Virus record (IMG/VR): IMGVR_UViG_3300033512_000345 | Coordinates: 1-64,000 of that record | Direction: 5' to 3' (one strand) | Source of the DNA: a virus | Length of the DNA: 64,000 nucleotides | Shown: positions 1 through 64,000 of the stretch, in pieces | Layout of the letters: every line of letters starts with the position of its first letter | Position numbering within the stretch: position 1 is the stretch's first letter | The notes under the pieces: generated by a model | What the model was told of the DNA's origin: nothing | The model's database searches: none | What the model saw: the letters and a program-made list of their open reading frames with translations, nothing else | Made by a program: the position numbers and the translations under genes

Positions 1-432
1 CTTCTTGCCCTGAAGCATACGCACCATCTCCTGCATGAAGATTTGACGATCCTCATAGTTGGCAACCAAATCGTAAATGCAGATTTTGTATCCAGGAAGA
101 GGATTTTTTCTGAGATAACTAACAACCAAACTTTTGACGTCATCAGCAGTAAGCTTATTGGAAGCACTATTGTTTGCTTTGACGATAGAAAAGGTCTCTG
201 TTGTTGCCAATTTCATGACGTTTTCTGCTTTAGAGAAAGCACGACGAACATATGAATAATCCAGAAGGGCCTCTGAGATCAGTGTGTCCAACTGTGAAAT
301 AATATGTTTGACATCCCTCGGCATTGGATCGCTTGGAATATCAATCTTGTTGGCGGCGTCTACGTAATAGGATTCTCTGGCCGCCCATTCTGTTGCCGTA
401 TAGGCTGCTTTGACGTTATGCATTGTTCCCAT
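1..432 (-). CDS. hypothetical protein, 3' end outside the window
   Basis: Hand translation of the reverse complement gives an open frame from ATG at 432 (MGTMHNVKAAYTATEWAARESYYVD...) to the window edge. RBS GAAAGGAGACC lies 6 nt upstream. Not in the ORF track because no stop is inside the window. Confidence 0.6.
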   Translation of the reverse strand, partial: MGTMHNVKAAYTATEWAARESYYVDAANKIDIPSDPMPRDVKHIISQLDTLISEALLDYSYVRRAFSKAENVMKLATTETFSIVKANNSASNKLTADDVKSLVVSYLRKNPLPGYKICIYDLVANYEDRQIFMQEMVRMLQGKK

Positions 433-460
433 AATGGTCTCCTTTCAGTCTGCAAGAATT

Positions 461-490
461 ATTGTAACATAGCCATGTTTTTGTTCACAA
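461..490 (-). promoter_or_regulatory. candidate sigma-A-type promoter with extended -10
   Basis: Minus strand reads TTGTGA, 18 nt, TGtTACAAT. It lies in the 70-bp gap upstream of the CDS starting at 432. Confidence 0.4.
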
Positions 491-502
491 TCATTCATTT
501 CT

Positions 503-1087
503 TCAATTTTCAAAGAAAGGAATGATATTTCGTATCTGTATCCAGAATTTGCTTTTTGCTCGTTTCAGTTCTGGATCTTCTGATGGTCGTATCCCTTTGT
601 CGTTTTCTTTCATGAGAAGTTGGAGATATTCAATCTCTGCGTCTGGAAAGGCAATGGTCTTGAAGCTCCCCGACGGGACAGGCATGTCTCCAAAACAAAC
701 CACAGCAGAAGGAAGAATCGCTTCAATCTCTTTACTTAAAAGACGAATTGAATTTGGTGAATCTAACGCACTCCCCTTCTGATAAGAAGTGATGTAGATT
801 TGATTAAAGTCTAGATCCATTGGAGAGATAATTCTTTTGAAGAATGCAATTCGATTTGCATTTCCCAAAGAAGGGAACACCAGAATCAATTTAGCCAGAA
901 GATTTCCGTATCCCCATTCAATGGATTCTCCTCTAGCAACGGCAATTGCATGCCGATGAAGATCATCTAAGTACAGGTAACGACGAATAGCTTTCCAGCA
1001 AAGTTGAGGATCTTTTGCATGTCTTATCAGGAATTCCTTTGTTGAAGATAAGAGATCCTGATCTTCTGTTCGATAAAGCTTGCTCAT
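503..1087 (-). CDS. hypothetical protein with weak resemblance to the uracil-DNA glycosylase superfamily fold
   Basis: 194-aa ORF with RBS AAGGGGG. LILVFPSLGNAN, IYITSYQKG and EIEAILPSAVVCFGD are spaced like UDG family-4 motifs (GEGPG, VYITN.VKC, P..IV.LG), but catalytic residues are not conserved. Confidence 0.55.
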   Translation of the reverse strand: MSKLYRTEDQDLLSSTKEFLIRHAKDPQLCWKAIRRYLYLDDLHRHAIAVARGESIEWGYGNLLAKLILVFPSLGNANRIAFFKRIISPMDLDFNQIYITSYQKGSALDSPNSIRLLSKEIEAILPSAVVCFGDMPVPSGSFKTIAFPDAEIEYLQLLMKENDKGIRPSEDPELKRAKSKFWIQIRNIIPFFEN

Positions 1088-1099
1088 TGCAAACCCCCT

Positions 1100-1318
1100 T
1101 TAGCCAATGACGTTATGATAATGAAAACTTTGCGAAGAAGAAGTGGAAGAGTAGTTCATGGTGATTTTGTAGTTGTTTGTTGTTTTAGCAATTTGAAATG
1201 AAAAATTATCACAACAAACATCCGCCATGAACTTATACTCTCCATTTTTTCCTTCAGGGCACGCTCCGTCTATATTTCCGTGGATACATCTTCCACAGGA
1301 GATATAGTTGTTTTCCAT
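1100..1318 (-). CDS. small Cys-rich hypothetical protein
   Basis: 72-aa ORF (CGRC...C...CC). It overlaps the upstream gene by 49 nt and has a weak RBS. Confidence 0.4.
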   Translation of the reverse strand: MENNYISCGRCIHGNIDGACPEGKNGEYKFMADVCCDNFSFQIAKTTNNYKITMNYSSTSSSQSFHYHNVIG

Positions 1319-1941
1319 ACCCCAATCATCCTCTCCAATTCACTTCGTCCAAAAGCCAAGTATTTTCTATGATGCTCCTGATTGCTCCAGGTTGTAACAC
1401 CTGGACCTTTTTCTCCGAAGTCATTTTCAGGAGAATTATAGACATGATAAATCTGCCCATAAAGAAGAGCCAACCCATTCAGGATGCTCTCTACTTCCCA
1501 TGTGTCTCGATCCAAACTATTACAAACAAATTGAACGAGACGGTGTTTTTGTATGGATGGAGCTTTTGGAACATAAATGGGGCTAGTGTCATCTTTTTGT
1601 AATTCTGCCAAGATAGACATATGATGACGGAACGTAGCATCAGAAACGATAGTGCCAGGAGGAGCAGCAAGTAACCATTTAACTATTTCTTCGGCCTCTC
1701 CTTTGAAAGGAAGGAAAAAGAAACATGGAATGCTTGCTTGGTATTTGATGCTATAGTTTGTTTTGTCGAGTTCTCCACAGGCTGTACATTTTACTGTTGT
1801 CGTATAGATTGATGGAATAGTTCCATGAACGACATCATATTGTCCAGACTGACTCACATTGTCGCCATACATGCTATGACATTCGACAATGACAGCTCCT
1901 TCCCCACAGATAGGACAGTTCATGTTTGGTTCATTTTTCAT
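1270..1941 (-). CDS. hypothetical protein with N-terminal zinc ribbon
   Basis: 223 aa with CPICGEG...C and CTACGE. RBS AAAGGA. Its start overlaps the upstream stop. Confidence 0.7.
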   Translation of the reverse strand: MKNEPNMNCPICGEGAVIVECHSMYGDNVSQSGQYDVVHGTIPSIYTTTVKCTACGELDKTNYSIKYQASIPCFFFLPFKGEAEEIVKWLLAAPPGTIVSDATFRHHMSILAELQKDDTSPIYVPKAPSIQKHRLVQFVCNSLDRDTWEVESILNGLALLYGQIYHVYNSPENDFGEKGPGVTTWSNQEHHRKYLAFGRSELERMIGVWKTTISPVEDVSTEI

Positions 1942-2455
1942 AGTAATTCATCCTTTCCCACAGAACTCTGGCCACCAGGCCGTTTGGCATGTTTGTGTAA
2001 TACTCCCGGACATCCGGGTCGTCGATTAGGTCTTTCCATGGCAACTGCTCCCTGGAAGTCTCCTTCATGTACATGTATGAAGAATTATCCGCAGGATATT
2101 CGTTCTTGTCAGTTTGCTCAAAAAGCCTTTCATGGTGTTGTCTTGACAGATCCACAAATAATCCTCGACCGCCCCGATAGGGGCTTGGTCGTCCATAAAT
2201 CCAGGCATGATTGTAATGCCGTGAAACACCATAAACTATGTCATCAAATTCTCCATCCCAAACTTCCCATTCATAATCTGGTAAGAGTTTGTTTAGAATA
2301 AATGCACCAAAAATAGCTGTTTGCCTACAACAATTGCCTTGCCATTTATCGTATAGTTCAGGATTTGTATAACGTAGAATTTGATGAAGAAGTGGAATGA
2401 AGCATTCATACATTTGTTTTTTGACGAGATCCAGTCGAAGTCTTTGATCCATCAT
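1931..2455 (-). CDS. hypothetical protein; a Cys/His pair hints at a papain- or transglutaminase-like fold, very tentatively
   Basis: Start trimmed to ATGATG at 2455, preceded by TTTAGGAGGAAGGCC. It overlaps the stop of the upstream ORF. Contains QGNCCRQTA and HYNHAW. Confidence 0.6.
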   Translation of the reverse strand: MMDQRLRLDLVKKQMYECFIPLLHQILRYTNPELYDKWQGNCCRQTAIFGAFILNKLLPDYEWEVWDGEFDDIVYGVSRHYNHAWIYGRPSPYRGGRGLFVDLSRQHHERLFEQTDKNEYPADNSSYMYMKETSREQLPWKDLIDDPDVREYYTNMPNGLVARVLWERMNYYEK

Positions 2456-2724
2456 GGCCTTCCTCCTAAATCCCAGAGGACGGCTTCTTTGTATACGGAC
2501 ATAGGAAAAACCCGACAGAGTCCTCCGGCTCTTGTCGGATAGTATAACTCTGAAAGATTGAAACCCATGCGTACGGCCCATGCTTTCAAGAGGGCTGTCA
2601 TGCCATTGGTCGAAGGAATTTTCTTTCCAGCTTTGATGTACTCATCTTGATAAAGACTGACGATCTCGCTGGAGAACAACATGTGTTCTTGAGATTTGAC
2701 CTTGAGATAGTAATCGTACAGCAT
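2452..2724 (-). CDS. hypothetical protein
   Basis: 90-aa ORF, translationally coupled to the next gene. Confidence 0.6.
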   Translation of the reverse strand: MLYDYYLKVKSQEHMLFSSEIVSLYQDEYIKAGKKIPSTNGMTALLKAWAVRMGFNLSELYYPTRAGGLCRVFPMSVYKEAVLWDLGGRP

Positions 2725-2735
2725 GACAGCCTCCT

Positions 2736-3233
2736 TTACAGCATGTTTTTGAGAGTTTCACGGATGGTTTTGCGAAGAGTGTCATCTTTGAGGTGTTCAA
2801 GCATCAAAAACTTGTACTCGTCGGAAATGATGGTTTTGATGGTTGTGTCCACCTGAGCTTGAATGATCTGCCGAACCTGTGGAAGAATCTCGGTTTCCAT
2901 GATATACCGGACTTCTTTTTCGGCAGCCTCCTGGGCAATGGATTTCATGTTCACTTTGTCCACTTTGCCCTTGATGCCTTCAACCAGGATCTTCGACGCC
3001 CATCCTTCAATGTCGAATCCGGTTTGGGCATGCTTCTTGATGATCAAAGCAGAGGTCATGCTTTCGGCAACAAGCTTTCGAACCTTGTCATTGATCTCGG
3101 AATCAACCTTCTTCAGAAGACCTTCCGAGCCTGCAAGTGTCATGAGAGCGTGCTCCAGATCGCTGATCAGCTTTTTTGAAACATCCTCTCCCATGAGGGA
3201 CAGGAATTCTGTGGGCGATACGTCAAACTTCAT
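2736..3233 (-). CDS. hypothetical protein
   Basis: 165-aa ORF with ATG at 3233. Charged and helical in composition. Confidence 0.7.
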   Translation of the reverse strand: MKFDVSPTEFLSLMGEDVSKKLISDLEHALMTLAGSEGLLKKVDSEINDKVRKLVAESMTSALIIKKHAQTGFDIEGWASKILVEGIKGKVDKVNMKSIAQEAAEKEVRYIMETEILPQVRQIIQAQVDTTIKTIISDEYKFLMLEHLKDDTLRKTIRETLKNML

Positions 3234-3240
3234 ATCGCAC

Positions 3241-3597
3241 CTACTTGATCTTCATGGTGTTGACAGGGATGGTCGTGCTGAAGGCGTCGATCTCAACCTG
3301 TGTCAAGAGACCGGATTTGATGGCTTCCTTGACTTGATCCATGTCCGGAAGGATTGTCATCTTCAGACAGGTTTTCAGTCCTTTGGACGCCAGGAACTTC
3401 ACAAGATCTTCGTCCTTTGTTGTGGTCCGGCTGGATTGGGTAATGGTGATGACCCGGGTTCCGGACTTGACCGTGAAGACCTTGTCAGCAAGCATTTCGC
3501 TCTTGACTTCATCCTTGAGTTTCTTTTCAACCTTTTCGAGTTCGCCGATTTGGTCTGTGACCTCAATGAGTCGGGCCACTTTTTTGTCGTCAATCAT
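3241..3597 (-). CDS. hypothetical protein
   Basis: 118 aa. RBS AGGAGG. ATGA overlap with the upstream gene. Confidence 0.7.
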   Translation of the reverse strand: MIDDKKVARLIEVTDQIGELEKVEKKLKDEVKSEMLADKVFTVKSGTRVITITQSSRTTTKDEDLVKFLASKGLKTCLKMTILPDMDQVKEAIKSGLLTQVEIDAFSTTIPVNTMKIK

Positions 3598-3827
3598 GAC
3601 AGACCTCCTGGTACTTTTATTTCATCAACTTCGTAAACGACACCGAGAGTCGATCCTTGATCCCAATTGACATGGATCGTTCCGGCATCATCTACGAATT
3701 TCACGACTCCTTGATCTCCTGGAACGAGAGTAGAATACTCATCATTCATGGAAACCAATTCAACACGTTGCCCTTCGGGATGTTGCTCCCGGAGAGTCTT
3801 CAAGGTTTCTCGATTTGGAATCTTCAC
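3594..3827 (-). CDS. DUF4314-like small protein
   Basis: GTG start with RBS GGAGAGGA. The pattern G.RV.L..M.D....PGD.G.V..VDD.G.I.V.WD.G is as I remember the DUF4314 family of Firmicutes mobile elements. Confidence 0.55.
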   Translation of the reverse strand: MKIPNRETLKTLREQHPEGQRVELVSMNDEYSTLVPGDQGVVKFVDDAGTIHVNWDQGSTLGVVYEVDEIKVPGGLS

Positions 3828-3842
3828 TTGTATCCTCTCCTT

Positions 3843-4154
3843 TCAGGCATAGCCTTTGGTGACACCATGGACAATCCATTCTCCATAGGAACCCAGATAG
3901 TTTCCGGTTTCAAAGATGACACCCCAAAGATCCGATTCATAATTGATCCGGATCAATTCCCCATCATCTTGATTGGGATGGAGTTGTTTCATTTGTTCTG
4001 CGATCTCGTCCAACGTCAAGACGTCGTCAAAAATCTCTTCACAGTGTCTCCAGGAGATCCCCTCCGGGTTTCCCCGGAGGAAATCGCATTCTCCCTTTGG
4101 TATCTCAAAAGAGCCGGAGACTTTCTGCTGAAGCTTATAAGGATTCTGACTCAT
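3843..4154 (-). CDS. hypothetical protein
   Basis: 103 aa. RBS GAAGGAGGA. Confidence 0.7.
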   Translation of the reverse strand: MSQNPYKLQQKVSGSFEIPKGECDFLRGNPEGISWRHCEEIFDDVLTLDEIAEQMKQLHPNQDDGELIRINYESDLWGVIFETGNYLGSYGEWIVHGVTKGYA

Positions 4155-4174
4155 GGTTCCTCCTTCGGCTTGAG

Positions 4175-4603
4175 TTATCCCATGCCACCGTCTGAGATAT
4201 AGTCTATCTGATCTGAAATTTCCTGTAACAATTCCAGATCTTGTCCCGCCATGATTTCTGAGATGAAACCTAACAAGTAGCTCTTGGCGTCTTCGTCCGT
4301 GTAGACACCCTTATCTTCGTGTCGATGCAGTTCTTCTAGACTCCAGCCTTGAATGGCTGGGAAGTACAGGTAAAGCTTGTCTCCTCCGTCTGAACACACC
4401 CGGAGCAGTTCGTCTCTTCCTGTCAACTCCAATGCGTTGCACCAGAATTCAAGACCGCCCTCCATATTCATAAGCTCTTCAGCAGTAAGAGGAAGGTCGT
4501 TGGTCTCTTTTGAAAGAGAAGCCAGTTCTTCGAAATTAAAAGGAATCGCATGCTCAGACACGTCGACCCCATATCCAACAATTCCCCATGTCGTACTACT
4601 CAT
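4175..4603 (-). CDS. hypothetical protein, paralogue of 5210..5623
   Basis: Start trimmed to ATG at 4603 (MSSTTWGIVGYG), with RBS GAAGGAGAA. The long N-terminal extension in the track overlaps the DUF4241-like gene out of frame. Confidence 0.65.
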   Translation of the reverse strand: MSSTTWGIVGYGVDVSEHAIPFNFEELASLSKETNDLPLTAEELMNMEGGLEFWCNALELTGRDELLRVCSDGGDKLYLYFPAIQGWSLEELHRHEDKGVYTDEDAKSYLLGFISEIMAGQDLELLQEISDQIDYISDGGMG

Positions 4604-5207
4604 TATCAACATTCTCCTTCTCTTCGTCCTCGTCGTCATCAATAAAGACGACTTCGATGGCTGCATACTTGTTGCATCCGTCAAACTGATGGAGAAAGGC
4701 GTCGTATGCTCCGTCCCCATATCCCGAAGAGGAGACGAAACCACCCGGAACCAGGCCGCACTGCTCTTCATCAAGAGTAGCTTCGCAACAAGTTCCATAC
4801 CACATTTCGTCTTCTTCTTTCCAGGTTTCTGTTTTGGGGAGTTGTTCCGGACTGAGCTTGGCATCATTGCGATACCATTCCTTGTCGAAAATGCCCAGTT
4901 GGCCGGAATCAACCCCAAGAGAGAATGTTTTGCTTTCTGTCAGTTTTGCTCTGCTGCAATAAATGGCGTCCCAGAAATCTTCATGGGCTGCGACGATTCC
5001 CGAAATTCGGGTTCCCCAGTTCACGTCATGAAGGTAGCTCACAAAGACCTTGTATTTCCCGGGCAGAAGATTGCTGACTTCAGCCTGGCACCATGTCCCT
5101 AAAGTATAACAGGGGTCTGAAAGAATCATGACTCCGGAATCCGGAACCGTGATTTCTCCTTTGGGAGTCAGGAGACGAACTTCGTCTCCTATAAATAGAT
5201 GATTCAT
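4596..5207 (-). CDS. DUF4241-like protein
   Basis: ATG at 5207 after GGAGAGGA. SDPCY, VDSG and GYGDGAYD motifs are as I recall for DUF4241. Acidic C-terminal tail. Confidence 0.6.
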   Translation of the reverse strand: MNHLFIGDEVRLLTPKGEITVPDSGVMILSDPCYTLGTWCQAEVSNLLPGKYKVFVSYLHDVNWGTRISGIVAAHEDFWDAIYCSRAKLTESKTFSLGVDSGQLGIFDKEWYRNDAKLSPEQLPKTETWKEEDEMWYGTCCEATLDEEQCGLVPGGFVSSSGYGDGAYDAFLHQFDGCNKYAAIEVVFIDDDEDEEKENVDNE

Positions 5208-5209
5208 CT

Positions 5210-5623
5210 TCAATCCTCTCCGGCTGTATTGATATAGACGATCTGATCCATCAGCTCTTTGTCAGAGACTTTGTCTTTGACGTAGGGCCGGACGGTCTGA
5301 AAGACTATCTCTCTGGCCTGGTCCTCGGTTTCGATTTGGAAGTCGCTTCTGCTCCAACTGTATTCCGGAAAGAGCATGACGAAAGTTTGTGAGTGTCTGC
5401 CGGCATCTGCGTGAGTACAGATCCGGTTTGGATCTGTTTCTGCGATGGCTTCGGCGATGTCCGACCAGTCAATGGCGGAGTCCTGTATATCTGCAAGGAG
5501 CTCCTCATCACACTTCTCTTCGGGAACAACAAAGCCCATGAGCTCAAGAACTTTTCGGTAGTCGGTGTCGGCCTGTGAAAGCTCATAGCCAAATCCAAGA
5601 ATTGACCAATATACACTGCTCAT
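5210..5623 (-). CDS. hypothetical protein, paralogue of 4175..4603
   Basis: ATG at 5623 after AAGGAG. MSSVYWSILGFGYE aligns with MSSTTWGIVGYGVD, and VMLFPEYSW with LYLYFPAIQGW. Confidence 0.65.
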   Translation of the reverse strand: MSSVYWSILGFGYELSQADTDYRKVLELMGFVVPEEKCDEELLADIQDSAIDWSDIAEAIAETDPNRICTHADAGRHSQTFVMLFPEYSWSRSDFQIETEDQAREIVFQTVRPYVKDKVSDKELMDQIVYINTAGED

Positions 5624-5634
5624 ATCTTCTCCTT

Positions 5635-7563
5635 TCAAAGAGTGTCTCGTCCAGCCAAGATGGCATACAGTTTGATTTCCGAAATGATCGGAATCCCAAG
5701 CTTGATTGCTTTCTGGCTTTTGGAAGAGGTGGATCGCGGATCAGACTGAACCAATGCAGAAACATATCTTGTTATACTATCTGCTGTATGATGTCCTGCT
5801 TTGCTAATTTCATAGCAGATATCCCCTCGAGTTTTGGACATGGATCCTGTCAAGACAAAAATATATCGCCCCTGACCGGAAGAAGGCGAGGTTCCCTGAG
5901 ACTGAACAGTGGGAGCAGATACGACGACCGTCTTAGCTGGAATATTCTTGGGTGTCACATGACGAAACAATGCCAACCACATGACGTGGAACTTTTGGAT
6001 GTTATCGATCGTGATTGGGCCAAAATTGGGCATAGCAGAGATTCTGGGACACCCAGCCTTCACGTCCTTGATCAGGTCTGCAAAGTTTCCGAATTCGTCC
6101 ATCAGGAGCCGTGAGGCGGTTCTTCCTACGGTTGGGATTCCAACAGCGTAGAGGAACTGATTCATCTCAACTTTCTTGGCCTTTTGGATTCGGTTGTACA
6201 GAGTAGTCGCCGACCTCTTGGCAAAGCCCGGAAGCTTTTCGAGATCCTCGATCGTCAGATTGAAGATGTCCCAAGGGTATTCAACTTTGCCGGTTGCAAC
6301 CAGTTTGCGGGCCGTTTCCTCAGATATGCCTTCGACATCAAGAGCCTCTTTGCGAACCAGATGAACGATATTGCCAACCAGCTTGGCGGCACACACCGGG
6401 TTCTCACAGAAGAGCTGCTGATTCGTCGACGTCAACGAAGATCCGCAGACAGGACATTTTGTAGGGATCTCAAAGTGTATGGCAGGCTCCACGACAGGAC
6501 GCGTTGCCGTGATAGCAGGAATCACGTCGTTTGCTTTGATGACATAGACTTCTTGTCCTTCGGCCTGGATTCCGATGGCTGCCATGATGGATGTATTGTG
6601 CAGCGTGGTTCTTGAGATCTCAGATCCCAAAACCCGAACCGGAACCAGCTCCGCAACCGGAGTGACCTTGCCTGTTCTTCCGGTCTGCCAGGTAATGGAC
6701 AAGATCTTTGTCCACTCTCCGGAGGATTCGAACTTCCAGGCAAACGCCGACTTCGGATGATGACCTGTGGTTCCGAATTTGTCGGCAGCATTGGGCTGAA
6801 TGGATTTGATGACAAGCCCATCAATGTCAAAAGCCAAACGGTCCCGCTTGTCCTTGTAGGACATGATGAACCGGACTGCGTCATCGATCGTCTTTCCAGA
6901 TTCATCTGAGAAAACGCCATTGGGAACAACGTCCCATCCATTCGAACGCAACCAGGCAAGTTGTTGCACGTCAGTGTCGGAATCCAGCCCCATGCGGTTG
7001 TAAGCCGCATATTTGAGATAATTCATCAGTTCCGGAGTCCCTTTGCGAAGGATTCCCGGGACTGCGTTTCTGGTGTTCTCAAAGAGCTTTTCTCCAGAAG
7101 CGGTTCGCAGAAGATTGACTTCTGCCAGGTCCGCCCGATTCATGAAAACTTCCATTCGAACGGGGTGATCCACTTCCCGGTTGATTCTCATGTTGGGAAT
7201 CTTGTTGGCATTGGCCATGACCTCTCCGCGGTATCCGTCTCCTCTGGTAAGGAAGACGTCTCCGAGAGCTAACAGTGTCATGCCGTCAATCTTCGGTTGA
7301 ACCACGATGGGCCAGAGTTCGGCGACCTTCTTGCGAAGCTCGGTTTCGTCCGTGACTTTCTCGAGAGACAAAACGGCATGCTTGTGCGGAATGGACATGT
7401 TTTCATCTACAATGTCCGATGGCACGCCTTCGTCCTCTTGAAGCTGACGGTATCTGTCGCGAAGAGCGTCATACTCTTCATCTGTGATCTCTGGAGCATT
7501 CTGTTTGTAGTACAGATCATCATGATGATCCAGAAGCTCTTTGAGTGTCAGTAGCTCATTCAT
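5635..7563 (-). CDS. ligA: NAD-dependent DNA ligase
   Basis: 642 aa. N-terminal Ia-like LYYKQNAPEITDEEYDAL, adenylation motif KIDG, and zinc finger CPVCGSSL...CENPVC followed by an HhH-like region. Confidence 0.93.
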   Translation of the reverse strand: MNELLTLKELLDHHDDLYYKQNAPEITDEEYDALRDRYRQLQEDEGVPSDIVDENMSIPHKHAVLSLEKVTDETELRKKVAELWPIVVQPKIDGMTLLALGDVFLTRGDGYRGEVMANANKIPNMRINREVDHPVRMEVFMNRADLAEVNLLRTASGEKLFENTRNAVPGILRKGTPELMNYLKYAAYNRMGLDSDTDVQQLAWLRSNGWDVVPNGVFSDESGKTIDDAVRFIMSYKDKRDRLAFDIDGLVIKSIQPNAADKFGTTGHHPKSAFAWKFESSGEWTKILSITWQTGRTGKVTPVAELVPVRVLGSEISRTTLHNTSIMAAIGIQAEGQEVYVIKANDVIPAITATRPVVEPAIHFEIPTKCPVCGSSLTSTNQQLFCENPVCAAKLVGNIVHLVRKEALDVEGISEETARKLVATGKVEYPWDIFNLTIEDLEKLPGFAKRSATTLYNRIQKAKKVEMNQFLYAVGIPTVGRTASRLLMDEFGNFADLIKDVKAGCPRISAMPNFGPITIDNIQKFHVMWLALFRHVTPKNIPAKTVVVSAPTVQSQGTSPSSGQGRYIFVLTGSMSKTRGDICYEISKAGHHTADSITRYVSALVQSDPRSTSSKSQKAIKLGIPIISEIKLYAILAGRDTL

Positions 7564-8777
7564 TTGAAAAATCCTCCTTCCATGTCGAGACGTTTAATCA
7601 TTTGATGTTTCCAGACGGCCTTCTGAGCGTCTGGCAGTTTATCGAGAATGGGCATGAGAGTGAACAAGATATTGGTTCTCATGTCCGTAACCATGGATTC
7701 ATAAGGAGCAATGGAACGATCCAGGATGACTTGCATTCCCGGTTCGGCGTGATCGGCGATGAAAGTAGAGACCTTCATATTATCAAAGTCGAAGTTCTTG
7801 CAGACGTCTGCGGGGTCAAGCCCGGTCTCTGTCATGACAACCATGACTTCAAATCCTTTTTCATAGAACAAGGGGATTGCCTTGAACATGTTGGCTCGGC
7901 CGGCAGCGTCTCCGTCCAGATAAATCAGCACTTTACTTGTGAGTTTGGACAGTGCTTCAATCTGGCCCGCTGTGATGGCTGTTCCCATGGAGCCGACAGT
8001 GTAATTGATGCCGGCTTGATGCAGAGAGATGACATCCAGGTATCCTTCAACCAGAATGGCCATCTCTCTTTTGGTGATGGCTTCCTTGGCTTGAGGGTAC
8101 CCATAGAGCAAATCCCCTTTGACGAAAATTCCCTTGAGAGGATCAGAGTCGTCGGTATGGCTCTTGTCATTGATATACTTTGAGCCTGTGTTGCTGCCGA
8201 ATTGACGATACCCCATCCCGACACAGTGCGTGGACTGGAGGTTTTTGTTTTCAAGAATGGGGAAAGCAATCCGTCCTGAGATTCCTCCCATGTCCTTGCG
8301 TCGGGTGTATTCATCCAAAGGAACCATGCCGACACGAAACTTGGTAAGAGTTTCTTCTGTCAGACCTCGGTCGACTGTCAGGTACTTCTGGACAGCAGCA
8401 TTGGATTTCCTGACCGACCAGTATCTGCGAGAATGCTGGTCCATAAGATTCTTGTATGCTTCATGTGCTGGGTTCAGAGGTGCCGATTCGTACGGCAAGC
8501 CTGCAAATTCTGCTGCCATTTGGCACGCCTCCTTGAATTCTACTTTTTCCATCTTCATGATGAAGTCCATGATGTCTCCATGCTCATCGCATTCTCCCCA
8601 GCACTTCCATCGGTTGCGAGCCGGCGTGATGACAAAGGACGGAGAATCTTCTTTGTGAAACGGACAGAGCCCCTTGTAGAGATCGCCTGTTCGTCTCATG
8701 ACAAGTTCGGGATGTTTCTTCTCAATGTAACCGATCAAAGAGGCCTGCTCCTTGATATCCTGAATGCTGGTTTTCAT
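7560..8777 (-). CDS. dnaG: DnaG-type DNA primase
   Basis: CHC2 zinc finger CPFHKEDSPSF and TOPRIM motifs EGYLDVISL and YLDGDAAG. ATGA overlap with ligA. Confidence 0.9.
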   Translation of the reverse strand: MKTSIQDIKEQASLIGYIEKKHPELVMRRTGDLYKGLCPFHKEDSPSFVITPARNRWKCWGECDEHGDIMDFIMKMEKVEFKEACQMAAEFAGLPYESAPLNPAHEAYKNLMDQHSRRYWSVRKSNAAVQKYLTVDRGLTEETLTKFRVGMVPLDEYTRRKDMGGISGRIAFPILENKNLQSTHCVGMGYRQFGSNTGSKYINDKSHTDDSDPLKGIFVKGDLLYGYPQAKEAITKREMAILVEGYLDVISLHQAGINYTVGSMGTAITAGQIEALSKLTSKVLIYLDGDAAGRANMFKAIPLFYEKGFEVMVVMTETGLDPADVCKNFDFDNMKVSTFIADHAEPGMQVILDRSIAPYESMVTDMRTNILFTLMPILDKLPDAQKAVWKHQMIKRLDMEGGFFK

Positions 8778-8803
8778 GCTTTCTCCTCCCGTATAACAAA
8801 AGA

Positions 8804-8836
8804 CTGCCTCCCCCTCCCGCCAGGGAGGGAGGGCAG
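8804..8836 (-). terminator. GC-rich imperfect hairpin followed by UCUUUUGUU on the minus strand
   Basis: CTGCCCTCCCTCCC / GGGAGGGGGAGGCAG arms lie between 8858..9187 and the primase RBS. Confidence 0.5.
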
Positions 8837-8857
8837 CCTCCGTCGAAGCAGGACGAG

Positions 8858-9187
8858 TTAGCCGTTATACGGAATCTCATCCATGCTGATCTGTCCCTCA
8901 ATTTGATCCAGGTGTCCTCCGGTTGATGCAATCAGGTCGTCGGTCAACTGAGGTCCCTCAGCAGGAACAAACTGAACCAGCGTCTCGGCTGTGCTGGACT
9001 CGGAATAGGAAATGGGAAACTCCGTTGCCGGATCAGACTCTGTGTGAACGAGTTGTTCCATCAGGAAGAGCATGCCGTCCCGGCGGCTTGTGATGAATCC
9101 CTGCTGTATAAACAGATCCAGGATTTCATTGGGCTCGAGGTCGACGATGTTGGTCGTGGACTGGATGAATTCTTTGATGTTGCTCAT
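8858..9187 (-). CDS. hypothetical acidic protein
   Basis: 109 aa. The N-terminal EILDLF resembles a clamp-binding pentapeptide. Confidence 0.65.
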   Translation of the reverse strand: MSNIKEFIQSTTNIVDLEPNEILDLFIQQGFITSRRDGMLFLMEQLVHTESDPATEFPISYSESSTAETLVQFVPAEGPQLTDDLIASTGGHLDQIEGQISMDEIPYNG

Positions 9188-9903
9188 GATTCGTACCTCC
9201 CAATCGTTTGATCATATTTGCATTCGGTATTTTCACAGCAGCGGTGTTCGACGCCATCTTTGATGATGACGACTGTTTCTCCGCCACACTTGGCACAAGG
9301 ATGGTCAAAAACGAAGAACTCCATGGGGGCTGACCATGCCATCCCCCATTTGAACAAAGACGTCGTATTCAAACATTTGGGACAGAACCCATCGATCTCT
9401 GTCGTCCCTTCAAGTTGAACCGTTTCGGCGGCGATGTCGTCTTTGTGGTCTTCATAACGAAACCCACTAATGGACAATCCTTTTCTTGACCTGGAAATGG
9501 AACGGTCTCCGTCTAACTCCCGGAAGACGACATCCCCATTGACGCTCATGACCTCGGATTGTCCACAAGTGGGACAACGAAAGGCCGTGAACCTCATGGG
9601 TTTTCCGTCTACGGTTTTGGCTAGAAGCTCTCCGTTTTCATCTTTCCAAGACAGGGTTTCCGTCTTCTTGTCGAAGTTCGGCAGTCGTTGGCGGATGATT
9701 TCCCGTTCAGGTTCAGGTTCGATTTCTCGAGGAGGAAACTGAAGGGTCTTGTTCGTCGGAGCCTTGACATGGATTTCTTCTTGTTCGGAAGCCATTTCAA
9801 AGTCATCGATCATGAAGGCAGGGCCTGACTCTGAAGAGAAAGGCCGAATACCGGAAGCAAAACCGATGAATCCATGTTCATTGTAAATAGGAAATCTAGT
9901 CAT
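9184..9903 (-). CDS. hypothetical multi-zinc-ribbon protein
   Basis: 239 aa with CPTCGQ, CPKC and CAKCGG...C.N..C. RBS AGGAGGA. Confidence 0.7.
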   Translation of the reverse strand: MTRFPIYNEHGFIGFASGIRPFSSESGPAFMIDDFEMASEQEEIHVKAPTNKTLQFPPREIEPEPEREIIRQRLPNFDKKTETLSWKDENGELLAKTVDGKPMRFTAFRCPTCGQSEVMSVNGDVVFRELDGDRSISRSRKGLSISGFRYEDHKDDIAAETVQLEGTTEIDGFCPKCLNTTSLFKWGMAWSAPMEFFVFDHPCAKCGGETVVIIKDGVEHRCCENTECKYDQTIGRYES

Positions 9904-9921
9904 AAGATTCCTCCTGGAATG

Positions 9922-9951
9922 AACAGGGGAAGGAAAATCCCTTCCCCTGTT
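9922..9951 (-). terminator. 12-bp hairpin; a terminator-like U-tract is present only for the plus-strand sense
   Basis: AACAGGGGAAGG-AAAATC-CCTTCCCCTGTT. On the coding (minus) strand no U-tract follows, so it may be a stabiliser or a block to antisense transcription. Confidence 0.4.
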
Positions 9952-10056
9952 TCTTTACTTAGGCTTTTTCTTTCCGGGTTTCTTTTTTGTTCCACATTTA
10001 GCCACTATAGCGTTCCTCCTTGAATAAATATCAGATTGTTGTCCGAAAATATCCTA

Positions 10057-10737
10057 TCAAAGCGTTGAGTCTTCGTCTATGGTAGTTTTCTGCGAAGCAG
10101 CCATAACCTTAGATACATCTCCATGAAGAACGACCACATAGGCTTTGTCTGCAACAGCCAACAGGTTGTCGTTGTGTGTCACCATGATGGTTTGACGACC
10201 AAATGACACGCAGAGCTGTTTGACGAACTCTGCGAATTTCACAGATGCTGCTTCGGATATCATCTTGCCTGGTTCATCCATGCCCAGAGACCCTTTGATG
10301 GCTGGATCATTGAAGAGTTCCAGATAGGCAAACCGAAGTGTGGCAGCAATGATGTCGACGAGACCTCCCCCGCATTCTTCTTTCGGATCCTGACGGGAAG
10401 GTTTGCCGTTGATGGTGCTGACAAGGTAAAAGGTTGCGTCGGGCTTTCCTCGAAGCTCCTGCAGTTCGATTTCGAAAGTGTAAGCCACTCCCGTAACGTA
10501 CTGCAAAGCATCTGTCACGATTTGCTCGAGATACACCTTGGCTCTTGAACGGGCATCTTTTGCTGTTTCCTGCAGGAGAAAGCTCGTCTTAGTCTTGAGG
10601 TCAATGCCGGTATCCAGGTTCGCTATGGCCACCAATTTGGCGTCATGCTCCCTCTGGATGTTCTGTTTGATTCCCTCTCGCATGTTGTACCGACTCCAAC
10701 CTTCGTTGAGTCGGGTTCTGTAGATGGAACAATTCAT
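10057..10737 (-). CDS. Rad50/SbcC-like ATPase, C-terminal half only
   Basis: 226 aa. Signature-like CGGGLVD, Walker B SLGMDEPG and H-loop IMVTHN, with no Walker A. RBS AAGGAGGAG. Confidence 0.75.
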   Translation of the reverse strand: MNCSIYRTRLNEGWSRYNMREGIKQNIQREHDAKLVAIANLDTGIDLKTKTSFLLQETAKDARSRAKVYLEQIVTDALQYVTGVAYTFEIELQELRGKPDATFYLVSTINGKPSRQDPKEECGGGLVDIIAATLRFAYLELFNDPAIKGSLGMDEPGKMISEAASVKFAEFVKQLCVSFGRQTIMVTHNDNLLAVADKAYVVVLHGDVSKVMAASQKTTIDEDSTL

Positions 10738-10749
10738 GTTTACTCCTCC

Positions 10750-11190
10750 TTAAGGCCTCTTCGTCGGAGGAGGCATGTCGTCGAACAGAGAGTCCAACGG
10801 GTCTGTGGTGGACGTCTGTACTGGGATTTCAATGTCGTCGGGGACAGAGAACTCTGCCGAAGGCACTTCAACCTCGAGAACGGCATCTACCTTCTGCGGG
10901 AAGATCTTGTCGAGGTGGACGGTTCCATTGTCATCGGGAAGGGCTGCATCGAGAAGAGCCAGGGCTTTGTCCATTTCCACCTGACGGTCCAGAATGTATT
11001 GCGGAAGCTTGTCAGGATCAAGTCCTGCTGCCTTGATCTTGGCAATCAGTTCGGCTTCGGACTTCTCGAGTTGTTCCAGTTTTGCCTCGCCCTTGATTCG
11101 AATGTCTCGAACCTCTTGTGCCTTGGCTTTTCTGGCCTTGATGTCGGTTTCGTATTTGCTGATCTTGTCGAATACAGGTTCCTGGCTCAT
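10750..11190 (-). CDS. coiled-coil protein between the two Rad50 halves
   Basis: Start trimmed to ATG at 11190 (GGAAGGAGG RBS, ATGA overlap with the upstream stop). About 55 aa of heptad-like KAKAQEVRDIRIKGEAKLEQLEKSEAELIAKIK, then an acidic tail containing DPLDSLF. Confidence 0.65.
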   Translation of the reverse strand: MSQEPVFDKISKYETDIKARKAKAQEVRDIRIKGEAKLEQLEKSEAELIAKIKAAGLDPDKLPQYILDRQVEMDKALALLDAALPDDNGTVHLDKIFPQKVDAVLEVEVPSAEFSVPDDIEIPVQTSTTDPLDSLFDDMPPPTKRP

Positions 11191-13532
11191 ACGGCCTCCT
11201 TCCCGATCATGTGATCGATGTGCTGCTCTGTCAGGTTGTTTCCGCAGGTAGGGCAGGTTCCAATGGAAACCAGCCAATCTGCGAACTCCTTTTGAGATGT
11301 GACAAGTGCTTTATCGCACTGTGCTTCCAGCACAATGGAGTTCTCAACGGCATTGAATGCCAGTTGACGACTGGATTGTGCCAGACGAAGTTGTTTCAGG
11401 TACCCAACTGAAGACTCGAGAGCTTGTCGTTTCTGTTCGGTCTGGACAAGCAATTGCTCGACCCCCTCGTAATCGATCTTGATGATCTTTTCCTGGACGT
11501 CTTTGATCTCCAAAAGAATGGAGCGTCTTTTATGCTGAAAAGAGAATGCTTCAGCAATCTTGACCTGAGTCTTTTCAAGAGACTCAATGAGACGATTCAA
11601 GAAGGCTTCATTGGGGATGTACTGGAGAGTCTCAATGGCCCGGGCTTTTGCTGACTCAATGCGAGCCTTTTGGTCGATGGTCTTCTTGATGAAGTTCATA
11701 AACCGAACGTCTCTCTCGAGCTGTTCCAACTGAGGAAGCTGAAGATCATCTCTTGGCATGGCAGAGAGCTTCGATCGAATCTCCTGCTTTTGTCTTTGGG
11801 TTTCCTGAAGAGAAGTCAAAAGCCATGATGCGGTTTCGATCTTTTCCTGAAGCTTCTCTGTGGCCTCGAGCAAAAGCTGCATGCGATCGAGAGCTAGTTT
11901 GATCTTGGGCTGGTCGTCATAGAATGCCAGTTCCTTGACCTTCTGCTCCTTTTCAGATTCGAGTCGGGTCTTGTCTTTGGAGTCGGCTTTTAGAGATCGA
12001 TTGACCTCCTGGATGGCGTCATCTACAACCTGAACCCCGATCAGACGTCCGATGGCCGCGGCACGCTGGCTTCCCATTGCTCCAATAAGGAACGGAGGGT
12101 CCAACTGTTCTGCCATGGAAAGGTTCTGTTCGAAGTCCTTGGCCAGATAGACTTTGGGTTTTTGGTGAACGTTCGTGACTTCAATGGGAACTTCGTTTCC
12201 AAAGCCTTTGAAGTCTTGGACGACACCATTTGGATCAATGACTTTGTATGTTCCTGCAGAAGATCGATCTCTTTCCCGGACGATAGACCATCCGGAAGAA
12301 TAAGTCACACGAACCTTGGCTCGAGCAGAACCAGTACGGATGATGGAATCTCCACGAGGGTCGTTGTACTCCGCCCAGCGGATGGCTCGAAGGATGGCTG
12401 TCTTGCCGTGGTTGGATTCTCCAATCAAGGCATTGAGTCCTTGTTGAAACTGAATGACAGAATGAGAATGAGACTGAAAGTTCTCAATTTCAACCTCTGT
12501 AATCCAGACATGGATAGGAGATTCAACATATCCTTTGAGAGTTGGACAGGAATTCTGCACATTCTGTTCCGCTGCCGTAATGGCATTTTGAGCCTCCGTC
12601 AGAATAGAAACAGGCAACCCGGTGTCCTGTACGATTTTGGCCATCAACTGATGAATGGTCATCGGACCGGCGGCGGGGCCTCCGGATTGCAACTGTGCCT
12701 TGAAGTTGATCAATTGTTGCTGCTGGGCTGCCTGTTGAGCCTTGGATGCAAAATCAAAGATCTCTGTGGCCGGCCTTGCTGACTTCAGAGGACGTTCCGT
12801 AATCTGGACGTTTGTGATGTCAGAAGCGTCAATGATCAAGACTTTGGGAACCGTGGTCTTGTTTGCCTCGCTACGATCCAGTCTCATCAGGGAGCCGGGA
12901 TTCATGAACGTAACGCCATTGATGGTGTGGGTCGTCCATCCGGGGTGATAGTGAGCCCCAAGGACGAGGTCTGCCAATGTATGAACATCTTTGGTGACAG
13001 CATGTGGAACCGTGGGAAGATAAGGCCTCTCCATGAGCATGTCGTGAATGATCTGAATCTGGTAGTCACAATGGGCGTCCCGAGGTCTCAGATAGTCAAA
13101 AGTACTTGTCAGAGAGTGTTCTTCTCCAATGACCTGAAGAAAAGCCGATTTCCCCTTGATGTCTTCATACTCAAGATCAAGAGTGTCCCCTCCTCGAGTG
13201 AGAAGTTGGACGACGCCTGTCGCATGAAGATTTCCAAGAGAAGTTTGATCGATCGTATCCAGGTTGTAGCCGTAGAGATCATGAGAACCCGGCACCACAT
13301 AAATGGGCACATCCCAGTCTCTCATGACGCGAGCCATCAAATTGGAATACTTCAGAGAAATCTTGGCAACATTGAACAAGTCTCCGCCGATAAGGACGTG
13401 ATTGATCTTTTGTTCCTGAATAATCCGTCCGATTTCTTGAAACTTTCGATAGGCTGCCACGGCATAGTTATCCAGACGGCCAATCGGGTTCTTAGCTGTC
13501 AAATGGGGATCGGTAAAATAGAGTAATTTCAT
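11187..13532 (-). CDS. Mre11/SbcD nuclease fused to the Rad50/SbcC N-terminal ATPase half, coiled coil and zinc hook
   Basis: 781 aa. Phosphoesterase motifs FTDPHL, GGDLF, GSHD and GAHYH; then Walker A GESNHGKT; about 300 aa of coiled coil; CPTCGN 20 aa from the C-terminus. Confidence 0.85.
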   Translation of the reverse strand: MKLLYFTDPHLTAKNPIGRLDNYAVAAYRKFQEIGRIIQEQKINHVLIGGDLFNVAKISLKYSNLMARVMRDWDVPIYVVPGSHDLYGYNLDTIDQTSLGNLHATGVVQLLTRGGDTLDLEYEDIKGKSAFLQVIGEEHSLTSTFDYLRPRDAHCDYQIQIIHDMLMERPYLPTVPHAVTKDVHTLADLVLGAHYHPGWTTHTINGVTFMNPGSLMRLDRSEANKTTVPKVLIIDASDITNVQITERPLKSARPATEIFDFASKAQQAAQQQQLINFKAQLQSGGPAAGPMTIHQLMAKIVQDTGLPVSILTEAQNAITAAEQNVQNSCPTLKGYVESPIHVWITEVEIENFQSHSHSVIQFQQGLNALIGESNHGKTAILRAIRWAEYNDPRGDSIIRTGSARAKVRVTYSSGWSIVRERDRSSAGTYKVIDPNGVVQDFKGFGNEVPIEVTNVHQKPKVYLAKDFEQNLSMAEQLDPPFLIGAMGSQRAAAIGRLIGVQVVDDAIQEVNRSLKADSKDKTRLESEKEQKVKELAFYDDQPKIKLALDRMQLLLEATEKLQEKIETASWLLTSLQETQRQKQEIRSKLSAMPRDDLQLPQLEQLERDVRFMNFIKKTIDQKARIESAKARAIETLQYIPNEAFLNRLIESLEKTQVKIAEAFSFQHKRRSILLEIKDVQEKIIKIDYEGVEQLLVQTEQKRQALESSVGYLKQLRLAQSSRQLAFNAVENSIVLEAQCDKALVTSQKEFADWLVSIGTCPTCGNNLTEQHIDHMIGKEAV

Positions 13533-13562
13533 AGCAACAACTCCAGTCTGTGGAAACAGAGG

Positions 13563-13895
13563 CTATGCCGGTAAAACCGGAACGCCCAATTCATCCACAA
13601 GGGTGAGAACAGATTGAACTTTTACAGGATATTCTTCTACGTCTGCAAAGGTAAAAGAAGCTCCCTTGATCGGATTGCAGGTGACGCCAGTAACACGAGC
13701 GGACTCTTTGAAGATGCCGTCTTCGTAGATTTTGATCTGGCGACCGATATAGTTGGCCATCAAAGACAAGTCAATTTTCAACGCTTCCTTGTCCCATTCA
13801 GCCATGACGATTCCGTTGACGATGATTTGATTGACGTGATAGGCTCCATCTCCCGGAGTTTGCTCATCTGTAAGCAAGTGAACTTCAATTTTCAT
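13563..13895 (-). CDS. hypothetical protein, possible tandem paralogue of 13885..14190
   Basis: Start trimmed to ATG at 13895 (AGGAGA RBS). IIVNGIVMAEWDKEALKIDL...YIG aligns loosely with IIINNRTVAKYNKALELTDL...HIG. Confidence 0.6.
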   Translation of the reverse strand: MKIEVHLLTDEQTPGDGAYHVNQIIVNGIVMAEWDKEALKIDLSLMANYIGRQIKIYEDGIFKESARVTGVTCNPIKGASFTFADVEEYPVKVQSVLTLVDELGVPVLPA

Positions 13896-14190
13896 TGGTT
13901 GTCTCCTGTGGAACCGGGCCAAGATTCATGACATGCCCAATGGTTCCGTCTGCTTGTGTGACGCGATCAATCTTTGTCAGAATGGCCTTGTGGCTATACT
14001 GCTTTTTATCAAAGACATAGATCGTTTCTCCGATGTGATCCTCGAGACAGGTCAGGTCAGTCAACTCAAGGGCTTTGTTGTACTTGGCTACAGTTCTGTT
14101 GTTGATAATAATATTGTCAATAATGGTTTGCGGTCGAAGGAAACCTTTTTCGTCTTTGATCTTGATAGTTTTCTTATGCATTTCGATCAC
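13885..14190 (-). CDS. hypothetical protein
   Basis: GTG start 8 nt after AGGAGG. 101 aa. Confidence 0.6.
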   Translation of the reverse strand: MIEMHKKTIKIKDEKGFLRPQTIIDNIIINNRTVAKYNKALELTDLTCLEDHIGETIYVFDKKQYSHKAILTKIDRVTQADGTIGHVMNLGPVPQETTNEN

Positions 14191-14223
14191 AGCATTGACC
14201 TCCTGTATGGCATTATCCCTATT

Positions 14224-14232
14224 ATTGTATCA
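14224..14232 (-). promoter_or_regulatory. candidate extended -10 element TGATACAAT
   Basis: It sits just downstream of the dut terminator and upstream of the 14190 start, next to the inverted repeat ATTGTT-N2-AACAAT. Confidence 0.35.
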
Positions 14233-14260
14233 TATTGTTACAACAATGACGAGATTATAG

Positions 14261-14292
14261 ACAAAAGAATGGGGAGGATTTCTCCTCCCCAT
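14261..14292 (-). terminator. rho-independent terminator after dut
   Basis: ATGGGGAGGA-GAAA-TCCTCCCCAT (10 bp), followed by UCUUUUGU on the minus strand. Confidence 0.7.
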
Positions 14293-14302
14293 GTTTCTGG
14301 AT

Positions 14303-14794
14303 TTAATGCGTACCAGAGTGACCCCATCCATTAGCTCCTCGATTTGATGGTCTGAGTTCTGGAACCCATTGCCAAGTTACTTCGGCATAAGGAGAAACAA
14401 CCATTTGTGCTACACGAGTACGGGCCTTGAGTTTCTTAGGAAGAAAACCAATGCGATACATTAGCACACTGACAACTCCACGATAGTTGCAATCGATGGT
14501 TCCTTCGATAACAACATTTCCCTTGCTCGACTCGCCAGAACGACCAACGACTCGACCAAAGAATCCTTCCGGAAGTTCAATCATGGCATTGGTCTGAACC
14601 TTTGTTACACGGAATGGCCAGATCCATTTGTCCTCTGTGATATACAGATCGTATCCAGCATCCCCTTCGGAATGTTTGAAAACGGAGTCAAAACGAGAAA
14701 CCCCTTCTGGCCCTGGCATATTTTCCGTGAACCAGGCTTGTATGTTACGAGGGAAAAAATTCTCTTGAACGGCGTAATCGTGTCTTTTCATCAT
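14303..14794 (-). CDS. dut: trimeric dUTPase
   Basis: Motifs GDAGYDLY, GRSGES, GTIDCNYRG, RVAQMV and C-terminal RGANGWGHSG. Confidence 0.9.
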   Translation of the reverse strand: MMKRHDYAVQENFFPRNIQAWFTENMPGPEGVSRFDSVFKHSEGDAGYDLYITEDKWIWPFRVTKVQTNAMIELPEGFFGRVVGRSGESSKGNVVIEGTIDCNYRGVVSVLMYRIGFLPKKLKARTRVAQMVVSPYAEVTWQWVPELRPSNRGANGWGHSGTH

Positions 14795-15339
14795 TTCTTC
14801 ACCATGACAAGGCGAACTGCAGCAAGTGCTTCTGTGATTGTAACTTCTTTGAAGCTTGGCTTGTTGGTGCCTTCTTTCTTGATTTTTCGTGTCAATTCTG
14901 GAAGAGTAATCGCTTCCAGTTTTGCAGTTTTAATGGCATTTTCCAGGATAACCAAAGCTTCTTGCACTGTAAAAGTTTTTGGAAGCTTCTGTGCTGCCAA
15001 CATGTTTTGGCCAGCAGGCTTGTAAGAACTACTGATAGAGCAGGTTGGCTTGGGCTTGTCTTGAGGGATGGACTTGTCGTAGTTGATTTCGAAACGCATA
15101 CCAAACTGTTTGACCTGATCGGCCTCGAGCATGGATGCGAATTCTGCAATCACTTCGGCATTGTTCAGGCAGTATTCCGGCTTCAATGCCGGGAGGTTTT
15201 CTTCCAGTTCGAAATCCATGAAGTATTCGCCCTGGTGGCCACTTGTCTTGCGTTCCTCGATGCTGAACCTTTTCAGTTTTCCGTCCTTGACGTTCTGAAT
15301 CAGTTCAGACAGGGTTTGCGGGTTGCATTCTCGGACCAT
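14791..15339 (-). CDS. hypothetical protein
   Basis: 182 aa. RBS TAGGAGGA. Stop overlaps the dut start. Confidence 0.7.
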   Translation of the reverse strand: MVRECNPQTLSELIQNVKDGKLKRFSIEERKTSGHQGEYFMDFELEENLPALKPEYCLNNAEVIAEFASMLEADQVKQFGMRFEINYDKSIPQDKPKPTCSISSSYKPAGQNMLAAQKLPKTFTVQEALVILENAIKTAKLEAITLPELTRKIKKEGTNKPSFKEVTITEALAAVRLVMVKK

Positions 15340-15351
15340 GAATGGATCCTC

Positions 15352-16098
15352 CTATTCTTCGATAGTATAAACGGTGGCTCTTTTTCCGTTGACGACCGTA
15401 CAGAGTTTCGCATAGTACGAACCTCCGGGAGCGTCTTCTCCCATGAACAAATCTAGGTGTTTTCCTTTAACTCCTCCGCCTACATCTACGGCCGTCCAGA
15501 TTCCTGTTAGATCAACGATATTTCCATCAATCATTTCAAGATACCGGATTTCTTGTGGGAAATCAACATATACGCTGGTTCCCAATGGAATCACGGTGGG
15601 ATCTACTGCCATCAAACGATGAGAGGCATTGAGGCCAACCAGATCGGTTCCGTTTTTCGTGATGCCATAAGCCGGATGAGACGGAGCCTTTCCACAGGAA
15701 TCAACTGACAAGTCGTAACCTGTCAGAAGGAAGGAACCAAGAGAAACTCCTCTCCCTTGACTCCCTCGACTGACTTCACTGGCATCTTCTGGAGCAGGAG
15801 ACGCTTTGACTGCAGGTGTGGGTTCCGGTGTTGATGTTGCCGGCTCCGGAGTCTGAGTCGGAACAGGAGTTGTGACGACTGGCATGGAGGTAGGAACAAC
15901 AAGAACCGGAACAAGAACAGGGGTTTGTAATGGAGCATATGCTTGAGAAGATGAATCCGTAACAAGACTGGATTCGGGGGCTGTTACCGATGTCGAAGCC
16001 GCCGGACTTACCATCGCCACGACAATCAGGATAGCCAACACGATAAAATATATCCCGTAGGCGATCCGATGGAACTCTCCTGAATTCAATTCTTTCAC
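15352..16098 (-). CDS. membrane-anchored 3D-domain (MltA/RlpA-like double-psi barrel) protein
   Basis: N-terminal TM helix, a Pro/Thr/Val-rich linker, then GYDLSVDSCGK...AVDPTVIPLGT.VYV...AVDVGGGVKGKHLDLF. GTG start. Confidence 0.8.
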   Translation of the reverse strand: MKELNSGEFHRIAYGIYFIVLAILIVVAMVSPAASTSVTAPESSLVTDSSSQAYAPLQTPVLVPVLVVPTSMPVVTTPVPTQTPEPATSTPEPTPAVKASPAPEDASEVSRGSQGRGVSLGSFLLTGYDLSVDSCGKAPSHPAYGITKNGTDLVGLNASHRLMAVDPTVIPLGTSVYVDFPQEIRYLEMIDGNIVDLTGIWTAVDVGGGVKGKHLDLFMGEDAPGGSYYAKLCTVVNGKRATVYTIEE

Positions 16099-16110
16099 AT
16101 CCTTTGTGTT

Positions 16111-16767
16111 TTATTTAGTTTCAAGCCACTGGATGATTTGATCGGCTTCGACGGGGGTCGTTTCTCTGAGGTCGAGCTTTCCGGTCAGTTCCGTGAGCTT
16201 GCTGCGTCCTTCGTCTTTAGAGACTCCTTTGGCCTTCATCAGGCCTGAAATCTTGTTGATCTGAACAGCAGTAATTTTTGGAAGTTCGACAACACTGTCG
16301 ATTTCCTCAATAGTTGTCATGCCGATGTTTGTGTAATTACGAAGAACACGTCCTAAAGCTCGAGTTTCGGCCATGCGGATATAATGAACCGCAATGGCGG
16401 GAGTGGAAATGTTCTTGGCATTCGCATCGCCATGAGCTGAATAAGTAGCTGAAACAATCTTGTTTTCAACAGGGTCCCAAGAATAGCCATGAACCGTGGC
16501 TTTCAAGATCGCGGTCATCTCGTTGTCCTTGTTGGGGAACTGTACGATGTCGATCACGATATCTCGGATTCCCTTGTGGTTTCCCAGGGCAAGCAGCCCA
16601 TTGACGGACACATACTCTTTGCCTTTGATATTGGCAATGTATGCGGCTCGAAACTCCTGAGAGAGCTGGCACTGATTATGCTTCCAGTCCCAGTTGGTGG
16701 GCAGGTTTACTTCTGGAGTTTTCGTATCGACAAGCGAATCCGAGAACCCAGCGTTTGTTTCTGCCAT
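16111..16767 (-). CDS. possible Rad52/Sak-like single-strand annealing protein
   Basis: YVSVNGLLALGN...GI and AHGDA...IRMAETRALGRVLRNYTNIG resemble the Rad52 YIEGHRVINLAN and EAVTDGLKRALRSFGNALG region. Similarity judged by eye only. Confidence 0.4.
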   Translation of the reverse strand: MAETNAGFSDSLVDTKTPEVNLPTNWDWKHNQCQLSQEFRAAYIANIKGKEYVSVNGLLALGNHKGIRDIVIDIVQFPNKDNEMTAILKATVHGYSWDPVENKIVSATYSAHGDANAKNISTPAIAVHYIRMAETRALGRVLRNYTNIGMTTIEEIDSVVELPKITAVQINKISGLMKAKGVSKDEGRSKLTELTGKLDLRETTPVEADQIIQWLETK

Positions 16768-16836
16768 GATGGCACCTCCTTCATTATTATACCATTCGGC
16801 TTGGAGTAGCGTCTATGACGCACTCTTCCGTTGTGG

Positions 16837-17466
16837 CTAGGGTACGGGATATTCTCCAATGTCTGTATCTGTGCTAATTTTGGAACGAGCCCCTTCTTTA
16901 AGAAACTGTTGGAGAACATTTTCAAGAAAACCAATACGGTTGGAATTTTGCTCATTTTGAGACTCTATCGTTGAGAGCCGGTATTCATGAGCCGCTAGTT
17001 TTATTTGCGTATCGTCGAAAATCTTGTCGTAAGTATCCAAAGTTCTCCACAGGCTCGAAAGAGCCTCTGCAACTTCTGCGATGCTTTCAGGGGAATGCAG
17101 GGCCGCGATATTCTTGAGCTTTTCTGCTTGAAGCTGAATGATCTCAAGAGCCTGCCTGTATTTTTCCTTGAACTGAGACACTTCATCCAGAATATCGGCC
17201 AGTTGTTCTCTTTCTCCTCTGCTGTCAATAATTGCAGAGATATTAGAGTCTGGAATTGTTCCCAAACTTGTCCACTGAAAAGGTGGAACATTGCTGTCGA
17301 CAACATTGTAGTCAAAATGTTGGATAGATGGACGAAGTTCAATTTCATTTCCAGAAGCGTCTATTACCTTCGGATTTCCTCCGGCTTCTTGCAGGAATGA
17401 ATAAAGAGCACTTCGAGGCTTCCTCGTGTCTTTTGTTCCTTCAGAAGGCGTATTTACAGTTGTCAT
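16837..17466 (-). CDS. hypothetical coiled-coil protein
   Basis: 209 aa. RBS TAGGAGG. Confidence 0.7.
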   Translation of the reverse strand: MTTVNTPSEGTKDTRKPRSALYSFLQEAGGNPKVIDASGNEIELRPSIQHFDYNVVDSNVPPFQWTSLGTIPDSNISAIIDSRGEREQLADILDEVSQFKEKYRQALEIIQLQAEKLKNIAALHSPESIAEVAEALSSLWRTLDTYDKIFDDTQIKLAAHEYRLSTIESQNEQNSNRIGFLENVLQQFLKEGARSKISTDTDIGEYPVP

Positions 17467-17475
17467 TCAAACCTC

Positions 17476-19368
17476 CTATAGGGTTCGTTTATATTGTTTT
17501 GGAATGTCGTTGAGGAATCTGGACTCTGGATTGTTCGATATATTTCCAGCATAGTCCTTGCGTGCTATCGTGTGTGTCAGGAAGAGCTGGCGTTCTGCCC
17601 GAGTCATTCCCACATAGAACAATCGTCTTTCTTCCTCAATGGCATCCTGTGAGTACATGGAGTTGGCATGAGGAATGACGGACTCTTCACATCCAGGCAT
17701 AAAAACATAGGGGAATTCAAGCCCCTTGGCTCCGTGCAGCGTCATGAGATTCACTCGGTCAACAGCGGTCTTGTCCTCTTCATCGGTTGTCGACAAAGCA
17801 ATCTGATCGGCAAAGTCCTGAAGGGTTGCAGCAGGATCGTTCTCCATGAATTCAGCCACGACGTTCTTGAATTCATTTAGGTTCTCCAGACGAACATGGC
17901 TGTCTTCTGTGTCCTCATCGACCAGGTCCCGTTCATATCCGGTCAACAGCAACATGGACTCGACCATGGTCAGGAAATCTTGTCCCTTAGTGGACCAGAG
18001 TTGATACAGATTCATCAAAAGATGTATGCTGTCTCGAACTCGTTGTGTCTTTGGTACATAAGCCTGAAGAGCATTCATGGTAGTGGTTTGGCTTTGAAAG
18101 GCAATGACCATTTCATCAATGGTCTTTTTCCCGATCCCTGGCATCAATCCGAGAATTCGACGAAAAGCCATTTCATCCTTGGGATTCAAGTACAGTCGTA
18201 TGAAGGCCATAACATCCTTGATTTCTTTCCGGTCATAAAAAGCAAGACCTCCGACAACCTTGTAGGGAATCGTAAAGGACAGCAGCTTTTCTTCAATGGG
18301 TCGAGACTGTGCATTTGTCCTGTACAAGACGGCCATCCCCTGAAGAGGAACTCCTCGTCTGCGGAGCATGGCAATTTCCTTGGCAATCCAATAGGCTTCT
18401 TCCTGAGGATTGGCTTCTTCGTGTACCAGGATGGGATCTCCCATTCCCTTGGCAGAGAACATGGTCTTATCAGTCCGGACGGTGTTCTGCTTGATGACAG
18501 CATTGCTTGCGTCCACGATGGTCTTGGTCGATCGATAGTTCTGTTCCAGTCGGATCACAAGGGCATTAGCATAGAGGTTCTGGAACTCCATGATGTACTT
18601 GGGATTTGCTGAACGAAAGGAATAGATGCTCTGCCAGTCGTCTCCGACCAGGAACAGATTATTGTTGCCGACAATCAGCTTGATGAGTTCAAACTGAGCC
18701 GGATTTGTGTCCTGAGATTCATCAACCATCAGATAACTGATGTTCTGATGAAACCAGTCCCGGACTTGCTGATCCCTCTGAAGCAACACGACGGTATAGA
18801 CCAGCAAGTCATCAAAGTCCAGACACTTCTTGCTCCAGCAAAGATTCTGATAAGCCTTGTAGATCCTGGCATGATTCGTCATATGAGCGTCTGAAGCTCT
18901 GTTGAGCATCTCAGCAGGAGACATCAGGTTGCTCTTGGCTTTGCCTATGCGATCAGCCACCTGTGCCACAGTCTTCTTCTCCACCGGTTCGTTGCAATCC
19001 TTGAAGGCCTGCCTCAAGAGACTGCGAGCATCAGCTTTGTCCATGATCGTGAATTTGTTCAGATTCAGGGATTTCCCGAACCTGTGCAGAATCTTGACAC
19101 AAATGGAATGGAACGTGCCCATCCACATCTTGTCGACCTGAGGTGCGATCTTGCGGAGCCGAGCTTTCATTTCGCCGGCAGCCTTGTTTGTGAACGTGAC
19201 AGCCATGATGGACTCCGGAGGAACTTGCATGTCATCCATCAGATAGGCACAGCGAAAAGTCAGAGTCTTGGTCTTCCCAGAACCCGCCCCGGCAAGGACG
19301 ACGGTGTTCTGATTGACAGAGTCGAGCACCGCCCGCTGTTGTTGGGCGTTCAGTTCTGAAATGTCCAT
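17476..19368 (-). CDS. uvrD: UvrD/PcrA/Rep-family superfamily-1 helicase
   Basis: LAGAGSGKTKTLT (Walker A), VTFTNKAAGEM, LMVDESQDTN, and C-terminal MTLHGAKGLEF and YVGMTRA. Confidence 0.92.
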   Translation of the reverse strand: MDISELNAQQQRAVLDSVNQNTVVLAGAGSGKTKTLTFRCAYLMDDMQVPPESIMAVTFTNKAAGEMKARLRKIAPQVDKMWMGTFHSICVKILHRFGKSLNLNKFTIMDKADARSLLRQAFKDCNEPVEKKTVAQVADRIGKAKSNLMSPAEMLNRASDAHMTNHARIYKAYQNLCWSKKCLDFDDLLVYTVVLLQRDQQVRDWFHQNISYLMVDESQDTNPAQFELIKLIVGNNNLFLVGDDWQSIYSFRSANPKYIMEFQNLYANALVIRLEQNYRSTKTIVDASNAVIKQNTVRTDKTMFSAKGMGDPILVHEEANPQEEAYWIAKEIAMLRRRGVPLQGMAVLYRTNAQSRPIEEKLLSFTIPYKVVGGLAFYDRKEIKDVMAFIRLYLNPKDEMAFRRILGLMPGIGKKTIDEMVIAFQSQTTTMNALQAYVPKTQRVRDSIHLLMNLYQLWSTKGQDFLTMVESMLLLTGYERDLVDEDTEDSHVRLENLNEFKNVVAEFMENDPAATLQDFADQIALSTTDEEDKTAVDRVNLMTLHGAKGLEFPYVFMPGCEESVIPHANSMYSQDAIEEERRLFYVGMTRAERQLFLTHTIARKDYAGNISNNPESRFLNDIPKQYKRTL

Positions 19369-19377
19369 GGCGTCCTC

Positions 19378-19614
19378 CTATTGATTGTCCAGGCCGCATT
19401 TATTGGTGTCCTCGTGATACAAGCGGCAAAGGTTCCTGAGATAGGGCATGAAGTATTCCCGAGTCTGGTTCTTGCCACGGCCAATGTCCTCCAGGACGAA
19501 CTTTCGCATGGGACACAAGGCCTCTTCGGCATCGATCTTGAAGTCGTCATTGATCTCGAATCCTTGATCGAAATCAGTTTGTAGTTTCACTAATGTCTTG
19601 GCTATCTTCGTCAT
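19378..19614 (-). CDS. hypothetical protein
   Basis: ORF in the track. The start is uncertain and it overlaps the end of the upstream ORF. Confidence 0.5.
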   Translation of the reverse strand: MTKIAKTLVKLQTDFDQGFEINDDFKIDAEEALCPMRKFVLEDIGRGKNQTREYFMPYLRNLCRLYHEDTNKCGLDNQ

Positions 19615-19858
19615 CCTCATCGGTGTTTTCAAGATATTCCTGTTCGGAAATCATCTCCAGCATGTCCGACCCGAAGGTCAACTTCATGCCGACAGATGCT
19701 TCAACAAATCTATGGACGTCCTCCGGGGTAACCTTGTGCTGCATGTCGGGAATCTCTGGAGATCCATTGAACTTCAGACAAAGGTACGCTTCAGCAGGAG
19801 TCCCGTCTTCTTCGTGGGCGAAGTTCGCCTCAGCCTTGATTTTGCAGTAAATGTTCAT
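19574..19858 (-). CDS. hypothetical acidic protein
   Basis: Start trimmed to ATG at 19858 (MNIYCKIKAE). Ends in DEDDEDSQD. Confidence 0.5.
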   Translation of the reverse strand: MNIYCKIKAEANFAHEEDGTPAEAYLCLKFNGSPEIPDMQHKVTPEDVHRFVEASVGMKLTFGSDMLEMISEQEYLENTDEDDEDSQDISETTN

Positions 19859-20447
19859 GTCTGATCCTTTCTGGGTCAAAGTGAAGAAGAATGTCCATCG
19901 GGTGCCCGATAGGGCACAAACGATCAAAAGCAATGAAACAGGTCTTATGAGGATTGGCCGCCAAACCCGGATGAATCTTGTATTCAGCAGAGCAAGCCGT
20001 CGGGTCCCGTAAGAGAGACAAGGATGCCACTCCCATCAGAATCAAACGTTGAGGCTCCATCTTGACGACAATGACCTCCGGACGTAAAGGTCGTGTGTGA
20101 ACAACAGGGAACTTCCCGTATTCAACGGTCTTGATTCCCAAGTCCACGCCGACGGAGGCCAAGTCTGCACAGTTGAAGTTTTGAGAATCTCCTATGCGGA
20201 GGTCCACAAAAGGGACCCCCACATAGGATTCTACTGCCATTTCTCCTGAAAGCCCAGTGGCCCAGCGTTTCTGCTCAGCTTGAGCGTCCTTGAGATGATG
20301 CACTTCACGAAGTTTGGCTCTGCCCATATTGGAAGCTACACAGTTGATCTCCTGTAGCTGACTTGGAGTCAAAAGTATCTCAATCCCGTTCTTCAGGTAG
20401 GGTTTGACCAGTTGTTCGTATGCTCTTTGGTACTGAACCTGATCCAT
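19830..20447 (-). CDS. hypothetical protein
   Basis: Start trimmed to ATG at 20447 after AAGGAGG (MDQVQYQRAY). Confidence 0.6.
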   Translation of the reverse strand: MDQVQYQRAYEQLVKPYLKNGIEILLTPSQLQEINCVASNMGRAKLREVHHLKDAQAEQKRWATGLSGEMAVESYVGVPFVDLRIGDSQNFNCADLASVGVDLGIKTVEYGKFPVVHTRPLRPEVIVVKMEPQRLILMGVASLSLLRDPTACSAEYKIHPGLAANPHKTCFIAFDRLCPIGHPMDILLHFDPERIRHEHLLQNQG

Positions 20448-20667
20448 GTGGACCTCCTTGTTTTGAAAGTTTCTTGTAAAGTTGAAGAAACCAGGCCACC
20501 ACAAGATGGACAAGGATCACAACGATATAGTAAATCCCAAGGAGCAAGTACATCCCTACCAGGAAGGCAAGACAGAGGAGAAGGAAAGCCAAGGCTATCC
20601 CGAGAGGAACAGCAATGGCTCCGCCTACGATGATGAGGACCCACTTGAAGATGTTCAGTACAATCAT
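20380..20667 (-). CDS. small multi-pass membrane protein
   Basis: ATG at 20667 after GGAGG. About three hydrophobic helices. The 3' third overlaps the next gene by 68 nt. Confidence 0.5.
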   Translation of the reverse strand: MIVLNIFKWVLIIVGGAIAVPLGIALAFLLLCLAFLVGMYLLLGIYYIVVILVHLVVAWFLQLYKKLSKQGGPHGSGSVPKSIRTTGQTLPEERD

Positions 20668-20669
20668 GC

Positions 20670-21827
20670 TCAAGCCTCCGTTTCTGAAGCCTCTTCTGTC
20701 AGAGCCACTTCCATGTCTGCAGCAATCTGATCAGATTCCGCTTCAATGGCCTTGATTTCATCCTCTGAAAGAGCGATCACAGGAACGGTCGACTTCTCAA
20801 GCAAGTTGATGAAGAAGTCCTTTCCAGACGGAGACGAGTACAGGAAATCCAGGAACTTGACCTTGGAGCCGAACTTCATTTCGACACCATCCACCTTCAA
20901 AGGCTTCTTGTTGGCGTCCTCGTAGTAATACCATGCTCCGGACTTTCGAACGATACCGGCCAACTCCAGGAGATCCGGAAGCTCAATGACCGTATCAATT
21001 CCCTGACCAAAGCGTGCGTAATACTGACAAGTGACATAGGGATTTCCCCTAGCCACCCGGTTCTTGGTGATCTTGATGTTGACCTTGATGCCTTCGTCTT
21101 CTTTGAGAGGCTCTCCAGCCATGATCTTGTACTTGGACATTCGGATGCGTTGGGTTGAATAAAACTGCAACGCTCTCCCTCCGGTGGTTACGTTGGGATC
21201 TCCGTGCATTACGCCTACGTTGGTGCGAAGCTGATTCACGAAGATCATGGCGGTACCGTTCTTGCTGGCTACGCCACAGAGGACTCGCATGAGCTTGGAC
21301 ATGATGCGAGCCTGGAGTGCAACGTTCTGCTTTTCCAGTTCGTCTTCGATTTCCTTGCGGGGAGTCAAGCCGGCCACGGAATTCACGACCATCAGATCCA
21401 AGGCTCCGGAGGAGACCATTGCCCTGACGGCATCCAGTCCTCTTTCGGCTCCTTCAATGGGTTGTTCCGTGTAGACCAAACGATCTACGTCGACCCCGAG
21501 CATCTTGGCGTATTCAAAGTCGAAACTGCCTTCAGCCGTTTCAAACCAGCCGGCCATGAAGTCCGGGTCAAGCCTCTGGTTCATTGCAATGATCTCGAGG
21601 GCAAGAGAAGTCTTTCCACAGGAATTCTCCCCGGCAAGCTCTATGATCTTTCCTTTCGCAATTCCGCCACCAAGAGCAACATTCAAGCTTTGTGAAGGTG
21701 TCTTGATGAACTTAATGGTCAATTGATCCTGCTTTTCCTTGACCGTTCCAATCGTGCCGGCTCCAAACTTCTTATTGATGCCGGACATGACTTCGTTGAG
21801 AGCTTTCTGTTTTTCACTGATTGCCAT
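20670..21827 (-). CDS. recA: RecA recombinase
   Basis: Start trimmed to ATG at 21827 (GAGGAGG RBS). AISEKQKAL...INKKFG, P-loop GENSCGKTS and LMVVNSVAGL. Acidic C-terminal extension. Confidence 0.92.
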   Translation of the reverse strand: MAISEKQKALNEVMSGINKKFGAGTIGTVKEKQDQLTIKFIKTPSQSLNVALGGGIAKGKIIELAGENSCGKTSLALEIIAMNQRLDPDFMAGWFETAEGSFDFEYAKMLGVDVDRLVYTEQPIEGAERGLDAVRAMVSSGALDLMVVNSVAGLTPRKEIEDELEKQNVALQARIMSKLMRVLCGVASKNGTAMIFVNQLRTNVGVMHGDPNVTTGGRALQFYSTQRIRMSKYKIMAGEPLKEDEGIKVNIKITKNRVARGNPYVTCQYYARFGQGIDTVIELPDLLELAGIVRKSGAWYYYEDANKKPLKVDGVEMKFGSKVKFLDFLYSSPSGKDFFINLLEKSTVPVIALSEDEIKAIEAESDQIAADMEVALTEEASETEA

Positions 21828-22938
21828 TAAGGACCTCCTCTTCCGGAGCGAACGAACCGAGGGCCCGCCCAATTTTCATGAACTTGATCTTTTGCTCTCG
21901 AATCTGAGATTCGAGTTCCATAATCTTGTTGTCCTGTCTGCGGAATTTATCTTGGAACTCGGTTACGATTTCAGATCGAACCTGATCCAAGATTTGTGGT
22001 TTAGCTTGTTCCAGCATAAGTGCAATAGCTTGAGCCAAATGATGAACGATTCCCTGTTCAGGAGATAATCCGGAGCGTGGAAGGTCCAGCATTGGAGCTG
22101 TCAGAGAATAATTCGACGGAACAGGGATGGTCTGGCTTCCTGGAACAGGCTGATGAGAAATTGCCAGATCCTTTGAAACAGAATCCTGGGAGTCCTGCTT
22201 CATTGCCTGTTGGAAATCTTGGTCCTTTTTGACAACAGAAGAGCGAATGGCCGCTCTGTCGAGTTCTTCATCGTCTACGTAGTAGGCTTTGAAGTGATTC
22301 TTCGGAACACGAGCAATATCTTCCATACAGAGATCGAAATGGAATTCCGGAATATCCATTCGTTCCGCTGCACTTTGGTCCAAAACAGACCAAATGTCTC
22401 GTAAGTTGTCTTCTAGATAAGGTAAAATAGCTTGTCTGTGATTATTGACAACCTGATGAGGAATGTAGTTCAACGAACCGGCTTTCATGGAACAAAAAAT
22501 TCTTGCAACCATGAGACAAGTTTGTAGGTCGAGAAACATTTGATGACAAGGGGATCCGTCTTTGACGTAGATGCATTGGATTGAGCCTAGTCCAGGGATG
22601 GATTCCATCATTTTTACCGTTGACGAAGCAGTAAACAAAAGCATGGCCATGAAGGAAAATCTTGAAACCAAGACGTTCCCATTTTCATCTCTGTAATACT
22701 CGAGACGGAAAGCTTTCCCATCATTGGTTAAGCCAATTTTGATATATTGTAGACGGTCACGCGTCATGACAAGACGTTCAGGGTTTTTCAACAGAACAGA
22801 ATGACCCTTGTTTTGTCTTTTTTGAGAACTATTCAACGTAGCTTCAGTCCCCAAAAGACCTGGAATTTCAAGTTCAGGGTCAAGTTCTGGAATCATAGGA
22901 GATTCGTACTGAGGATCGATGCCTGATTTTTCTGTCAT
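21814..22938 (-). CDS. hypothetical protein
   Basis: 374 aa. RBS AAAGGAAGTGA. Confidence 0.7.
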   Translation of the reverse strand: MTEKSGIDPQYESPMIPELDPELEIPGLLGTEATLNSSQKRQNKGHSVLLKNPERLVMTRDRLQYIKIGLTNDGKAFRLEYYRDENGNVLVSRFSFMAMLLFTASSTVKMMESIPGLGSIQCIYVKDGSPCHQMFLDLQTCLMVARIFCSMKAGSLNYIPHQVVNNHRQAILPYLEDNLRDIWSVLDQSAAERMDIPEFHFDLCMEDIARVPKNHFKAYYVDDEELDRAAIRSSVVKKDQDFQQAMKQDSQDSVSKDLAISHQPVPGSQTIPVPSNYSLTAPMLDLPRSGLSPEQGIVHHLAQAIALMLEQAKPQILDQVRSEIVTEFQDKFRRQDNKIMELESQIREQKIKFMKIGRALGSFAPEEEVLNGNQ

Positions 22939-22960
22939 TGAATCACTTCCTTTCTTATAT

Positions 22961-23605
22961 TTATTTGCGAGCAGGATTCCGATTGTTTCTGGTCCGACCC
23001 AAGCTGTTGTCGATCATGGTGTCTAGTTTCTGAATTTCCATTGGTTTGTTTTCGAGTCTGTAAGAAACCGAATAAGCCAACTGTCTTCCGAGAGAATTTC
23101 TTTCTCCTACAAGAACATCAAAAGAGCGAAGAGATTCTTCTCTTTGAGACCAGATCCGGGCTCTTCTGGATTTGAGTTGATCGATTTGTCGCTGAAGCTG
23201 TCGCATATTTTCGTCAACGATTGCGAGGTCGCTGTCGATAATTGCAAGTTGCTGGTCTATCGTTTCTCTTTCTAGATCGATAAGACGATCTATCTCTCGA
23301 ATCTTCTGATATAGCTCTCCTGCAACAAGACGATCAATGTCTGCCGTATGATTGTAGTCGGTCGGGAAGACGGTGATCGCCGAGTTTGTGGTCTCGCAGT
23401 AAAGAATGATTCGAAAATCCCTGTACAAGAACTGATACGTGTCTCCATCCTTGATTTCTGTATATACTGGATAGCTTTTGTCAATGATGAAACGTATGTG
23501 TTCTTCGAGCTCTTGAGAAGTTCGTTTCTCTGTTTCCTCAGGGAATCGTTCATACCATCTGGTAATTAAATGTTCCTTGAGGATGATTGGTGTCTTTTCT
23601 TCCAT
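22961..23605 (-). CDS. hypothetical coiled-coil protein
   Basis: 214 aa. RBS TAGGAGG. Confidence 0.7.
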   Translation of the reverse strand: MEEKTPIILKEHLITRWYERFPEETEKRTSQELEEHIRFIIDKSYPVYTEIKDGDTYQFLYRDFRIILYCETTNSAITVFPTDYNHTADIDRLVAGELYQKIREIDRLIDLERETIDQQLAIIDSDLAIVDENMRQLQRQIDQLKSRRARIWSQREESLRSFDVLVGERNSLGRQLAYSVSYRLENKPMEIQKLDTMIDNSLGRTRNNRNPARK

Positions 23606-23614
23606 GAAGGCCTC

Positions 23615-23911
23615 CTACGCTTCGACGATGAGGCCCATAAGTTGATCTAGATTCTTTCGGATCAGAACAAGATCTTCGCGACGGATTTCTCCTGAAAGCA
23701 TGGCATCCACAAGGACTATCATGTTTAGAAGGATCTGTTTTGGAGCGAGGCCGGAATCTGGGAGGGAAAAAATCTTCCCTCCCAGATGAGCGACCACCGT
23801 ATCCAGGATCTCCTGTTTTGGATTCGAGGAACCCGACTCCCGCAGGGCCTGATGGAGATAGATGGTCATTTCCAGCACCGCCTGGGTTGCTGCGTTTACC
23901 TTGGCGTCCAT
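23615..23911 (-). CDS. hypothetical protein
   Basis: 98 aa. RBS AAGGAGG. Confidence 0.65.
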   Translation of the reverse strand: MDAKVNAATQAVLEMTIYLHQALRESGSSNPKQEILDTVVAHLGGKIFSLPDSGLAPKQILLNMIVLVDAMLSGEIRREDLVLIRKNLDQLMGLIVEA

Positions 23912-23938
23912 TGCGGGCCTCCTTACGGCATATTGTTG

Positions 23939-24436
23939 TCAGAAAGGAATGTCGTCCTCGTCGATGTTGTAGAAGCCGTCTCCGGATGCAGCGGTAGGGG
24001 AGTTTTGAGCCGCAGGAGCACTTTGACGGGCTCCGCCGCCCTGGTTTCCACCGGCACTTTGGCCGCCGTTCTGATTGCCAGAACTGTCAGCCGGGACGAA
24101 CCCTACGTTGTTGACAAAGAAGATGCTGCCGTAGGTCGTCTGGTTGGTGTTGGGGTCTGTCTTGGACCATGTCTGGTACTCGGCATCAATGATGATGGGT
24201 TTGCCTTTGGTGAACCATTGGCAGATCATCTTGGCCGTTTCTCCATAGGCCACAAAATTGGGGAACGACGCCGTCTGAATGGACTTGTCGCCAGCCTTTA
24301 CGGCTGCCCTTTGTTCCTTGGAGAGAGACTTGTCAACAGCGAGGTTGAACATGACCTTTGGGTTTTGAGCCTTGTTGTCCAACACCGGATCCTTCACGAA
24401 CCGGCCGATGAACTTGCAGTTGTTCATACTGTTCAT
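23939..24436 (-). CDS. ssb: single-stranded DNA-binding protein
   Basis: OB-fold N-terminus (CKFIGRFVKDPVL), Gly/Gln/Asn-rich linker and canonical tip DEDDIPF. Confidence 0.92.
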   Translation of the reverse strand: MNSMNNCKFIGRFVKDPVLDNKAQNPKVMFNLAVDKSLSKEQRAAVKAGDKSIQTASFPNFVAYGETAKMICQWFTKGKPIIIDAEYQTWSKTDPNTNQTTYGSIFFVNNVGFVPADSSGNQNGGQSAGGNQGGGARQSAPAAQNSPTAASGDGFYNIDEDDIPF

Positions 24437-24462
24437 GGTAATTGACCTCCTTCAGTCATTTA

Positions 24463-24489
24463 TCTGAAACGGTGCGTTCCGTTTTCAGA
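24463..24489 (-). terminator. hairpin between the 24492 gene and ssb
   Basis: UCUGAAAACGG-AACGCA-CCGUUUCAGA on the minus strand, with one bulged A in the 5' arm and a weak U-tract. Confidence 0.35.
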
Positions 24490-24491
24490 AC

Positions 24492-24767
24492 TTAGAAATC
24501 GAGGGGATTTTCCCCTCCGTAGAGCAGGTAGGTAGCAATGGCATCTGCCAAACAGGACGAAGCAAGCCATGCCATTTCATGAGAAACTTTGTGCTTCTCA
24601 ATGACATTGGCCATGTCGTGGAACAGAGCCAACATGAGTTCTTCATTGGCCTTGATCCGGGTTTTGAAGTCTGCTTCGTTCTCTCCGGGCAATGCTGCCA
24701 CCAACTGGGTCTGAAATTTGAGAAGACGTTCCTCGAGAGGAGCCGACTCGAATGGATTGGTTGCCAT
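24492..24767 (-). CDS. hypothetical protein ending in NPLDF
   Basis: Start trimmed to ATG at 24767 (AGGAGAACAA). 91 aa. Confidence 0.6.
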   Translation of the reverse strand: MATNPFESAPLEERLLKFQTQLVAALPGENEADFKTRIKANEELMLALFHDMANVIEKHKVSHEMAWLASSCLADAIATYLLYGGENPLDF

Positions 24768-24781
24768 TTGTTCTCCTGTTC

Positions 24782-27700
24782 TCAAGCCTGAGAGAACAAA
24801 AGATCCAGCGGATTGGCGACGCCAGGCATCATGTCTTCATCCAACTGTTCCGAGTCCCGTACGGGAAGATCAAGAGCAGCAGGAGATGATGATTTGGTTG
24901 AAGCCGATCTGACGATCTTTCGTATTTTCCAGGCAAGAATGTTGTCCCATTGTTTATTGACAGAACCGTCGACGATGACGATGTCGCCTTGGACCAGGTA
25001 GTTTTTGTACTTCTCATAGGTTTTGGTCTGAGCCACCACGTTGAGAAGTTTTCCGCCTTTGACTTCCATCTTCATGCTGGCATATTCATTGCCGGCATTG
25101 TTCTTTTTGACCGTGACAGTCTTGAGAATACCGGCAAGACAAATGTCCTCTCCGTCGTTGGCATCATTCGGATCCGAATAAGGGAACGGATCCAGAGGGT
25201 GCTCTGAGACATAGAGTCCCATCAGGTCAAGTTCGAAAGCCAGCTTGACCTTGCGGACGTATTGTTTCGGGTCGTATGGAGTAAAGTCTTTTTCCTTGCG
25301 GATAGTTCCCAGATAATGATTGAGCATCTTGTACCGGTTCTGTTCGAACTGATCAAAGGCTCCTGCCTGAATCATGGCTGTCTCATTGGATTTGGTCAAT
25401 GGATTGTTCATGAGTTTTCCTGTCTCTGGGTTTATTTCTCTTGGAATAGCATGACAACGATTATAGAAGTCATCAAAGCTAACAAATGGGCGAAGCTTTT
25501 TGATTAGTTCGACCGTTCGTTCTCCTACCCCTTTGACAGCCTGCAATCCGTACCGGATAGCCTTGGTTCCGTCTGGCAGAAGTTCAATGGAGAATGATAC
25601 ATCTGATTTGTTGATGTCCGGAGGTAGGATCTGAATACCCATCTTTTTGGCGTCCGAGATTGTCGCAACAATCTTTTCTGTCTTGTCGTGAATCATCAGA
25701 CAAGCGACCGTCCATTCAACCGGATGATATTTCTTGAGCCAAGCCGTCTTGTATGCAATGGCAGCATAGGCTCCAGAATGGGCTTTATTGAAACAGTACT
25801 TAGCGAAGTCGGCCATGGATGCAAAAATCTTCTTCCCCATGGCCTCGTCGTATCCTCTGGAGATCAGTCCCTTGCAATATTTCGACGGCTTGTCGACCAT
25901 GCAGTGGGAATCCATGTCATACTGTTTCCCATAGAGGAACTCGGCCTCAATGGCGGGTATTTCCTTGATTTTCTTTTTGCCCAATACCTTACGAATCCGC
26001 AAGTCTGCGTTCCCGAGAGAATATCCGGCTAGAATTTGCCCAATGGCCATCAATTGTTCCTGATACCACATACAACCTTTGGTGGGAGCCAAGACATCAT
26101 CGATATCCGGATGAACCATGGTATTGATTCCGGACTTCTTGTTTTCGATGTAGAGATCCACCATTGATTTTCCTGTATCTTTATCCTTGGACAGCGGACC
26201 CGGTCTGTTGCCGGCATTTACGTCAGTGAGTTCGTCAAAGGAACTGACGTCCATGTCTCGAATCATTCGGGTAGCATTGGAAGAGGCCATTTGAAAGACG
26301 TCTGTCGTTAGGCCGTCCCGGAGCATTTTGTAGACTTCCGGGTCGTCAAAGTCTTCCGAGTCAAACCAGGCTTCATCCAGTCCGGTCATGTCCATGGCGT
26401 AGCGAATCTGTGAAAGCGTCGCCAACCCCAGTGCGTCAATCTTCAGTGCGTTGAAGTAATCCAGGTCTTCCATGGATATCTGTACCAATGGAAGAACGGC
26501 GGTGTCGGATCCGAAAGTCAAAGGCAGGTTTTGAGACAAGGGCTTTCCGGAAACAACAACCCCGCCCGCATGAATGCCTGTGGCAGACACACAGCCGGCC
26601 AGATGTGTCACGACGTCAAAGACCATGGGATACTTCCGGAAGGTCTCCTCAAGAAGAGCGGCAGCCCGTTGTGCTGTGTTTACGTCCCGCACGCCTATCT
26701 TGGCAATGAATTCTTCCGGATTATTGACGATCTCCATGATGTAATCATAGGAGGCCTCTTTTCCGTCAAAGACATCAGGTAAGGCCCGGGTAATGTCGTT
26801 GGCTTCATTGAAGTCCAAACCAAGTACCCGCATCGCTCCCTTGATAAGAGATTTTAGCTTAAGCTTGGTAAATGTGACAATTTGGGCGACGTATTCGGAT
26901 CCGTACTTTGTTAGCAGATATCCGATAGCTCGCGGGCGATCGAGTTTGGAAATGTCCGTATCAACGTCCGGGAATTCGATTCGTTCCGGATTCAAGAAAC
27001 GCTCAAAGAAATATCCGTTCTTGACGGGATCGATCGTAGTGATCTTGAGAACATAGGAGACCAGAGAGCCAGCAGCGGAACCTCTTCCTTTGCCAATCAG
27101 AATGCCATTCTTACGGCACCATTCAAACCAATCCCAAAGGATGAGGAAATATCCAGCAAACCCCATGGAACAGATAATCTCCATCTCATAGTTCAATCGT
27201 TTCATTCGTGGAAGGATATCGTTCCATTGTTTATCCTTAGCCATGACCAGAAACGCGTCCATGGAAAGCTTGTGCAGATATGTGTTCTCTGTATAGCCTG
27301 GAGGGCACGGAAATAATGGCATTAGACCTCTGGAATCCGTTGGTTTAGGGGAAACCTGAATGGAGTCTGCAATTTTTCCTGTATTTGTGATAGCAGAGGT
27401 CGGAATCCCGTATTGGGCACAGTACAACTTCATTTCATCTTCTGTTCGAAAATGGGCGTCTACGTTGAATGGATTGCGGTAACCCATTTGGATGAGAATG
27501 TCGTGATAGGCCTTGTCGGAGTGTTCAAGATAATGAAAGTCCGACGTGATGACCAATGGAATGCCGGTTTCCTGATGAATCCGAACAAGAGCCTCATTGA
27601 CAACAAGTTGTTCCGGAATGGTATGAGGTTGAACCTCCAGATAGAATTCCTCAAAGGCATGGGCATAAAGCTGAGCCTTAGCTTTTGCATCGTTATAGCG

Positions 27701-28171
27701 TCCCTCTTGAATCAGCTTCGGGATGATTCCCCCGATGCAGGCAGAAAGAACGGTCAAGCCCTTGGCGTGCTTAAACAGCATGGCTTCTTCAGTTCGAGGA
27801 TAGTCTTTGGTCTTGCCGGATATTTTGTTGAAACCTGCATCAGATGCGAGCTGATACAGATTGACCAGTCCTTCATTGGTTCTAGCCAGAACAACAATAT
27901 GGTATCGCCCAGTCGGATCTGTAGATCGGTCTTCGGTTGAATAAAATTCACAACCTAGAATCGGCTTCACTGGATTGGTTGAATGTTCCTTGTTCCATTC
28001 ATCGGAAGCTCTTAGGAACTTGACCATGGAATACATGTTTCCATGTTCCGTTACGGCAACCGCTTTCATACCAAGAGAGCCGGCCTTTTTGATGACGTCT
28101 TCAACTGGAACCATGGAGTCATTTCCGCTGTAAACGGTATGACCGTGGAGATGAACAAACTCACTACTCAT
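24782..28171 (-). CDS. dnaE: DNA polymerase III alpha subunit (DnaE type)
   Basis: 1129 aa. PHP domain start HLHGHTVYS, polymerase core and OB domain. C-terminus is NPLDLLFSQA. Confidence 0.95.
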   Translation of the reverse strand: MSSEFVHLHGHTVYSGNDSMVPVEDVIKKAGSLGMKAVAVTEHGNMYSMVKFLRASDEWNKEHSTNPVKPILGCEFYSTEDRSTDPTGRYHIVVLARTNEGLVNLYQLASDAGFNKISGKTKDYPRTEEAMLFKHAKGLTVLSACIGGIIPKLIQEGRYNDAKAKAQLYAHAFEEFYLEVQPHTIPEQLVVNEALVRIHQETGIPLVITSDFHYLEHSDKAYHDILIQMGYRNPFNVDAHFRTEDEMKLYCAQYGIPTSAITNTGKIADSIQVSPKPTDSRGLMPLFPCPPGYTENTYLHKLSMDAFLVMAKDKQWNDILPRMKRLNYEMEIICSMGFAGYFLILWDWFEWCRKNGILIGKGRGSAAGSLVSYVLKITTIDPVKNGYFFERFLNPERIEFPDVDTDISKLDRPRAIGYLLTKYGSEYVAQIVTFTKLKLKSLIKGAMRVLGLDFNEANDITRALPDVFDGKEASYDYIMEIVNNPEEFIAKIGVRDVNTAQRAAALLEETFRKYPMVFDVVTHLAGCVSATGIHAGGVVVSGKPLSQNLPLTFGSDTAVLPLVQISMEDLDYFNALKIDALGLATLSQIRYAMDMTGLDEAWFDSEDFDDPEVYKMLRDGLTTDVFQMASSNATRMIRDMDVSSFDELTDVNAGNRPGPLSKDKDTGKSMVDLYIENKKSGINTMVHPDIDDVLAPTKGCMWYQEQLMAIGQILAGYSLGNADLRIRKVLGKKKIKEIPAIEAEFLYGKQYDMDSHCMVDKPSKYCKGLISRGYDEAMGKKIFASMADFAKYCFNKAHSGAYAAIAYKTAWLKKYHPVEWTVACLMIHDKTEKIVATISDAKKMGIQILPPDINKSDVSFSIELLPDGTKAIRYGLQAVKGVGERTVELIKKLRPFVSFDDFYNRCHAIPREINPETGKLMNNPLTKSNETAMIQAGAFDQFEQNRYKMLNHYLGTIRKEKDFTPYDPKQYVRKVKLAFELDLMGLYVSEHPLDPFPYSDPNDANDGEDICLAGILKTVTVKKNNAGNEYASMKMEVKGGKLLNVVAQTKTYEKYKNYLVQGDIVIVDGSVNKQWDNILAWKIRKIVRSASTKSSSPAALDLPVRDSEQLDEDMMPGVANPLDLLFSQA

Positions 28172-28191
28172 TAGATCCCTCCCGTCCGTCT

Positions 28192-28221
28192 ATTATATCA
28201 TGAAAGGCGGGGTTTTTGTAA
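28192..28221 (-). promoter_or_regulatory. candidate promoter for dnaE
   Basis: Minus strand reads TTACAA, 18 nt, TGATATAAT. It lies about 20 nt upstream of the GGGAGGG RBS, and the -35 lies inside the preceding terminator hairpin. Confidence 0.5.
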
Positions 28222-28243
28222 CATTTCTGAACAAAAACCCCGC
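28207..28243 (-). terminator. 11-bp hairpin terminator overlapping the dnaE promoter -35
   Basis: GCGGGGUUUUU-loop-AAAAACCCCGC followed by CUUUCA. Confidence 0.55.
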
Positions 28244-28277
28244 TTTCAGACGGCACTTTTTGTAATGGACTGACGGA

Positions 28278-29099
28278 TTAGAAGGGAACATCGTTGTAAA
28301 TTGCTTCCTCTTCATCCGAACTTTCGCCCGAAAGGGCGATACTATTTAATCGATTCTGGATAGATTTCATCATGGAAATGACTTTCTCCGGAGGAAGTTT
28401 TACCCCTTTTGGAAGTTCCTCAAGAGTCCGGATATAAACATCAATTAAATCTTGAATTTTATGAGTCTTGATCCAAACATCTTCTTCAGAATCTTGTTCT
28501 GTTGTTTCCAAATGTTCGTCGTCTGATAGGTAGAAATAGACGGCTTGATTCTTTTCAACACGTATAGACCATAGATCTCCTTGATCGTCTCCTTGGGCAA
28601 AAACTTCTCCTGTGCAATTGGATCCTGAAGGAAGAATAACATAGTTTAATAAAAACTCAAGCCATGGTTTGGCCTTTGTCAAATCTCCTTGTTCACTTAA
28701 GGTCAATTCAAGACCATCAGGACTGATAGAATAAGGAGCAACACAAAGAGGAACAAGAGAAGGGGTTGTTGTTTTGTTTGGATCTAGACGATACGCCCCA
28801 ACAGATTCCAGTTCCTGATTTGTAATTCCTATTGGCAACGCGTAAAGTTCTCCATTTGGACCAAACGGATGATCTATGGAAATATCATCCCAAGGATTAA
28901 ATCCGTTTGGAATCCGAGAGCTGAGATCAATCTTAGTAATCTCTCTTAGAAGCGGATGAACAGGACAATACCGAACATCAAGTTTCTGATTTGGCTTTGG
29001 TTGATGCAGGCGATGTAGTTGATGAAGAGTCTCCAGTACATGAGGGTTTTTGGGTTTCTTCTGGCTGGTATGGAGAAACCGATCCAACCATTCGGTCAT
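28278..29099 (-). CDS. hypothetical protein with SSB-tip-like C-terminus (SDEEEAIYNDVPF)
   Basis: Only the part downstream of about 29099 reads like protein. ATG at 29099 has no RBS and lies inside 28978..29775 (+1 frame), so the start is unresolved. Confidence 0.5.
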   Translation of the reverse strand: MTEWLDRFLHTSQKKPKNPHVLETLHQLHRLHQPKPNQKLDVRYCPVHPLLREITKIDLSSRIPNGFNPWDDISIDHPFGPNGELYALPIGITNQELESVGAYRLDPNKTTTPSLVPLCVAPYSISPDGLELTLSEQGDLTKAKPWLEFLLNYVILPSGSNCTGEVFAQGDDQGDLWSIRVEKNQAVYFYLSDDEHLETTEQDSEEDVWIKTHKIQDLIDVYIRTLEELPKGVKLPPEKVISMMKSIQNRLNSIALSGESSDEEEAIYNDVPF

Positions 29100-29775
29100 C
29101 TGTGGAGACAGGGGCGGTGAGATTGAGAAATTCCCCCAGGTTTTCGTTCGATAGCTCATGAGTCGTCTCCTTTTCAACAGGCAGCGTATCATGGATGTCC
29201 TTGACAGGGTTCCCCTGGTTGCTGGACTCGAGATACTTGTCTGCCTTGGCGTTCTGTTTGAGCATTTCGTCCGGTTCCAAGGTCTCACCGGTATGATTAT
29301 ATGACTGGGCACGCAGGATATCGACTGTGACATTGTGAACGAAAACACCCTCTGATTTGAGCTGACTGAATGTCTTTTGGTCAATCAGATCTGTCACGGT
29401 ATGTCCTTTATGGTTGACCCAATAGGCATATCGAACGGTAGTTTCCCCGGAAACGGTCAGGTCTCTATGGTAAGCATACCGGGAGATGGACATGATCTCA
29501 TCCTTCCAGATGCGACGGACCGGAGGATTTCCTGGATTATACGGAGAATTGTGGTTCACTGAAAGGATGAACTCTCTTCCTTCAACATCAGCCAAGATTC
29601 TTCCGGCTGACATCATTTCCAGGAGAGTCGTTCTTTCGTCCGAATTCTGCAGGTCAATACGAATCACATTCGGATTCACAGCAGGGGTCGGTTTGACCGC
29701 CTTGGTCTTGGCTTCTGCCTTTGCAAGTTCTGCAGGAGCCAGGATACTATCCAATGGATTGTCAACGTTTGTCAT
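28978..29775 (-). CDS. hypothetical protein with N-terminal NPLDSIL
   Basis: 265 aa. RBS AAGGAGGA. The last 40 codons overlap the next frame. Confidence 0.6.
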   Translation of the reverse strand: MTNVDNPLDSILAPAELAKAEAKTKAVKPTPAVNPNVIRIDLQNSDERTTLLEMMSAGRILADVEGREFILSVNHNSPYNPGNPPVRRIWKDEIMSISRYAYHRDLTVSGETTVRYAYWVNHKGHTVTDLIDQKTFSQLKSEGVFVHNVTVDILRAQSYNHTGETLEPDEMLKQNAKADKYLESSNQGNPVKDIHDTLPVEKETTHELSNENLGEFLNLTAPVSTDDRMVGSVSPYQPEETQKPSCTGDSSSTTSPASTKAKSET

Positions 29776-29788
29776 GATGAGATCCTCC

Positions 29789-30976
29789 TTATGATTTCTG
29801 AATGGCCGGCGTCATGTATTGGATGACGGCATCGGCCGGAAGGTGTTCGATGATCATAGCTCCGGGGCCAATCAGCTTGAATGTGACGGTGGACTCTCCT
29901 GACATCTTCAAACCGTCCAGCAAGTGAGAGACACGGAAGGAGCCATTCAGCTCGGTAGAGCTGGTTGTAGGCTGAAAGAAGAGTTTTTCCTGGACCATCC
30001 CGTTCTTGGACTTCATGTCAAAAGACAGGAGCGAATTCGCACTGTCCGAAACAAGTTCAACGGTTTGACTGGAGTTGTCCGATAAGGCCGACGCCATTTG
30101 GAGGAGGGAAGTAAACCGGGAGCGGCTAACGCTTCCTTCGAAAGAGAATGTCTGAGGAACCAAGGTTTTGCAGTTTGGGAAGCTGCCATTGGTTTTACGG
30201 AAGCCTACACAGAAGGCTCCATGAACAAGTTGAATTTCATGGGGTTCTTCGAAAACTTCAATCATGCCGGCAGAAGCCCCTGCAAACTTGGCGAAGCGGG
30301 ACAGCTTGGCGTGATCAAGGAAGAAAGTCCCCGAAGAGGTGACGTTCGTCATGATGGCAGGGAATGAAGCCTCATGAATCAACATCCGACGATCCTTGGA
30401 GTCAATGGCCTCAAACAGAAAACCCTTGGCCGGATCAATCGTTACCTGCAGGCAATTGAATGTCTGATAGGTATCATTGGGCTTGATGACCTGGTTGGCC
30501 AGATCCACGGCTTGCTTGAAGAGATTCCCCGGAATGTCCATGAGATAATTGGACGAAGGGGTTCCCAGAACAGGGAATGTTGTCGGATCCAGACCGCGGA
30601 TCACGGTGGCCAAGTTCGAGGCCGTATTAAGCTTGGATCCCAAGGGTTTGATCAGGACGGACAAAGGAGAGACCTCTTCCAAGAGGACATCTTTGGCGTC
30701 CAAGGCTTCCAGGACGGGAATCAGACGGTCAAATTCAATCAGCGGAAAGTATCCGATTCCGCTATTGGAAACGATGGTATGAGTGGGCAGCGTGCTCGTG
30801 GCCCATCCATCAAGAATGTTGACGGCATGAAGACGCACTTCTATCTGACTTCCAGTCGGATTGCAGGTTTCAATCAGAAGACAGCGTTCGGCCATACTGG
30901 TCTTCCCTGCTCCTGCATAGTTGCGAAGGGTCTTCAGAAATCCGAGAAGATACTGATGATTCAAACAAAGATTCAT
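29789..30976 (-). CDS. dnaN: probable DNA polymerase III beta sliding clamp
   Basis: 395 aa, the length of a three-domain clamp. The N-terminus (L..L......A.....IL..CLLIE......I.L.A) follows the DnaN pattern. The gene lies in the replisome gene block. Confidence 0.6.
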   Translation of the reverse strand: MNLCLNHQYLLGFLKTLRNYAGAGKTSMAERCLLIETCNPTGSQIEVRLHAVNILDGWATSTLPTHTIVSNSGIGYFPLIEFDRLIPVLEALDAKDVLLEEVSPLSVLIKPLGSKLNTASNLATVIRGLDPTTFPVLGTPSSNYLMDIPGNLFKQAVDLANQVIKPNDTYQTFNCLQVTIDPAKGFLFEAIDSKDRRMLIHEASFPAIMTNVTSSGTFFLDHAKLSRFAKFAGASAGMIEVFEEPHEIQLVHGAFCVGFRKTNGSFPNCKTLVPQTFSFEGSVSRSRFTSLLQMASALSDNSSQTVELVSDSANSLLSFDMKSKNGMVQEKLFFQPTTSSTELNGSFRVSHLLDGLKMSGESTVTFKLIGPGAMIIEHLPADAVIQYMTPAIQKS

Positions 30977-31713
30977 GGTTGCACCATTCCTTTCAATTGG
31001 CCTAGTAGTTTTCTTTCTTCACTTAAAGACAGGTGAAGCCTGACATCTTTAGCAACAGAGGTTGCATTGCACCTCGGACAGACTAGTTTTTGATGGCTCC
31101 CGTTGCGAATCAGATCAAGCAGATCGAGCCCTTCTTCGCTGACAAGGTTCCAGGCGTAAATGGAAGCCTTGGTGCCACAGTTGGGACACTTCAAAATGGA
31201 ATGAAAGTCTTGTAGAGAGGGCATCTTTGTGGCTCCGACATAAGCCTCCAAAGGAGTGGGGTTCAGGATGTTGTTCATGATATAAATCATTTCCTGCACG
31301 TCTTGTGTTTTCATTTGAGGGATATTTTTTAACAAGTTCATGCTAACAACCGGTTGGAAATCTCTGTCCAATTCCATCAAGAAGATATTGTCTTCAAGCT
31401 GTCCTGGACGATAATAACGATCTATGGCGGGGAAGGGGCCGGAAGCATTTGAGCGAAGATTGAATGGGATCTTAAGTTCACGAAGGGCTCCTGCAAAATG
31501 AGGAGGCAATCCATCTGGACAATCCTCTATATTGAGAGTGATCAAACCGTCTTTGGTGGTGGCACGAATCAAATACCCGTCCAGGTTTCGGTTTATGTCG
31601 TCACTAAGAGCCTGCTTCAAAAGTTTGTAGGCCTTGGTCTTTGGATTGAGAAAAGGCTCTTCCAATGTAACAAAACATACATCGGTCTTATATCCTTCTG
31701 GGATGGCAGCCAT
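30973..31713 (-). CDS. hypothetical protein with C-terminal zinc ribbon
   Basis: 246 aa with CPNCGT...CPRC. ATGA overlap with the clamp gene. Confidence 0.7.
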   Translation of the reverse strand: MAAIPEGYKTDVCFVTLEEPFLNPKTKAYKLLKQALSDDINRNLDGYLIRATTKDGLITLNIEDCPDGLPPHFAGALRELKIPFNLRSNASGPFPAIDRYYRPGQLEDNIFLMELDRDFQPVVSMNLLKNIPQMKTQDVQEMIYIMNNILNPTPLEAYVGATKMPSLQDFHSILKCPNCGTKASIYAWNLVSEEGLDLLDLIRNGSHQKLVCPRCNATSVAKDVRLHLSLSEERKLLGQLKGMVQP

Positions 31714-31761
31714 GGATTCACCTCCTTATGGGCATGGCCCGGAATCTTCAAAATTAGGGGA

Positions 31762-31788
31762 ACAAAAAGAGGGACCCGAAGGCCCCTC
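31762..31788 (-). terminator. rho-independent terminator after groES
   Basis: GAGGGGCC-UUCG-GGUCCCUC followed by UUUUUGUU. Confidence 0.7.
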
Positions 31789-31806
31789 CTTTTCAATCCT
31801 GAGGAA

Positions 31807-32094
31807 TCAAAGAACACAGAGAATGTCTCGTTCGTTCAGAACAATGAAAGTCTCTCCGTCCACTTCAATGGGAGATCCGGCAAAGTGTGCGTAAATGACT
31901 TCGTCTCCGACAGAAACTTGCATGGGACAAAGAGTTCCGTCTTCAAAACGAGCTCCCTGACCTACGAGAATAACTTTGCCACGATTGGTCGCTTCTTTTT
32001 CCCGACCAGGAATCACGATACCGGATTGGGTTTTCTCTTCGAGCTTGTGTTCCCTGACGAGACAACGAGCTCCGAGTACTTTGAGGTTTGGCAT
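31807..32094 (-). CDS. groES: GroES-type co-chaperonin
   Basis: 95 aa. It aligns along its length with bacterial GroES (K.LG.R.LV......EKT.SGIV.P......G.V..VG.G.....G......V.VGD.V.........I..DG....L.E.DIL.V). Confidence 0.88.
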   Translation of the reverse strand: MPNLKVLGARCLVREHKLEEKTQSGIVIPGREKEATNRGKVILVGQGARFEDGTLCPMQVSVGDEVIYAHFAGSPIEVDGETFIVLNERDILCVL

Positions 32095-32139
32095 ATTTGA
32101 TGGCCTCCTTGATGCAAGATGTTACAATTATAGCACAAT

Positions 32140-32829
32140 TCAAGGATGGAAAGCGAGCTCACAAGCCTTTCGAAGAACATTCCAAAGTTCATTCTTGTAG
32201 GCGGGATACAAGGGCGAAGGAGCTTTCAGCAGTTCCGTCGGATCTTTTCCAAACATGATCTGATAAGAGAAGTCTCCAATGTTGTATGTCGTGGGATGAG
32301 TCGGGATATCTTTGAGAAGGTAATCTGGATCAAAACCCAGATGATTCTGGGCCAGACGAGAATTTTCTTCTCCGAGCACCAGAAGCACTTTGGGTTGAAT
32401 CACCTGCAGCTCCCGTCCGAAATGCAAAGCAAAACAGATGTCTCCATACATAACAGACTTTGGGGACTTTGACATGGAGCACTTCCGGACGTTGGTCCGG
32501 TAAATCTGATCCATGGGATGGGGAAGATAAGACAGCAAGGCACTGAGAATCAAGTCTCCAGCCTTGTCCATGTCATCATCCCTGACGTAGGGTCCTCTGA
32601 GAATCATGAGAGGAGAAGAAGGAGAACCCATGGGGAGACGAATGTCTACCCCATGGATCATTGTGTCCGGACAAGAAGCACAGGACTTCCTGGTAATCAG
32701 GGTCTGCATCATCTCTCGATACCGGTCTTCTCTCTCGGACTGATTCATCACAGTTTCGAACAGGGGCAGGGACAAGCCCGCCCCATTTGTCATGATGTCT
32801 TGCAATCTCTCTCGAACAGATGAATCCAT
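32140..32829 (-). CDS. uracil-DNA glycosylase family-4-like protein with a degenerate active-site motif
   Basis: CASCP..., PLMILRGPYVRDDD (in place of the IVGEGPGEEED-type motif), AGDLILSAL, IYRTNVRKC and IQPKVLLVLGEE. Confidence 0.6.
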   Translation of the reverse strand: MDSSVRERLQDIMTNGAGLSLPLFETVMNQSEREDRYREMMQTLITRKSCASCPDTMIHGVDIRLPMGSPSSPLMILRGPYVRDDDMDKAGDLILSALLSYLPHPMDQIYRTNVRKCSMSKSPKSVMYGDICFALHFGRELQVIQPKVLLVLGEENSRLAQNHLGFDPDYLLKDIPTHPTTYNIGDFSYQIMFGKDPTELLKAPSPLYPAYKNELWNVLRKACELAFHP

Positions 32830-32840
32830 TGTGGTCCTCC

Positions 32841-33641
32841 TTAGAAAGGTTCGTCATCAGGAATCCCTGTAGGAGGAGTCAAAAGCTCATCCAGAGGGTT
32901 GCCGGAAGCCAAGGCGGACAAAGCTTCTTCTTTCATTTGTTCCAGGGTCTGGTCTGCAGCGTCCGGAGCAAAGGGGTCTTCGATCATGACATTGTTGGTC
33001 GCCATGACGGGCTCCGGAGCTTCATCGAGAACGGGAACCCCGAGCTCTTCTTCTGGAACGTCAGGAGTCGGATCCGGAAGAGTGACAGCGTTCGGGTCGG
33101 CAGCCATAGCTGCAGCGGCGGCATTCAGACGACGGGTCTCGGCAGCACGCTTGGCAGACTCGGAGCGTTTGGCCTTGGCCATCTCTTCTTCCGTCATGCC
33201 GGCAGCCTGAGCTTCGTCTTCGCGAAGAAGGGCCTGACCAATGATTTCTTCAGACTTAGCAATCGTTGCGGCGATCGCTGTGGTCTTCGGTCCGGAGCCT
33301 TGTTCCATCTTGATGATCATGCGGATGAGTTCGGCTTGGGACAGGTTCATCAAGTCAGGGCGAGCTTTTGCTGTGACACAGGTCACGCAGATGCCGTCTT
33401 CGTTGAGGTCAGCTGGTACGTTCAACGTTCCGCATTCCATACAGGCGACAACATCTACAGGCTGAGTCTCTGCTGTCAAGCTGGTACGACAACCAACACA
33501 AACCGTGGCCTCCCAACTATGAACGACGCCTTCCTTGACGACGACCGGCACATCGCTTCCTTCTTCGAAGTTGAACTGTGCCTTCTTCGTGATGTATCCA
33601 GCAAACATGGTACTGGACTTACAGATTGAACAAACTTTCAT
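32841..33641 (-). CDS. zinc-ribbon protein with an Ala/Glu/Pro-rich disordered C-terminal half ending in NPLDELLTPPTGIPDDEPF
   Basis: Start trimmed to ATG at 33641 (AAAGGAAGG). CSIC...CVGC...CMECG...CVTC. Confidence 0.7.
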   Translation of the reverse strand: MKVCSICKSSTMFAGYITKKAQFNFEEGSDVPVVVKEGVVHSWEATVCVGCRTSLTAETQPVDVVACMECGTLNVPADLNEDGICVTCVTAKARPDLMNLSQAELIRMIIKMEQGSGPKTTAIAATIAKSEEIIGQALLREDEAQAAGMTEEEMAKAKRSESAKRAAETRRLNAAAAAMAADPNAVTLPDPTPDVPEEELGVPVLDEAPEPVMATNNVMIEDPFAPDAADQTLEQMKEEALSALASGNPLDELLTPPTGIPDDEPF

Positions 33642-33795
33642 GGGATACCTTCCTTTCATTGAGGGGATAAGTAGTCTACGTCGGCCCGAAAGGGCCGGAC
33701 AACAAGACTCATAAGAGAATTTTGAAATAGAAATTTAGGACATGAACAACACGTCCTTTCTGGACATATGACCATCGAATACCGAAGAGAAAGAT

Positions 33796-34146
33796 TTAGC
33801 GATAACGCACACGTCCTGTCATCCGGATTAAAATCTTGAACCAGTAGAAAACAATCATCCAAAAGTCACCCCTATGGATCTCATCCCAAGCCGGAAGGAG
33901 AATGAAACGAAATCGACGACTTCGTATCCAATCTGTAAAAGAGTAAAACTCGTCAAATGACATACCAGAAGGACAATTTTTATGAATAATGTCCAAGCGA
34001 TGAAGAATCTGTTGAGACTGTTCACGGTTCAACTTAAAGAAGTGGAACCTGTAAGCCAGTAACAGAACAGATTTAAGAATGTCTATCGGGATCTTCGTCA
34101 TAAACAAAGACGGAAAGAGTTCTCCATATTTGTTACGCCATGGCAT
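33796..34146 (-). CDS. hypothetical basic/hydrophobic protein
   Basis: 116 aa. RBS TAGGAGG. Confidence 0.5.
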   Translation of the reverse strand: MPWRNKYGELFPSLFMTKIPIDILKSVLLLAYRFHFFKLNREQSQQILHRLDIIHKNCPSGMSFDEFYSFTDWIRSRRFRFILLPAWDEIHRGDFWMIVFYWFKILIRMTGRVRYR

Positions 34147-34157
34147 GACGGTACCTC

Positions 34158-34820
34158 CTATAAAGAATTTAACTGATCAATAGCGTTCTGTAATTGTTGA
34201 CGACGTTCATCTATCTTTTGCTGTTTGACCTGAGCAAGAGCATTGACAAGACTTTGCCTAAGATTTCGAACAGGATCTTTGACCTGGGCTTCCAGTTCTT
34301 TGATCCTGATTTTCTGAGCATTGATGATAGATAGAAATGCGTTGTCGCGAAATACAACAGAGTCCGGAGGTTCTCCTAATAATTTTTTGCCATTTGCATT
34401 TCGTTGCTGTGCCGCCCCTAATTGAGAGAAATACGCCATTAAAGCATGAGTAATGGCGTCAGACAGAACAATAGGGTCTTGATTATCTTCTGTACAGATC
34501 AAGAGTTTCCCCGTCATTGTATGAATTAGGTCAATTCTTTCTATTCGAGTAGCCATATGGGTATCGTATTTCATTTGAATCTCAGTATAGGTTCCTTGGT
34601 CAGAAGGAGTATTATTCCAATCAGGAGAGCGAATGGCGTATCCTTTATGAGAAATGTTAGTAGTCTCTGGAAGAGAGTGCCCCAAAATGGCGTCAATCGG
34701 TTGATACATCGGATTTGCAAAAACGAAAATCTGAGAAGGTTCCGGAATAAGTTCTGTTCGTTTCCGTTCTTGGAACTGAAAAGCCGCCGACGGGTCCGCA
34801 TTGAATCCCTTTGGTATCAT
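34158..34820 (-). CDS. hypothetical protein
   Basis: 220 aa. RBS AAGGAGG. Confidence 0.7.
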   Translation of the reverse strand: MIPKGFNADPSAAFQFQERKRTELIPEPSQIFVFANPMYQPIDAILGHSLPETTNISHKGYAIRSPDWNNTPSDQGTYTEIQMKYDTHMATRIERIDLIHTMTGKLLICTEDNQDPIVLSDAITHALMAYFSQLGAAQQRNANGKKLLGEPPDSVVFRDNAFLSIINAQKIRIKELEAQVKDPVRNLRQSLVNALAQVKQQKIDERRQQLQNAIDQLNSL

Positions 34821-34831
34821 TTGAAACCTCC

Positions 34832-35764
34832 TTAAGGTTCGATATTGTTGTCAACAAACTCCAGTGATTTCTGGATTTGGGTTCGAAGTACCTGCATATA
34901 GGTTCCCATGAGACCTTCATACTCTTGAACCTTAGTCTGAAGTTCACGGAATTTCAATACATAGGTTTTTGCGGTGGACTGAGGAATTGTTTGTTTTAAT
35001 GTGATAACACCCTTGAGTTCTTCAACAAACTGATTCATTTCTCCCTTGATGTCGTCCTTTGCCATACGATCTACAAGATCTCTTTGCTCGTCGGTATCGA
35101 TGACCGGGATGATCTCGAAGGCGTTTCCTGTTCCAAATCGGGCCAAATCCCTGACGACTCCTTGAAGAGCATAAAGATTACCTTGCTGCGTTTTAGGAAT
35201 AAACTTCGCAACTCCGGACGGCATCAGGTTGACAGGATACAGGCTCTTGATGATTGAAACGGCCAAATTCCGGACCGTGTCCTTCGTATGATAGACAGAC
35301 CAGTCCTGAAAACGGGATTGAACGTCCTTGAGTACGTTTTCGTAGTCGTACTCGGTAGCATAGACGGCGTTGGCTCCTGTTGTTACGACGTTGGCTCCGC
35401 GTACAAAATCGATGCGACCCACTGTCTCATAAGAGACCTCGGCCTGATTGTCGTCGACGATCTTGCGACCCAGCAGGCGAACAATGCCCGACTGGTCACA
35501 GCGGACTTCGTCCACTTCCAGCTTGGCCTTGACCTTTTGTCCGTTGTAGTCGACTTCGATCGTGCTTTTGGCTGCCGAAGTCGCCCGGCGGAATGCGTCA
35601 ATCTTGGAGATCTTCTTGATGAAATGCCGGGGCAGGCCGTTGTTGTCGAAGATCTGCTCGAGTTCCGTCTCCGAAATCCGAAGGTCTCCAATGGTGTAGA
35701 AAGACAAATGGCCCAGAATCATCTGGGGGTCAAGGTCTTTGTTGCTTCTAGCGATACCGTTCAT
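34832..35764 (-). CDS. hypothetical protein
   Basis: Start trimmed to ATG at 35764 (AAGGAGGAA). 310 aa. Confidence 0.7.
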   Translation of the reverse strand: MNGIARSNKDLDPQMILGHLSFYTIGDLRISETELEQIFDNNGLPRHFIKKISKIDAFRRATSAAKSTIEVDYNGQKVKAKLEVDEVRCDQSGIVRLLGRKIVDDNQAEVSYETVGRIDFVRGANVVTTGANAVYATEYDYENVLKDVQSRFQDWSVYHTKDTVRNLAVSIIKSLYPVNLMPSGVAKFIPKTQQGNLYALQGVVRDLARFGTGNAFEIIPVIDTDEQRDLVDRMAKDDIKGEMNQFVEELKGVITLKQTIPQSTAKTYVLKFRELQTKVQEYEGLMGTYMQVLRTQIQKSLEFVDNNIEP

Positions 35765-35809
35765 AAATTCCTCCTTGCCGCAGACACGCGGCATCCGGTT
35801 TTAATATGG

Positions 35810-35974
35810 TTAGTAATAGTTCCGTCCTAGTACTTTTGTTGTCAGCTCACGTCTGTATGTCTTGTGTCGAAAGATATTGCATCGATAAAATAACCTACGA
35901 AAGAGCCCTGTTTTGACTTTTAATGCTTGGCATCTTCCATTGTGTTCTCTGCGACAATTGAAGCAGTCTGCCAT
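35810..35974 (-). CDS. small basic Cys-rich protein (54 aa)
   Basis: ATG at 35974 after AGGAGGA, with a TAATG overlap to the upstream stop. MADCFNCRREHNGRC. Confidence 0.45.
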   Translation of the reverse strand: MADCFNCRREHNGRCQALKVKTGLFRRLFYRCNIFRHKTYRRELTTKVLGRNYY

Positions 35975-36183
35975 TATCGGTCCTCCTGATGTTTTAGGGG
36001 CTGGTCTCGTCTCTGCATTGCCTTTAAGCAGACTTTGCATGTCACGCTTTCTGATGTCTTGACACCGCCTCCAATAAAGCTTTTTCCGCAAAGCGATATG
36101 CTTATTGTCTCTCCGCTGAACGCGTGAACCATCGACGTGTAATACCGTTTGATTCGCGGAAATCTATGTACGTACTTGGTCAT
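35974..36183 (-). CDS. small Cys-containing protein
   Basis: Start trimmed to ATG at 36183 (GAGGTGGA). Confidence 0.5.
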   Translation of the reverse strand: MTKYVHRFPRIKRYYTSMVHAFSGETISISLCGKSFIGGGVKTSESVTCKVCLKAMQRRDQPLKHQEDR

Positions 36184-36213
36184 TATCCACCTCATATGAA
36201 TCAGTCTAGATTC

Positions 36214-36495
36214 TTAGTCCATCCATTCGTGTATACGCCAGAAAGGCCAAGTGATTGCCCATATGATCCACAGCAAGTATATTAGAGCAATCAATCCGAC
36301 CATCTGCCCGCCACATTTGATAAACAACCAAGTCAGATGCAAAGTTTCCTTTCCGCCGCCATGTTTCGTAATTTGATGGAATGACGCCTTGCAGACATAT
36401 GCTCGATTTGCCAATCCTTCAGCAAACCAGCCCTCTGCAGTTGTTGTGTGACTGTATTCACAGATTAAGCATGTTCCGCCTCGCGTGTATTTCAT
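36214..36495 (-). CDS. tail-anchored small membrane protein
   Basis: 93 aa with CLIC near the N-terminus and a Trp-rich hydrophobic C-terminal helix. RBS GAAGGAG. Confidence 0.6.
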   Translation of the reverse strand: MKYTRGGTCLICEYSHTTTAEGWFAEGLANRAYVCKASFHQITKHGGGKETLHLTWLFIKCGGQMVGLIALIYLLWIIWAITWPFWRIHEWMD

Positions 36496-36513
36496 TTCTG
36501 TACTCCTTCTTGA

Positions 36514-36801
36514 TCATCTCTCAATGATTCTTACCATGGCTGCAACCTTTTCAGGTTCCCATCCTTTTTCAAGAAGAGATTCCGGCCAACCGGATCGAGT
36601 ACGAGAGATCAACTGCTCTCTAGACAGCCAATTTCCCTGTTCGTCGGTAACGTAAGGATTGGATCCGGGAAGAACCATTTCTTCAGTCAAACAGGCAAGA
36701 CTTTCGTATTCCGCCTTGGCTCGCATAGCAATGGATAATTCATATTTGGAAATCTCTCCAGGCTGTTCGACGCGATCTCCTCTAACAATAAATCCGTACA
36801 T
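36514..36801 (-). CDS. hypothetical protein
   Basis: Start trimmed to ATG at 36801 (TAGGAGGA). Confidence 0.6.
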   Translation of the reverse strand: MYGFIVRGDRVEQPGEISKYELSIAMRAKAEYESLACLTEEMVLPGSNPYVTDEQGNWLSREQLISRTRSGWPESLLEKGWEPEKVAAMVRIIER

Positions 36802-36809
36802 AATTCCTC

Positions 36810-37859
36810 CTATAAAAAGACCACGTCGTATCCGCGGTCCTTGAGAACCGAACCGATGATGGCTCGATGACAGAATGATTCCGATGGGCAAAAACAGACC
36901 ATCGTGATGTTGACCCCTTCGTTGAGGGTCGCAATAACATGCTTCATGGATTTGATCAGGTCTTCTCGAGTTCTCATTTCTTCGAGGAATTCCGGAAGGT
37001 ACAACCACCACCAGGCTGTCTTTTCTTGAGTGGAATGTCCGCTTTGGCGAATCCTCTCAATCTCCTTGGGGTCAAACTTTCCTTCCTTCCACTTGTAATA
37101 CCGGCTGAATAAATAAGCCGACGGAGATAGAGAAGGAACCAATTTAAGCCTGTATTTCTCGACGGCAGAAGTTGAAGATGTAGTTGGTTTGCGAACAATG
37201 AATAATCTTTTTCCTTGAAGATCCCAGTCGATTTTGTCGAGCTTCTGGATTCCTGTCAGGGTCAAGACGCCTTTTTTCTGGTAAAAGAACGGACTGTCCG
37301 GAGGAATCGCCACAATGGGGCGAACATACTGTTTAGGAAACGGCTTGAAGATGACCTCGAGTTCAGGCTCGAGGTCATCCCAAGAACTCCAGCTCTGATC
37401 AACCGCAGGATCTGAAAGGAAAGGATCCATGATCCAGACGGCATTGGTTTTCTTCTGGGTCGTCATGTTCCAATGTTTCTGATGAATGCTTTGAGCCTGA
37501 GACGCGATGGTCTTCAAGGAAGTTTGCATCAGAAGCAGGTTTTTGGCCGCAGATTGAGGTTTGCCAATGACAGCCAGCATGATATGGACAGTGATCGGTT
37601 CAACGAGATTGCCGACTGTTCGATTGTAATCCAAAGTCTTTATTGTACCAGCCTCAAGCTTTGTAAGGAACTTATCCATATAGGAACGAAGTTCAGAAGG
37701 CGTGAGCTCTTTCGGAAATGCATTGAGCAATTCCTTGAAGTTTCGACGAGAGGCTGGAAGAGAAAGATAGTTGCCGGTTGCGTCCGTATAGACGGGGAGA
37801 ACAATGACATTGTTGGAAGAGAGTTGTTCGAGAGGAAACTTTGTGACAACAGTATCCAT
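36810..37859 (-). CDS. two-part protein with a DUF488-like C-terminal domain
   Basis: Start trimmed to ATG at 37859 (AAAGGAG). The C-terminus ...NITMVCFCPSESFCHRAIIG..L matches the L.C.E....CHR signature of DUF488. Confidence 0.55.
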   Translation of the reverse strand: MDTVVTKFPLEQLSSNNVIVLPVYTDATGNYLSLPASRRNFKELLNAFPKELTPSELRSYMDKFLTKLEAGTIKTLDYNRTVGNLVEPITVHIMLAVIGKPQSAAKNLLLMQTSLKTIASQAQSIHQKHWNMTTQKKTNAVWIMDPFLSDPAVDQSWSSWDDLEPELEVIFKPFPKQYVRPIVAIPPDSPFFYQKKGVLTLTGIQKLDKIDWDLQGKRLFIVRKPTTSSTSAVEKYRLKLVPSLSPSAYLFSRYYKWKEGKFDPKEIERIRQSGHSTQEKTAWWWLYLPEFLEEMRTREDLIKSMKHVIATLNEGVNITMVCFCPSESFCHRAIIGSVLKDRGYDVVFL

Positions 37860-37888
37860 GATCTCCTTTCCGCGGACGCGGCCGCAAA

Positions 37889-38317
37889 TTACCAAGTGTA
37901 TTTTTTGTAATCGAGGGTGAGTTCGACCTCATCAGAGTCGATAACCTTCAGCTTAAAGGCAATAGCTGCGTCACAATAGGAGTCCTCCCATGCAACAGTC
38001 AGTTCGTCATAGACAACAGGATAGGCAACAGCTCCTTTAGCTAACCATCCGTCCTTCTTGTGGCGAATCTGTGTTTGTACGCATTCAAGTAACGGATCCA
38101 TATCGTCTTTCCAGGAATCGATCGTTTGTTTCATTTGAGAGATGGCCGATCTGATTTCTTCGTGTGTTGAAGATCTGTTTTGGCCATGAAAGTCGTATCC
38201 GGCAGAGTCGTTAGGGAACTCTGCTTGGTTTTGAACTTTTCTTTGAAGTTCTTCCCAGTCAGCCGTGATGAGTATTCGCTTGTGATCAATAAATACAGGA
38301 ATTCTTATTATAGACAT
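37889..38317 (-). CDS. hypothetical protein
   Basis: 142 aa. RBS GAGGAGGA. Confidence 0.7.
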   Translation of the reverse strand: MSIIRIPVFIDHKRILITADWEELQRKVQNQAEFPNDSAGYDFHGQNRSSTHEEIRSAISQMKQTIDSWKDDMDPLLECVQTQIRHKKDGWLAKGAVAYPVVYDELTVAWEDSYCDAAIAFKLKVIDSDEVELTLDYKKYTW

Positions 38318-38326
38318 AATTCCTCC

Positions 38327-38965
38327 TCAAAATGACACAGTCACTTGAGGGATCACGCGAACTCCCTTTACGATGACAGGCATCTCACTTCCCAGATGTT
38401 CTTTGATGAAGGCGGCCAAAGCTTCTTCTGTGGGAAAAAACTTGACGGACCTGGAACCAACAACAAAGAACCCTTCTCCGGAATTTTGATCCCAGTCGAG
38501 AACCTCTGTTGTTGTAAGAGGCTTTACAGCCGGAGTCTGAATGTGCCGGTTGGACGCCGCGGAGAGCCCTTCAGAGAGTCTCTGTGCGAAATCGGATAAC
38601 GGAGGAGTTGAAGTGGCCGGAGCGACCGATTTTGCCGCAATCCCAGCATCCAGTTCGACGCCCTTTGCTTGTGCCTGCTGTTCTTCCGTGAAGGTAGTCT
38701 TCAGGGCTTCTGCAAGAAACTTGGAAATGTCCTGAAAACGCTCTGCCTGTTCTGTGATCAAGGCGATGGCTTCTGTTCGAATTCCTTCGTCGTTGGCTGC
38801 TTTTACTTCTGCGGCAATCATGCCTTGAAGTTTTTCAAGATTGGTCTTTGCATCTGGGATCAGCTTGGCTCGGTCTCCTGCCGGCTTGGCGAGATCCTCA
38901 AGAACAACAAAGATTTGCTCATAAGCTTTCTGGCATTTCTCCAGAAAGGGATTTGTAATCGTCAT
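38327..38965 (-). CDS. hypothetical protein
   Basis: 212 aa. RBS AAGGAGGA. Confidence 0.7.
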   Translation of the reverse strand: MTITNPFLEKCQKAYEQIFVVLEDLAKPAGDRAKLIPDAKTNLEKLQGMIAAEVKAANDEGIRTEAIALITEQAERFQDISKFLAEALKTTFTEEQQAQAKGVELDAGIAAKSVAPATSTPPLSDFAQRLSEGLSAASNRHIQTPAVKPLTTTEVLDWDQNSGEGFFVVGSRSVKFFPTEEALAAFIKEHLGSEMPVIVKGVRVIPQVTVSF

Positions 38966-39306
38966 GATAGGTCCTCCTTATTATCGACAACAGCAGCGAA
39001 CCTGCCGATCATTTTGGTCAGGTATTCTCTTTGTTCTTCCTTGGTCCGATCTTTGAAGTCACATGGAAGAGTAATGACTGCAAGTCTTTTCTGAGATTCA
39101 CGTTTCAGACGGTTTTGCTCCCGGAACATTTCAATCATGCCAAACAAGATCAAGCCAATGCAAATGAAATCCGCAAGAACTTCCGGGATAGATTGAGGTG
39201 TCCAGTTGAAACCTTGGATAGTGTCACGGCCAAACCAAAAGGATTCGATCAGATTCAAGATAAGACCAAGGAACACCCAGAAGAAAGGATGAGGTGATTT
39301 TTTCAT
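38962..39306 (-). CDS. membrane protein
   Basis: Start trimmed to ATG at 39306 (TAGGAGGG). Two hydrophobic helices followed by a charged tail. Confidence 0.6.
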   Translation of the reverse strand: MKKSPHPFFWVFLGLILNLIESFWFGRDTIQGFNWTPQSIPEVLADFICIGLILFGMIEMFREQNRLKRESQKRLAVITLPCDFKDRTKEEQREYLTKMIGRFAAVVDNKEDLS

Positions 39307-39317
39307 GTAAAACCCTC

Positions 39318-39506
39318 CTATAGGCCATCTCCATATCCCAGGATGAAGCCCAAAAATGTACTGAAAACACACAGCAGGACGGCCCAGACAAAAGTGTCCG
39401 GGACCGCCTTATAACTGTGATAGATAAGCATGGCCATCAAAATCGAAGCCAGGGTGATCAGGAGAACAAACAAGAGCATCTTGTAAAACCGCTGTCTTTC
39501 TTCCAT
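39318..39506 (-). CDS. small two-helix membrane protein
   Basis: 62 aa. Starts 3 nt after the vWA stop. Confidence 0.55.
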   Translation of the reverse strand: MEERQRFYKMLLFVLLITLASILMAMLIYHSYKAVPDTFVWAVLLCVFSTFLGFILGYGDGL

Positions 39507-39509
39507 GAG

Positions 39510-41396
39510 TCAGACCCCATTGAAGATTTGATGGGCGGATTCGGAATCGTCATTGGTCAAGTCTGCCAGGTTTGAAACCCGGATGACCTCATCAGAGAAC
39601 ACTTCCAGCGTCCTGTCCGAAACAGAACCGCCACCGGCATCCACCAGGATGGACCTGCAGACGAATTCCTTTTCGTCCTTGGTTCTCTTGAATTCTTTCA
39701 GGAAGGTTTCTCCCACGCTGCAATCACCATCTGTGATGAACGTGATGTCCGCCTTCTTGAACCGGGAGTCCGTAATCAGCTTCATGGACTCCCGCAAGGG
39801 AGCTTCGAAGTTGGTACCGCCTCCGCGGAACTTTTCTGCGATGTCGACGATCTTGTTCGGAGAGAGTTCGTCCTTTTCGATGATGATCACGTCTGTGACC
39901 GAAGACTCGAACAGGATACAAGCATAGTCTCTCTTTTGAATCTGAGCGATTTCAAGCAGGGCGATCGCAATGGCTTTGGACCATTTCTCACGAGGCCCCT
40001 GCATGGAACCGGACACGTCGACGCAGACAATCATCGGACCCTTCTTCTTCTTGTTGGTTGATTCCAACTCATAGATCAGGAGTTCCTTCTGGTTGTATCT
40101 GCGATAGAAGTCCGTCTTTGTGACAGGGTTAGCCAGCTTCATCATTTCAGAAGGCAGGATGGACTCAATTCGGTTGCCCGTCTTGACTGACTTGATGGAG
40201 GTTGCTCCATCCTTAGTCTTCTGCTTCTGGTCTTTTATGGCGGACTGGACAAACCGACCAATCAGATCGGACATTTCTTTGAGTTTCTTGGAACGACGAA
40301 TACGCTCGAGTGCCTGACGTTTGTCGTCCAGAGAAACACGAATGGTCTCTCCGGGGTTCATCCCCCATTGGTCGATCAGCTCACGGATTTCGGAGACTTC
40401 CTCGTCAGCCTGCTTGAAGGCGTTGGAGACCTGACTTACAATATCGTCCATGATCTGTTCTCCCAGATCATCTTCAAGAATGTCATCCAGTTCGTTACCA
40501 AGTTCTTCTGCAATCTTCTGAGCCGTCTGAAGGTCCATTTGTCCTTGAGTCAAACGATTTTCCATAGCTTTGAGCTGTTCCGGGTCTGTATTGGCTTGAT
40601 TCTGCATTTCTTCAATGATGTCTTCGAGGTTGTCGATATTTTCCTGCAGGTCTTCAATGTTCTGTTCCGCCTGGACCAGAGCATTGACGGTTTCAAAAGG
40701 ATCTCCCTGCTCAAATGGATCCTGTTGGCCGGACTGTCCCTTCTGACCTTTTTGTCCGGGTTGCCCTTTTTGTCCTTTCTGTTTGGCTTTCTGCTGGCGA
40801 CGCCGTTCCTTTTCATTGAGGATGATTTCCATGGCTCTCTGCCCAACCACTTCTGTTCCCATGGCAGAAGCCAGTGCGTCCAATTTGCAGCTTTGACGGA
40901 GACGACGGTAATCCGGAGTTTCCGTGAGCCGCTTCATCATTTCATGGTTGAACTGGGCCGACTTCTTCATGTCTTCTACAGGACGGACTTCCGGCTTGTA
41001 TTTGAACAAGGACATGAACATGTCTTCGTTCAGCGTATCAAAAGGTTTATATTCATGGACTCCTTGAGATACTGCTTGTTGAATGACCGGAGACTGATCA
41101 TAAATATCCGCATAGAGATCCCGGTCGATCTCAAAATGCTTGACAGCTAGATCATGTTTGACCAAGGCTTCGTTGGTGTTCGTCAAATTGAGGATGTCTG
41201 CGACACTATCGCCTTGGAAATTCAAGAGCTTCTGATTGGTCTCAAACGATACTTCAGAATCTTCTGCTGGTTGATCGGGCACCGGACCTGCCGAAGGGAA
41301 AAATCCTCCGTTCTGGGTAGCTTCTTCAGGAGAAGTCAGTCCAAGGAAGTCCAGGAAATCTTCAAGGTTGTCAGCAGGTCCATTTTGTGATGTCAT
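39510..41396 (-). CDS. CobT-like von Willebrand factor A domain protein
   Basis: 628 aa. The C-terminal vWA domain has MIDAS VCVDVSGSMQG. An acidic coiled-coil middle region carries a short Gly-X-Y run. Confidence 0.85.
   Translation of the reverse strand: MTSQNGPADNLEDFLDFLGLTSPEEATQNGGFFPSAGPVPDQPAEDSEVSFETNQKLLNFQGDSVADILNLTNTNEALVKHDLAVKHFEIDRDLYADIYDQSPVIQQAVSQGVHEYKPFDTLNEDMFMSLFKYKPEVRPVEDMKKSAQFNHEMMKRLTETPDYRRLRQSCKLDALASAMGTEVVGQRAMEIILNEKERRRQQKAKQKGQKGQPGQKGQKGQSGQQDPFEQGDPFETVNALVQAEQNIEDLQENIDNLEDIIEEMQNQANTDPEQLKAMENRLTQGQMDLQTAQKIAEELGNELDDILEDDLGEQIMDDIVSQVSNAFKQADEEVSEIRELIDQWGMNPGETIRVSLDDKRQALERIRRSKKLKEMSDLIGRFVQSAIKDQKQKTKDGATSIKSVKTGNRIESILPSEMMKLANPVTKTDFYRRYNQKELLIYELESTNKKKKGPMIVCVDVSGSMQGPREKWSKAIAIALLEIAQIQKRDYACILFESSVTDVIIIEKDELSPNKIVDIAEKFRGGGTNFEAPLRESMKLITDSRFKKADITFITDGDCSVGETFLKEFKRTKDEKEFVCRSILVDAGGGSVSDRTLEVFSDEVIRVSNLADLTNDDSESAHQIFNGV
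40722..40778 (-). repeat. in-frame triplet repeat encoding KGQKGQPGQKGQKGQSGQQ (collagen-like G-Q-X)
   Basis: Codons read directly: GGA CAA AAA GGG CAA CCC GGA CAA AAA GGT CAG AAG GGA CAG TCC GGC CAA CAG. A duplicated DPFEQGDPFE follows. Confidence 0.7.
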
Positions 41397-41422
41397 AATT
41401 CACCTCTTCCTTTCATGAAAAT

Positions 41423-41448
41423 GGGGAGTGGCCAGACGACCACTCCCC
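41423..41448 (-). terminator. hairpin plus AUUUUCAU between the AAA+ and vWA genes
   Basis: GGGGAGUGG-loop-CCACUCCCC. Confidence 0.5.
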
Positions 41449-41464
41449 CGGGAGAGAGGTCGGT

Positions 41465-42904
41465 TTAGAAGGGCATTCCTGTGGAAATCCCGGTCTTCAA
41501 ACCGAGATCCGACATGGTAAGACCCAATGCATCAGAGACGACCTTCTCGTTCTCTTCGGTCAGATAGGCCCTTTTCTTGACCATATCCGTAGTGTCTTTA
41601 CCGTTCTCGTTAGCCTCGTTAATGGTTTTGGTCATCTTCTTAATGAGATCCTCGAGGCGGCCCTTGGCTTCAATCGAAGCTCCACAACGATCGTTGGGAT
41701 CCGTGATGCCTCTGATCTTGTTGATGACTTCAACGCCCTTCTTGTAGTTGTTGTTGATTTCATCATCATAAGGATTCACGAGCTTGTCGATTTCAGCGGA
41801 AACAAGCGGAATGTCCTTCTTCTGTTCCCAGAGGACAGACTTCAACGCATTGAAGTCATCGAGAACAACCTGCGTTCTTCCGCAATATAGGGCATTACCC
41901 TGCATGATGCGATAGCATTCGTTCTGACGACGATCGGAAACGACAATCCCAATCTTGTCCAGAGTATTTAGAAGCTTGGCAAAGCTCTTGTAAACCGAAG
42001 TGTTGACCGGCATCCTGCGGGAAGCAATACGGATAGCTTCCAGTTCCAGAATCGTGATCGTTGTCCGCTTGGCATTCACCATCGAGCCGTTCATTTCGGC
42101 GACGAAGTTTTGGTGCATGCGGGAACGATTGCTAGGCTCTTTGACATAGTCGACAACCGTACGAAAAACCAATCGGTCATGAAGAGCACGGAGAGAATCA
42201 TCTTCCGGTTCTTCATTCGAAGCGGCAATCACGGAGATCAACGGAACCTTGATGGCCTTGCCGTCATTGAAGACGAGACGCTCGTTCAGCAAAGGCAGCA
42301 GGATATTCAGGGTAGGTTCATTGGATTTGTAGATTTCATCCAGGAAGGCAATGTGGGCTTCAGGAAGCTTGCCCTTCATCTTACGAAGGAACTTGTCCTG
42401 TTCCATGCTCTTGATGGAATACGGGCCAAGGATTTCCGCCGGATCCGAAGTTCTGTTCAACAGCCATTCGAAGAAGATACCCATTTCAATACGAGAACAG
42501 ATCTCTCTGGCCATAGCGGACTTTGCTGTGCCGGGAGGTCCGAGAAGCAGCATATGCTGTCCAACCAGAATGGCCCGGATCAGGTCTTTGATGACAGAGT
42601 CTCTTTCCACGAATTTGGTGTTGATTTCCGATTCGATGGCTTGTAGTTTGGCCACGCCCCCGATGGCAATCGTGATGATTTCATTGTCGGGAAGATTGGA
42701 AATGGTCTGAGAAGCATTCGGATCCTGCATGGAAGCAGGTGCCACTGTGGAAGGTTTCTGGTATTCGGACAGGTTCATAACGGCACTGGCTGCCGGCGGA
42801 TTCTGGACAACCGGTATGGTTGTCGGCTTCTGTGTCGGCATGGTCGTCGAGATCCCCAATTCAGCGAGGATGTCGTCCGTCTGGGACAAGTTGCTGGAAC
42901 TCAT
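41465..42904 (-). CDS. MoxR/CobS-like AAA+ ATPase
   Basis: 479 aa. Walker A LLLGPPGTAKS and Walker B IAFLDEIYKSN. About 100 aa of low-complexity N-terminal extension. Ends ...GMPF. Confidence 0.85.
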   Translation of the reverse strand: MSSSNLSQTDDILAELGISTTMPTQKPTTIPVVQNPPAASAVMNLSEYQKPSTVAPASMQDPNASQTISNLPDNEIITIAIGGVAKLQAIESEINTKFVERDSVIKDLIRAILVGQHMLLLGPPGTAKSAMAREICSRIEMGIFFEWLLNRTSDPAEILGPYSIKSMEQDKFLRKMKGKLPEAHIAFLDEIYKSNEPTLNILLPLLNERLVFNDGKAIKVPLISVIAASNEEPEDDSLRALHDRLVFRTVVDYVKEPSNRSRMHQNFVAEMNGSMVNAKRTTITILELEAIRIASRRMPVNTSVYKSFAKLLNTLDKIGIVVSDRRQNECYRIMQGNALYCGRTQVVLDDFNALKSVLWEQKKDIPLVSAEIDKLVNPYDDEINNNYKKGVEVINKIRGITDPNDRCGASIEAKGRLEDLIKKMTKTINEANENGKDTTDMVKKRAYLTEENEKVVSDALGLTMSDLGLKTGISTGMPF

Positions 42905-42969
42905 TTGTTTTCTCCTCCTTGCCTCCCTTTCTTGGGAGGGACGTGTGCGATTCGTTGCGAGCGAATCTG

Positions 42970-44190
42970 TCAGGTGACGAAATTCTTCATGTTGACGACT
43001 GCGGGGTCACTTGCCCCCAGCATGACGACTTGGATAATCAGATTCTGAAAGACTTCAAAGGAGATCTTGTCGGCTTGACGCTGAGCAATCAAGAGACGAC
43101 CAATCTGATTGAAATTGTCCGGGAATGACAAACTCTGAACCTGGGAAAGAACGTCCGGGTTCTCGGAAAGATATTCCTTGATGGGCTTGATGACACGGAA
43201 GGCTCCGTTTGAAGTAGATGAAGTGTAGCTTTCATCAGCATCTTCTGCTGCAAAGCCAGGAATCATGCCAGATTTTACGACATAGAATTCTGCTGTTTGA
43301 GAATTGCCACCATGAATGATGACCGGTCCTTTGTCAGACCATCCTTCAAACATGCGGCCTTTGGATCTGGCCATTTCCATCAGCATCTCGAAAAGTTCCT
43401 CGGTTTCGTCGACCCAGTTCTGGTTTCCGCCTTTAGAACGGAACGTATATGGACTCAGGTCAACCATGTTCGTGATAGGATCCAGAAATCCCATTAGTTT
43501 TCCTCCTGTTTTGGGTTCAAACTGAATGACAGTTTTTCCTGTCGTTCTAGTTTGAAACGTAGACAGGGTGTATCCGTTGGATCCGAATTTGTCGATGAAG
43601 GACTGAATTAGTTCGTTTCTTGGGATTGTGATTTTACAGGATTGGATTTTGATACTTTGCATGCCTGTTGCTCCTCTCTGCGACGGCCGAAAGCCTATCT
43701 GCTGACTTGGTACGGGCCTTGCCGGCAATGAGGTAAGCAACCCTCCACCAGGCTGAAGAAAGTTTCCTTGAACATTGTGAGTCCCCGATCCCCCGATAGG
43801 GGAATTGGCCGGAGCTGGAGCGGAATTGAGCGGGACTGGAATCGGAGCCCACTTTGTAGGACGATAGGACGCAGACAGGTTGGCCCGAATGTTGTCCATT
43901 TCCTCTTCGGCATCCGAATCGGAAGGAATCTCAACATTGTATAAATGACTGCAGGCCGTACAAACAATCTGCTCATCCAGAAGACCAAACCGAACCGGCT
44001 TGGGCTGGAAGGCCGTCAGTTCTTTACAGTGAGTACAGACGGAGACCGCCAGCATGTCCCCGCATTCGGTACACATTTGAAGAGAAACGGCTGCCGAACT
44101 TTTGGAGGCATTGACTGAAGTGATTTCATGCATGTCTCCGTATGTGCCATTTTGAAGACAACTTGGGCAGGATGGATCTGAAGAGTTCAT
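42970..44190 (-). CDS. hypothetical protein with N-terminal tandem zinc ribbons
   Basis: 406 aa with CPSC...CTECG...CTHC...CTAC. ATGA overlap with the SNF2 stop. Confidence 0.7.
   Translation of the reverse strand: MNSSDPSCPSCLQNGTYGDMHEITSVNASKSSAAVSLQMCTECGDMLAVSVCTHCKELTAFQPKPVRFGLLDEQIVCTACSHLYNVEIPSDSDAEEEMDNIRANLSASYRPTKWAPIPVPLNSAPAPANSPIGGSGTHNVQGNFLQPGGGLLTSLPARPVPSQQIGFRPSQRGATGMQSIKIQSCKITIPRNELIQSFIDKFGSNGYTLSTFQTRTTGKTVIQFEPKTGGKLMGFLDPITNMVDLSPYTFRSKGGNQNWVDETEELFEMLMEMARSKGRMFEGWSDKGPVIIHGGNSQTAEFYVVKSGMIPGFAAEDADESYTSSTSNGAFRVIKPIKEYLSENPDVLSQVQSLSFPDNFNQIGRLLIAQRQADKISFEVFQNLIIQVVMLGASDPAVVNMKNFVT
43790..43802 (-). repeat. partial copy of the CCCCCGATAGGGGG hairpin element, inside a CDS
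   Basis: Plus strand reads CCCCCGATAGGGG. It encodes SPIGG. Confidence 0.5.
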
Positions 44191-45971
44191 GAAGAACCGT
44201 CTCCTTTCATGACAGATTTCAAGGCTTGTGATTGGGCTTCGTCTACGCCAACAACACCAGAGAACAAATTGGACTTGAGTTCCAACTGGTTGAGCATTTC
44301 TTCGTCCTTGGTTCCCATGGTAATTAAGTCGTATTCATACACGATTTGATGAGCGGAATTCAGTCGACGGACGCGACCCAGTCTTTGGGTTTTCAGACCA
44401 GGGGTGTCCGGTTGGTCATAGTTGATAACATACTTGGCAATCTGAAGGTTCAAGCCTTCGGCAGCGGCATCATTGCAGACAAACACGCGGGTGTCCGGGT
44501 CATTCCAGAAGTCTGAAACGTTCCGGTCCCGGAGGTCATCGTCAACCTTGCCGGAATAAGTAACGGCATGAATCTTGAGTTCCTTTTCGATGTCATCAGC
44601 CAAGAGACGGACTCCCCGTTCAAATTTCGTGAACACAATGGCTTTGTGCCCAGAGTCTGTAATCGTTTGTAACTGGTCCAGGAGAAGTTCGGTTTTGGGA
44701 GATCGCTTATAACTTTGAGGAATCATGCCTCCATAGTCCTTGACCATCTTCTGTGATTTGGACATGAGAAACAGCCTGGGGTCGTTGGCGGCTGCCTGTC
44801 TGGACATGCCGATTCCTTTGGCCATCCCTTCCAGTATTTCAATCTGGGCAGGGTCTCTTGGAGACTTGGCTTTCTCTTGAGCCAGCTTAGCTTCAATATC
44901 TTCAGATGCTGTTTTCAATTGATCATAAATGGCATATTGGACTTCGTCAACATAGGTTTCGAGTTTATTCCGGACGGTCTCCGGAAGCTCGACCTCCACT
45001 TCAAATTCAGTTCGACGCAAGACGACCTCTTGGACCATTGTCCGGAGCTTGTCCAGGTTCTTGTATCCCACGATGCTTTCATATCGGGAAGAACGATCGT
45101 AAACGATAAATTCTTTCTCGAAAGATTTCCAGTCTCCAAAGAAACTGGGATCAGCAATTTGGGCAATGCCAAAGATATCCTGAGGAGAACTCATGATCGG
45201 TGTACCTGTGAGATACAGAACCTTGTCCGTGTGAGCACAGACTTTGCAATGAGCTTCGTTGATGACGCCTGTCCTGGTAGAAACCTTGTGGGCCTCGTCG
45301 ATGATAACCATCTGGAAGCCCAGTTTTGCAATGCGATCGGCATCATTCATGATGGTATGATAATTCGTGATGATAACTCCGGAGGGCAACGCTTCAAATT
45401 CCTTGTAGACTTTTTCCCTTTTTCGTTTGTCTCCTGTGACAATCAATACCCTTGGAAGGACGGCTGGAAAGAACTTTCCAAACACATCCCGTTTCCACTG
45501 GGTCCGTAAGGACTTCTTGCATACAATCAGAAACTTCTTGGCTCCAAACATCTTGGACCAATGAAGCATGACGGCCAAAGCCGTGGGGCTTTTACCAAGC
45601 CCCACGTCATCTGCCAGAATGGCAAACTTGCGTTTCTGAAGCCGATCAATCAGATACCGTACGCCAAAGACCTGATAGTCTTTCAAGGGCAACAGCAGCT
45701 TTGGAACAGGAATCTCCGGAACCTTGAACATGGATCGGACATCAGGCATGGGCTCGCCAGTGATTGCCCATTTGGGGGGCACATAAACGAGTTCCCCTTT
45801 CATCTCTTCTTCCAGATATTCTAGAGCTCCAATTGGAATAACCCAAGAACGTTGAAGGGGAGACCATTTTGCTCCCGGAATGTTTCGAATCCGTTCAATA
45901 TAAGGCTTGTAATACTTGAATTTGACAAGAAGATAATCTTTATCAAGCGGGTGGAAATCTACCGTGAACAA
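44187..45971 (-). CDS. SNF2-family helicase/translocase
   Basis: TTG start after TAGGAGGTGA. Motif I LADDVGLGKS and motif II IIDEAHKV. The C-terminal helicase lobe has QRLGRVRR. Confidence 0.9.
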   Translation of the reverse strand: MFTVDFHPLDKDYLLVKFKYYKPYIERIRNIPGAKWSPLQRSWVIPIGALEYLEEEMKGELVYVPPKWAITGEPMPDVRSMFKVPEIPVPKLLLPLKDYQVFGVRYLIDRLQKRKFAILADDVGLGKSPTALAVMLHWSKMFGAKKFLIVCKKSLRTQWKRDVFGKFFPAVLPRVLIVTGDKRKREKVYKEFEALPSGVIITNYHTIMNDADRIAKLGFQMVIIDEAHKVSTRTGVINEAHCKVCAHTDKVLYLTGTPIMSSPQDIFGIAQIADPSFFGDWKSFEKEFIVYDRSSRYESIVGYKNLDKLRTMVQEVVLRRTEFEVEVELPETVRNKLETYVDEVQYAIYDQLKTASEDIEAKLAQEKAKSPRDPAQIEILEGMAKGIGMSRQAAANDPRLFLMSKSQKMVKDYGGMIPQSYKRSPKTELLLDQLQTITDSGHKAIVFTKFERGVRLLADDIEKELKIHAVTYSGKVDDDLRDRNVSDFWNDPDTRVFVCNDAAAEGLNLQIAKYVINYDQPDTPGLKTQRLGRVRRLNSAHQIVYEYDLITMGTKDEEMLNQLELKSNLFSGVVGVDEAQSQALKSVMKGDGSS

Positions 45972-45984
45972 GGTCTCTCACCTC

Positions 45985-46110
45985 CTATCTGTTTCGATTT
46001 CGGGGTTGGAAGCGTCCATATTGAGACCACATGATGGACGACCACAGTAAACGACTGGATAAAGGACTTTTCAAGAAATGATAGTCAAGAATAACACGGA
46101 TCCATCCCAT
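45985..46110 (-). CDS. unlisted 41-aa ORF
   Basis: ATG at 46110, 7 nt after AGGAGG. MGWIRVILDYHFLKSPLSSRLLWSSIMWSQYGRFQPRNRNR. The stop is embedded in the SNF2 RBS. Below the track's size cut-off. Confidence 0.35.
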   Translation of the reverse strand: MGWIRVILDYHFLKSPLSSRLLWSSIMWSQYGRFQPRNRNR

Positions 46111-46124
46111 GGTTTTTCCTCCTG

Positions 46125-46793
46125 TTATTTCTCGCCATCACTACGGAAATTGATATTCTTGAAGATATTCTCATAGTATTCCTTGGTTCCAGGAATATCC
46201 TTGGGATCCGGAGCTTTGGTTTTTTTGTTTGTCATTTTCTTGTAGAAGCCGGAGGATTCCTTGGCTTTTGCCAGTTCAGTTGCTGCCAGCATTGCTGCAG
46301 TAGCTATAACAGCTAATGCACCATAAGGGCTGGTGTCATTTTTCATTTGATCCTTGACGGTTTTGAGAAGAGCTACCGCCATGTTTTCAACCATTTCAGA
46401 GTTTCGATTCAGGACAGAATGGTTGGTGGTTTTCAAGACTTTGATCTTTTCGTCTCCAGTCATTTCATAAGGATCTTTTCCTGCTGCTTCGGCAAGAAGG
46501 TAACGGGGCATAAACATCCGACCAATAACTTGCATGAGCTGGTCTTCATCAAGAAGATCAAGCTCTTCATGAGCAAACATCATGAGGACAGCACTTTTCA
46601 TGGCCTCTTCAAGATCTGTACCTTGCAGGTGAAGCAGGGCACAAGTGTCTTTTTCATTGCATTTGGCACAATCACTAGGATCGTGCCCCTGCATGATGTC
46701 TTTGAGAGAGAAGTGCTTGGACTTATTCGGGTCCTTTGAAAAGGAAAAGGGACCCTCATCAAAGGCTCCCCCGAAGAAATTGTCTTTTGCCAT
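46125..46793 (-). CDS. hypothetical protein
   Basis: 222 aa. RBS GAAGGAG. Confidence 0.7.
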   Translation of the reverse strand: MAKDNFFGGAFDEGPFSFSKDPNKSKHFSLKDIMQGHDPSDCAKCNEKDTCALLHLQGTDLEEAMKSAVLMMFAHEELDLLDEDQLMQVIGRMFMPRYLLAEAAGKDPYEMTGDEKIKVLKTTNHSVLNRNSEMVENMAVALLKTVKDQMKNDTSPYGALAVIATAAMLAATELAKAKESSGFYKKMTNKKTKAPDPKDIPGTKEYYENIFKNINFRSDGEK

Positions 46794-46805
46794 CTTTGGC
46801 TCCTT

Positions 46806-47219
46806 CTACGATCTCGTGATCGTTCCATAGACCTGCTCTTGAGTCACGGAAGGATTTGGTAGCCTTTCGGACTCGAGCTTTTGGTCTCGTTTGTTTGTGG
46901 AATTATCGGGTTCAACCCGAGCGGCAGCGTGAAGCATCTTGAATTCTTCAAGAAGCTGTTTGAGCATTTTGATCTGATCGTCTGGAGTTTCCTTTTGGGT
47001 GTTGCCAATATAAGTTGGACTTCCAATAACATCTATGAGACCTTCAAGTCTTTGATAGAACGGGCGGCCTTCCATGATATCTGTATCTACCTTGATCAAC
47101 AAGGATTCCAGATTCATGGTCAATAAGGTGTCTTTGGTGCAAAGAGAATGAACTTTCTCGACTAATGGTCGAGTGGATTCTTTCCAAAGGTGAACAGCGT
47201 TTACTTTTATCATAGCCAT
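46806..47219 (-). CDS. hypothetical protein
   Basis: 137 aa. RBS GAGGAGA. Confidence 0.7.
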   Translation of the reverse strand: MAMIKVNAVHLWKESTRPLVEKVHSLCTKDTLLTMNLESLLIKVDTDIMEGRPFYQRLEGLIDVIGSPTYIGNTQKETPDDQIKMLKQLLEEFKMLHAAARVEPDNSTNKRDQKLESERLPNPSVTQEQVYGTITRS

Positions 47220-47281
47220 TGGGGAGGTCTCCTCTCAATTGGAGCTTTATAGTAACATTCTACTACAAAAACCCACAAATC

Positions 47282-48106
47282 TCAAGATTGAGACGAGAGT
47301 AAAGATTCAGATTTCAAAGAGACTGGAGCAAATTGCGGATAATCTTTCACAAAAGCTGAAACCAGTTCAAGAACATTTGAGAAAATCTGATGAGCAGAAT
47401 CTACAGAATTTGTAGGTTCATCTTCTGGGACATAGCTTCCGTAAAGTTCATCCATAAGAATAGCAAGAAGTTCTTTGGTTGCATCACTGGTCTCTTCATC
47501 ATAATCTGGATTCAATGACATCATATCTAGATTAACAATGCCACGAAGATCGGAAAGGAAGTTTGTGAAGTCCAAGGTAGCCTGATCGGATCCTTCGAGA
47601 TCATATTGATTAAGCCAATCCCGAATCTTAACAGGAACACCATTGGTCTTTCCGCAGGTGATAGGTTGAACGAAGTAAAACTGATCGATTTCGCCGGTTT
47701 TCTGATCAATGAAAGTTCCTCTTCCAAGAGGATAAACTGCACAGATAAAAGGTTTATCAGATTGAATCAGGCAGCTGGCTTTGTCTCCTCCATCTGAAAA
47801 ACGGAGAAATGGACAAAAGCTGAAATCATCTTCAGTGACAGGATTGTGCATGTGAACCATGCGTAAGGTTGCAATAGGAAAATGAGTGTTCTCGCCAATG
47901 TGAAACTTAATGAAATTGTTACACACTTCGATTGAAGGCATTTTCAATGCATTGGCGATACGGACAATATCCCATACAGAAACCATGATTTCGTCATTGA
48001 TACAGCATTTTCCACATTGATTACATTGAAACTGAAAGGTGTCGTCGAGAGTTAAATGAGGAATCTCACCATCCACGACGTTTTGAATGATCTCTTGAAG
48101 TTCCAA
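47282..48106 (-). CDS. YkgJ/FliB-type CxxCxxCC cysteine-cluster protein
   Basis: CNQCGKCC motif about 35 aa from the start. TTG at 48106 lies 6 nt after AGGAGG, whereas the upstream ATGs in the track ORF lack an RBS. Confidence 0.65.
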   Translation of the reverse strand: MELQEIIQNVVDGEIPHLTLDDTFQFQCNQCGKCCINDEIMVSVWDIVRIANALKMPSIEVCNNFIKFHIGENTHFPIATLRMVHMHNPVTEDDFSFCPFLRFSDGGDKASCLIQSDKPFICAVYPLGRGTFIDQKTGEIDQFYFVQPITCGKTNGVPVKIRDWLNQYDLEGSDQATLDFTNFLSDLRGIVNLDMMSLNPDYDEETSDATKELLAILMDELYGSYVPEDEPTNSVDSAHQIFSNVLELVSAFVKDYPQFAPVSLKSESLLSSQS

Positions 48107-48150
48107 GCAAAACCTCCTTTTCTGACTGTTCACAGTCATGGGGAAGAAAG

Positions 48151-48170
48151 GGGGAGCCAAAAGACTCCCC
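48151..48170 (-). terminator. short hairpin plus CUUUCUU
   Basis: GGGGAG-UCUUUUGG-CUCCCC, between 48187..48969 and the next RBS. Confidence 0.4.
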
Positions 48171-48186
48171 CCGTTCCATAAGATTG

Positions 48187-48969
48187 TTAATCTTCTTCAA
48201 TTTTTGCCATGGTGCTTTCATAATAGGTCGAAGCAATACGTCCCAAAGCATCAAGGAACGTGCTTTCTAGATTAACTTGAGAAACCGATAGGCTCATGGA
48301 GACAATACCAAAGTCTCCAAGCATTTTCCTAATTCGGCCAAGGGATTCAAAGCTGAGCTTTCCGATTCGGTCTTCGATGGCCTTGATAATCAAACGTTCT
48401 TCTTGGGCTCCACTGGTGCCCCAGCCGTATTGCATACGCTGACGGAGAATGCCGATCATGTATCCCACTGTTCTTTTGGAAGGGGCCTTCTTGGATACTT
48501 CATTGATGACGTTGACCCACCAGGTCTTTCCTGGAAGAGCACGATCTTTCATAATCAGATATTGTTCGCAAAAGACATCCACTTCATCTTGTGTAGGAGT
48601 ACCAATGCGATGATAAAATTCTGACACGACTTCATGAAGCTCCGGAAGCATAGGTCTTTCAATATTTCTGTAGTAATAGTTTGCGGGATCGAATTCGAGT
48701 ATCAATGGAGTAACTTCTTTCAAATCAGACAAAGACTTCAAAACAGGAACCTTCTCCGCTGTCTGCACCGGGCCCTGAGCGATCGTCTTGGCGGGCAGCG
48801 GAATCATGTCTGTCTCTTCGTCATCATCCAAATGAATTGATACACCAACATTTCCATATGAAGATGTGACAACTTTCTTGACAGAGATGGGGTCGTCCTG
48901 TTGGTCCCAAGGATTTTTAGCAGGTTTTGAATACGGGGAATAAGGTTTCGACATTTTCTGATGAGCCAT
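48187..48969 (-). CDS. possible DnaD-domain replication initiation / helicase-loading protein
   Basis: EFYHRIGTPTQDEVDVF...INEVSKKAPSKRTVGYMIGILRQRMQYGWG follows the F...IG..T......I...........I..A.......K....Y...IL..W...G pattern of DnaD/DnaB_2 C-terminal domains. Judged by eye only. Confidence 0.45.
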   Translation of the reverse strand: MAHQKMSKPYSPYSKPAKNPWDQQDDPISVKKVVTSSYGNVGVSIHLDDDEETDMIPLPAKTIAQGPVQTAEKVPVLKSLSDLKEVTPLILEFDPANYYYRNIERPMLPELHEVVSEFYHRIGTPTQDEVDVFCEQYLIMKDRALPGKTWWVNVINEVSKKAPSKRTVGYMIGILRQRMQYGWGTSGAQEERLIIKAIEDRIGKLSFESLGRIRKMLGDFGIVSMSLSVSQVNLESTFLDALGRIASTYYESTMAKIEED

Positions 48970-49003
48970 GTGATCCTTTCCGAACGGCTCTACCGTTACA
49001 GGG

Positions 49004-49282
49004 TCATCGCCAAGGTTTAATAGAAAGCATGCACGCTATAAACAGGAGCAAGAAGTAAAACAAAGTGGCTGGGAAAAAGAACAGATACAGGACCCAAGTA
49101 AACAGATTAACACGAAGGGCTTGACGGAAAAATTTGTTCCAGTCCTGATAACAGGACCTGAAGGTATACTGAGGCCAGCCAACCATCTTAACAAGACTTC
49201 CTGCAAAAACAGGTAGGATGGCAAGAAACAAAAAACATGAAGCAATATAAATCCAGAACAAAGACAGAATTTGAAGATTCAT
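49004..49282 (-). CDS. small membrane protein
   Basis: Start trimmed to ATG at 49282 (AAAGGAGGTG). Three hydrophobic segments. Confidence 0.6.
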   Translation of the reverse strand: MNLQILSLFWIYIASCFLFLAILPVFAGSLVKMVGWPQYTFRSCYQDWNKFFRQALRVNLFTWVLYLFFFPATLFYFLLLFIACMLSIKPWR

Positions 49283-49304
49283 GTCGTCACCTCCTTTCAT
49301 CTTT

Positions 49305-49318
49305 CCCCCGATAGGGGG
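49305..49318 (-). repeat. CCCCCGATAGGGGG hairpin element, in a 5' leader
   Basis: 5-bp G:C stem with a 4-nt loop, located 4 nt upstream of an ATG and 22 nt upstream of the favoured start. Confidence 0.7.
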
Positions 49319-49342
49319 TAACGTCGTTTTCTGGAGCATGTC

Positions 49343-49579
49343 TTACACGTATTTTCCCCATTCAATCCAGTAACCTGGATGGGATACGTCAAGATCTGCG
49401 ATATCCCGATTAAGTACAGTCTCTTCAAGTGTATAAACTGTACCGCAAACGAGAATTTCCTGAGGAAAATTTTTGACGATCGTTGGATTTGTTCCAGATC
49501 CGATTGTCAATGTTTTGTCCGGCTGTCGTCTACCAATCAGGTCAATGCCGGCGATTTCAAATGATCGAGGTTCATACAT
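49343..49579 (-). CDS. hypothetical protein
   Basis: ATG at 49579 follows GGAGGTG by 9 nt. The GTG in the track abuts the SD sequence. Confidence 0.55.
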   Translation of the reverse strand: MYEPRSFEIAGIDLIGRRQPDKTLTIGSGTNPTIVKNFPQEILVCGTVYTLEETVLNRDIADLDVSHPGYWIEWGKYV

Positions 49580-49676
49580 AGTTTTGGACACCTCCTCGTG
49601 TCACAGGGGGGCTGAATTTGAGAATAGAAATGAATAGGCCTTTCAATTTTCAAAGAACGAAGGTCAACAAATTCAG

Positions 49677-49710
49677 GCAATAAAAACGGGGATAACTCTA
49701 TTATCCCCGT
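49677..49710 (-). terminator. rho-independent terminator
   Basis: ACGGGGAUAA-UAGAG-UUAUCCCCGU (10 bp) followed by UUUUUAUUG on the minus strand. Confidence 0.75.
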
Positions 49711-49734
49711 CCTGATCGTGTTATGCAAGTATGT

Positions 49735-50184
49735 TCAGTGGAAGTTTGAGCAATAAAAAACAGAAGCCAACATATAAGATAACAAAGTAATGAATGAAAC
49801 AGCATTGGTTGCTAGATAAATTCGCCCAAACCAGTTCTCTGTACTTGGATTGATCAATCTTTTAAGAATATACAAAACAAGAAGAATGGAACTTAGCAGA
49901 CGAACAACAGGTAATGGACTAAAAACAATGACAAGAAATATACCGATTTTATATAAAGTGATCAGGGTGTAAAGAATCTTGTCTGGAGTACTAACGTAAA
50001 CTTGATTCCAGATGATTCTTTCTGGAAAGAAAAAATCTCTGGAAGTTCTATGATGTCGGTTGTAGATCCGACGCGTTCTTGCTCTGCTGAAGAGATTGTG
50101 GATATTTGGATGGCCATAGGCAATCTCAAATATCTCAGTAAGAAGACCTATAAGAATAACAACAACAATCCATGTGTATGACAT
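49735..50184 (-). CDS. multi-pass membrane protein
   Basis: ATG at 50184, 7 nt after GGAGG. Four or five hydrophobic helices. Confidence 0.65.
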   Translation of the reverse strand: MSYTWIVVVILIGLLTEIFEIAYGHPNIHNLFSRARTRRIYNRHHRTSRDFFFPERIIWNQVYVSTPDKILYTLITLYKIGIFLVIVFSPLPVVRLLSSILLVLYILKRLINPSTENWFGRIYLATNAVSFITLLSYMLASVFYCSNFH

Positions 50185-50206
50185 GGGCACCCCTCCTCTC
50201 CCTTTT

Positions 50207-50215
50207 ATTGTATCA
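50207..50215 (-). promoter_or_regulatory. candidate extended -10 element TGATACAAT
   Basis: In the 112-bp gap, about 10 nt upstream of the RBS region of the 50184 gene. Confidence 0.35.
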
Positions 50216-50302
50216 TGGGAACAAAGAGTGGGAAAACGTAGAATTTACTGATAAGAGCGATGTTATGGTGATTTTGATAAATTTCAATAAGACATGGGTT
50301 GA

Positions 50303-50773
50303 CTAAAATTCTTCTGGAACCTGTCTGAAAACGATTGTGAATCGATCATCTAGAGATTCTACCAGGGGCTTAACGTCTTGCCAAGCTCGACGACCATTTC
50401 CACATCCGGGAGCAGGCAGGTAAATACGTTTCCAGCCAAACTTGTCTGCCAGTTGTTCAATTTCCCCAACAGATCTCTTGATCAGTTCAAGATCAGCAGC
50501 ATCCGACCAATGATGCTTGACAACAAAAGTCGCCAGATGCACTTGACCAGAACGAAAAGGATACTTGCCAACATTGAAGCAGCGGTTCCCATGTTGTTTG
50601 ATGAGCTGTCCGACCTTGAGCTGGAACCCGGGAAACAGACGGCTAGCTTGTGCTGCGATGCCACGACCCATGACACAGCAGCCGTCTTTGCGGACACATC
50701 CATTGCTTGTAATACAGAGGATGTCTCCAGGCTTCAAGACTTGAATGATGTCCTGGACGACAAGTGTCTTCAT
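50303..50773 (-). CDS. macro-domain-like protein (possible ADP-ribose binding or hydrolysis)
   Basis: GDILCITSNGCVRKDGCCVMGRGIAAQ and RIYLPAPGCGNGRRAW parallel the macro-domain motifs (D)VIVNAAN..L..GGGV.GAI and VAFP.ISTG.YG. Judged by eye only. Confidence 0.45.
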   Translation of the reverse strand: MKTLVVQDIIQVLKPGDILCITSNGCVRKDGCCVMGRGIAAQASRLFPGFQLKVGQLIKQHGNRCFNVGKYPFRSGQVHLATFVVKHHWSDAADLELIKRSVGEIEQLADKFGWKRIYLPAPGCGNGRRAWQDVKPLVESLDDRFTIVFRQVPEEF

Positions 50774-51201
50774 AAAGAGTCCCCCTTCTGTCCAAGAGCA
50801 TCACAAACCTTGCGATAGGCTTGATCTTCATCTTTAATCCAATCTAATCCGATTATCAATCGGAAAGGAAGATTTTTTTCATAAGCTATGCGAATCATGT
50901 GAGCAGTTCCTTTTGATTCTCCGTCCCAAAAGGCAATCAGGGCATGGGCTGTCTTGGCCATTTCAACGTTTCGAATATAGCCTGCAGATTTTCCATGAAG
51001 ATTCCAATCAGCCGGAAAACGTTTAATGTCGAGACCGTTTTGTTCTGCATAAATTTCTCCATAACGGTCAACGCCTCGAGCTGTTCCAGAGAAGATGGTC
51101 ACATCAGGTTTCTTGTATTCCAAGAACCTGTCGCAGTAATCATGAATTACAGGATAAGACTCTGGATAATTTCGGCTGCCGGCAATAATCACGTTGAACA
51201 T
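50770..51201 (-). CDS. SLOG-superfamily DUF2493 (YspA-like) protein
   Basis: Start trimmed to ATG at 51201 (AGGAGGG). IIAGSR, IFSGTARGVDRYGE, FPADW..HGKSAGYIRN and AFWDGESKGT. Confidence 0.8.
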   Translation of the reverse strand: MFNVIIAGSRNYPESYPVIHDYCDRFLEYKKPDVTIFSGTARGVDRYGEIYAEQNGLDIKRFPADWNLHGKSAGYIRNVEMAKTAHALIAFWDGESKGTAHMIRIAYEKNLPFRLIIGLDWIKDEDQAYRKVCDALGQKGDSL

Positions 51202-51241
51202 CAGACCCTCCTGAATTATTTGATGTTTATATAAGTATACT

Positions 51242-52063
51242 TTATTCCGGAGCGTGTTCATACTCTGTAGATTCATCGTCCGGATCCCAATCTGCAGGAA
51301 TGATGATGATCGTTTTGTTCATGTAGAGATTTAGAACGAACAAGTCAAAAGGATCCATGTATCGGACCTCCATCGAATTGCGTCCTTCTCGACCTTTAAT
51401 GTAAACAGACAGAATAGAGAAACCATTAAGAATCGTATGATTCTTTGAAAGAGTGAATCCCTTAGCGTCACTGGTTTTTGAACGTTTGGAGTAAAAACTG
51501 TCTGAAGGCTTGATTTCGTCATCTTCTGGTGCAAAAACAAATTCCCACCATTGATGCCTTTCATCATAAGCTGCCGACATATACCAGTTCCCACGATTAT
51601 GCTGTTCTTCTTCGTCGGTTTCATTATTGATATACTTCCGGTATTCTTCTATCAGTTCTTCGATAGTAATGGATTCTCGTTTTTGAACAAGCATGAGGTT
51701 AAGGTTGTTCTGAATCTTTTTCTGAAGATCTTCAGCCATGGTTCCATGGATCAATTCATTCACTGTCTTCCCAATGTATGTATTGTAAGCAGAAAAACCC
51801 ACGGAGCTCACGATAGTGGAAACGTTCTTTTCCACTTCCTTAGAGATGAGATTCTTAAGAGAATAGGAGCCCAACGCATCAGCGACGCCGGCCTGAATGG
51901 TCTTTTCTATGCCGTCAGTAATCATTTTATGAACTGTACCAGAAGAGAACAAATCATTCATCTTCTGGGTAATGATACTTCCCAAGTCAATCACATGAGC
52001 CGGGGCTTCTTTGGGAAGTTCGTGTTGTGGAGTGTCATCGATCTTGCTTTTGTTGTTATTCAT
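51242..52063 (-). CDS. hypothetical protein
   Basis: 273 aa. RBS TAGGAGGA. Confidence 0.7.
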   Translation of the reverse strand: MNNNKSKIDDTPQHELPKEAPAHVIDLGSIITQKMNDLFSSGTVHKMITDGIEKTIQAGVADALGSYSLKNLISKEVEKNVSTIVSSVGFSAYNTYIGKTVNELIHGTMAEDLQKKIQNNLNLMLVQKRESITIEELIEEYRKYINNETDEEEQHNRGNWYMSAAYDERHQWWEFVFAPEDDEIKPSDSFYSKRSKTSDAKGFTLSKNHTILNGFSILSVYIKGREGRNSMEVRYMDPFDLFVLNLYMNKTIIIIPADWDPDDESTEYEHAPE

Positions 52064-52074
52064 GAAATATCCTC

Positions 52075-52644
52075 CTATGCGTTGGCTTCGCTCATCCCGT
52101 CTTGATCTTCCAAAGCAGGGTCGTCAATGATGACATGTTTGCCTTTGGAAGCTTTCGTAGCAGGAACGGCGGCCTTGATGGTGGGGGTGATTTGATTGAT
52201 GGTCTGAAAGAGCTGACTGAAGATTTGAAGATGCTTGTACTTCTGTTCGAAATACTTCAGTTCGCTCAAGGCATTCTGAATGGTCTGCTGGGTAAAGTCT
52301 GCATCAGACATAGCATTCTCGATGGTAACGTACTTTCTTTTTTCCTCGTTTGCCGGTGTCGTGTATGTTACAGACACAAAGGCTCTGACCTCCGGTTCCT
52401 GAGGAAGAACCTGAACACGGACAATCTGTCCGATCAGGGTTCTGGCTTGTTGTTCCCTCCATTTTTCGGCAGCAATCCCATCTTTCCATTCGAAGCATTT
52501 GTGAAGGACAGCGTTGGGAGGCCTTGCCTGATCGACGATAAGGGGCGGATCGATTACTCCAAAGTTCTTTTCAATATTCTCCAGTTCTTGTCCGGCTGTT
52601 TGAGCGTCAACCGGAAACGACATACTCCTGTACTTGTAAATCAT
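52075..52644 (-). CDS. hypothetical conserved phage-type protein
   Basis: 189 aa. RBS AAGGAGG. The N-terminal LHKCFEWKDGIAAEKWREQQARTLI motif resembles a phage family I cannot name. Confidence 0.7.
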   Translation of the reverse strand: MIYKYRSMSFPVDAQTAGQELENIEKNFGVIDPPLIVDQARPPNAVLHKCFEWKDGIAAEKWREQQARTLIGQIVRVQVLPQEPEVRAFVSVTYTTPANEEKRKYVTIENAMSDADFTQQTIQNALSELKYFEQKYKHLQIFSQLFQTINQITPTIKAAVPATKASKGKHVIIDDPALEDQDGMSEANA

Positions 52645-53231
52645 AAAACCTCCTTGTAATCATTACCTGGCACACCTCGACGTGCCTCAACACAGCTCAC
52701 CCGAATACAACTTGCCTAAACGAAACTTACCAAGAAGAGCCTCAGCCAACCTTGCCTGCCGCACCTCAACGAACCAGACCGTATCATGCCGAACCTCACC
52801 TGACCAGACACAACCTCGCCTGCCTTACCACAACGAATCATACAGACCAAACCCCAACAAAACTCACCGTGCCTGCCACAACTAACCTCAACTAACCAGA
52901 ACTGAACTGAACTCACCGTGCCTGCCCAACCAGACCGGAACTGAACATAATAAGACGCACCTCATCTAACCTGAACTCGCCTTGCCTGCCAAACCTCATC
53001 ATGCCTTGCATTACCTTGACTCAAGATAACATAACGTGCCGAGCCTGCCACACCGAGCCGAGCCCTGCCGTGCCGAACCGTGACCTAACACACCGCAGCA
53101 TAACAGACCGTACCGTGCCTGCCGAACCACAACCTAACTAACCTTAAGAGAACGCGACCCAACCCACCTTGCCTGCCAGACCTTATCTGACCATATTCTG
53201 CCGTACCACACATCACCTTGCCTGCCTTGAT
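52645..53231 (-). repeat. non-coding array of at least 9 dispersed direct repeats with core GCCTGCC (consensus CC(G/T)TGCCTGCC on the plus strand)
   Basis: Cores start at 52754, 52818, 52871, 52920, 52984, 53043, 53117, 53171 and 53220. The plus strand is about 70% A+C. No ORF has an RBS. Confidence 0.85.
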
Positions 53232-53852
53232 TTATTCGACGTGGTACATGCCAAAGCTTCCGCCTTTTTCTGCACGCCATTCTCCTACGCCAGTGGCAAA
53301 TCCGCCCAGGTTGAACAGGTTGACGATTTGGTCAAGGCTCATGACATTGGCATTGTAACGAACATTGAGGTAAGCTTCCCATTTCGGGAATTCTGCACGA
53401 TAACGGATGTCCGTAGTCATTTGGATGCGAACCATGTCTTCTCGAGACTGAGGGGTTCCAATGATTTCAACCAGTTCTCCGATGATATGAAAGGCTCCAT
53501 TGGTCGAAACCTTGTCCTTGGTGATGCCGGCACGATAACCAGCAGACACGGCAGAAGCCTTGAACCCTGTGGACGGGAATCCGAAATGACCCTTGGCAAT
53601 GTCTTCTTCTGTCGGGGTCTCCGGGCATTCAGACATCCAGTAGAGAGATTCAACATAGTCTCTGAAAGGATTCTTTGCCGTTTTGCCGTTGGATGCCTTT
53701 TTCATCTGCTTGTCCAGCATCTCATTCTTGGCTTTTTCGGACCATTTGTGAACGATCAGGGGAGAATCCCCAACCACATGAATGACGGCTGTTCTGAGGT
53801 CGATCTTGATGAGGGAAACGTTGACTGAAGTATCGATAACTGCCTTTGCCAT
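53232..53852 (-). CDS. hypothetical conserved protein, last gene of the tmk-radical SAM operon
   Basis: Start trimmed to ATG at 53852 (TAGGAGGA). 206 aa. Confidence 0.7.
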   Translation of the reverse strand: MAKAVIDTSVNVSLIKIDLRTAVIHVVGDSPLIVHKWSEKAKNEMLDKQMKKASNGKTAKNPFRDYVESLYWMSECPETPTEEDIAKGHFGFPSTGFKASAVSAGYRAGITKDKVSTNGAFHIIGELVEIIGTPQSREDMVRIQMTTDIRYRAEFPKWEAYLNVRYNANVMSLDQIVNLFNLGGFATGVGEWRAEKGGSFGMYHVE

Positions 53853-53872
53853 GATAAATCCTCCTATGGGGA

Positions 53873-54634
53873 TCATTCCCCGCTTGCTTGTGACAAGTCC
53901 AATTCGGACTCGTTTACGGCCCTCAGTATAATATTTCTGAGCGGCTCGTTTCTGAGATTTCCAAGAGACCTGTGGTCGATCATTGAATAAGACTGGTCGC
54001 AATTGATGACGATATTGCCATTGGCTGAAACGTAAAGTTGTTCGACCCAAAGGGTAGGCCCTTCAGGTTCCCTGACCTCAATATTTATGGGGTCATCGTG
54101 ATATTGAACTGGGGATGGTTTCTTTCCAATTTGATTCAAACGGGCATTGCCGACATCTAAGAGATATCGACTTCTCTCATGTGGACGGTTCCCACTGATT
54201 TCGTCATGAGATGTGGAATAGAAAGACAAGGCCTTGACCCTATCGACATTCTTTTGAGGAATGTCATCGTGGTAATCATCTCTGCTGACTGTGATGCTGC
54301 AGGATTCCTTATCGTCTGCATACAGATAGAATTCGACCATTTCCTGCAGGGCTGACGGATTGTCTTGCTTGGCATTGGTAGCCACAAAGAATCCTCCAAA
54401 GTAAACGTTGTTGGATTCCATGAGACGACGAGTTTCCTGGATGGCTTTGAGGTTAAGAAAAGGTTCTCCTCCCGTAAAAACAAGTTCATGAACTTCTTCC
54501 ACGTCTTCAAAGAGATTGGCCAGGATCTGATCTGTCATGTCCACGTTTCTGGCTTTGCCCCGAAGACAATGGGCACAAGACATGTTGCAGCGACGGGTCG
54601 TTTCAATCAGGAGATTGTTGATGATCAGCTTCAT
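53873..54634 (-). CDS. radical SAM enzyme
   Basis: CNMSCAHC (CX3CX2C) at residues 16-23 and FTGGEPFL. 253 aa. ATGA overlap with the tmk stop. Confidence 0.88.
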   Translation of the reverse strand: MKLIINNLLIETTRRCNMSCAHCLRGKARNVDMTDQILANLFEDVEEVHELVFTGGEPFLNLKAIQETRRLMESNNVYFGGFFVATNAKQDNPSALQEMVEFYLYADDKESCSITVSRDDYHDDIPQKNVDRVKALSFYSTSHDEISGNRPHERSRYLLDVGNARLNQIGKKPSPVQYHDDPINIEVREPEGPTLWVEQLYVSANGNIVINCDQSYSMIDHRSLGNLRNEPLRNIILRAVNESELDLSQASGE

Positions 54635-55296
54635 AGGCAGGATTCCTCCTCGAAGTTGAATGGAGAGGCTGAAGAATAGTACTTCTGGGTGATGTGACGC
54701 AAGATAGCACAGGACAAAAGATCGGGAGAAAGGGTTGCGTCCACCACCCGGATACGGGCCGGATCAGCCTCTGCCAAGAAATGATATCCTTCATAGACAC
54801 GAGCATGAAAATCGAGCTGTTCTTGTTCAAGGCGATCGGCCGCCTCTCCTGTTCCCATTCTCCGCAACATGGACTGCTCCGGAGGAAGGTTCAAAAAGAA
54901 GGTCATGTCAGGAATGGTGCCATCAATGGCTGCGACATTGGCTTTCTGAACATAGTCCAAACCCAGTTGACGACCAAAGCCCTGATAGGCATAACTGGAG
55001 TCTACGAACCTGTCACACAGGATGACTTTTCCGGATTCAAGAGCTGGTCGAATAACCTGTCTGACAAGCTGGGCACGAGAGGCTGCGTAGAGAAGCATCT
55101 CTGCTTCTGCTGTCATTTCTTGATTATTCAAGTCCAACAGAAGAGACCGAATCTTTTCTCCTATGGCTGTTCCTCCGGGTTCTCGAATCAAAGCCGTCTC
55201 TCTTCCCGCAAGTTGAAACCACTTGGACAGTTTCAGAATTTGGGTCGTCTTTCCGCATCCGTCGTTTCCTTCGAATGAAATGAATAATCCTTTCAT
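54631..55296 (-). CDS. tmk: thymidylate (dTMP) kinase
   Basis: Start trimmed to ATG at 55296 (AGGAGG). FISFEGNDGCGKTTQ, REPGGT and the DR(F/Y).DS region. Confidence 0.9.
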   Translation of the reverse strand: MKGLFISFEGNDGCGKTTQILKLSKWFQLAGRETALIREPGGTAIGEKIRSLLLDLNNQEMTAEAEMLLYAASRAQLVRQVIRPALESGKVILCDRFVDSSYAYQGFGRQLGLDYVQKANVAAIDGTIPDMTFFLNLPPEQSMLRRMGTGEAADRLEQEQLDFHARVYEGYHFLAEADPARIRVVDATLSPDLLSCAILRHITQKYYSSASPFNFEEESCL

Positions 55297-55330
55297 AAAG
55301 GCCTCCTGATGTAAATTAAGCAACAGAAAA

Positions 55331-55352
55331 GGCAGAGGACAAATCCTCTGCC
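55331..55352 (-). terminator. terminator-like hairpin in the tmk leader
   Basis: GGCAGAGGA-UUUG-UCCUCUGCC followed by UUUUCUGUUGC, about 25 nt upstream of the tmk RBS. Confidence 0.55.
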
Positions 55353-55401
55353 CAGTCTGGGGCTCTGACCGGACCGCTGTCGGTCCGGGTATGGTAAATT
55401 T

Positions 55402-55410
55402 ATTATAGCA
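55402..55410 (-). promoter_or_regulatory. candidate extended -10 element TGCTATAAT
   Basis: Lies 14 nt downstream of the 55424 stop and upstream of two leader hairpins. Confidence 0.35.
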
Positions 55411-55423
55411 GATAGATTTTTAG

Positions 55424-55792
55424 TTAATCAAGATGAACATATGTAGAAATGAAGTTCTCAATTTCAAAACAATCTTTCTGCTGACTAAGTGTCATTTCAT
55501 CAATATGACTGTTTATCCATCGTTTTTGACTTGTCGTTAGATGAGAATGTGAACTGTAGAAACAAGAAACGAAAGCTCGTTTTGCACCAAAGACAGAAGT
55601 GCCAAATTTGAGATATCCCATATATTCAAGTAGAGCCTCACCTTCAAGAGGGAGTAAGTAATAGTCATTTGTAATCATGGGGAGTTTTTTGTCATACATA
55701 ATTTGATCTGCAGTAAAACAATGTTTTCCGTAACCGCATGGAGTAAATTCTGCAGTCGGAGATAACCATCCTGAAAGAAAAGGCAGACTCAT
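55424..55792 (-). CDS. hypothetical protein
   Basis: 122 aa. Weak RBS. Confidence 0.6.
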   Translation of the reverse strand: MSLPFLSGWLSPTAEFTPCGYGKHCFTADQIMYDKKLPMITNDYYLLPLEGEALLEYMGYLKFGTSVFGAKRAFVSCFYSSHSHLTTSQKRWINSHIDEMTLSQQKDCFEIENFISTYVHLD

Positions 55793-55817
55793 TGTTGGTC
55801 ACGCTTCTTTCTCTAGG

Positions 55818-56558
55818 TCAAACATTCTGATGAATTATAAGATTGGTCAATTCGTTGAATCTTCTGTAAGAGTCTTCGATAACCTGAGCTGCTCCGCTCC
55901 CTTTCCCGTAAATGAGTTCCAACTCTTCCAAGGACAATGGAATCGTTGCCCAAGACATCGTCAGGTTATTGGATAGAGCTTGATGAAGTTTCATGACGGC
56001 AGTCTGGTCAAAAGCAAATTCATCCGCCCATCCAAGGATGTCTCCATAGGTTGCAAATTGATAATCCGGAAAGAGTCCTTTGTTCAGAAATAATTCGGCA
56101 GTAGGAGGAAGTCGAACAGGTCCGATGGCCTTCATAATTTCAGCCTGTCTTTTGTCTGCCAGAGCCAAAAGCTCCAGCATTCGGGGTAAATTGTTCGGGT
56201 CTCCGGTTACTTGTAAATGTCTTTCCCGAATGACGTCCTTCTGAAACTGAACCTGGATGCCCTTGAGATAAATCAGTTTAGAAATCAAGGTGCCAACTGG
56301 ATGAAGGTAAGCTCCTTCAAAGCTTGGTTTGTGTCCTTCGTCCTTGAACCAGTCTAAAATAGCTTTGTGCTGATAACTTCCAAGATGAGCGTCCACAGAA
56401 ATATGCAAAACCTGTGACTTTCCTGTACGATAACGAGCCCATGTGAAATGGTCAAGCATGTCATGGTCTTCCGCCCATCTCATGAATCCGCGGAATTGAT
56501 CATCTGAAATGAAAGTGATCAGGATGTCGGGTTCTCCGTCCAGATCAAAAAGAATCAT
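55818..56558 (-). CDS. hypothetical protein
   Basis: 246 aa. ATGA overlap with the upstream gene. Confidence 0.7.
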   Translation of the reverse strand: MILFDLDGEPDILITFISDDQFRGFMRWAEDHDMLDHFTWARYRTGKSQVLHISVDAHLGSYQHKAILDWFKDEGHKPSFEGAYLHPVGTLISKLIYLKGIQVQFQKDVIRERHLQVTGDPNNLPRMLELLALADKRQAEIMKAIGPVRLPPTAELFLNKGLFPDYQFATYGDILGWADEFAFDQTAVMKLHQALSNNLTMSWATIPLSLEELELIYGKGSGAAQVIEDSYRRFNELTNLIIHQNV

Positions 56559-56863
56559 TCCGGTTTCTCTCCTTCCAATGGTAAATCAAGACTTAGACCG
56601 GTCAAATCTCTCTTGAATGACCTGGAAGGAGTTCGAGTCGGTTCATGTTTCTTGATCCAGGCCTGAAGAAATTCTGAATAGTCTTTGGCCAACAAATAGG
56701 TGAAGACAGCAATGACAGCCAAGAAAGCGTCATGGGTACTGATGGCACGAACAAGGACAATCCCTACGCAAGCCATAGCAAAGATCATGAAAAAATAAAG
56801 CAATAGCAGTTCCTTAAGGAACCTTTTGTTTCTGGTCTCAGTGAGTCGTTTACCTTTGGTCAT
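56555..56863 (-). CDS. membrane protein
   Basis: Start trimmed to ATG at 56863 (AGGAGGA). Two TM helices. Confidence 0.6.
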   Translation of the reverse strand: MTKGKRLTETRNKRFLKELLLLYFFMIFAMACVGIVLVRAISTHDAFLAVIAVFTYLLAKDYSEFLQAWIKKHEPTRTPSRSFKRDLTGLSLDLPLEGEKPE

Positions 56864-57380
56864 ATTGATTTCCTCCTGTAAAATATTCGATGGGGACAAT
56901 GACATTGAGTATATCCAAAGACTTAAGTTCTTCAGTGACCTTAGTCAAGGCTTCAAACAGAACCTGAACAGATATCCTCGGATCTTTCATGATGTCTTCA
57001 ACAGAAGACGAGGCGTCTTTTCGAAGCTTTCGAATAGAGCATTCGAGATCTTCTTTCTTGTTTTGAAGATGATGAAATTTCTCCTGAATCTTTTCAAAAG
57101 AAACAAGATGATACGGAGGCAGTTGAGATAACACCAGCCAAACACCGTTCTCGTCTGCATGATAAGACTGAACTCCGGTACAACCTTCAAATACACTGAT
57201 AGACTTGTTAAGCAGGGTTAATTTCTCCTCATTGTCGAGCGTAGTTCCATCAACTACCAGCCTGAAATCCCAGTAGTCTTGGTTCTCGGTTTCAAATTTT
57301 GAAAACCTCGGTAAAGCATGCTCAGCAAGAAATTGATCAAATTCAGACCATTCAAAATAAAGACATCGATGTTTATTCAT
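56850..57380 (-). CDS. hypothetical protein
   Basis: 176 aa. Confidence 0.7.
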   Translation of the reverse strand: MNKHRCLYFEWSEFDQFLAEHALPRFSKFETENQDYWDFRLVVDGTTLDNEEKLTLLNKSISVFEGCTGVQSYHADENGVWLVLSQLPPYHLVSFEKIQEKFHHLQNKKEDLECSIRKLRKDASSSVEDIMKDPRISVQVLFEALTKVTEELKSLDILNVIVPIEYFTGGNQYDQR

Positions 57381-57564
57381 CAGGAATTTCCTCTCTTTCT
57401 TCGAATCCCGGACACCAATCAGGGATTCCGGAAATACGTCGTCGCATCAAACGATCGGCTTTCAGGCACATATTCATATAAGACATCCATACTTGACGAT
57501 TAGGCCTGAATTGTGGAGCCTGATGAAATTTGCAACGAAGACATGTCCAATTGTTCATGGACAT
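57373..57564 (-). CDS. small Cys-containing protein downstream of a radical SAM gene
   Basis: 63 aa with CLRC...C...C. RBS AGGAGAG. Confidence 0.55.
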   Translation of the reverse strand: MSMNNWTCLRCKFHQAPQFRPNRQVWMSYMNMCLKADRLMRRRISGIPDWCPGFEEREEIPDE

Positions 57565-57568
57565 AAAA

Positions 57569-58321
57569 TCACTCTCCTACAAGACGACGGACAGAAACTG
57601 GTTGGAAATCATATAAGCCACAAGCGTTGCATTTCATGTTCAAGATATTCTGTCTTATCTGATCCTCGGTATCATGGACGGAACCGATACTGTAACATGA
57701 AGGGGTTTCTCCCAATCGAATCGTTCCGTCAGGTTGGATTGTAGGGACACAGGACTTTCCAAAGCCCTGCAGCACATCCATGGCTTCAGCCAAGGACATG
57801 TTGTGATTCCGGATTAAATTACGAAGATTTCCACAGAAAGGCCCCCTTGGGGCGATAGGCCCATGATTGGCCGGAGCCCGGCCGGCAGGGAACAGGTTTC
57901 CAGGAATATTGTCAAAGTATTCGATATTATGATGCTGAGGATCTGGAATTGAAATCGGATAGTACTTCGGGTCGTTGACAATTTGCCACAGATAAGGAAG
58001 AATGCCATATTCATTCTCCCAATTGGGAGATTGTGTGAACATTCCATTGGAAATGACCATCAATCTTTTCTCCACAGGAATCCAAGGTCTGGCATTCATA
58101 CTGTTGGAGAGAACATATTGAATTTGATTCATGAACTCAAAGAACTGCGGATGATCTGTTGGTTCCCCTCCAGAGATCAATATCACAAGAGGCTGCCATT
58201 CCACGATCTTGGCCAAAGCCTGATTCAGGACAGCGAAAGACATATGCTTGCCATTGGGAGTGGCGTCTATCATACAGTGACTGCAGTTCATGTGACAGGA
58301 ATGGGTAATGCACAAAATCAT
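57569..58321 (-). CDS. radical SAM enzyme (second copy, divergent)
   Basis: CHMNCSHC at residues 9-16 and ISGGEPT. C-terminal Cys residues (CGNL...C...C..C) could bind an auxiliary cluster. Confidence 0.88.
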   Translation of the reverse strand: MILCITHSCHMNCSHCMIDATPNGKHMSFAVLNQALAKIVEWQPLVILISGGEPTDHPQFFEFMNQIQYVLSNSMNARPWIPVEKRLMVISNGMFTQSPNWENEYGILPYLWQIVNDPKYYPISIPDPQHHNIEYFDNIPGNLFPAGRAPANHGPIAPRGPFCGNLRNLIRNHNMSLAEAMDVLQGFGKSCVPTIQPDGTIRLGETPSCYSIGSVHDTEDQIRQNILNMKCNACGLYDFQPVSVRRLVGE

Positions 58322-58336
58322 GGAGACCTCCTTTCT

Positions 58337-58510
58337 TTAATTGATGAGGGGACGTCCACAGAATGGACAATACTTGATGTCGAATCGGGTTTCTTCCCAA
58401 GAGGTCACAGCATCGTAAAGAACCAGCCACATGCCTTCGATGCCAATTTGGGCGTCGTCGGACTCCACGAGTTCTCCGGTCAAACAGGCACAAGGCTTTA
58501 CATCCGGCAT
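58337..58510 (-). CDS. unlisted 57-aa zinc-ribbon-like ORF
   Basis: ATG at 58510 after AAAGGAG. MPDVKPCAC...YCPFCGRPLIN. Below the track's size cut-off. Confidence 0.5.
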   Translation of the reverse strand: MPDVKPCACLTGELVESDDAQIGIEGMWLVLYDAVTSWEETRFDIKYCPFCGRPLIN

Positions 58511-58522
58511 AAGAAACTCCTT

Positions 58523-58867
58523 TCAATGAAACGTGTAGTATTTGTTGCACTTCTCGCACCAGCGGCATGTATGAATAGAACCATCATCATGTGTGACGGT
58601 TTGCTCTTGCATTTGATGTCCACAGAGACAATGGTGCTTTGATTTGACAATAAGCTCTTTGGCATCTGTCCGAACTTTTGTGACAGAGAAAGAGAAGCCT
58701 AACCAAAACATCCCTTTAGTTTGATTGGAATCCCATAAGTAAGGGATCCAATCGAAACGGGAGTATCTCATGAAGGCATAAATGTAATTGCCAATCTTTC
58801 CTTGAATGAGAGGCTGTCCATTGGTTAGGATTTTTCGAATCCACAGTTTTGAATGAAGTACTATCAT
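58523..58867 (-). CDS. hypothetical protein with a C-terminal Cys/His cluster
   Basis: 114 aa with HHCLCGH...CRWCEKC. Confidence 0.6.
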   Translation of the reverse strand: MIVLHSKLWIRKILTNGQPLIQGKIGNYIYAFMRYSRFDWIPYLWDSNQTKGMFWLGFSFSVTKVRTDAKELIVKSKHHCLCGHQMQEQTVTHDDGSIHTCRWCEKCNKYYTFH

Positions 58868-59277
58868 GTGGTTTCCTGCCTATCCTTGTTGGCGAAGAAC
58901 TCGTCAAGTTCGTACATCAGAGTCTCTCCGTTGTCTCCGTCTCCCCCCGTCTTCCAACAAAAGTAATCGCTGCAGAACTTAAAATCATATGCCGACAAGA
59001 AGTCCATGATTTCAAGGCTGCGAACGTCATGTTCTTCGCCTTGTTCCCATCGAGTATTTACATCGATGATTTCACGAACAGGAACAGGAAGAAAGGGATC
59101 CGCCCCCAGGAGTTTCATTTTATATGCATAGAGAGAATTCAAACGGGCCAAGGCAAACTGATAAACTACACGGACTTGCTCTTGGGTTTTTACTGATGAA
59201 AGTATCTCAATTTCACCTAGGAGAACTTTTGTGACGGATTCTTGTTCTGTCTTGTTGTGAACAGCGATGGTTAACAT
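58864..59277 (-). CDS. hypothetical protein
   Basis: Start trimmed to ATG at 59277 (AAAGGAG). The upstream part of the track ORF overlaps 59288..59584 out of frame. Confidence 0.6.
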   Translation of the reverse strand: MLTIAVHNKTEQESVTKVLLGEIEILSSVKTQEQVRVVYQFALARLNSLYAYKMKLLGADPFLPVPVREIIDVNTRWEQGEEHDVRSLEIMDFLSAYDFKFCSDYFCWKTGGDGDNGETLMYELDEFFANKDRQETT

Positions 59278-59287
59278 ATAGCTCCTT

Positions 59288-59584
59288 TCATAACTTGTGG
59301 ATGACGTCCCGGATGATTCTTTCCCGATGAAGAGGATCGCTTGTGAATTGATCCCATACGACAGCCTTGTCGCTAGGCTGGATCTCTCCGGTAATGTCAT
59401 AATGACGACGGCCAATCTTGACATAAAAGTGATCCATGATGTTGTCATAAATGATAATAGCCTCTGGGAACCTTGCCGTGAGCATGACGGCAAAGTAAAA
59501 ACAATATCCTTCTGTAAAGACAGAAACCAAGTCCTTGCTCTGCTTTCTGAAATCTCCGATGAATTTGAGAATAGTCTTGTGCAA
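59288..59584 (-). CDS. hypothetical protein
   Basis: TTG start 8 nt after AGGAGG. 98 aa. Confidence 0.6.
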   Translation of the reverse strand: MHKTILKFIGDFRKQSKDLVSVFTEGYCFYFAVMLTARFPEAIIIYDNIMDHFYVKIGRRHYDITGEIQPSDKAVVWDQFTSDPLHRERIIRDVIHKL

Positions 59585-59602
59585 CAGACAGTCCTCCTTT
59601 CC

Positions 59603-59797
59603 TTAGAGAGATTCTTCCCGATTTGGCTCGGGACACCATAGTGGTAATCTATCACAGAATTTTCCCCACCAGATGAACTTTCCTTTGTTTTTGAACTTCA
59701 GGCTTTTGCAGAACATGGCAGAAGCGACTTTTTGTTTCTTGTTCAGTTTTGTTCCAATATAGAACCGGTAGCATTTATGACAGTTTTTCTTTTGCAT
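59603..59797 (-). CDS. small basic Cys-rich protein
   Basis: Start trimmed to ATG at 59797. CHKC...C...C...C. Confidence 0.45.
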   Translation of the reverse strand: MQKKNCHKCYRFYIGTKLNKKQKVASAMFCKSLKFKNKGKFIWWGKFCDRLPLWCPEPNREESL

Positions 59798-59844
59798 CAG
59801 GTAACCACCCTTGGATAAAGGCTTAGGCTTTGTTGAGCCTAAAC

Positions 59845-59883
59845 AAAAGATAGGAATAGCCTTTTGGGCCATTCCTATCTTTT
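59845..59883 (-). terminator. strong hairpin terminator, U-tracts on both strands
   Basis: 17-bp stem with one mismatch (AAAAGATAGGAATAGCC / GGCCATTCCTATCTTTT). Confidence 0.75.
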
Positions 59884-59903
59884 GTTGAAACAGATAGATT
59901 CTT

Positions 59904-60659
59904 TTAGTTCAAGAACAAAGAATTGGAATCGGATTCATTTTCATCAGATTCGGCCGGCGATGTTTGCACGTCCGTTTCCGGAGGTTCAGAATCTTCTTGA
60001 GGATCCAGTGTCCGAAGCCCAAGTTTGTTTTCAATTTCCTGAGCAGAAATCTGAAGTTCTTCAGCAGCAATGGAAATATTCCTGTTCCAAGACAAGTAGT
60101 CGATGAAACTGGCAGGGAACTGGTCATAACAAACAGCAGGAACATCGGAGTTCTTTGGCGTCTTGACAACACGAACGATAAAATCATTGGAAAGATTGAA
60201 TGCCGTATGAATGAGCTTGGCATGATCTTCTTCTTTTCCTTGGAACATACGGGAAATCTGACGGGACATCGTTCTTCCAAGGGCCAGAATGGGATGACGG
60301 AAATCCAGCTCCATCGTCTGATGGTCAATCATGGATTCAAGGACGTTGACAACGGAAGCAACAAACTGTTGACGAGGATTCCCGGCGGGCAGACAGTTTC
60401 CTGAAGAGTCTCTCTCCGGAATAGCTTCGTCGTCCACAAGAATCAGGTTACCTTCAGAGTCTGTCTTCATTTTGACTTCGTCAGGGCTGTATTTACGAAG
60501 CTCTTCGGTATTCTTGAATACTTCAAGAATTTGATCCATCAGTAAAATCAATGGGTCAACAAGAGCCGCGTCTTGTTGCTGAAGCTCTTCAACACGGAGC
60601 TTGAGAGGGTCTTCTTCCTTGGGCTTTTGGAACTTAGAAAAGTCTACGACCTGATCCAT
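59904..60659 (-). CDS. hypothetical acidic protein
   Basis: Start trimmed to ATG at 60659 (AAAGGAGGAA). Confidence 0.65.
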   Translation of the reverse strand: MDQVVDFSKFQKPKEEDPLKLRVEELQQQDAALVDPLILLMDQILEVFKNTEELRKYSPDEVKMKTDSEGNLILVDDEAIPERDSSGNCLPAGNPRQQFVASVVNVLESMIDHQTMELDFRHPILALGRTMSRQISRMFQGKEEDHAKLIHTAFNLSNDFIVRVVKTPKNSDVPAVCYDQFPASFIDYLSWNRNISIAAEELQISAQEIENKLGLRTLDPQEDSEPPETDVQTSPAESDENESDSNSLFLN

Positions 60660-60811
60660 AACTTCCTCCTTTGATGAAGAAGCACTGGGCTTCTGTAATT
60701 TGGTTCCCCTGTGGCATCGAACCACAATCGGATAGGTCGGATCTGCTCGCAACAGACTCATTCCAGCCCATACAATGTCGGCCGAGACGGGGACCTTCAT
60801 CAAGAAAATTA

Positions 60812-60848
60812 TAGCAGAACCGGTGTTATAAAACAACCGGTTCTGCTA
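60812..60848 (-). terminator. 12-bp hairpin terminator after the second SSB gene
   Basis: UAGCAGAACCGG-loop-CCGGUUCUGCUA followed by UAAUUUUCUU. Confidence 0.7.
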
Positions 60849-60889
60849 CATCTTGTTACAGTTTGGAACGCTTGATGATTTGGATTCCT

Positions 60890-61537
60890 TTAGAAAGGAG
60901 CCTCTTCGTCGTTGGTGATGTTGCCCGGTTCAGCCATATAGCCATTGTCGTCGAAGGCAGTTTGAACATTGGCCACGGCAACAGAAGCAACAGTTCCAAC
61001 AGAGGAAGCAACGGGAGTGATCTTGACCTGTTCAGTTCCGGTAACTTTGGTAGGGCTGGCAGTGGTTGGCTTGGGGTCAAGAAAGTTGACGTTGGTCACC
61101 ACGAAAATCATGGCATCTTCGGTGATTGACTTGGTGAAAGTGATCGTGTAGTCTTTGCCTTCGATCTGGACTTCCTTTTCGTATTCAAGATCACGGTTCT
61201 TTGTGAAGGTTTCGATATGTCCTTCCAAAGCGAGGTGACGGCTGATGTCCTTGCCGGAAGTGTCCACGAACTTGCAGTTGTTTGCGATGACATCTGCCAG
61301 ATCACCAGTGGCCTTGCAGAGGATGAAATCAGAAGGATATTCACGTTCCGGCTTGCCATCCTTCATGATGACATTGCCTGCAGCATCCTTCTTGTTGACG
61401 AGATAATCGCGACGAGTTGCGACACGAAACAGAATGGACTTGCGGTTGTAGTCTTCTCCTGTGGCATTGTTCTTGCCGGTCATGTTCTGAATGTCATAAA
61501 CCTTAACAGTACGAGCGTTCATATGAGATCTAAGCAT
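60890..61537 (-). CDS. divergent second SSB-like OB-fold protein
   Basis: Start trimmed to ATG at 61537 (AAGGAG). DFILCKATGDLADVIANN, LALEGHIETF and IFVVTNVNFLD parallel the SSB motifs DFI.C..W...AE.V, V.GRL and V.A..V.FL. Linker, then the tip NDEEAPF. Confidence 0.6.
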   Translation of the reverse strand: MLRSHMNARTVKVYDIQNMTGKNNATGEDYNRKSILFRVATRRDYLVNKKDAAGNVIMKDGKPEREYPSDFILCKATGDLADVIANNCKFVDTSGKDISRHLALEGHIETFTKNRDLEYEKEVQIEGKDYTITFTKSITEDAMIFVVTNVNFLDPKPTTASPTKVTGTEQVKITPVASSVGTVASVAVANVQTAFDDNGYMAEPGNITNDEEAPF

Positions 61538-61630
61538 GGCGATTCTCCTTGTCTGCTCCATTGGGGAGCGAAAGGGACTTCTTCCCGGTATCCGGGAGTC
61601 CCAGGTCCTCAATTGGCCTGATAAGGCCTC

Positions 61631-62020
61631 TTAGAGGTTTCCTTTGCCGAGGGTGATTGTTCGAACAGCATCGCATCCGAATGTTGTAACAGTATGGGTT
61701 GCTCCTTTGACAAGACTGGCGGCCAGGTCAACTGTGTTGCAGACCAGGTTGTCAACCATTGTGAAAGCACGCACGCCTGTGTCGGAGACGCTTCCCAGCA
61801 TTCCGTTGGTGAGGTCTTTCATGACTTCCCCTACAGGTTTGCCGATACGGAGAGCCAATCCTTCTGCTGTCTTTTGGAAAGCGGCCGTCTTGGTGAACTC
61901 CTCAATTGTCATCCGAGGTTCATTTTCGGAAACCGTATCCTCTTCGATATGAATGATGCGAGCATTCTCATCAAAAGAGGGAACAGGTCCTTTTGGAGTA
62001 ACTGTGATTTTTTCGCTCAT
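61631..62020 (-). CDS. hypothetical protein
   Basis: 129 aa. RBS AAAGGAGGAA. Confidence 0.7.
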   Translation of the reverse strand: MSEKITVTPKGPVPSFDENARIIHIEEDTVSENEPRMTIEEFTKTAAFQKTAEGLALRIGKPVGEVMKDLTNGMLGSVSDTGVRAFTMVDNLVCNTVDLAASLVKGATHTVTTFGCDAVRTITLGKGNL

Positions 62021-62050
62021 GGGGTTCCTCCTTTCTCAAGTGGTGTTATT

Positions 62051-62431
62051 TTATGAAACGTCCATCTCCTCTCCCCCGATAGGGGGAAAGGAATGCTGGT
62101 TGGGGAAATAAGTTTTCCAACCCATGGGTTTGACCTGATAGAGAAAACCAAGCTGGTCAAGGACAAGATCCCCCACCATCATAGACCGTTGAGAATGACC
62201 TTTGAATAAGAGTCCCCAACTGTCATAGAGATTTTGATGAGCATGAAAAATTTCATCCAGATTTATGTCGTCATCAAACTGCCAAAGACCTGTATAATCA
62301 TTTGGGTCAGGAGAAAGAATTTCATCCTTTTCAAACAAGCTCAGATTTCTTGGGCTTTCATTTTCAAAGCCTGCCTTGAAGAAATCGATGAGCTTGGTCA
62401 AATTGGTCAGGTAATAGATTTTGTAAACCAT
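62051..62431 (-). CDS. hypothetical protein, possibly YodL-like
   Basis: ATG at 62431. HSQRSMMVGDLVLDQLGFLYQVKPMGWK resembles the S.SVSDVV....YYVD..GF core I recall for YodL-like domains. Confidence 0.5.
   Translation of the reverse strand: MVYKIYYLTNLTKLIDFFKAGFENESPRNLSLFEKDEILSPDPNDYTGLWQFDDDINLDEIFHAHQNLYDSWGLLFKGHSQRSMMVGDLVLDQLGFLYQVKPMGWKTYFPNQHSFPPIGGEEMDVS
62073..62086 (-). repeat. CCCCCGATAGGGGG hairpin element at the 3' end of a CDS
   Basis: Identical 14-mer to 49305..49318. It encodes PPIGG. The flank CATCTCC is shared with the 62907 copy. Confidence 0.7.
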
Positions 62432-62492
62432 ACGCTCTTCTTTCGGTATCCGTAGATACAAACTGTGTACTTTTTTCAAAACAATGCTACAA

Positions 62493-62511
62493 AAGGGGGT
62501 CTACCCCCCTT
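62493..62511 (-). terminator. short G:C hairpin with a U-run
   Basis: AAGGGGG-GUAGA-CCCCCUU then UUGUAGC. It closes the non-coding stretch upstream of the 62431 gene. Confidence 0.45.
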
Positions 62512-62822
62512 CTATGTGTAAGTGTAAGGTACACGACAGGCGACGGCTCAGCAAGACAAAAACCGACGACCCCAAACCTTGGTCGCCTCATCTGCTCAAA
62601 CTGGTCTCGATTGCACCATCGAGGTCTATGAATCGGAATCATGTAACGGCTCACGACGGTATACATAGCATTATGTATACTTGTCTTCAAGCTTTTGCCA
62701 AGTCTTGTTCTTCTGGAATTTTGGAACAAGACCTCGAAAAAGCTGGCCGGATTTCTCCAGCCTGGAATGAAAATCAACGGAGAGCCAGGATTTTTGCCAT
62801 GTCGTGTTGGAAGCCAAAAAAA

Positions 62823-62852
62823 GGGGAGCCGGTCCGCTAGGACCGGCTCCCC
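62823..62852 (-). terminator. strong rho-independent terminator
   Basis: GGGGAGCCGGUCC-UAGC-GGACCGGCUCCCC (13 bp) followed by UUUUUUU. Confidence 0.8.
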
Positions 62853-62906
62853 TAAGGCTTGGACACGAAAAGAGCAGAGATGGGTCGCAAGGACGCCATC
62901 TCCACA

Positions 62907-62920
62907 CCCCCGACAGGGGG
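62907..62920 (-). repeat. variant hairpin element CCCCCGACAGGGGG immediately after a stop codon
   Basis: It begins 1 nt after the TGA of 62922..64000 and is followed by UGUGGAG-AUG. Confidence 0.65.
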
Positions 62921-62921
62921 T

Positions 62922-64000
62922 TCAGGATTTCCGGAGGGCAGCAGCTTGATAAGAAACCAAGCGGTATACCCAATTGCAGAACTCCGGACGGGCTGTGAAA
63001 TCGGACTCGATAGCCAACCCGTTCTCCGTACGAACGACAGTGAAGCGATAGGCTTTTCCAGCCCGTGTCGCCTCTACGAATCCGACAGCCTGACCTACTT
63101 GGGGCAGGGCATTGAGAATGGAGAACTGAAAGCTCTCCACGGATGCCGGAGGCGTCAATCTCATGGATGACTGCCAGTAGGGAGCCTTGAGGTTGACCTT
63201 GGCAAGAATGCCTTGATCAAGAACCTCTTCGACAGCTACGACTTGGACGACCTCGGTCTCTTCGACAGGCTCAACCGTTTCAGAGACCGTAAAGGCCTCA
63301 TCCATGATGGGCGTGCCGTTCTCGTCGTAGGCCAAATAGGAGAAGGGAACCTCGGCGTCTTCATACATGGGAACGAGGACCATGGACTCCTGATACAGGG
63401 TCATGTCTACTTCGCCCACGATGGAGCCGACGACGTTGAACGCCTTGCGGGCCGTTCTCTTGCCCGTACGCTGGGACACATATTCTGTGTCCTGATGGTC
63501 TACAACCTGAATCTGCTTGCCGACAAGACCGATGTTCTCGAACTTGTCGTACTTGGACATGACACCGATTCTCTGGGTGCCGGCAAAGATCAGAAGCTGA
63601 TCCTGATCATTCTTCACGACAGAGACAATGTTCTTGGATGCCCGAATGGCTTCAAGAACCATTTGAGCACTCATCCCGAGATGACTGAATCCCGAGATGT
63701 TGAACTGGGAAACCGTCTTGTCCAAGAATTTTTCCAAGTGAAGCTTACGGGCCCCCTTGGCTTCGGATGGCTTGTATTCAGGCTCCTCGATGTTGGGAAC
63801 CATGGTGTAGTATTGTCCGTCGAGCTGAACGACATCACATTCAGTGTCCTCGACGTCCCCAACGAAGATGTCTTCCATCTCATTGGGCATCTGGAGCATC
63901 CCGGAACGAAGAGCCAATGTCTTGACATTGACGTCCGAGATCTTGATGAGGGAACGGGAACGTTTGTTGGCATAGAGAGCCGCCAACAGGCCCGGGAAAC
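62922..64000 (-). CDS. hypothetical protein, 5' end probably outside the window
   Basis: The frame stays open upstream of the TTG at 63986 (..FPGL-LAALYANK..). At least 354 aa. Confidence 0.65.
   Translation of the reverse strand, partial: FPGLLAALYANKRSRSLIKISDVNVKTLALRSGMLQMPNEMEDIFVGDVEDTECDVVQLDGQYYTMVPNIEEPEYKPSEAKGARKLHLEKFLDKTVSQFNISGFSHLGMSAQMVLEAIRASKNIVSVVKNDQDQLLIFAGTQRIGVMSKYDKFENIGLVGKQIQVVDHQDTEYVSQRTGKRTARKAFNVVGSIVGEVDMTLYQESMVLVPMYEDAEVPFSYLAYDENGTPIMDEAFTVSETVEPVEETEVVQVVAVEEVLDQGILAKVNLKAPYWQSSMRLTPPASVESFQFSILNALPQVGQAVGFVEATRAGKAYRFTVVRTENGLAIESDFTARPEFCNWVYRLVSYQAAALRKS

Follow-up and report, generated by a model that had tools for sequence, protein, structure and literature searches.

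A short peptide of the form [N/D]-P-[L/I/V]-D-x-[L/I]-[F/L/M] recurs on flexible or disordered protein termini in an uncultured phage of ~200 kb, and we consider it probable (roughly 0.6) that it is a short linear docking tag by which DnaE polymerase, together with several accessory proteins, is tethered to the sliding clamp that the phage itself encodes. In the stretch of DNA analysed here (64 kb, referred to as the window), five sites were confirmed, all of them on the minus strand (Table 1) and all located in the replication and recombination module (5/5, p = 0.027). The original prediction had listed six terminal copies. Five were found exactly as quoted, whereas the sixth, NEILDLFIQ in the protein encoded at 8858..9187, was rejected because it does not fit the pattern and is not kept in orthologues.

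Table 1. Motif sites, their carrier proteins and neighbouring features in the window
Feature	Coordinates	Strand	Basis or remark
Phage beta sliding clamp, DnaN family, 395 aa	29789..30976	-	profile vs PDB; phrog_947
DnaE-type Pol III alpha, 1129 aa	24782..28171	-	Pfam PHP, DNA_pol3_alpha, finger, HHH_6
DnaE C-terminus ...GVANPLDLLFSQA; NPLDLLF, 10 residues from end	24794..24814	-	sequence
Clamp-adjacent protein, 265 aa, adjoins clamp gene	28978..29775	-	sequence, AF2
Clamp-adjacent protein N-terminus MTNVDNPLDSILAP; NPLDSIL at residues 6-12	29740..29760	-	sequence
Zinc-ribbon protein, long acidic tail, 266 aa	32841..33641	-	sequence
Zinc-ribbon protein C-terminus ...GNPLDELLTPPTGIPDDEPF; NPLDELL, 19 residues from end	32880..32900	-	sequence
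Middle piece of three-part split Rad50, 146 aa, coiled coil and acidic tail	10750..11190	-	gene context
Rad50 middle piece C-terminus ...TTDPLDSLFDDMPPPTKRP; DPLDSLF, 17 residues from end	10783..10803	-	sequence
Metallophos and Rad50 N-terminal ATPase, stops just past CPTC hook	11187..13532		flanks Rad50 middle piece
phrog_15167 ATPase	10057..10737		flanks Rad50 middle piece
NPLDF in 91-aa protein downstream of dnaE (24492..24767), which ends GGENPLDF	24495..24509	-	weak member

The recurrence of the motif is real and not a product of chance. Among the 78 predicted genes used for the statistics (18,265 aa), [ND]PLD has five matches, every one of them at most 20 residues from a protein end, against expectations of 0.53 overall and 0.106 for terminal positions; [ND]PLD with a hydrophobic pair also occurs five times in the 78 proteins, a count that none of 1000 shuffles reached. 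The predicted excess at termini was borne out by a scan of the same gene set with the expression [NDE]PLD.{0,1}[LI][LF], which returned four matches, none of them more than 25 aa from a protein end, where shuffling leads one to expect 0.027 overall and 0.004 terminally (0/1000 shuffles reach the observed values). On inspection, no PLD occurrence listed for the other five reading frames fits this expression. The motif, defined beforehand, was also replicated independently in a relative with a 68% identical DnaE (L007), where [ND]P[LIV]D is found five times, four of them terminal versus 0.093 expected (0/2000 shuffles).

The polymerase consists of PHP, polymerase core, fingers, HhH and OB domains, followed by a polar tail of ~43 aa beyond the OB fold on which the motif lies. 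Orthologous tails end in NPLDTLF (68% identity), DPLKSLF (54%), NPLADIFG, DPLEALFN, KDIDLF or VEFGSIF, and DPVADLF is found in the DnaE tail of Bacillus phage 0305phi8-36. In the same alignment, bacterial DnaEs contain an internal clamp-binding motif (GQIGFF or GQFSLF). This segment is deleted in the window DnaE and in all DnaEs of clamp-encoding phages that were aligned, which have in its place a tail of 35-53 residues ending in the motif, and in every relative with such a tail a clamp gene of the phage's own lies immediately upstream of dnaE. More distant phage DnaEs from IMG/VR mostly stop at the OB fold or close to it and have no tail of this kind, and no clamp gene was detectable within 10 kb of them. 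Some DnaEs of clamp-less phages have host-like tails or internal motifs, for example GSLFD tails in L017, L024 and L037 and GQMELF in L025.

The product of 29789..30976, predicted to be the element's own clamp, indeed proved to be one. A profile built from six phage clamps aligns with the solved clamp 7evp_A at an E-value of 2.7e-38, its positions 1-377 of 379 covering residues 2-374 of 377, and the window clamp alone finds 4tr6 in the PDB (phmmer, E 1.4e-5) and phrog_947, "processivity factor" (6.9e-8). On its own it stays under the Pfam gathering score (PF02768, 24.5 bits vs a cut-off of 27); its orthologues match DNA_pol3_beta, beta_2 and beta_3. Judged by these comparisons it is a genuine but divergent, fast-evolving DnaN-type beta clamp, which shows 28% identity where DnaE shows 68%. 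The 11 phage clamps compared all have the same residue at only three positions; two of these are R176 and P242 (E. coli numbering), which established structures place in subsite 1 of the E. coli beta cleft. D173 reaches 91% conservation in the same clamps. As a set, the 23 cleft positions show no higher conservation than other positions of the clamp (Mann-Whitney p = 0.83 for the 11 phage clamps, whose C-terminal strand aligns poorly). A single-sequence model of the clamp had a pLDDT of 35, too low to be used.

The best-conserved carrier apart from the polymerase is the clamp-adjacent protein, in which the N-terminal motif is followed by a Lys/Glu/Ala-rich linker, a conserved core of ~150 aa and a Ser/Thr-rich low-complexity C-terminal tail. 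It has 22 relatives among 1.84 billion representatives. In the AF2 model the core reaches a pLDDT of 75-92, and the N-terminus, with values from below 50 to 63, leads into the low-complexity linker. The protein has no fold match in the PDB; the best match in BFVD is A7KV47, which we take to be gp38 of 0305phi8-36 from its length of 228 aa and its accession series. An acidic-LF motif is present at the N-terminus of 11 of 20 family representatives, in variants such as NPVDDLF, DIDLFDD, DANLFDD, EENLFDF and DEELFEE, versus 1.08 expected (0/5000), and in just 1 of 151 internal windows of the family.

In the zinc-ribbon protein the motif is followed by an SSB-like tip (DDEPF at the very end). Orthologues were found in six relatives (L007, L001, L005, L013, L014, L019), that of L007 ending in NNPIDNLVAPPPTLADDEPF; in a clade of ~210-kb phages, the position equivalent to NPLDELL is taken by GFxMFD, which sits on SSB itself. 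Tips ending in -PF occur on 5 of the 78 proteins and constitute at least one other terminal motif in the replication module. The orthologue of the Rad50 middle piece in L088, where the neighbouring Mre11-Rad50N is 48% identical, ends in ...ETGDDLFAELEKSDSNMPF and has its LF element positionally conserved; like the zinc-ribbon protein, it bears both the motif and a -PF tip in tandem. NPLDF of the 91-aa protein is found neither in the L007 orthologue, whose C-terminus reads HILGSDEA, nor in more distant ones.

Four of the five carriers thus have an equivalent motif kept, or co-varying by lineage, in their orthologues, and in these (DnaE, the zinc-ribbon protein, the clamp neighbour and the Rad50 piece) it forms a short conserved island in variable sequence. 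The original observation and its interpretation are each borne out in part, and orthologue conservation holds for these four but fails for the 91-aa protein and for 8858..9187. Some orthologues have lost the motif or carry something else in its place: the 91-aa protein of L007, the Rad50 piece of the ~210-kb clade and gp38 of 0305phi8-36. Within a lineage the copies vary together: NPLDLLF on DnaE and NPLDSIL on the clamp neighbour in the window; NPLDTLF, NPVDDLF, NPIDNLV and NPVDEIM in L007, whose RecA carries the motif as well; and, in L101, KDIDLF at the end of DnaE with two N-termini built of (DL)n or DIDL.

The bacterial clamp-binding motif (CBM; QL[S/D]LF or QLxLxL) is found on Pol III alpha, PolC, Pol II, IV and V, Hda, MutS/L, delta and RecB. 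The phage motif resembles it as a peptide of flexible termini in which an amide residue precedes Asp/Ser and Leu-Phe forms the terminal anchor, carried by the replicative polymerase plus repair and nuclease factors, and with a DnaN homologue as putative cognate clamp. It differs in having Asn-Pro for Gln-Leu, in its position on the C-terminal tail of DnaE rather than internally, and in its putative receptor, a phage-encoded and rapidly diverging clamp. Neither QL[SD]LF nor QLxLxL is fitted by any of the five sites, which share with them only D/S and L-F; the span from Asn to Phe is 7 residues against 5-6 (1-2 beyond the canonical span), and in two sites the final pair is L-L or I-L, not L-F. 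CBMs are, however, variable and usually located in flexible termini (PMC6511837), and in DnaE3 polymerases only xxxLF is conserved (10.1101/2025.03.10.642433). Because the published consensus is this tolerant, the misfit excludes strict membership but not the mode of action, and to judge from the peptide itself the motif may work like a canonical CBM rather than being one. The N-terminal copy in the clamp-adjacent protein recalls that of Hda, at residues 6-11 (PMC5397184).

Similar in organisation is T4/RB69, where likewise a phage-encoded clamp is combined with several phage proteins having a terminal acidic-hydrophobic peptide in common (binding is predicted in our case): gp43, gp33 and gp55 of T4 share interchangeable C-terminal clamp epitopes, near-identical peptides on variable flexible linkers (PMC2988020). 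Unlike the DnaN-type clamp of the window, gp45 forms a PCNA-like trimer. Transcription factors are among its clients, while the putative ones in the window are proteins of replication and recombination. T4 has a known loader, gp44/62; in the 64 kb analysed here none was recognised, the sole AAA+ protein being MoxR-like. An end-processing nuclease complex with a docking peptide, as predicted here, also has parallels, since Mre11-Rad50 of Pyrococcus furiosus binds PCNA (PMC6009593) and the RecB nuclease complex binds the beta clamp (10.1101/2025.08.20.671105); in contrast to both, the peptide here is carried by a detached coiled-coil piece of Rad50, which is encoded in split form. Among cultured phages the nearest relative found was 0305phi8-36 (EF583821). 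It shares the gene order UDG - GroES - beta clamp (gp39) - gp38 - DnaE (gp240), and its Mre11/Rad50 is split in the same way (gp8, gp7, gp5). It is very distant: tblastn with the clamp and the clamp-adjacent protein matched nothing in the phage collection. Unlike the window protein, its gp38 has an acidic-aromatic C-terminal tail instead of an N-terminal motif.

By analogy with bacterial CBMs and the T4 gp45 epitopes, the receptor of the motif would be the clamp cleft. The terminal hydrophobic pair would enter the hydrophobic cleft that lies between domains II and III of the clamp, with the conserved Asn in the role of the canonical Gln. Clients might occupy the two clefts of the putative dimer jointly or in turn, a "toolbelt" arrangement like those of T4 gp45 and the bacterial beta clamp. 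The clients would be DnaE, the Mre11-Rad50 subunit, the zinc-ribbon/acidic protein and the clamp-adjacent protein, as well as RecA in a relative.

It is conceivable, if doubtful, that the motif does serve for docking, but on another hub, such as the phage SSB, RecA, helicase/primase, the MoxR/VWA pair or an unrecognised scaffold. The contact between motif and clamp is a predicted one, the replication module has the further -PF motif, two carriers combine both in tandem, and GFxMFD lies on SSB. But DnaE requires contact with a clamp and has no other candidate motif for it, the best-conserved carrier besides it is encoded next to the clamp gene, and RecA, bearing the motif in L007, looks like a client and not a hub. 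Less probable still is docking on the host beta clamp, which the phage would borrow or from which it would displace host clients. The motif family does have the L-F anchor of bacterial CBMs (PMC6511837), and the host-like tails or internal motifs of some clamp-less phage DnaEs would suit such a use. Against it stand the clamp gene upstream of dnaE in every tail-bearing relative, the lack of fit to the canonical consensus, and the drift of the motif by lineage (NPLDxLF, DIDLF, FGSIF, KxIFG) alongside a fast-evolving phage clamp, as a target as conserved as the host beta cleft would not be expected to allow such drift.

That acidic, Leu-rich disordered tails merely happen to hold similar strings is very improbable. 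Acidic tails are frequent in this gene set, two of the six proposed sites are not conserved, and the tripeptide PLD alone is not significant once all tripeptides are corrected for; NPLD (four times) is the top recurrent 4-mer of terminal windows, yet shuffled windows reached a maximum of four in 43 of 2000 trials (look-elsewhere p ~0.02). The longer patterns, the replication in L007, the N-termini of the clamp-neighbour family and the LF element in L088 all speak against it. A by-product of a DNA-level signal at gene ends (promoter, terminator or repeat), with which the position of every site within ~60 nt of a gene boundary would agree, is refuted by the codon comparison, as the synonymous codons differ from site to site (Pro CCG/CCC/CCG/CCT/CCA; Leu CTG/CTC/TTG/CTG/TTG) and the five have no extended nucleotide identity in common, pointing to selection at the protein level. 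At orthologous sites, too, the peptide class and not the DNA is retained.

Docking on the phage's own clamp is thus the reading that we favour. A more far-reaching version of it, which we put forward tentatively and hold to be rather unlikely as a whole, is that of a private clamp code, in which the co-diverging clamp and peptide would insulate the replisome from the host clamp interactome, the family of the clamp neighbour would represent a previously unrecognised clamp opener, loader or regulator, and the peptide would recruit the split Mre11-Rad50 and, in relatives, RecA.

The original prediction listed six terminal peptides resembling a clamp-binding motif, and five of them were found exactly where it had placed them, at the ends of the DnaE polymerase, a 91-aa protein, the middle piece of a split Rad50, a zinc-ribbon protein and the protein encoded next to a DnaN-type beta sliding clamp (see Table). 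The sixth is off-pattern, and its orthologues align unrelated, non-motif sequence at this place. The tripeptide PLD occurs eight times in the proteome; the five confirmed sites are those with N or D before it and one or two hydrophobic residues after it, and none of them is more than 20 residues away from a protein end. The proposed regular-expression scan returned four matches against 0.027 expected, a count reached in none of 1000 shuffles, and [ND]PLD was observed five times at termini against 0.106 expected from shuffles. As a look-elsewhere control, the most recurrent 4-mer over all terminal windows was determined, which is NPLD itself (equalled in 43 of 2000 shuffled trials). Since PLD alone fails multiple-testing correction, the statistical strength comes from the longer pattern and from its replication in a second genome. 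All five sites fall within the replication module, to which 49% of the residues belong (p = 0.027), and their synonymous codons differ, which rules out a DNA repeat or a gene-end regulatory element as their origin. Among the non-coding frames, a single PLD string resembles the motif; it opens an antisense ORF, and we take it as a chance occurrence because every gene in the window (78 of 78 predicted) lies on the minus strand.

Table. Motif carriers and further features of the window, with terminal peptides
Feature	Coordinates	Strand	Peptide or remark
DnaE	24782..28171	minus	C-terminal ANPLDLLFSQA
91-aa protein	24492..24767	minus	C-terminal ENPLDF
Rad50 middle piece (coiled coil, 146 aa)	10750..11190	minus	C-terminal TDPLDSLFDDMPPPTKRP
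Zinc-ribbon protein	32841..33641	minus	C-terminal GNPLDELLTPPTGIPDDEPF; end PDDEPF
Clamp-adjacent protein	28978..29775	minus	N-terminal MTNVDNPLDSILAP
Beta clamp (395 aa)	29789..30976	minus	
Sixth predicted site	8858..9187		NEILDLFIQ
Antisense ORF	10645..11214	plus	starts MLPLDVLFDSL
Mre11-like phosphoesterase fused to Rad50 N-terminal ATPase	11187..13532	minus	ends just past CPTC zinc hook
Rad50 C-terminal ATPase half	10057..10737	minus	
SSB	23939..24436	minus	C-terminal DEDDIPF
PF-ending protein	28278..28838	minus	C-terminal YNDVPF
GroES/Cpn10 homologue	31807..32094	minus	
VWA protein	39510..41396	minus	N-terminal NLEDFLDFL
MoxR-type AAA+ ATPase	41465..42904	minus	C-terminal STGMPF
Acidic-tail protein	59904..60659	minus	C-terminal SDENESDSNSLFLN
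PF-ending protein	60890..61537	minus	C-terminal NDEEAPF

The window comes from an uncultured phage, and the DnaE it encodes was located on a contig of 199,804 bp. No close deposited phage was found (DnaE identity to any of them is at most 33%), and tblastn of the clamp and the clamp-adjacent protein against deposited phages gave zero matches; judged on gene order, the nearest cultured relative is Bacillus phage 0305phi8-36. The replication/recombination module (5.6-33.7 kb) encodes an NAD-dependent ligase, DnaG primase, a three-part split Mre11-Rad50, a UvrD-type helicase, RecA, SSB, DnaE, the beta clamp, GroES and a UDG-like protein. The GroES gene has the UDG-like gene on one side and the clamp on the other, a placement shared by every relative and by 0305phi8-36 (gp41). 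Rad50 is spread over three ORFs within 10057..13532, a layout identical to that of 0305phi8-36 (gp8, gp7, gp5); in IMG/VR, Mre11-Rad50N was matched with an alignment as query and gave no matches with a single protein. In several relatives dnaE is broken up by putative mobile elements, annotated as a mobile intron in 0305phi8-36 and read in three others (L002, L014, L028) as separate ORFs with other ORFs between them, and in many relatives HNH genes lie immediately upstream of dnaE.

Conservation in orthologues held for DnaE, the zinc-ribbon protein, the clamp-adjacent protein and the Rad50 middle piece, but not for the sixth site or the 91-aa protein, whose NPLDF end was looked for in orthologues and not found. 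An independent test was provided by L007, a relative with 68% identical DnaE, in which four of five [ND]P[LIV]D sites are terminal against 0.093 expected (0 of 2000 shuffles): DnaE (ANPLDTLF), the zinc-ribbon protein (NNPIDNLVAPPPTLADDEPF) and RecA (GNPVDEIM) at the C-terminus, and the clamp-adjacent protein (AELNPVDDLFAEFE) at the N-terminus. Throughout the clade, DnaE tails retain a hydrophobic-anchored peptide at their extreme end (DPLKSLF, NPLADIFG, DPLEALFN, KDIDLF, VEFGSIF, ILKTMFGM; DPVADLF in 0305phi8-36). The Rad50 middle piece of L088, whose neighbouring Mre11-Rad50N is 48% identical to that of the window, ends in ETGDDLFAELEKSDSNMPF. The peptide also co-varies by lineage, as in L101, where DnaE has the tail KDIDLF and (DL)n or DIDL runs open two further proteins.

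The clamp-adjacent protein is the most conserved carrier other than the polymerase, and its gene directly adjoins that of the clamp. A search of 1.84 billion representatives detected 22 members of its family, and 11 of 20 family representatives bear an N-terminal acidic-LF peptide such as DIDLFDD, DANLFDD, EENLFDF, DEELFEE or DEDLFAD (1.08 expected; 0 of 5000 shuffles), compared with only one of 151 internal windows. In several members without it, the C-terminus bears an acidic-hydrophobic peptide in its place. The core of the protein is modeled with confidence (pLDDT 75-92), and the protein has no match in Pfam or PHROG and none in the PDB by sequence or fold; the one BFVD match, A7KV47, is taken to be gp38 of 0305phi8-36 on its 228-aa length and accession series. 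We conclude that a terminal short linear motif common to DnaE and at least three other replication or recombination proteins is real and under selection.

What the motif binds is suggested by the polymerase. When the DnaE sequences are aligned, an internal clamp-binding motif (CBM; GQIGFF, GQFSLF) is present in the bacterial enzymes, and the DnaEs of clamp-encoding phages all show a deletion at this position; these phage enzymes have instead a polar tail of 35-53 residues past the OB fold, with the motif at its end. Most of the more distant IMG/VR phage DnaEs lack such a tail and stop at the OB fold or close to it, and within 10 kb of these more distant genes a clamp gene could not be detected; one clamp-less phage DnaE keeps an internal GQMELF. 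This replacement, the joint lack of tail and nearby clamp gene, and the proximity of the best-conserved non-polymerase carrier to the clamp gene make the clamp the likely receptor. The motif is probably (with a probability of about 0.6) a docking peptide particular to this lineage, through which DnaE and the other carriers would bind the beta clamp encoded by the phage itself. As the motif does not fit the strict CBM consensus (QL[S/D]LF or QLxLxL), we regard it as working like a CBM rather than as a canonical member.

The receptor could possibly be a different hub that is not a clamp, as the replication module has at least one further terminal code. Five of the 78 window proteins end in PF, the top C-terminal dipeptide (five reached in 36 of 5000 shuffles), and the two peptides stand in tandem on two carriers. 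These SSB-tip-like ends on non-SSB proteins suggest, on sequence grounds, SSB-tail mimicry or a common SSB-tail receptor. In the ~210-kb clade (L001, L005, L013, L014, L019) the zinc-ribbon protein and SSB have the whole bipartite tail GFxMFD...(E/S)PF in common, at the position of NPLDELL...DDEPF in the zinc-ribbon protein of the window. It is also possible that the peptide addresses the clamp of the host.

Further terminal peptides were observed outside the module. The VWA protein, paired with the MoxR-type ATPase, has an acidic-LF N-terminus (in L013 DDELFDDDLFDD) and a C-terminal peptide kept across all clades (AHQIFNGV, AHQLFGSV, NKSIFGAL, NKQLFGSI), which the DnaE tail of L005 and L013, ILK[ST][IM]FG[IM], resembles; it is possibly another client, either of the hub that the motif addresses or of a separate one. 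The acidic-tail protein, with an S-L-F anchor and an orthologue, an identical copy, in L100 only, can be counted as a candidate for this docking class, though a looser one.

The predicted clamp is indeed one: a profile built from the clamps of six syntenic phage loci aligns with the whole length of solved beta clamps (E 2.7e-38). The window clamp alone yields weak matches (PF02768 at 24.5 bits, below the cut-off; phrog_947, 6.9e-8; 4tr6, E 1.4e-5), and a homologue search with it returned only itself. The protein evolves very fast, with 28% identity to its L007 counterpart (7196..8350); for the same genome pair DnaE is 68%, RecA 73%, GroES 73% and DUF6744 65% identical. When phage clamps were mapped onto E. 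coli beta (sequence checked and identical to 1mmi), L10, R176 and P242 were the sole fully invariant positions across 11 phage clamps, the latter two lining subsite 1 of the E. coli cleft. As a set, the cleft positions of these 11 clamps show no excess of conservation over the remainder of the protein (p = 0.83). A model folded without alignment reached pLDDT 35 and was left unused. The L009 clamp (7562..8923) has a C-terminal extension of ~60 residues ending in QEDVDDLLNDVDLTDSDVPA, so that here the clamp itself bears an acidic-LL peptide resembling the motif, with which it could fill its own cleft. A clamp-loader role of the MoxR-like ATPase was rejected, since the weak match of this protein to phrog_168 reflects generic AAA+ similarity (bpMoxR, 8.9e-49).

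Each element of the clamp-docking analogy is supplied by the literature. CBMs are short, variable and mostly found in flexible termini (PMC6511837), that of Hda being residues 6-11 (PMC5397184), and in DnaE3 polymerases only xxxLF is conserved (10.1101/2025.03.10.642433). T4 gp43, gp33 and gp55 have interchangeable acidic-hydrophobic clamp epitopes in common (PMC2988020), and both RecB (10.1101/2025.08.20.671105) and archaeal Mre11-Rad50 (PMC6009593) bind their clamps.

Docking of the peptide on the phage clamp, which can be tested cheaply and easily with peptides, would mean that an uncultured jumbo-phage lineage possesses an equivalent of the T4 gp45 toolbelt built on a beta clamp. N-P-[LIV]-D-x-L-F would then stand as a non-canonical sequence for clamp binding that canonical QL[SD]LF searches would miss, so that annotation would improve and DnaE tails would no longer be dismissed as meaningless disorder. 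The split Rad50 fragment, the zinc-ribbon protein with its SSB-like tip and the clamp-adjacent family would become new clamp clients, and the lineage would offer a natural system for the co-evolution of a hub protein and its peptide code.

Follow-up and report, generated by a model that had tools for sequence, protein, structure and literature searches.

PF-ended tails and their frequency

Do acidic, PF-ended C-termini like that of SSB mark a shared function when they occur on other phage proteins? The question arises in an uncultured phage of ~200 kb, of which one stretch of 64 kb (64,000 nucleotides, the window) was analysed. A preliminary description had listed such ends on the phage SSB, a zinc-ribbon protein (ZnR), a protein encoded next to the polymerase gene (pA) and a MoxR-like ATPase. 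All four are present on the minus strand, as is a fifth carrier, p240, that had been missed. The carriers and the neighbouring genes discussed below are:

23939..24436, minus strand: phage SSB, 165 aa (Pfam SSB, E 1.7e-9; phrog_44, E 4.6e-20)
24782..28171, minus strand: DnaE-type replicative polymerase, 1129 aa (46-47% identity to related jumbo-phage DnaE)
28278..29159, minus strand: pA, 293 aa, phrog_38666 family of unknown function, between clamp and DnaE
29789..30976, minus strand: beta-clamp-like processivity factor, 395 aa (Pfam DNA_pol3_beta_3, E 2.4e-5, below the curated cut-off; phrog_947, E 6.9e-8)
32140..32829, minus strand: weakly UDG-superfamily-like protein (Pfam UDG, E 0.0071, below cut-off), directly downstream of ZnR
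32841..33641, minus strand: ZnR, zinc-ribbon protein, 266 aa, four CxxC pairs
39510..41396, minus strand: VWA-domain partner of MoxR, 628 aa (Pfam VWA_2, E 3.3e-9; VWA_CoxE, E 3e-8)
41465..42904, minus strand: MoxR-type AAA+ ATPase, 479 aa (Pfam bpMoxR, E 8.9e-49; phrog_19600, E 5.9e-107)
60890..61537, minus strand: p240, 215 aa, ending NITNDEEAPF

The phage SSB consists of an OB fold, a Gly/Gln/Ala-rich linker and the tip GFYNIDEDDIPF. Its last seven residues, DEDDIPF, are encoded by codons 23942-23962, and P164 and F165 are invariant in an alignment with 10 relatives.

Counting PF ends against chance, as had been proposed, reveals a clear excess. A PF C-terminus is found in five of ~100 minus-strand ORF products of the window, with 0.21 expected from composition (binomial P = 2.5e-6 for 100 products). 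With internal positions of the same proteins as control, none of 5000 resamples reached at least five PF (mean 0.33). At the loci of distantly related DnaE phages, 8 of 1848 ORF products (0.4%) end in PF; a single small ORF in four copies supplies four of these ends, and three others show the classical acidic tip of SSB type. Within the window, every carrier except MoxR (which ends GISTGMPF) has a net negative tail, four of five in all.

Such ends might also reflect chance or neutral drift, if phage replication proteins often have acidic disordered tails and PF arose a few times with no shared function. The non-acidic MoxR tail would fit this, as would the absence of the pA tail from all seven detectable homologues and the PF end of 2 of the 190 non-coding plus-strand ORFs in the window. 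The enrichment, the recurrence of the MoxR tail in several genomes and the retention of the ZnR tip across ~45% DnaE identity, in co-variation with the SSB tip, argue against it. We regard drift as very improbable overall, and for ZnR it is already disfavoured. The acidic PF ends thus appear, from their sequences, to be a genuine short linear motif maintained by selection.

The ZnR tip and its cognate SSB tip

ZnR provides what seems to be the best-supported case of an SSB-like end outside SSB. Its start at 33641 agrees with an AGGAAGG ribosome-binding site and with the N-termini of homologues. Four CxxC pairs are followed by a helical segment, a basic patch and a ~140-aa acidic disordered tail, which harbors the internal motifs EDPFAPD and NPLDELL and the terminal TGIPDDEPF (codons 32844-32870). 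All eight cysteines lie within ~95 residues and are invariant among seven homologues. In the PDB, ZnR matches nothing but generic zinc ribbons, and neither Pfam nor hhalign against SSB gave any SSB or OB signal. The disorder that had been suspected in the linker is borne out by charge-hydropathy analysis, which marks residues ~131-272 of the 272-aa ZnR ORF as compositionally disordered. ZnR is laid out like an SSB, with a nucleic-acid-binding module, a long acidic disordered linker and a tip, except that a zinc ribbon and a basic AT-hook-like patch take the place of the OB fold.

The tip is kept in the window phage and in five related jumbo phages (L001, L023, L009, L107 and L112), and among these carriers DnaE is ~45% and ZnR 23-26% identical. 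In the related jumbo phages, the ZnR and SSB tips are both of the form F-x-M-F-D...[PS]F:

L001: ZnR end GFQMFDDGDEPF; SSB end GFAMFDEGESPF
L023: ZnR end VFPMFDEDGGSF; SSB end GFSMFDEGESPF
L009: ZnR end PFQMFDNEQSF; SSB end NFQMFGEQEFPF
L112: ZnR end GFNMFDASDDDEPF; SSB end NFSMFDESNSPF

In the window phage, F-x-M-F is absent from both tips. When locus proteins were ranked by their match to the ZnR end, the SSB end of the same phage came out on top in 5/5 relatives (among 20-29 other locus proteins), a result that overstates the independence of the observations because the relatives are few (~8 genomes) and include sister pairs. In the window, SSB ranks fourth of 83, behind the PF tails of p240 and MoxR (ranks 2-3) and an acidic non-PF C-terminus, ...YEHAPE, of the protein at 51242-52063. 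Within one genome, the codons of the ZnR and SSB tips differ at synonymous sites, pointing at selection on the peptide rather than a recent DNA copy. Since the two tips are kept and have co-varied in the relatives, they probably represent a shared docking tag.

A DnaE neighbour-joining tree places the window phage outside the remaining clade members, and the ZnRs that lack the tip (L003, L004, L007 and L010) form a single clade on it, with another conserved end, MNPPEE. The tip is most likely ancestral in this jumbo-phage clade, and the simplest history would be one ancestral gain and one loss. As one subclade lives without it, the tip is not essential for ZnR function.

pA, MoxR and p240

The end of pA at 28278 stands as first described, whereas its start, previously placed at 29099, is most likely the ATG at 29159. 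An AAGGAG site precedes this codon by 8 nt, and the N-terminus that it opens, MSYRTKTWGNFSISPPL..LDRF, fits that of the family, MGYxxxFxGxFxxNxxL..YLDRF. Homologues of pA match phrog_38666, and an exhaustive HMMER search found an acidic-PF tail in 0/7 distant ones. The pA tip, SSDEEEAIYNDVPF (codons 28281-28319), thus appears specific to the window phage and may have arisen recently by accident. The earlier concern that the tails might not be conserved in homologues holds for this protein only.

In the relatives, MoxR tails include GEDEDIIPF, DDDSDSPW, SSDDGDLF, SDGSDLF and SDDENF. Others lack a terminal aromatic residue (GGAFDI, an acidic tail ending DDND, and TLGN), and the aromatic end is absent in L102, L004 and L010. 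Judged by these ends, the MoxR ATPase seems to carry an SSB-like tip recurrently in the jumbo-phage clade. The genes for MoxR and its VWA partner lie in conserved synteny with those for ZnR, clamp, DnaE and SSB, both in every relative and in Bacillus phage 0305phi8-36.

This arrangement raises the possibility that the tails are a tag for another machine, read by the MoxR-VWA pair through a carboxylate-binding MIDAS or acting as a C-terminal degron. The translated VWA protein retains an intact DxSxS...T...D motif (DVSGS...GGGTNF...ITDGD), and its role as a candidate receptor of acidic tails is speculative, gene proximity being the sole link between the two. As for a degron, the LPF end of SsbA is reported to be sufficient for ClpXP degradation in Streptococcus mutans, but also to be strain-dependent and unrecognised in the other bacteria tested (PMC5143411). 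Moreover, the match to the SSB tip spans 11 residues in the relatives, beyond what a generic acidic tag would need. We consider such a tag improbable.

The tipped proteins could instead be additional SSBs with undetected OB folds, a caveat raised in the preliminary description. It may hold for p240, which aligns with one clade SSB collinearly across the OB core (BLASTP E 0.002-0.007). Smith-Waterman z reaches 4.9-5.7 for the SSB of L010 alone; for the ten remaining clade SSBs it is -0.03 to 2.8. The AF2 model (pLDDT 40) has the low-confidence order beta-beta-alpha-beta-beta; Pfam and PDB searches gave no match for p240, and its sole homologue (43% identity) ends GEECPFL. On this alignment, p240 may represent a second, divergent protein of SSB type. 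The other three show no sign of OB-fold identity. ZnR has its zinc ribbon of ~95 residues with eight invariant cysteines, and MoxR is a complete AAA+ module plus lid by Pfam. The confident AF2 core of pA is alpha/beta, followed by a tail (residues 282-293) with pLDDT <50; it has no OB match in the PDB or BFVD and no hhalign match to SSB (E 0.75). An hhalign P of ~0.002 is no guide in this case, since a nonsensical alignment of ZnR with SSB scored equally. That the carriers as a group are cryptic SSBs is hardly credible, and the original observation of PF tails on proteins with no sign of being SSBs is upheld for ZnR, the MoxR ATPase and the phrog_38666-family protein.

A proposed shared docking peptide at the SSB hub

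The acidic PF ends are best explained as a shared C-terminal docking peptide that would make its carriers adaptors or competitors at the SSB hub, a reading to which we assign a probability of about 0.5. Placed at a free C-terminus after a flexible segment, the tails would dock where the phage SSB tip binds, in one or more pockets presumably of the same receptor, which might be of phage or host origin. A replication hub organised by SSB may then recruit the tipped proteins, or be the place where they hand off or compete. With its SSB-like layout and a zinc ribbon in place of the OB fold, ZnR is best read as an adaptor, which could direct enzymes that bind the tip to another DNA substrate.

A rather unlikely variant takes the DNA-free OB fold of phage or host SSB itself as the receptor. 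The tips would then tether ZnR, pA and MoxR to SSB pools or condensates, or modulate ssDNA binding, and the tipped proteins would not share the downstream partners of SSB. In E. coli, the ssDNA site of the OB fold does bind the SSB tip, albeit with weak affinity. SSB droplets concentrate the isolated tip peptide, and the tip suffices to draw eGFP into them when the two are fused, but only under PEG crowding (PMC7584906). A co-evolving SSB core would also predict co-variation with the cognate tip.

The preliminary description had favored neither adaptors nor host-directed decoys. As decoys, the tails would titrate ExoI, RecQ, PriA, chi, Ung and others off host SSB, disabling repair or defence or redirecting the enzymes. 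The window tips DDEPF, NDVPF and EEAPF do resemble the generic bacterial DDDIPF, and IPDDEPF of ZnR is closer by score to the E. coli tip than to that of the phage's own SSB, although these reference tips may not be those of the host. Being as generic-bacterial-like as own-SSB-like, the window ZnR tip fits host- and phage-directed roles equally. A phage SSB-like protein ending in FDDDIPF has also been proposed to interface or interfere with host ExoI (bioRxiv 10.64898/2026.04.29.721553). In the relatives, however, the ZnR tip tracks the extended SSB tip of the same phage, with the F-x-M-F element upstream. In addition, the phage needs a working SSB tip, with which a pure decoy would compete, and the tips sit on conserved members of the replication module that have domains of their own, unlike small dedicated inhibitors. 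For these reasons the adaptor reading seems preferable, and a decoy role appears unlikely.

Comparison with known systems

The cultured relative, Bacillus phage 0305phi8-36, likewise has three non-SSB replication-region proteins with acidic-aromatic ends: gp38 (SDDDEF), gp70, annotated as RecQ (SDDDEW), and gp18 (VDDEDF). Its gp38 lies between clamp and DnaE, the position of pA in the window phage. The annotated DnaE homologue of this phage is gp240, and the position of the UDG-like gene is taken by an annotated uracil-DNA glycosylase, gp43.

The nearest precedent for shared tail docking is phage T7, in which the acidic C-terminal tails of the gp4 helicase and the gp2.5 SSB dock on a single basic patch of the polymerase (PMC12593628, PMC12339929). 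By analogy, DnaE of the window phage, which itself ends ANPLDLLFSQA, is a candidate receptor of the tails. The initial remark that such tips had not been described as a phage strategy therefore needs qualifying, in view of both the shared site of T7 gp4 and gp2.5 and the FDDDIPF protein proposed to act on ExoI.

Gene block and relatives

The genes of the window, each encoded on the minus strand, make up the replication and recombination block of a large, uncultured phage:

5635-7563, minus strand, NAD-dependent ligase
7560-8777, minus strand, DnaG-type primase
11187-13532, minus strand, SbcCD-like nuclease
14303-14794, minus strand, dUTPase
17476-19368, minus strand, UvrD-type helicase
20670-21872, minus strand, RecA
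23939-24436, minus strand, SSB
24782-28171, minus strand, DnaE
29789-30976, minus strand, beta-clamp-like protein
31807-32094, minus strand, GroES
32140-32829, minus strand, UDG-like protein (weak assignment)
39510-41396, minus strand, VWA protein
41465-42904, minus strand, MoxR ATPase
44187-45971, minus strand, SNF2 helicase

Megablast of 20 kb of the window DNA against phage genomes gave no match, and the window contains no tRNAs. Profile scans with DnaE, SSB, MoxR and GroES recovered about eight related jumbo-phage genomes, with DnaE proteins ~ 45% identical to that of the window; the SSB-profile scan added no genomes beyond those already recovered. Among cultured phages, the nearest relative is Bacillus phage 0305phi8-36 (NC_009760), whose MoxR is 41% identical to the window's and which has the gene order MoxR, VWA ... 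UDG, GroES, clamp, gp38, DnaE in common with the window block.

The block also encodes a DUF488-N3a domain protein (36810-37895, E 3.3e-14) and a DUF6744 protein (34832-35794, E 2.2e-38). The latter is 38-40% identical in relatives, and in all of them it lies directly upstream of the zinc-ribbon protein (ZnR, 32841-33641 in the window). Mobile elements are found around DnaE in relatives, the DnaE regions of loci L002, L013, L038 and L112 among them; inserted ORFs split DnaE in several relatives, and an annotated intron splits it in 0305phi8-36.

SSB-type tips on five proteins

The acidic Pro-Phe tails that the preliminary description had read from the sequence are all present: SSB ends in DEDDIPF, the protein between clamp and DnaE (pA, 28278-29159) in SSDEEEAIYNDVPF, ZnR in TGIPDDEPF and MoxR in STGMPF. 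A fifth carrier that it had not listed, p240 (60890-61537), ends in NDEEAPF. In each case, Pro-Phe occupies the extreme C-terminus (ZnR ...DDEPF, pA ...NDVPF, MoxR ...TGMPF, p240 ...EEAPF, SSB ...DDIPF). Over the last 12 residues, ZnR, pA, p240 and SSB carry a net charge of -3 to -5, and the window MoxR, whose tip is weak, one of + 1.

Set against chance, as had been proposed, such ends are in clear excess: within the 64-kb window out of the 199.8-kb contig, a PF end is found on 5 of the 100 minus-strand ORF products, with 0.21 expected by composition (P = 2.5e-6). When random internal positions of the same proteins were drawn as a control, 0 of 5000 resamples reached five PF. At the loci of distant DnaE phages, 0.4% of 1848 ORF products have a PF end, and several of these look SSB-like themselves. 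The expectation that the tails are kept in homologues holds for ZnR (6 of about 14 family members) and partly for MoxR, and it does not hold for pA. The SSB-tip-type C-terminal peptide is enriched and conserved, on proteins without sign of being SSBs. In this phage as in 0305phi8-36, an acidic tail with a C-terminal aromatic residue occurs on SSB and on one or more further replisome proteins.

The ZnR tip is matched to the cognate SSB tip

Both an AGGAAGG site and the homologues' N-termini support the ZnR start at 33641. Four CxxC pairs, with all 8 Cys invariant among seven homologues, are followed by a helical segment and then a basic patch, which in relatives is AT-hook-like (KKRRGRPKK, with an RGRP core and a weak Pfam AT_hook match). 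The last ~ 140 residues are acidic, Ala/Pro-rich and poorly aligning, with many indels. Charge-hydropathy flags residues about 131-272 (272-aa ORF numbering) as disordered, in agreement with the disordered linker described earlier. Against the PDB, the ZnR profile finds generic zinc ribbons only. A second, conserved acidic-PF element lies inside the ZnR tail, EDPFAPD in the window and QQEAPFPEM in relatives (L001:4238-5035, L023:3649-4437, L009:4599-5495).

In five related phages the ZnR homologue carries an SSB-like tip, and each of these tips mirrors that of the phage's own SSB. An F-x-M-F element lies upstream of both tips in those relatives and is absent from both window proteins.

Table. 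C-terminal tips of ZnR and of the cognate SSB in five related phages.
L001: ZnR tip GFQMFDDGDEPF; SSB tip GFAMFDEGESPF
L023: ZnR tip VFPMFDEDGGSF; SSB tip GFSMFDEGESPF
L009: ZnR tip PFQMFDNEQSF; SSB tip NFQMFGEQEFPF
L107: ZnR tip GFTMFDNEQSF; SSB tip NFQMFGEDNFPF
L112: ZnR tip GFNMFDASDDDEPF; SSB tip NFSMFDESNSPF

When all proteins of a locus are compared with the ZnR end, the SSB end is the best match in 5 of 5 relatives, which include sister pairs and hence represent fewer than five independent events. In the window, the SSB end ranks 4th of 83; the 2nd and 3rd places are taken by the PF ends of p240 and MoxR, and the 1st by an acidic ...YEHAPE end without terminal PF (51242-52063). The codons of the ZnR and SSB tips differ at synonymous positions, which rules out recent copying of the 3' end of the SSB gene onto ZnR and indicates that the similarity is kept at the peptide level.

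In the DnaE tree, the window is the outgroup and the tipped ZnRs form a basal grade. The tip-less ZnRs (L003, L004, L007, L010 and the database proteins P0001-P0004) form one clade and end in a conserved MNPPEE instead. The simplest history of the tip would be one ancestral gain and one replacement. A single-sequence search found no ZnR homologues, and the matches of the profile search were limited to the MNPPEE subclade.

MoxR and the VWA protein

In the window, MoxR is complete as an AAA+ protein (Pfam matches to bpMoxR at E 8.9e-49 and to AAA_5 and AAA_lid_8). The MoxR tails of relatives are often more SSB-like, namely GEDEDIIPF (L112), DDDSDSPW (L001), SSDDGDLF (L009), SDGSDLF (L107) and SDDENF (the L007 phage), and the aromatic end is missing in three relatives. 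Joint loss of the ZnR and MoxR tips is ruled out by the L007 phage, which combines this MoxR end with a tip-less ZnR. The VWA protein adjoining MoxR (VWA_2, E 3.3e-9) contains a MIDAS-type DVSGS in its translation. The N-ends of the VWA proteins are acidic-hydrophobic, reading ADNLEDFLDFLGL, MGDDELFDDDLF and MAVDDLFANINL in the window (39510-41396), L107:3655-5514 and L112:4717-6453, respectively, and may be yet another terminal short motif of the module.

The protein between clamp and DnaE

The start of pA is most likely ATG 29159, which has an AAGGAG site and gives an N-terminus matching its family. Exhaustive HMMER searches of 1.84 billion representative proteins yielded seven distant homologues, all of phrog_38666, a family without known function. 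An acidic-PF end occurs in 0 of these 7, which makes the tip lineage-specific as far as these sequences tell. No relatives of pA or p240 came out of locus scans in viral contigs. In the AlphaFold model of pA, built with the homologues, the alpha/beta core is confident and the overall pLDDT a moderate 57.6; only the last 12 residues, which follow a helix, are of low confidence. The model matches no solved structure and no OB fold in the PDB or BFVD, and its sole match among predicted viral structures is an uncharacterised Tupanvirus protein. Alignment of pA to SSB with hhalign gave no match (E 0.75).

The neighbouring ORF pB (28978-29775) and pA both look like real genes and overlap by 182 nt in different frames. 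Codon-usage scoring favours the upstream (pB) frame until about 29080, and homology puts the pA start at 29159. The public call for pA (P0007, 186 aa from TTG 28838) cuts off the conserved N-terminal region. A single frameshifted gene comprising pA and pB is ruled out by the ribosome-binding site and family-matching N-terminus of pA itself. In relatives, a small gene occupies the place between clamp and DnaE; considered as the missing partner, it was discarded as well, being an HNH endonuclease (L001:9474-9998, L023:9468-9995, L009:9483-9992).

Possible additional SSBs

Among the outcomes that, by the preliminary description, would undo its proposal is that the tipped proteins are cryptic, additional SSBs. 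This explanation fails for ZnR, pA and MoxR because the evidence points to a zinc ribbon (from sequence), an alpha/beta fold (from a moderately confident model) and an AAA+ ATPase, respectively; Pfam SSB (PF00436) has no match in any of the three. The fifth carrier, p240, may be a divergent second SSB. It aligns with the SSB of L010 collinearly across the OB core (BLASTP E 0.002-0.007), and its Smith-Waterman score against this SSB exceeds all 300 shuffles (z 4.9-5.7), with z from -0.03 to 2.8 for the other ten clade SSBs. Its 215 residues include a Thr/Val/Ala-rich linker ahead of the tip. No Pfam, PDB sequence or other family match was found for p240, and its AF2 model (pLDDT 40) is too poor for a fold search. 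The hhalign P near 0.002 for p240 and SSB is equalled by a nonsensical ZnR-SSB control and is therefore uninformative. The only p240 homologue (L092:4125-4787, 43% identity) ends in GEECPFL.

A second terminal motif

Another short motif, [ND]PLD-x0-1-[LI][LF], is likewise reused at protein ends:

24782-28171, minus strand, DnaE, C-end ANPLDLLFSQA
24492-24785, minus strand, small protein between DnaE and SSB, C-end ENPLDF
32841-33641, minus strand, ZnR, 12 aa before the tip, GNPLDELL
28978-29775, minus strand, pB, N-end MTNVDNPLDSIL, read from the translation
10750-11277, minus strand, ORF, near the C-end, DPLDSLF (DPLD variant)

With 0.24 NPLD expected in 20.9k residues, three copies came out of a scripted scan (in DnaE, the small protein and ZnR), and a fourth stands at the pB N-terminus. 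The DnaE C-ends of relatives read F-x-x-[IL]-F. The NPLD motif resembles the beta-clamp-binding motif, and clamp binding is putative, suggested by this resemblance only.

Possible role of the shared tips

The shared tips would dock at the receptor site or sites that the SSB tip uses. ZnR follows the SSB layout of DNA-binding module, disordered acidic linker and tip, except that a zinc ribbon and a basic patch stand where SSB has its OB fold; this suggests that ZnR brings tip-binding enzymes to a different DNA substrate. Decoys titrating host SSB partners had been proposed earlier alongside adaptors. A role as adaptor or competitor at the replication hub of the phage seems to us more likely than a decoy aimed at the host, because the ZnR tip tracks the extended tip of the phage SSB and because the carriers are conserved, multi-domain proteins of the replication module. 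In addition, a pure decoy would work against the tipped SSB on which the phage itself depends. For a degron role there is a single, strain-specific precedent (PMC5143411).

Several candidate receptors can be envisaged. Classical tip pockets might be offered by phage or host enzymes; on the phage side there are a DnaG-type primase, a UDG-like protein and DnaE. Another candidate is the OB fold of SSB; in E. coli, the tip binds the SSB OB fold, and an eGFP-tip fusion partitions into SSB droplets under crowding (PMC7584906). By analogy with T7, a basic patch of the polymerase could serve. The adjacent VWA protein, through its MIDAS site, is a more speculative candidate.

A further-reaching interpretation is a tentative one, to which we give roughly one chance in four. 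In the 0305phi8-36-related jumbo-phage clade, the SSB tip would act as a general address label, and ZnR, with its zinc ribbon, AT-hook-like patch and SSB-style linker and tip, would be a surrogate SSB at non-ssDNA sites. Together with the tipped MoxR remodeller and others, it would recruit, compete for or recycle the SSB interactome of phage or host. Such a tip-sharing hub network is undescribed for bacterial-type SSBs.

If unrelated phage proteins keep cognate-matched tips, the SSB hub would be open to access, sharing and regulation by proteins that do not rely on an OB fold for ssDNA binding. Orphan phage proteins such as ZnR, the MoxR-VWA pair and phrog_38666 would gain a concrete handle on their partners, and matching C-terminal ends to the cognate SSB tip would be a simple finder of replisome accessory factors in phage genomes. 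Bacillus phage 0305phi8-36 offers a culturable system for the genetics of tip sharing.

Comparison with known systems

Bacterial genome-maintenance enzymes dock mainly on the SSB tip, which in bacteria counts as a hallmark of SSB itself and is normally taken to be exclusive to it. The tips described here share with bacterial SSB-Ct (...DDDIPF) the extreme C-terminal position, a Phe at the end with Pro before it, acidic residues further upstream and a disordered linker ahead of the tip, and the DEDDIPF of this phage's SSB is a textbook SSB-Ct. They differ in standing on proteins without a detectable OB fold, and their binding to SSB partners is putative. The reuse of one short terminal peptide by unrelated proteins for one hub also recalls the beta-clamp-binding motif QL[SD]LF, common to many replisome proteins, although motif and hub differ.

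The block of 0305phi8-36 is syntenic (MoxR gp66, VWA gp63, UDG gp43, GroES gp41, clamp gp39, gp38, DnaE gp240), and three non-SSB proteins of its replication region have near-identical acidic-aromatic ends:

L094:37079-37765, gp38, between clamp and DnaE as is pA, end ISDDDEF
L094:16087-17961, gp70, annotated RecQ helicase, end VVSDDDEW
L095:4761-5411, gp18, end SVDDEDF

These tips are D/E-rich with a final F or W, and unlike those of the window they lack the penultimate Pro. A Lys-rich stretch directly precedes the acidic-aromatic end in gp70 and gp18. The OB-like gp32 ends in ...NYFDEEDED, without a terminal aromatic. Considered as a homologue of pA or pB, gp38 shows no significant similarity to either. 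At the position equivalent to ZnR there is no ZnR homologue, gp44 being a different, extremely acidic protein.

The phage protein Bas52_0087, described in a 2026 preprint, is SSB-like, with two predicted OB folds and a conserved FDDDIPF tip; a proposed role is contact with SSB partners of the host, ExoI among them (bioRxiv 10.64898/2026.04.29.721553). Like it, the carriers described here place an SSB-type tip on a phage protein other than the canonical SSB; ZnR, pA and MoxR, in contrast, are not SSB-like, and p240 may be the closer analogue.

The closest precedent for tail sharing is phage T7, where the gp2.5 SSB and the gp4 helicase-primase have acidic flexible C-terminal tails that use the same front basic patch of gp5 polymerase, and where the C-terminal phenylalanine of gp2.5 is essential (PMC12593628, PMC12339929). 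In both phages, SSB and a non-SSB replisome protein share an acidic flexible C-terminal tail. T7, however, combines a family-A polymerase with a gp2.5-type SSB, whereas the present phage has a DnaE-type polymerase and a bacterial-type SSB (Pfam SSB). Its tip is of the bacterial Pro-Phe type and stands not on the helicase, as in T7, but on a zinc-ribbon protein, an AAA+ MoxR ATPase and a third protein whose family is unknown. The earlier suggestion that tip sharing is undescribed as a phage strategy therefore stands only in part: the principle is known from T7, and we found no report in the full-text literature of bacterial-type Pro-Phe tips on proteins without an OB fold. While tail sharing itself is known, new here are the bacterial-type Pro-Phe tip, the new carrier families and the co-variation with the cognate SSB.

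What the first reader, a model, noticed from the sequence alone, without database searches (positions are those of the whole stretch)
52645..53231. 587-bp non-coding island with extreme strand asymmetry and at least 9 same-orientation copies of CC(G/T)TGCCTGCC
This is the largest gap in an otherwise tightly packed one-strand gene array. It sits between the last gene of the tmk-radical SAM operon and the 52075..52644 gene.

- Composition: by hand count over 52681-53220 the plus strand has 81 G and 88 T in 540 nt, about 70% A+C. The sense (minus) strand is therefore G+T-rich.
- Main repeat: the core GCCTGCC starts at 52754, 52818, 52871, 52920, 52984, 53043, 53117, 53171 and 53220, always in the same orientation, with 49-74 bp spacing. 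Three copies share the longer AACTC(A/G)CC(G/T)TGCCTGCC.
- Second sub-repeat: TGCCGAACC occurs at 52787, 53071 and 53120.
- Coding: no frame has an RBS-preceded ORF. The two track ORFs here are low-complexity artefacts.

The repeat is too short and irregular for a CRISPR array. Candidate roles:
- an iteron-type origin;
- an R-loop-primed origin, because the non-template strand is G-rich in the direction of transcription;
- a terminase (pac) or centromere-like protein-binding array;
- a cluster of orientation-dependent Chi-like G/T-rich sites that protect a linear DNA end;
- a G/U-rich RNA carrying repeated SD-like AAGGUG decoys.
Basis: partly seen in the sequence, partly recalled or inferred. 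Interest (0 to 1): 0.82.

Follow-up and report, generated by a model that had tools for sequence, protein, structure and literature searches.

The report
Phage VIPR guide-RNA array
The 587-bp "non-coding island" is an array of about nine guide RNAs built from five-base GGYNN repeats, lying between a small CRISPR-like (RAMP) protein gene and its accessory gene; this is a VIPR system, first described in 2026 preprints, and at least three of its guides appear aimed at early genes of rival temperate phages of Clostridia.

Summary
On the transcribed (minus) strand, 52662-53226 is a run of G(G/T)YNN pentamers. A 4-nt GGCA register slip (GGCA|GGCAN) breaks it into nine units of 10-19 pentamers.

- **Family:** the same architecture occurs in 96 of 120 IMG/VR loci found by DNA pattern alone. 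72 have a homolog of the upstream ORF and 78 a homolog of the downstream ORF.
- **Upstream ORF (53232-53852):** its profile hits PDB 36pp "SUSP1 Vipr protein" (E 1.4e-6), and the guanine-binding residues are conserved. Its model matches only CRISPR RAMPs.
- **Literature:** this matches the VIPR system of two 2026 bioRxiv preprints, including their "staggered" 1-nt-overlapping vrRNA arrays.
- **Targets:** under the published 1-nt-skip rule, vr3, vr5 and vr9 match a small early gene, a sigma-like gene and the PolA gene. These lie in related temperate phage-like elements, in IMG/VR contigs (all three guides) and in Clostridia genomes (vr3 and vr9). Controls fail.

Verdict: a new member of a recently described kind. 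Expression, processing and the accessory protein's function are untested.

The parts
53232..53852 (-). vipr: 206-aa RAMP-family protein. True start is the ATG at 53852, preceded by GGAGG; the 272-aa TTG ORF 53232-54050 is over-extended.
   Evidence: The family profile hits PDB 36pp_D 'SUSP1 Vipr protein', E 1.4e-6. SUSP1 R138 and D177-W178-R179 align to R152 and E191-W192-R193; R152, W192 and R193 are invariant and E191 nearly invariant in 68 homologs. The AF2 model (pLDDT 83) gives Foldseek top hits that are all CRISPR RAMPs. JGI calls the same 206-aa gene.
52662..53226 (-). Staggered vrRNA array: G(G/T)YNN pentamers, nine units separated by the GGCA|GGCAN register slip. It starts 5 nt after the vipr stop codon and ends just before the vap RBS.
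   Evidence: Pentamer position 1 is G in 91%, position 2 is G 60% / T 31%, position 3 is Y in 99%, and positions 4-5 are variable.
53173..53222 (-). vr1 (10 pentamers)
   Evidence: Parse. No convincing target.
53119..53173 (-). vr2 (11 pentamers)
   Evidence: The 18-base seed gave 0 hits in IMG/VR.
53045..53119 (-). vr3 (15 pentamers). The predicted target is a small early gene (phrog_3280) of Clostridia temperate phage-like elements.
   Evidence: The seed hit 33 IMG/VR contigs. The full guide matches 26/30 NN positions (pentamers 1-13), and the skipped bases vary among contigs. The target is also present in 20 Clostridia genomes or MAGs.
52986..53045 (-). vr4 (12 pentamers)
   Evidence: Not scanned against a public collection. 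No match above background in the fetched loci.
52922..52986 (-). vr5 (13 pentamers). The predicted target is a sigma-factor-like gene.
   Evidence: 24/26 NN positions (pentamers 1-12) match in L180, L184 and L197, with wobble variation.
52873..52922 (-). vr6 (10 pentamers). It shares its first three pentamers with vr7.
   Evidence: The 19/20 hits were judged to be chance.
52820..52873 (-). vr7 (about 11 pentamers; one indel breaks the register)
   Evidence: spacing 53 rather than 5n+4.
52756..52820 (-). vr8 (13 pentamers)
   Evidence: Only chance-level hits.
52662..52756 (-). vr9 (about 19 pentamers; no clean terminal junction). The predicted target is the PolA-type DNA polymerase gene of the same elements as vr3.
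   Evidence: 26-30/38 NN positions match in 21 of 33 IMG/VR loci and 13 of 20 genome loci that were selected by vr3 only. Shuffled controls gave mean 23.0, sd 0.8, max 26; other skip rules gave 22-24.
52075..52644 (-). vap: 189-aa VIPR-accessory protein of unknown fold (phrog_15946; conserved PLHxxFEWDDxxAAExYRxxQA motif)
   Evidence: Homologs lie next to the array, on the same strand, in 78 of 96 independently found loci. Closest relatives are 52-55% identical. No Pfam, PDB, NCBIfam or PADLOC match. Not similar to SUSP1 vap1.

Best explanation
Window 52075-53852 (minus strand) is a complete VIPR (Viral Interference Programmable Repeat) locus with the order vipr, vrRNA array, vap.

Inferred from the published SUSP1 work, not tested here:
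- The island is transcribed with the operon.
- One Vipr protomer binds each pentamer and sequesters the G-G-Y bases.
- The two variable bases of every pentamer are presented to pair with double-stranded DNA, skipping every third target base.
- This gives transcriptional silencing of the target.

Shown here:
- The island has the vrRNA sequence code.
- The upstream gene is a Vipr homolog with a RAMP fold.
- The trio is conserved in many phages.
- Three guides (vr3, vr5, vr9) match, under exactly that skip rule, a small early gene, a sigma-like regulator gene and the DNA polymerase gene of related temperate phage-like elements. These elements occur in IMG/VR contigs, and the vr3 and vr9 sites also in Clostridia genomes.

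The likely biological role is therefore inter-phage competition: a roughly 200-kb phage silencing resident or co-infecting rivals. The array is of the 'staggered' kind. Units have no structured tail. They abut with a 1-nt overlap (…GGCAG/GCAN…), and the constant terminal GGCAG pentamer does not pair with the target.
For: **1. RNA code**
- Lag-5 periodicity is about 10 sd above shuffles.
- Pentamer profile is G 91%, G/T 91%, Y 99%, N, N, with units of 10-15 pentamers and one of about 19.
- Across 822 junctions in 93 loci, the G, G and Y positions are about 80%, 80% and 75-80% conserved, while the N positions are near-uniform. 77% of spacings equal 4 mod 5.

**2. Protein**
- The profile hits SUSP1 Vipr (PDB 36pp), E 1.4e-6, with the RNA-contact residues conserved (residue roles from bioRxiv 10.64898/2026.04.26.720927).
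- All top Foldseek hits of the model are Csm3/Cas7/Cmr6-type RAMPs, probability 0.99-1.0.

**3. Linkage**
- Of 96 array loci found by DNA pattern alone, 72 have vipr, 78 have vap and 69 have both, always on the G-rich strand.
- 29 share the window's order vipr-array-vap.
- None of the other four window neighbours tested (tmk, radical SAM, the 51242 and 50770 ORFs) is linked.

**4. Relatives**
- Relatives with 75-78% identical Vipr keep the junctions and the frame but have entirely different NN bases and 4-6 units.

**5. Targets**
- vr3 matches 26/30 in 33 viral contigs and 20 Clostridia genomes.
- vr9 matches up to 30/38 in loci chosen by vr3 only, z about 8.7 against shuffles, and only under the 1-nt skip.
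- vr5 matches 24/26.
- Skipped bases fall on codon third positions, and both DNA strands are targeted.
- No self-target exists in the 64-kb window.

**6. RNA structure**
- The RNA is not structured: z = +0.87.

**7. Literature**
- The description of VIPR, its staggered arrays and the skip rule comes from bioRxiv 10.64898/2026.04.26.720920.
Against: - No expression, processing or binding data exist for this locus. The preprint itself did not validate staggered arrays experimentally.
- Only 59 of 103 pentamers are perfect GGY. 31% have T at the second position, which SUSP1 Vipr reads as G.
- Sequence similarity to SUSP1 Vipr is significant only over the C-terminal ~55-66 residues (24% identity). 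The alignment of H17 to H35 is not significant on its own.
- The vap has no detectable similarity to SUSP1 vap1 or to any known fold, so the type (I-VII) is unassigned.
- Six of nine guides have no convincing target. vr5's target loci do not carry the vr3 or vr9 sites in the fetched parts.
- Only 64 kb of a roughly 200-kb genome could be checked for self-targets.
- Both source papers are preprints.
Confidence: 0.88

Rival explanations
1. A replication origin: either iterons bound by an initiator, or an R-loop-primed origin using the G-rich non-template strand.
For: The island is a large intergenic gap with direct repeats in a replication-gene neighbourhood. The transcript would be G-rich.
Against: - The conserved unit is a degenerate 5-nt frame with hypervariable bases, not a fixed protein-binding iteron.
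- Repeat spacing follows 5n+4, not helical phasing.
- Array content differs completely between close relatives.
- The array travels with a RAMP protein and vap, not with Rep, DnaA or DnaD genes, and it sits in the early operons of small temperate phages too.
- Cumulative GC skew shows only the local dip caused by the array's own composition, and genes on both sides share one strand.
- No inverted repeats were found in 52600-53300; an AT-rich unwinding element was not looked for.
Confidence: 0.02
2. A DNA-level protein-binding or protection array: a pac site, a centromere-like parS/parC, or a cluster of Chi-like sites.
For: The motifs are same-orientation and G/T-rich, and the GGCAGGC core is strictly conserved.
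Against: - There are no terminase or partition genes nearby.
- The conserved neighbours are an RNA-binding RAMP homolog and vap.
- The 5-nt frame with a conserved GGY and free NN is the published RNA code of vrRNAs.
- The NN bases match foreign phage genes under the skip rule, which a DNA site array would not explain.
Confidence: 0.02
3. A G/U-rich decoy or sponge RNA, for example SD-like AAGGUG decoys or a sponge for a host RNA-binding protein. Alternatively, an array of two-tier G-quadruplexes.
For: The region lies inside a same-strand operon, so it is probably transcribed. (GGNNN)n could in principle form 2-tetrad G4s, and GAGGU-like strings occur.
Against: - AAGGTG occurs only twice on the sense strand here (CACCTT at 53165 and 53214).
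- The pyrimidine at position 3 is 99% conserved and the frame is kept through non-GG pentamers. Neither a G4 nor an SD decoy requires this.
- The convergent 1-nt-skip matches of the NN bases to rival phage genes are unexplained by a sponge.
Confidence: 0.04
4. A genuine VIPR locus, but decaying or inactive in this phage: the guides are relics and the array no longer functions.
For: 43% of pentamers depart from GGY. vr7 has a frame-breaking indel and vr9 lacks a clean terminal junction. Six guides have no identified target.
Against: - vipr and vap are intact, and the key residues are invariant.
- Degenerate pentamers inside vr3 and vr9 (GTTAT, GCTGC, ATTCG) still carry NN bases that match the target in register.
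- Relatives of the same clade show the same G(G/T)Y habit.
- The published work notes frequent internal degeneracy of vrRNAs.
Confidence: 0.06

Closest known systems
VIPR systems with 'staggered' vrRNA arrays (bioRxiv 10.64898/2026.04.26.720920, fig. S18)
   Same: - Phage-encoded ~20-kDa RAMP (Vipr) plus one accessory gene plus an intergenic array of YNNGG/GGYNN pentamers.
- Adjacent vrRNAs overlap by 1 nt, which explains the 5n+4 spacing of GGCAGGC.
- No cas genes or CRISPR repeats.
- Targets are found under the 1-nt skip rule with skips at wobble positions, on either DNA strand.
- No self-targeting within the 64 kb examined.
   Different: - The preprint's supplementary figures and type tables were not available, so identity with its staggered-array clade and the type number could not be checked.
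- The second G is T in 31% of pentamers here.
- The host context is a ~200-kb phage replication module rather than a prophage early operon.
Type II VIPR of Escherichia phage SUSP1 (PDB 36pp; bioRxiv 10.64898/2026.04.26.720920 and .720927)
   Same: - Homologous Vipr C-terminal half, with the thumb Arg and the G-loop (D/E)-W-R conserved.
- GGYNN guides of 10-15 repeats.
- Gene order vipr then vap, with flanking arrays.
   Different: - SUSP1 vrRNAs are ~100 nt, separated, and each ends in an invariant ~40-nt tail with a pseudoknot. Here there is no tail and no predicted structure.
- The vap is unrelated in sequence.
- Vipr is only 24% identical over 66 residues.
- tblastn with the window's protein does not find SUSP1.
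Class 1 CRISPR-Cas effector backbones (Cas7/Csm3/Cmr4 filaments on crRNA)
   Same: - RAMP fold (RRM core, G-rich loop, thumb), and these are the best structural matches.
- One protomer per fixed number of guide nucleotides, with periodic base flipping.
- An array of guides transcribed as one precursor.
   Different: - The period is 5 nt with only 2 pairing bases, instead of 6 nt with 5 pairing bases.
- There are no long constant repeats, no Cas1/Cas2, no Cas6 and no large subunit.
- The guide is itself a tandem repeat.

Membership tests
VIPR system | Vipr protein: a small (~20 kDa) single-RRM RAMP with a G-loop and thumb | tested here: met
   The protein is 206 aa. The AF2 model (pLDDT 83, pTM 0.76) gives 50 of 50 listed Foldseek PDB hits that are CRISPR RAMPs (Csm3, type VII Cas7, Cmr6, Cascade Cas7, Cas7-11), with probability mostly 0.9-1.0. 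There is a glycine-rich C-terminal loop, GGFATGVGEWRAEKGGSFG.
VIPR system | Sequence homology to a validated Vipr, including the residues that read the GGY motif | tested here: met
   The profile of 68 homologs against the PDB gave one significant hit, 36pp 'SUSP1 Vipr protein', E 1.4e-6. R138 aligns to R152; D177, W178 and R179 align to E191, W192 and R193. R152, W192 and R193 are invariant and E191 nearly invariant in the family. The H17-to-H35 alignment is only tentative.
VIPR system | vrRNA: tandem YNNGG/GGYNN pentamers (at least 4; typically 9-16 per vrRNA) with GGY conserved and NN hypervariable | tested here: met
   The window has nine units of 10-15 pentamers, and one of about 19. Position profile is G 91% / G 60% + T 31% / Y 99% / N / N. 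The family logo covers 822 junctions. NN bases differ completely in close relatives. Caveat: the second G is relaxed in this clade.
VIPR system | Minimal locus: vipr plus one vap gene, flanked by intergenic array(s), with no cas genes or CRISPR repeats | tested here: met
   The order vipr-array-vap occurs here and in 29 loci; vipr-vap-array occurs in 27 loci. The other four window neighbours tested are not linked. No regular repeat-spacer array is present.
VIPR system | Guides specify DNA targets through NN dinucleotides with a 1-nt skip. Targets lie in competing mobile elements, with skips at codon wobble positions and at least 80% NN match. | tested here: met
   vr3 matches 26/30 (87%), vr5 24/26 (92%) and vr9 up to 30/38 (79%). 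Only the 1-nt skip exceeds the controls. Targets are genes of temperate phage-like elements in IMG/VR contigs, and for vr3 and vr9 also in Clostridia genomes. Six guides remain unresolved.
VIPR system | No self-targeting by the guides | tested here: inconclusive
   The best 1-nt-skip matches within the 64-kb window (63-80%) are no better than for other skip rules. However, about two thirds of the ~200-kb genome was not available.
VIPR system | vrRNAs are expressed and processed, co-purify with Vipr, and repress matching DNA | not testable with these tools
   This needs small-RNA sequencing, pull-down and reporter assays.
VIPR type II (SUSP1 / P. fulva clade) | Each vrRNA ends in an invariant ~40-nt structured 3' tail (pseudoknot); the accessory gene is vap1 | tested here: not met
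   Units abut directly at GGCA|GGCAN and there is no room for a tail. The RNA folds no better than shuffles (z +0.87). The vap shows no similarity to SUSP1 vap1.
VIPR 'staggered array' architecture | Adjacent vrRNAs overlap by 1 nt, so the end of one marks the start of the next | tested here: met
   …GGCAG/GCAN… shares one G. Spacings are 5n+4 in 7 of 8 cases here and in 553 of 722 in the family. Target matches start at the first pentamer after the junction and stop before the terminal GGCAG.
CRISPR array | Constant direct repeats of about 23-50 nt alternating with unique spacers of similar length; cas genes nearby | tested here: not met
   The only constant element is 7-9 nt (GGCAGGCA). Tandem Repeats Finder and the repeat scan show no such repeats. 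No cas genes were found among the window ORFs that were scanned.
Iteron-type replication origin | Fixed-sequence iterons bound by a linked initiator, usually helically phased, with an adjacent AT-rich unwinding element | tested here: not met
   Apart from a 7-nt core, only a degenerate 5-nt frame is conserved. Content is hypervariable between relatives. The element is linked to RAMP and vap genes, not to an initiator. There is no skew switch.

The most novel reading that the evidence does not exclude
In this Vipr clade the guides have no RNA handle at all. A -1 register slip (GGCA|GGCAN) alone sets the boundaries of successive Vipr filaments on one long transcript, and the terminal GGCAG pentamer acts as a non-pairing cap. 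The code also tolerates T (and occasionally other bases) at the second G.

In addition, a large, probably virulent phage would use such an array to shut down the sigma factor, an early small gene and the DNA polymerase of resident temperate elements of its Clostridia host. That would be lytic-versus-prophage warfare, rather than the helper-versus-satellite or prophage-versus-prophage conflict described so far.
Probability: 0.35. Interest if true: 0.7.

Novelty: new member of a known kind. Interest (0 to 1): 0.5.

Why it matters
VIPR is a newly reported, PAM-free, very compact RNA-guided DNA-binding system, proposed to predate CRISPR.

- **An untested architecture with usable targets.** This locus is an example of the staggered, tail-less array architecture, which the discoverers did not test experimentally. 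Three natural guide-target pairs are identified here, so processing, filament boundaries and the tolerance of non-GG pentamers become directly testable.
- **Prevalence and misannotation.** This clade is abundant: more than 2,000 homologous protein clusters, about a hundred IMG/VR loci from a single capped DNA-pattern scan, and well-known Gordonia and Mycobacterium phages. Its arrays are currently annotated as hypothetical proteins or left as unexplained gaps.
- **Scanning lesson.** A strand-asymmetric island with 5-nt G periodicity next to a ~200-aa protein ending in a glycine-rich loop is a recognisable signature of VIPR.

Tried and rejected
- **Known RNA families:** Rfam at gathering threshold on the whole window and at E <= 1 on 52400-53500 found nothing, and there are no tRNAs.
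- **Close phage relatives:** blastn of 50000-56000 against 50,697 phage records gave only two trivial hits.
- **Promoters and terminators:** the scan found nothing above shuffle expectation.
- **Fourier power at period 5:** this failed to single out the array, because the 4-nt slips reset the phase. Autocorrelation and GG-at-lag-5 counts worked.
- **Single-sequence AlphaFold of Vipr:** useless (pLDDT 32).
- **vap annotation:** Pfam, PHROGs (unknown function), NCBIfam, PADLOC and a PDB profile search gave nothing.
- **vr2 target:** the 18-base seed gave 0 hits.
- **vr8 targets:** the seed gave 1 viral hit and 2 metagenome hits. The examined one (L275) lies in a flagellar fliI-like ATPase gene and the other carries the same SITLSEA peptide; the guide extension fails in both.
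- **vr6 target:** 19/20 in about ten marine-phage loci, within a gene that looks RecA-like by eye (no family search was run). The skip bases fall on codon position 2 and the loci are unrelated to the other targets, so this was judged chance.
- **vr1 target:** 18/20 only.
- **Origin, pac, Chi, centromere, SD-decoy and G-quadruplex readings:** considered and rejected, as set out under the rival explanations.
Full report
**1. The observation**

The island is as described.
- 52645-53231 has no credible ORF.
- On the + strand it is 68% A+C: C 223, A 176, T 101, G 87.
- GCCTGCC sits at the nine stated positions in one orientation. The window has 14 matches on both strands against 4.2 +/- 1.9 in dinucleotide-preserving shuffles, and nine of them lie in these 587 bp.
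- The secondary motifs are also present.
- All genes of the 64-kb window are on the minus strand. They form a phage replication and nucleotide-metabolism module: a 1129-aa DNA polymerase (phrog_405), NAD ligase, primase, helicases, thymidylate kinase and radical SAM proteins.
- An identical protein is recorded on a contig of 199,804 bp, so the phage is about 200 kb.

**2.

Read on the transcribed (minus) strand, the island is a run of five-base units.
- G autocorrelation is 0.41 at lag 5, 0.33 at lags 10 and 15 and 0.27 at lag 20. Shuffles give 0.00 +/- 0.04.
- Splitting the sequence at each GGCAGGC and printing it in fives gives G(G/T)YNN pentamers. Position 1 is G in 91%, position 2 is G 60% / T 31%, position 3 is a pyrimidine in 99%, and positions 4 and 5 are variable.
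- GGCAGGCA is a 4-nt step, that is, two pentamers sharing one G (GGCAG/GCAN). This is why seven of eight spacings are 5n+4.
- The array has nine units of 10-15 pentamers, plus a last unit of about 19. It begins 5 nt after the stop codon of the upstream gene and ends at the ribosome-binding site of the downstream gene.
- It is the only such block in the window.

**3. It is a family**

- 96 of the 120 pattern-found loci contain a 130-1,700-nt pentamer-periodic array on one strand.
- Over 822 junctions in 93 loci, the G, G and Y positions are about 80%, 80% and 75-80% conserved, and the two N positions are close to 25% each. 77% of spacings are 4 mod 5.
- These loci were selected by DNA alone. 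Even so, 72 encode a homolog of the window's upstream ORF, 78 a homolog of the downstream ORF and 69 both, always on the G-rich strand.
- The orders are vipr-array-vap (29, as here), vipr-vap-array (27) and array-vipr-vap (6). None of the other four window neighbours tested is linked.
- The closest relatives (protein 75-78% identical, on temperate-phage contigs with integrase and cI-like repressor) have the same layout with 4-6 units. The junctions are conserved and the NN bases are entirely different.

**4. The proteins**

The upstream gene is 53232-53852. It starts at an ATG with a GGAGG ribosome-binding site, JGI calls the same 206-aa product, and the 272-aa TTG ORF is over-extended.
- It has more than 2,000 homologous clusters and no Pfam domain.
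- A profile of 68 homologs finds exactly one significant PDB entry, 36pp 'SUSP1 Vipr protein' (E 1.4e-6).
- In that alignment and in the pairwise BLAST, SUSP1 R138 (thumb) and D177-W178-R179 (G-loop) align with R152 and E191-W192-R193. The cryo-EM preprint shows these SUSP1 residues holding the two guanines and the pyrimidine. R152, W192 and R193 are invariant and E191 nearly invariant in the family.
- An alignment-based AlphaFold model (pLDDT 83) matches only CRISPR RAMPs in the PDB: Csm3, type VII Cas7, Cmr6, Cascade Cas7 and Cas7-11.
- The downstream 189-aa protein (phrog_15946) has a conserved PLHxxFEWDDxxAAExYRxxQA motif. It has no match in Pfam, NCBIfam, PADLOC or the PDB, and none to SUSP1 vap1.

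**5. Literature**

A full-text search for pentanucleotide and phage terms returned bioRxiv 10.64898/2026.04.26.720920. A follow-up search found its companion, 10.64898/2026.04.26.720927. They describe the following.
- VIPR systems consist of a ~20-kDa ancestral RAMP (Vipr), an accessory gene (vap) and vrRNAs of 9-16 YNNGG repeats. GGY is conserved and NN is hypervariable.
- One Vipr protomer binds each repeat, and the NN dinucleotides pair with double-stranded DNA while every third target base is skipped.
- Natural targets lie in competing phages, often with the skipped base at the codon wobble position.
- There are seven types, including 'staggered arrays' whose vrRNAs overlap by 1 nt.

The window's locus fits this description point by point, and the 1-nt overlap explains the 5n+4 rule. 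It is not the characterised type II, for three reasons: there is no structured 3' tail (the RNA folds no better than shuffles, z +0.87; compare SUSP1), the vap is different, and Vipr similarity to SUSP1 is remote.

**6. Targets**

I converted guides into NNxNNx patterns.
- **Self-targets.** None were found in the window.
- **vr3.** An 18-base seed from vr3 hit 33 IMG/VR contigs. Equivalent seeds from vr2 and vr8 hit 0 and 1, and 16-base seeds gave 6-46 mostly random hits. In 27 of the 33 contigs the match extends to the first 13 of 15 pentamers (26/30), while the skipped bases vary among contigs.
- **The vr3 site.** It lies in a ~70-aa gene (phrog_3280; …ADDELVDVLTAISVVSMRLARKL…). This gene is immediately downstream of a sigma-factor-like gene and upstream of phrog_408, an exonuclease, a gp2.5-like SSB and a PolA-type DNA polymerase. 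The same site occurs in 20 genomes or MAGs, nearly all Clostridia: Oscillospiraceae, Christensenellales, Butyricicoccus, Saccharofermentans, Proteiniclasticum and Dethiobacter. Some sites are on megabase contigs, so these are integrated elements.
- **vr9.** In loci chosen only by vr3, vr9 matches 26-30 of 38 positions inside the polymerase gene (KWSAFKKYNVRDVETEM). This holds in 21 of 33 viral loci and 13 of 20 genomic loci. Shuffled-pentamer controls give 23.0 +/- 0.8 (maximum 26 of 100), and the 0-, 2- and 3-nt skip rules give 22-24.
- **vr5.** It matches 24/26 in a sigma-like gene (KEQYEAFMQPLW) in three contigs that share other genes with the vr3 targets.
- **Shared properties of the matches.** Skips fall on third codon positions. 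vr3 pairs with the coding strand and vr5 and vr9 with the template strand, as expected for DNA rather than mRNA recognition.
- **Two details beyond the preprint.** The terminal GGCAG pentamer never pairs, while the first pentamer after the junction does. Pentamers that depart from GGY (GTTAT, GCTGC, ATTCG) still carry matching NN bases in register.
- **Unresolved guides.** vr1, vr2, vr6 and vr8 gave nothing convincing. vr4 and vr7 could not be scanned.

**7. Mechanism and status of each step**

Shown here:
- the RNA code;
- the homology and fold of Vipr;
- the conserved three-part module;
- hypervariability of the NN bases;
- skip-rule matches of three guides to early, regulatory and replication genes of related Clostridia temperate elements.

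Taken from the preprints for SUSP1, and inferred here:
- transcription and processing into unit vrRNAs;
- one protomer per pentamer;
- triplex or R-loop binding;
- transcriptional silencing.

Unknown:
- how staggered units are separated;
- what the vap does;
- how new guides arise.

The most likely role is interference by this large phage with resident or co-infecting temperate phages. The target taxonomy and Vipr relatives in Sporomusa and Ruminococcaceae suggest an anaerobic Bacillota host.

**8. Verdict**

The feature is a new member of a kind described only months ago. It is not new in principle, but it is a well-defined, target-annotated example of the untested staggered architecture.

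Noticed in passing
L274 3112-3458 (Gordonia phage UmaThurman NC_031249.1, about 33334-33680): The annotated CDS gp40 'hypothetical protein' (record 33362-33685) is a GGYNN vrRNA array with GGCAGGC junctions, directly after the Vipr homolog gp39. It is almost certainly a spurious gene call.
   Followed up: partly
L273 2105-2381 and 2363-3579 (Mycobacterium phage BobaPhett NC_051636.1): In this phage, and probably in the ~27 other Mycobacterium phage records hit, the array lies upstream of the Vipr homolog (gp52). It overlaps the annotated small ORFs gp50 and gp51. gp53 is a vap of the same family as window 52075-52644.
   Followed up: partly
window 52820-52986 (vr5, vr6, vr7): vr6 and vr7 begin with the same three pentamers (GGCAC GGTGA GTTxx), and vr5 begins similarly. 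One guide is also shared between the relatives L125 and L128.
   Followed up: no
window 53232-54050 versus 53873-54634: The mechanical 272-aa TTG ORF overlaps the radical SAM gene by 178 nt. The real vipr start is the ATG at 53852, 20 nt after the radical SAM stop codon.
   Followed up: yes
window 50303-58321: The VIPR locus is embedded among thymidylate kinase, two radical SAM proteins (53873-54634 and 57569-58321), a YspA/SLOG-like protein (50770-51276) and a macro-domain-like protein (50303-50773). This could be a nucleotide-modification or anti-defence cluster. None of these genes is linked to the array in other phages.
   Followed up: partly
L001 6001-6237 (IMGVR_UViG_3300032038_000605): A 39%-identical vap homolog sits in a locus with no detectable pentamer array within 6 kb on either side (periodicity score 3). 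This may be a stand-alone vap or an array type that the GG-lag-5 detector misses.
   Followed up: no
L275 5402-5430 and L276 337-365 (metagenome contigs): A 20-base seed from vr8 hits two contigs that encode the same SITLSEA peptide with different wobble bases; in L275 this is the C-terminal codons of a flagellar fliI-like ATPase gene. The guide's other pentamers do not match. This is probably chance, but a host-gene target is not excluded.
   Followed up: partly
L131-L163 and L253-L272: The vr3 and vr9 targets define a widespread family of ~40-60-kb elements. They carry a sigma-like gene, a tiny gene (phrog_3280), phrog_408, an exonuclease, a gp2.5-like SSB and PolA. They are found both as viral contigs and integrated in Clostridia genomes.
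   Followed up: partly
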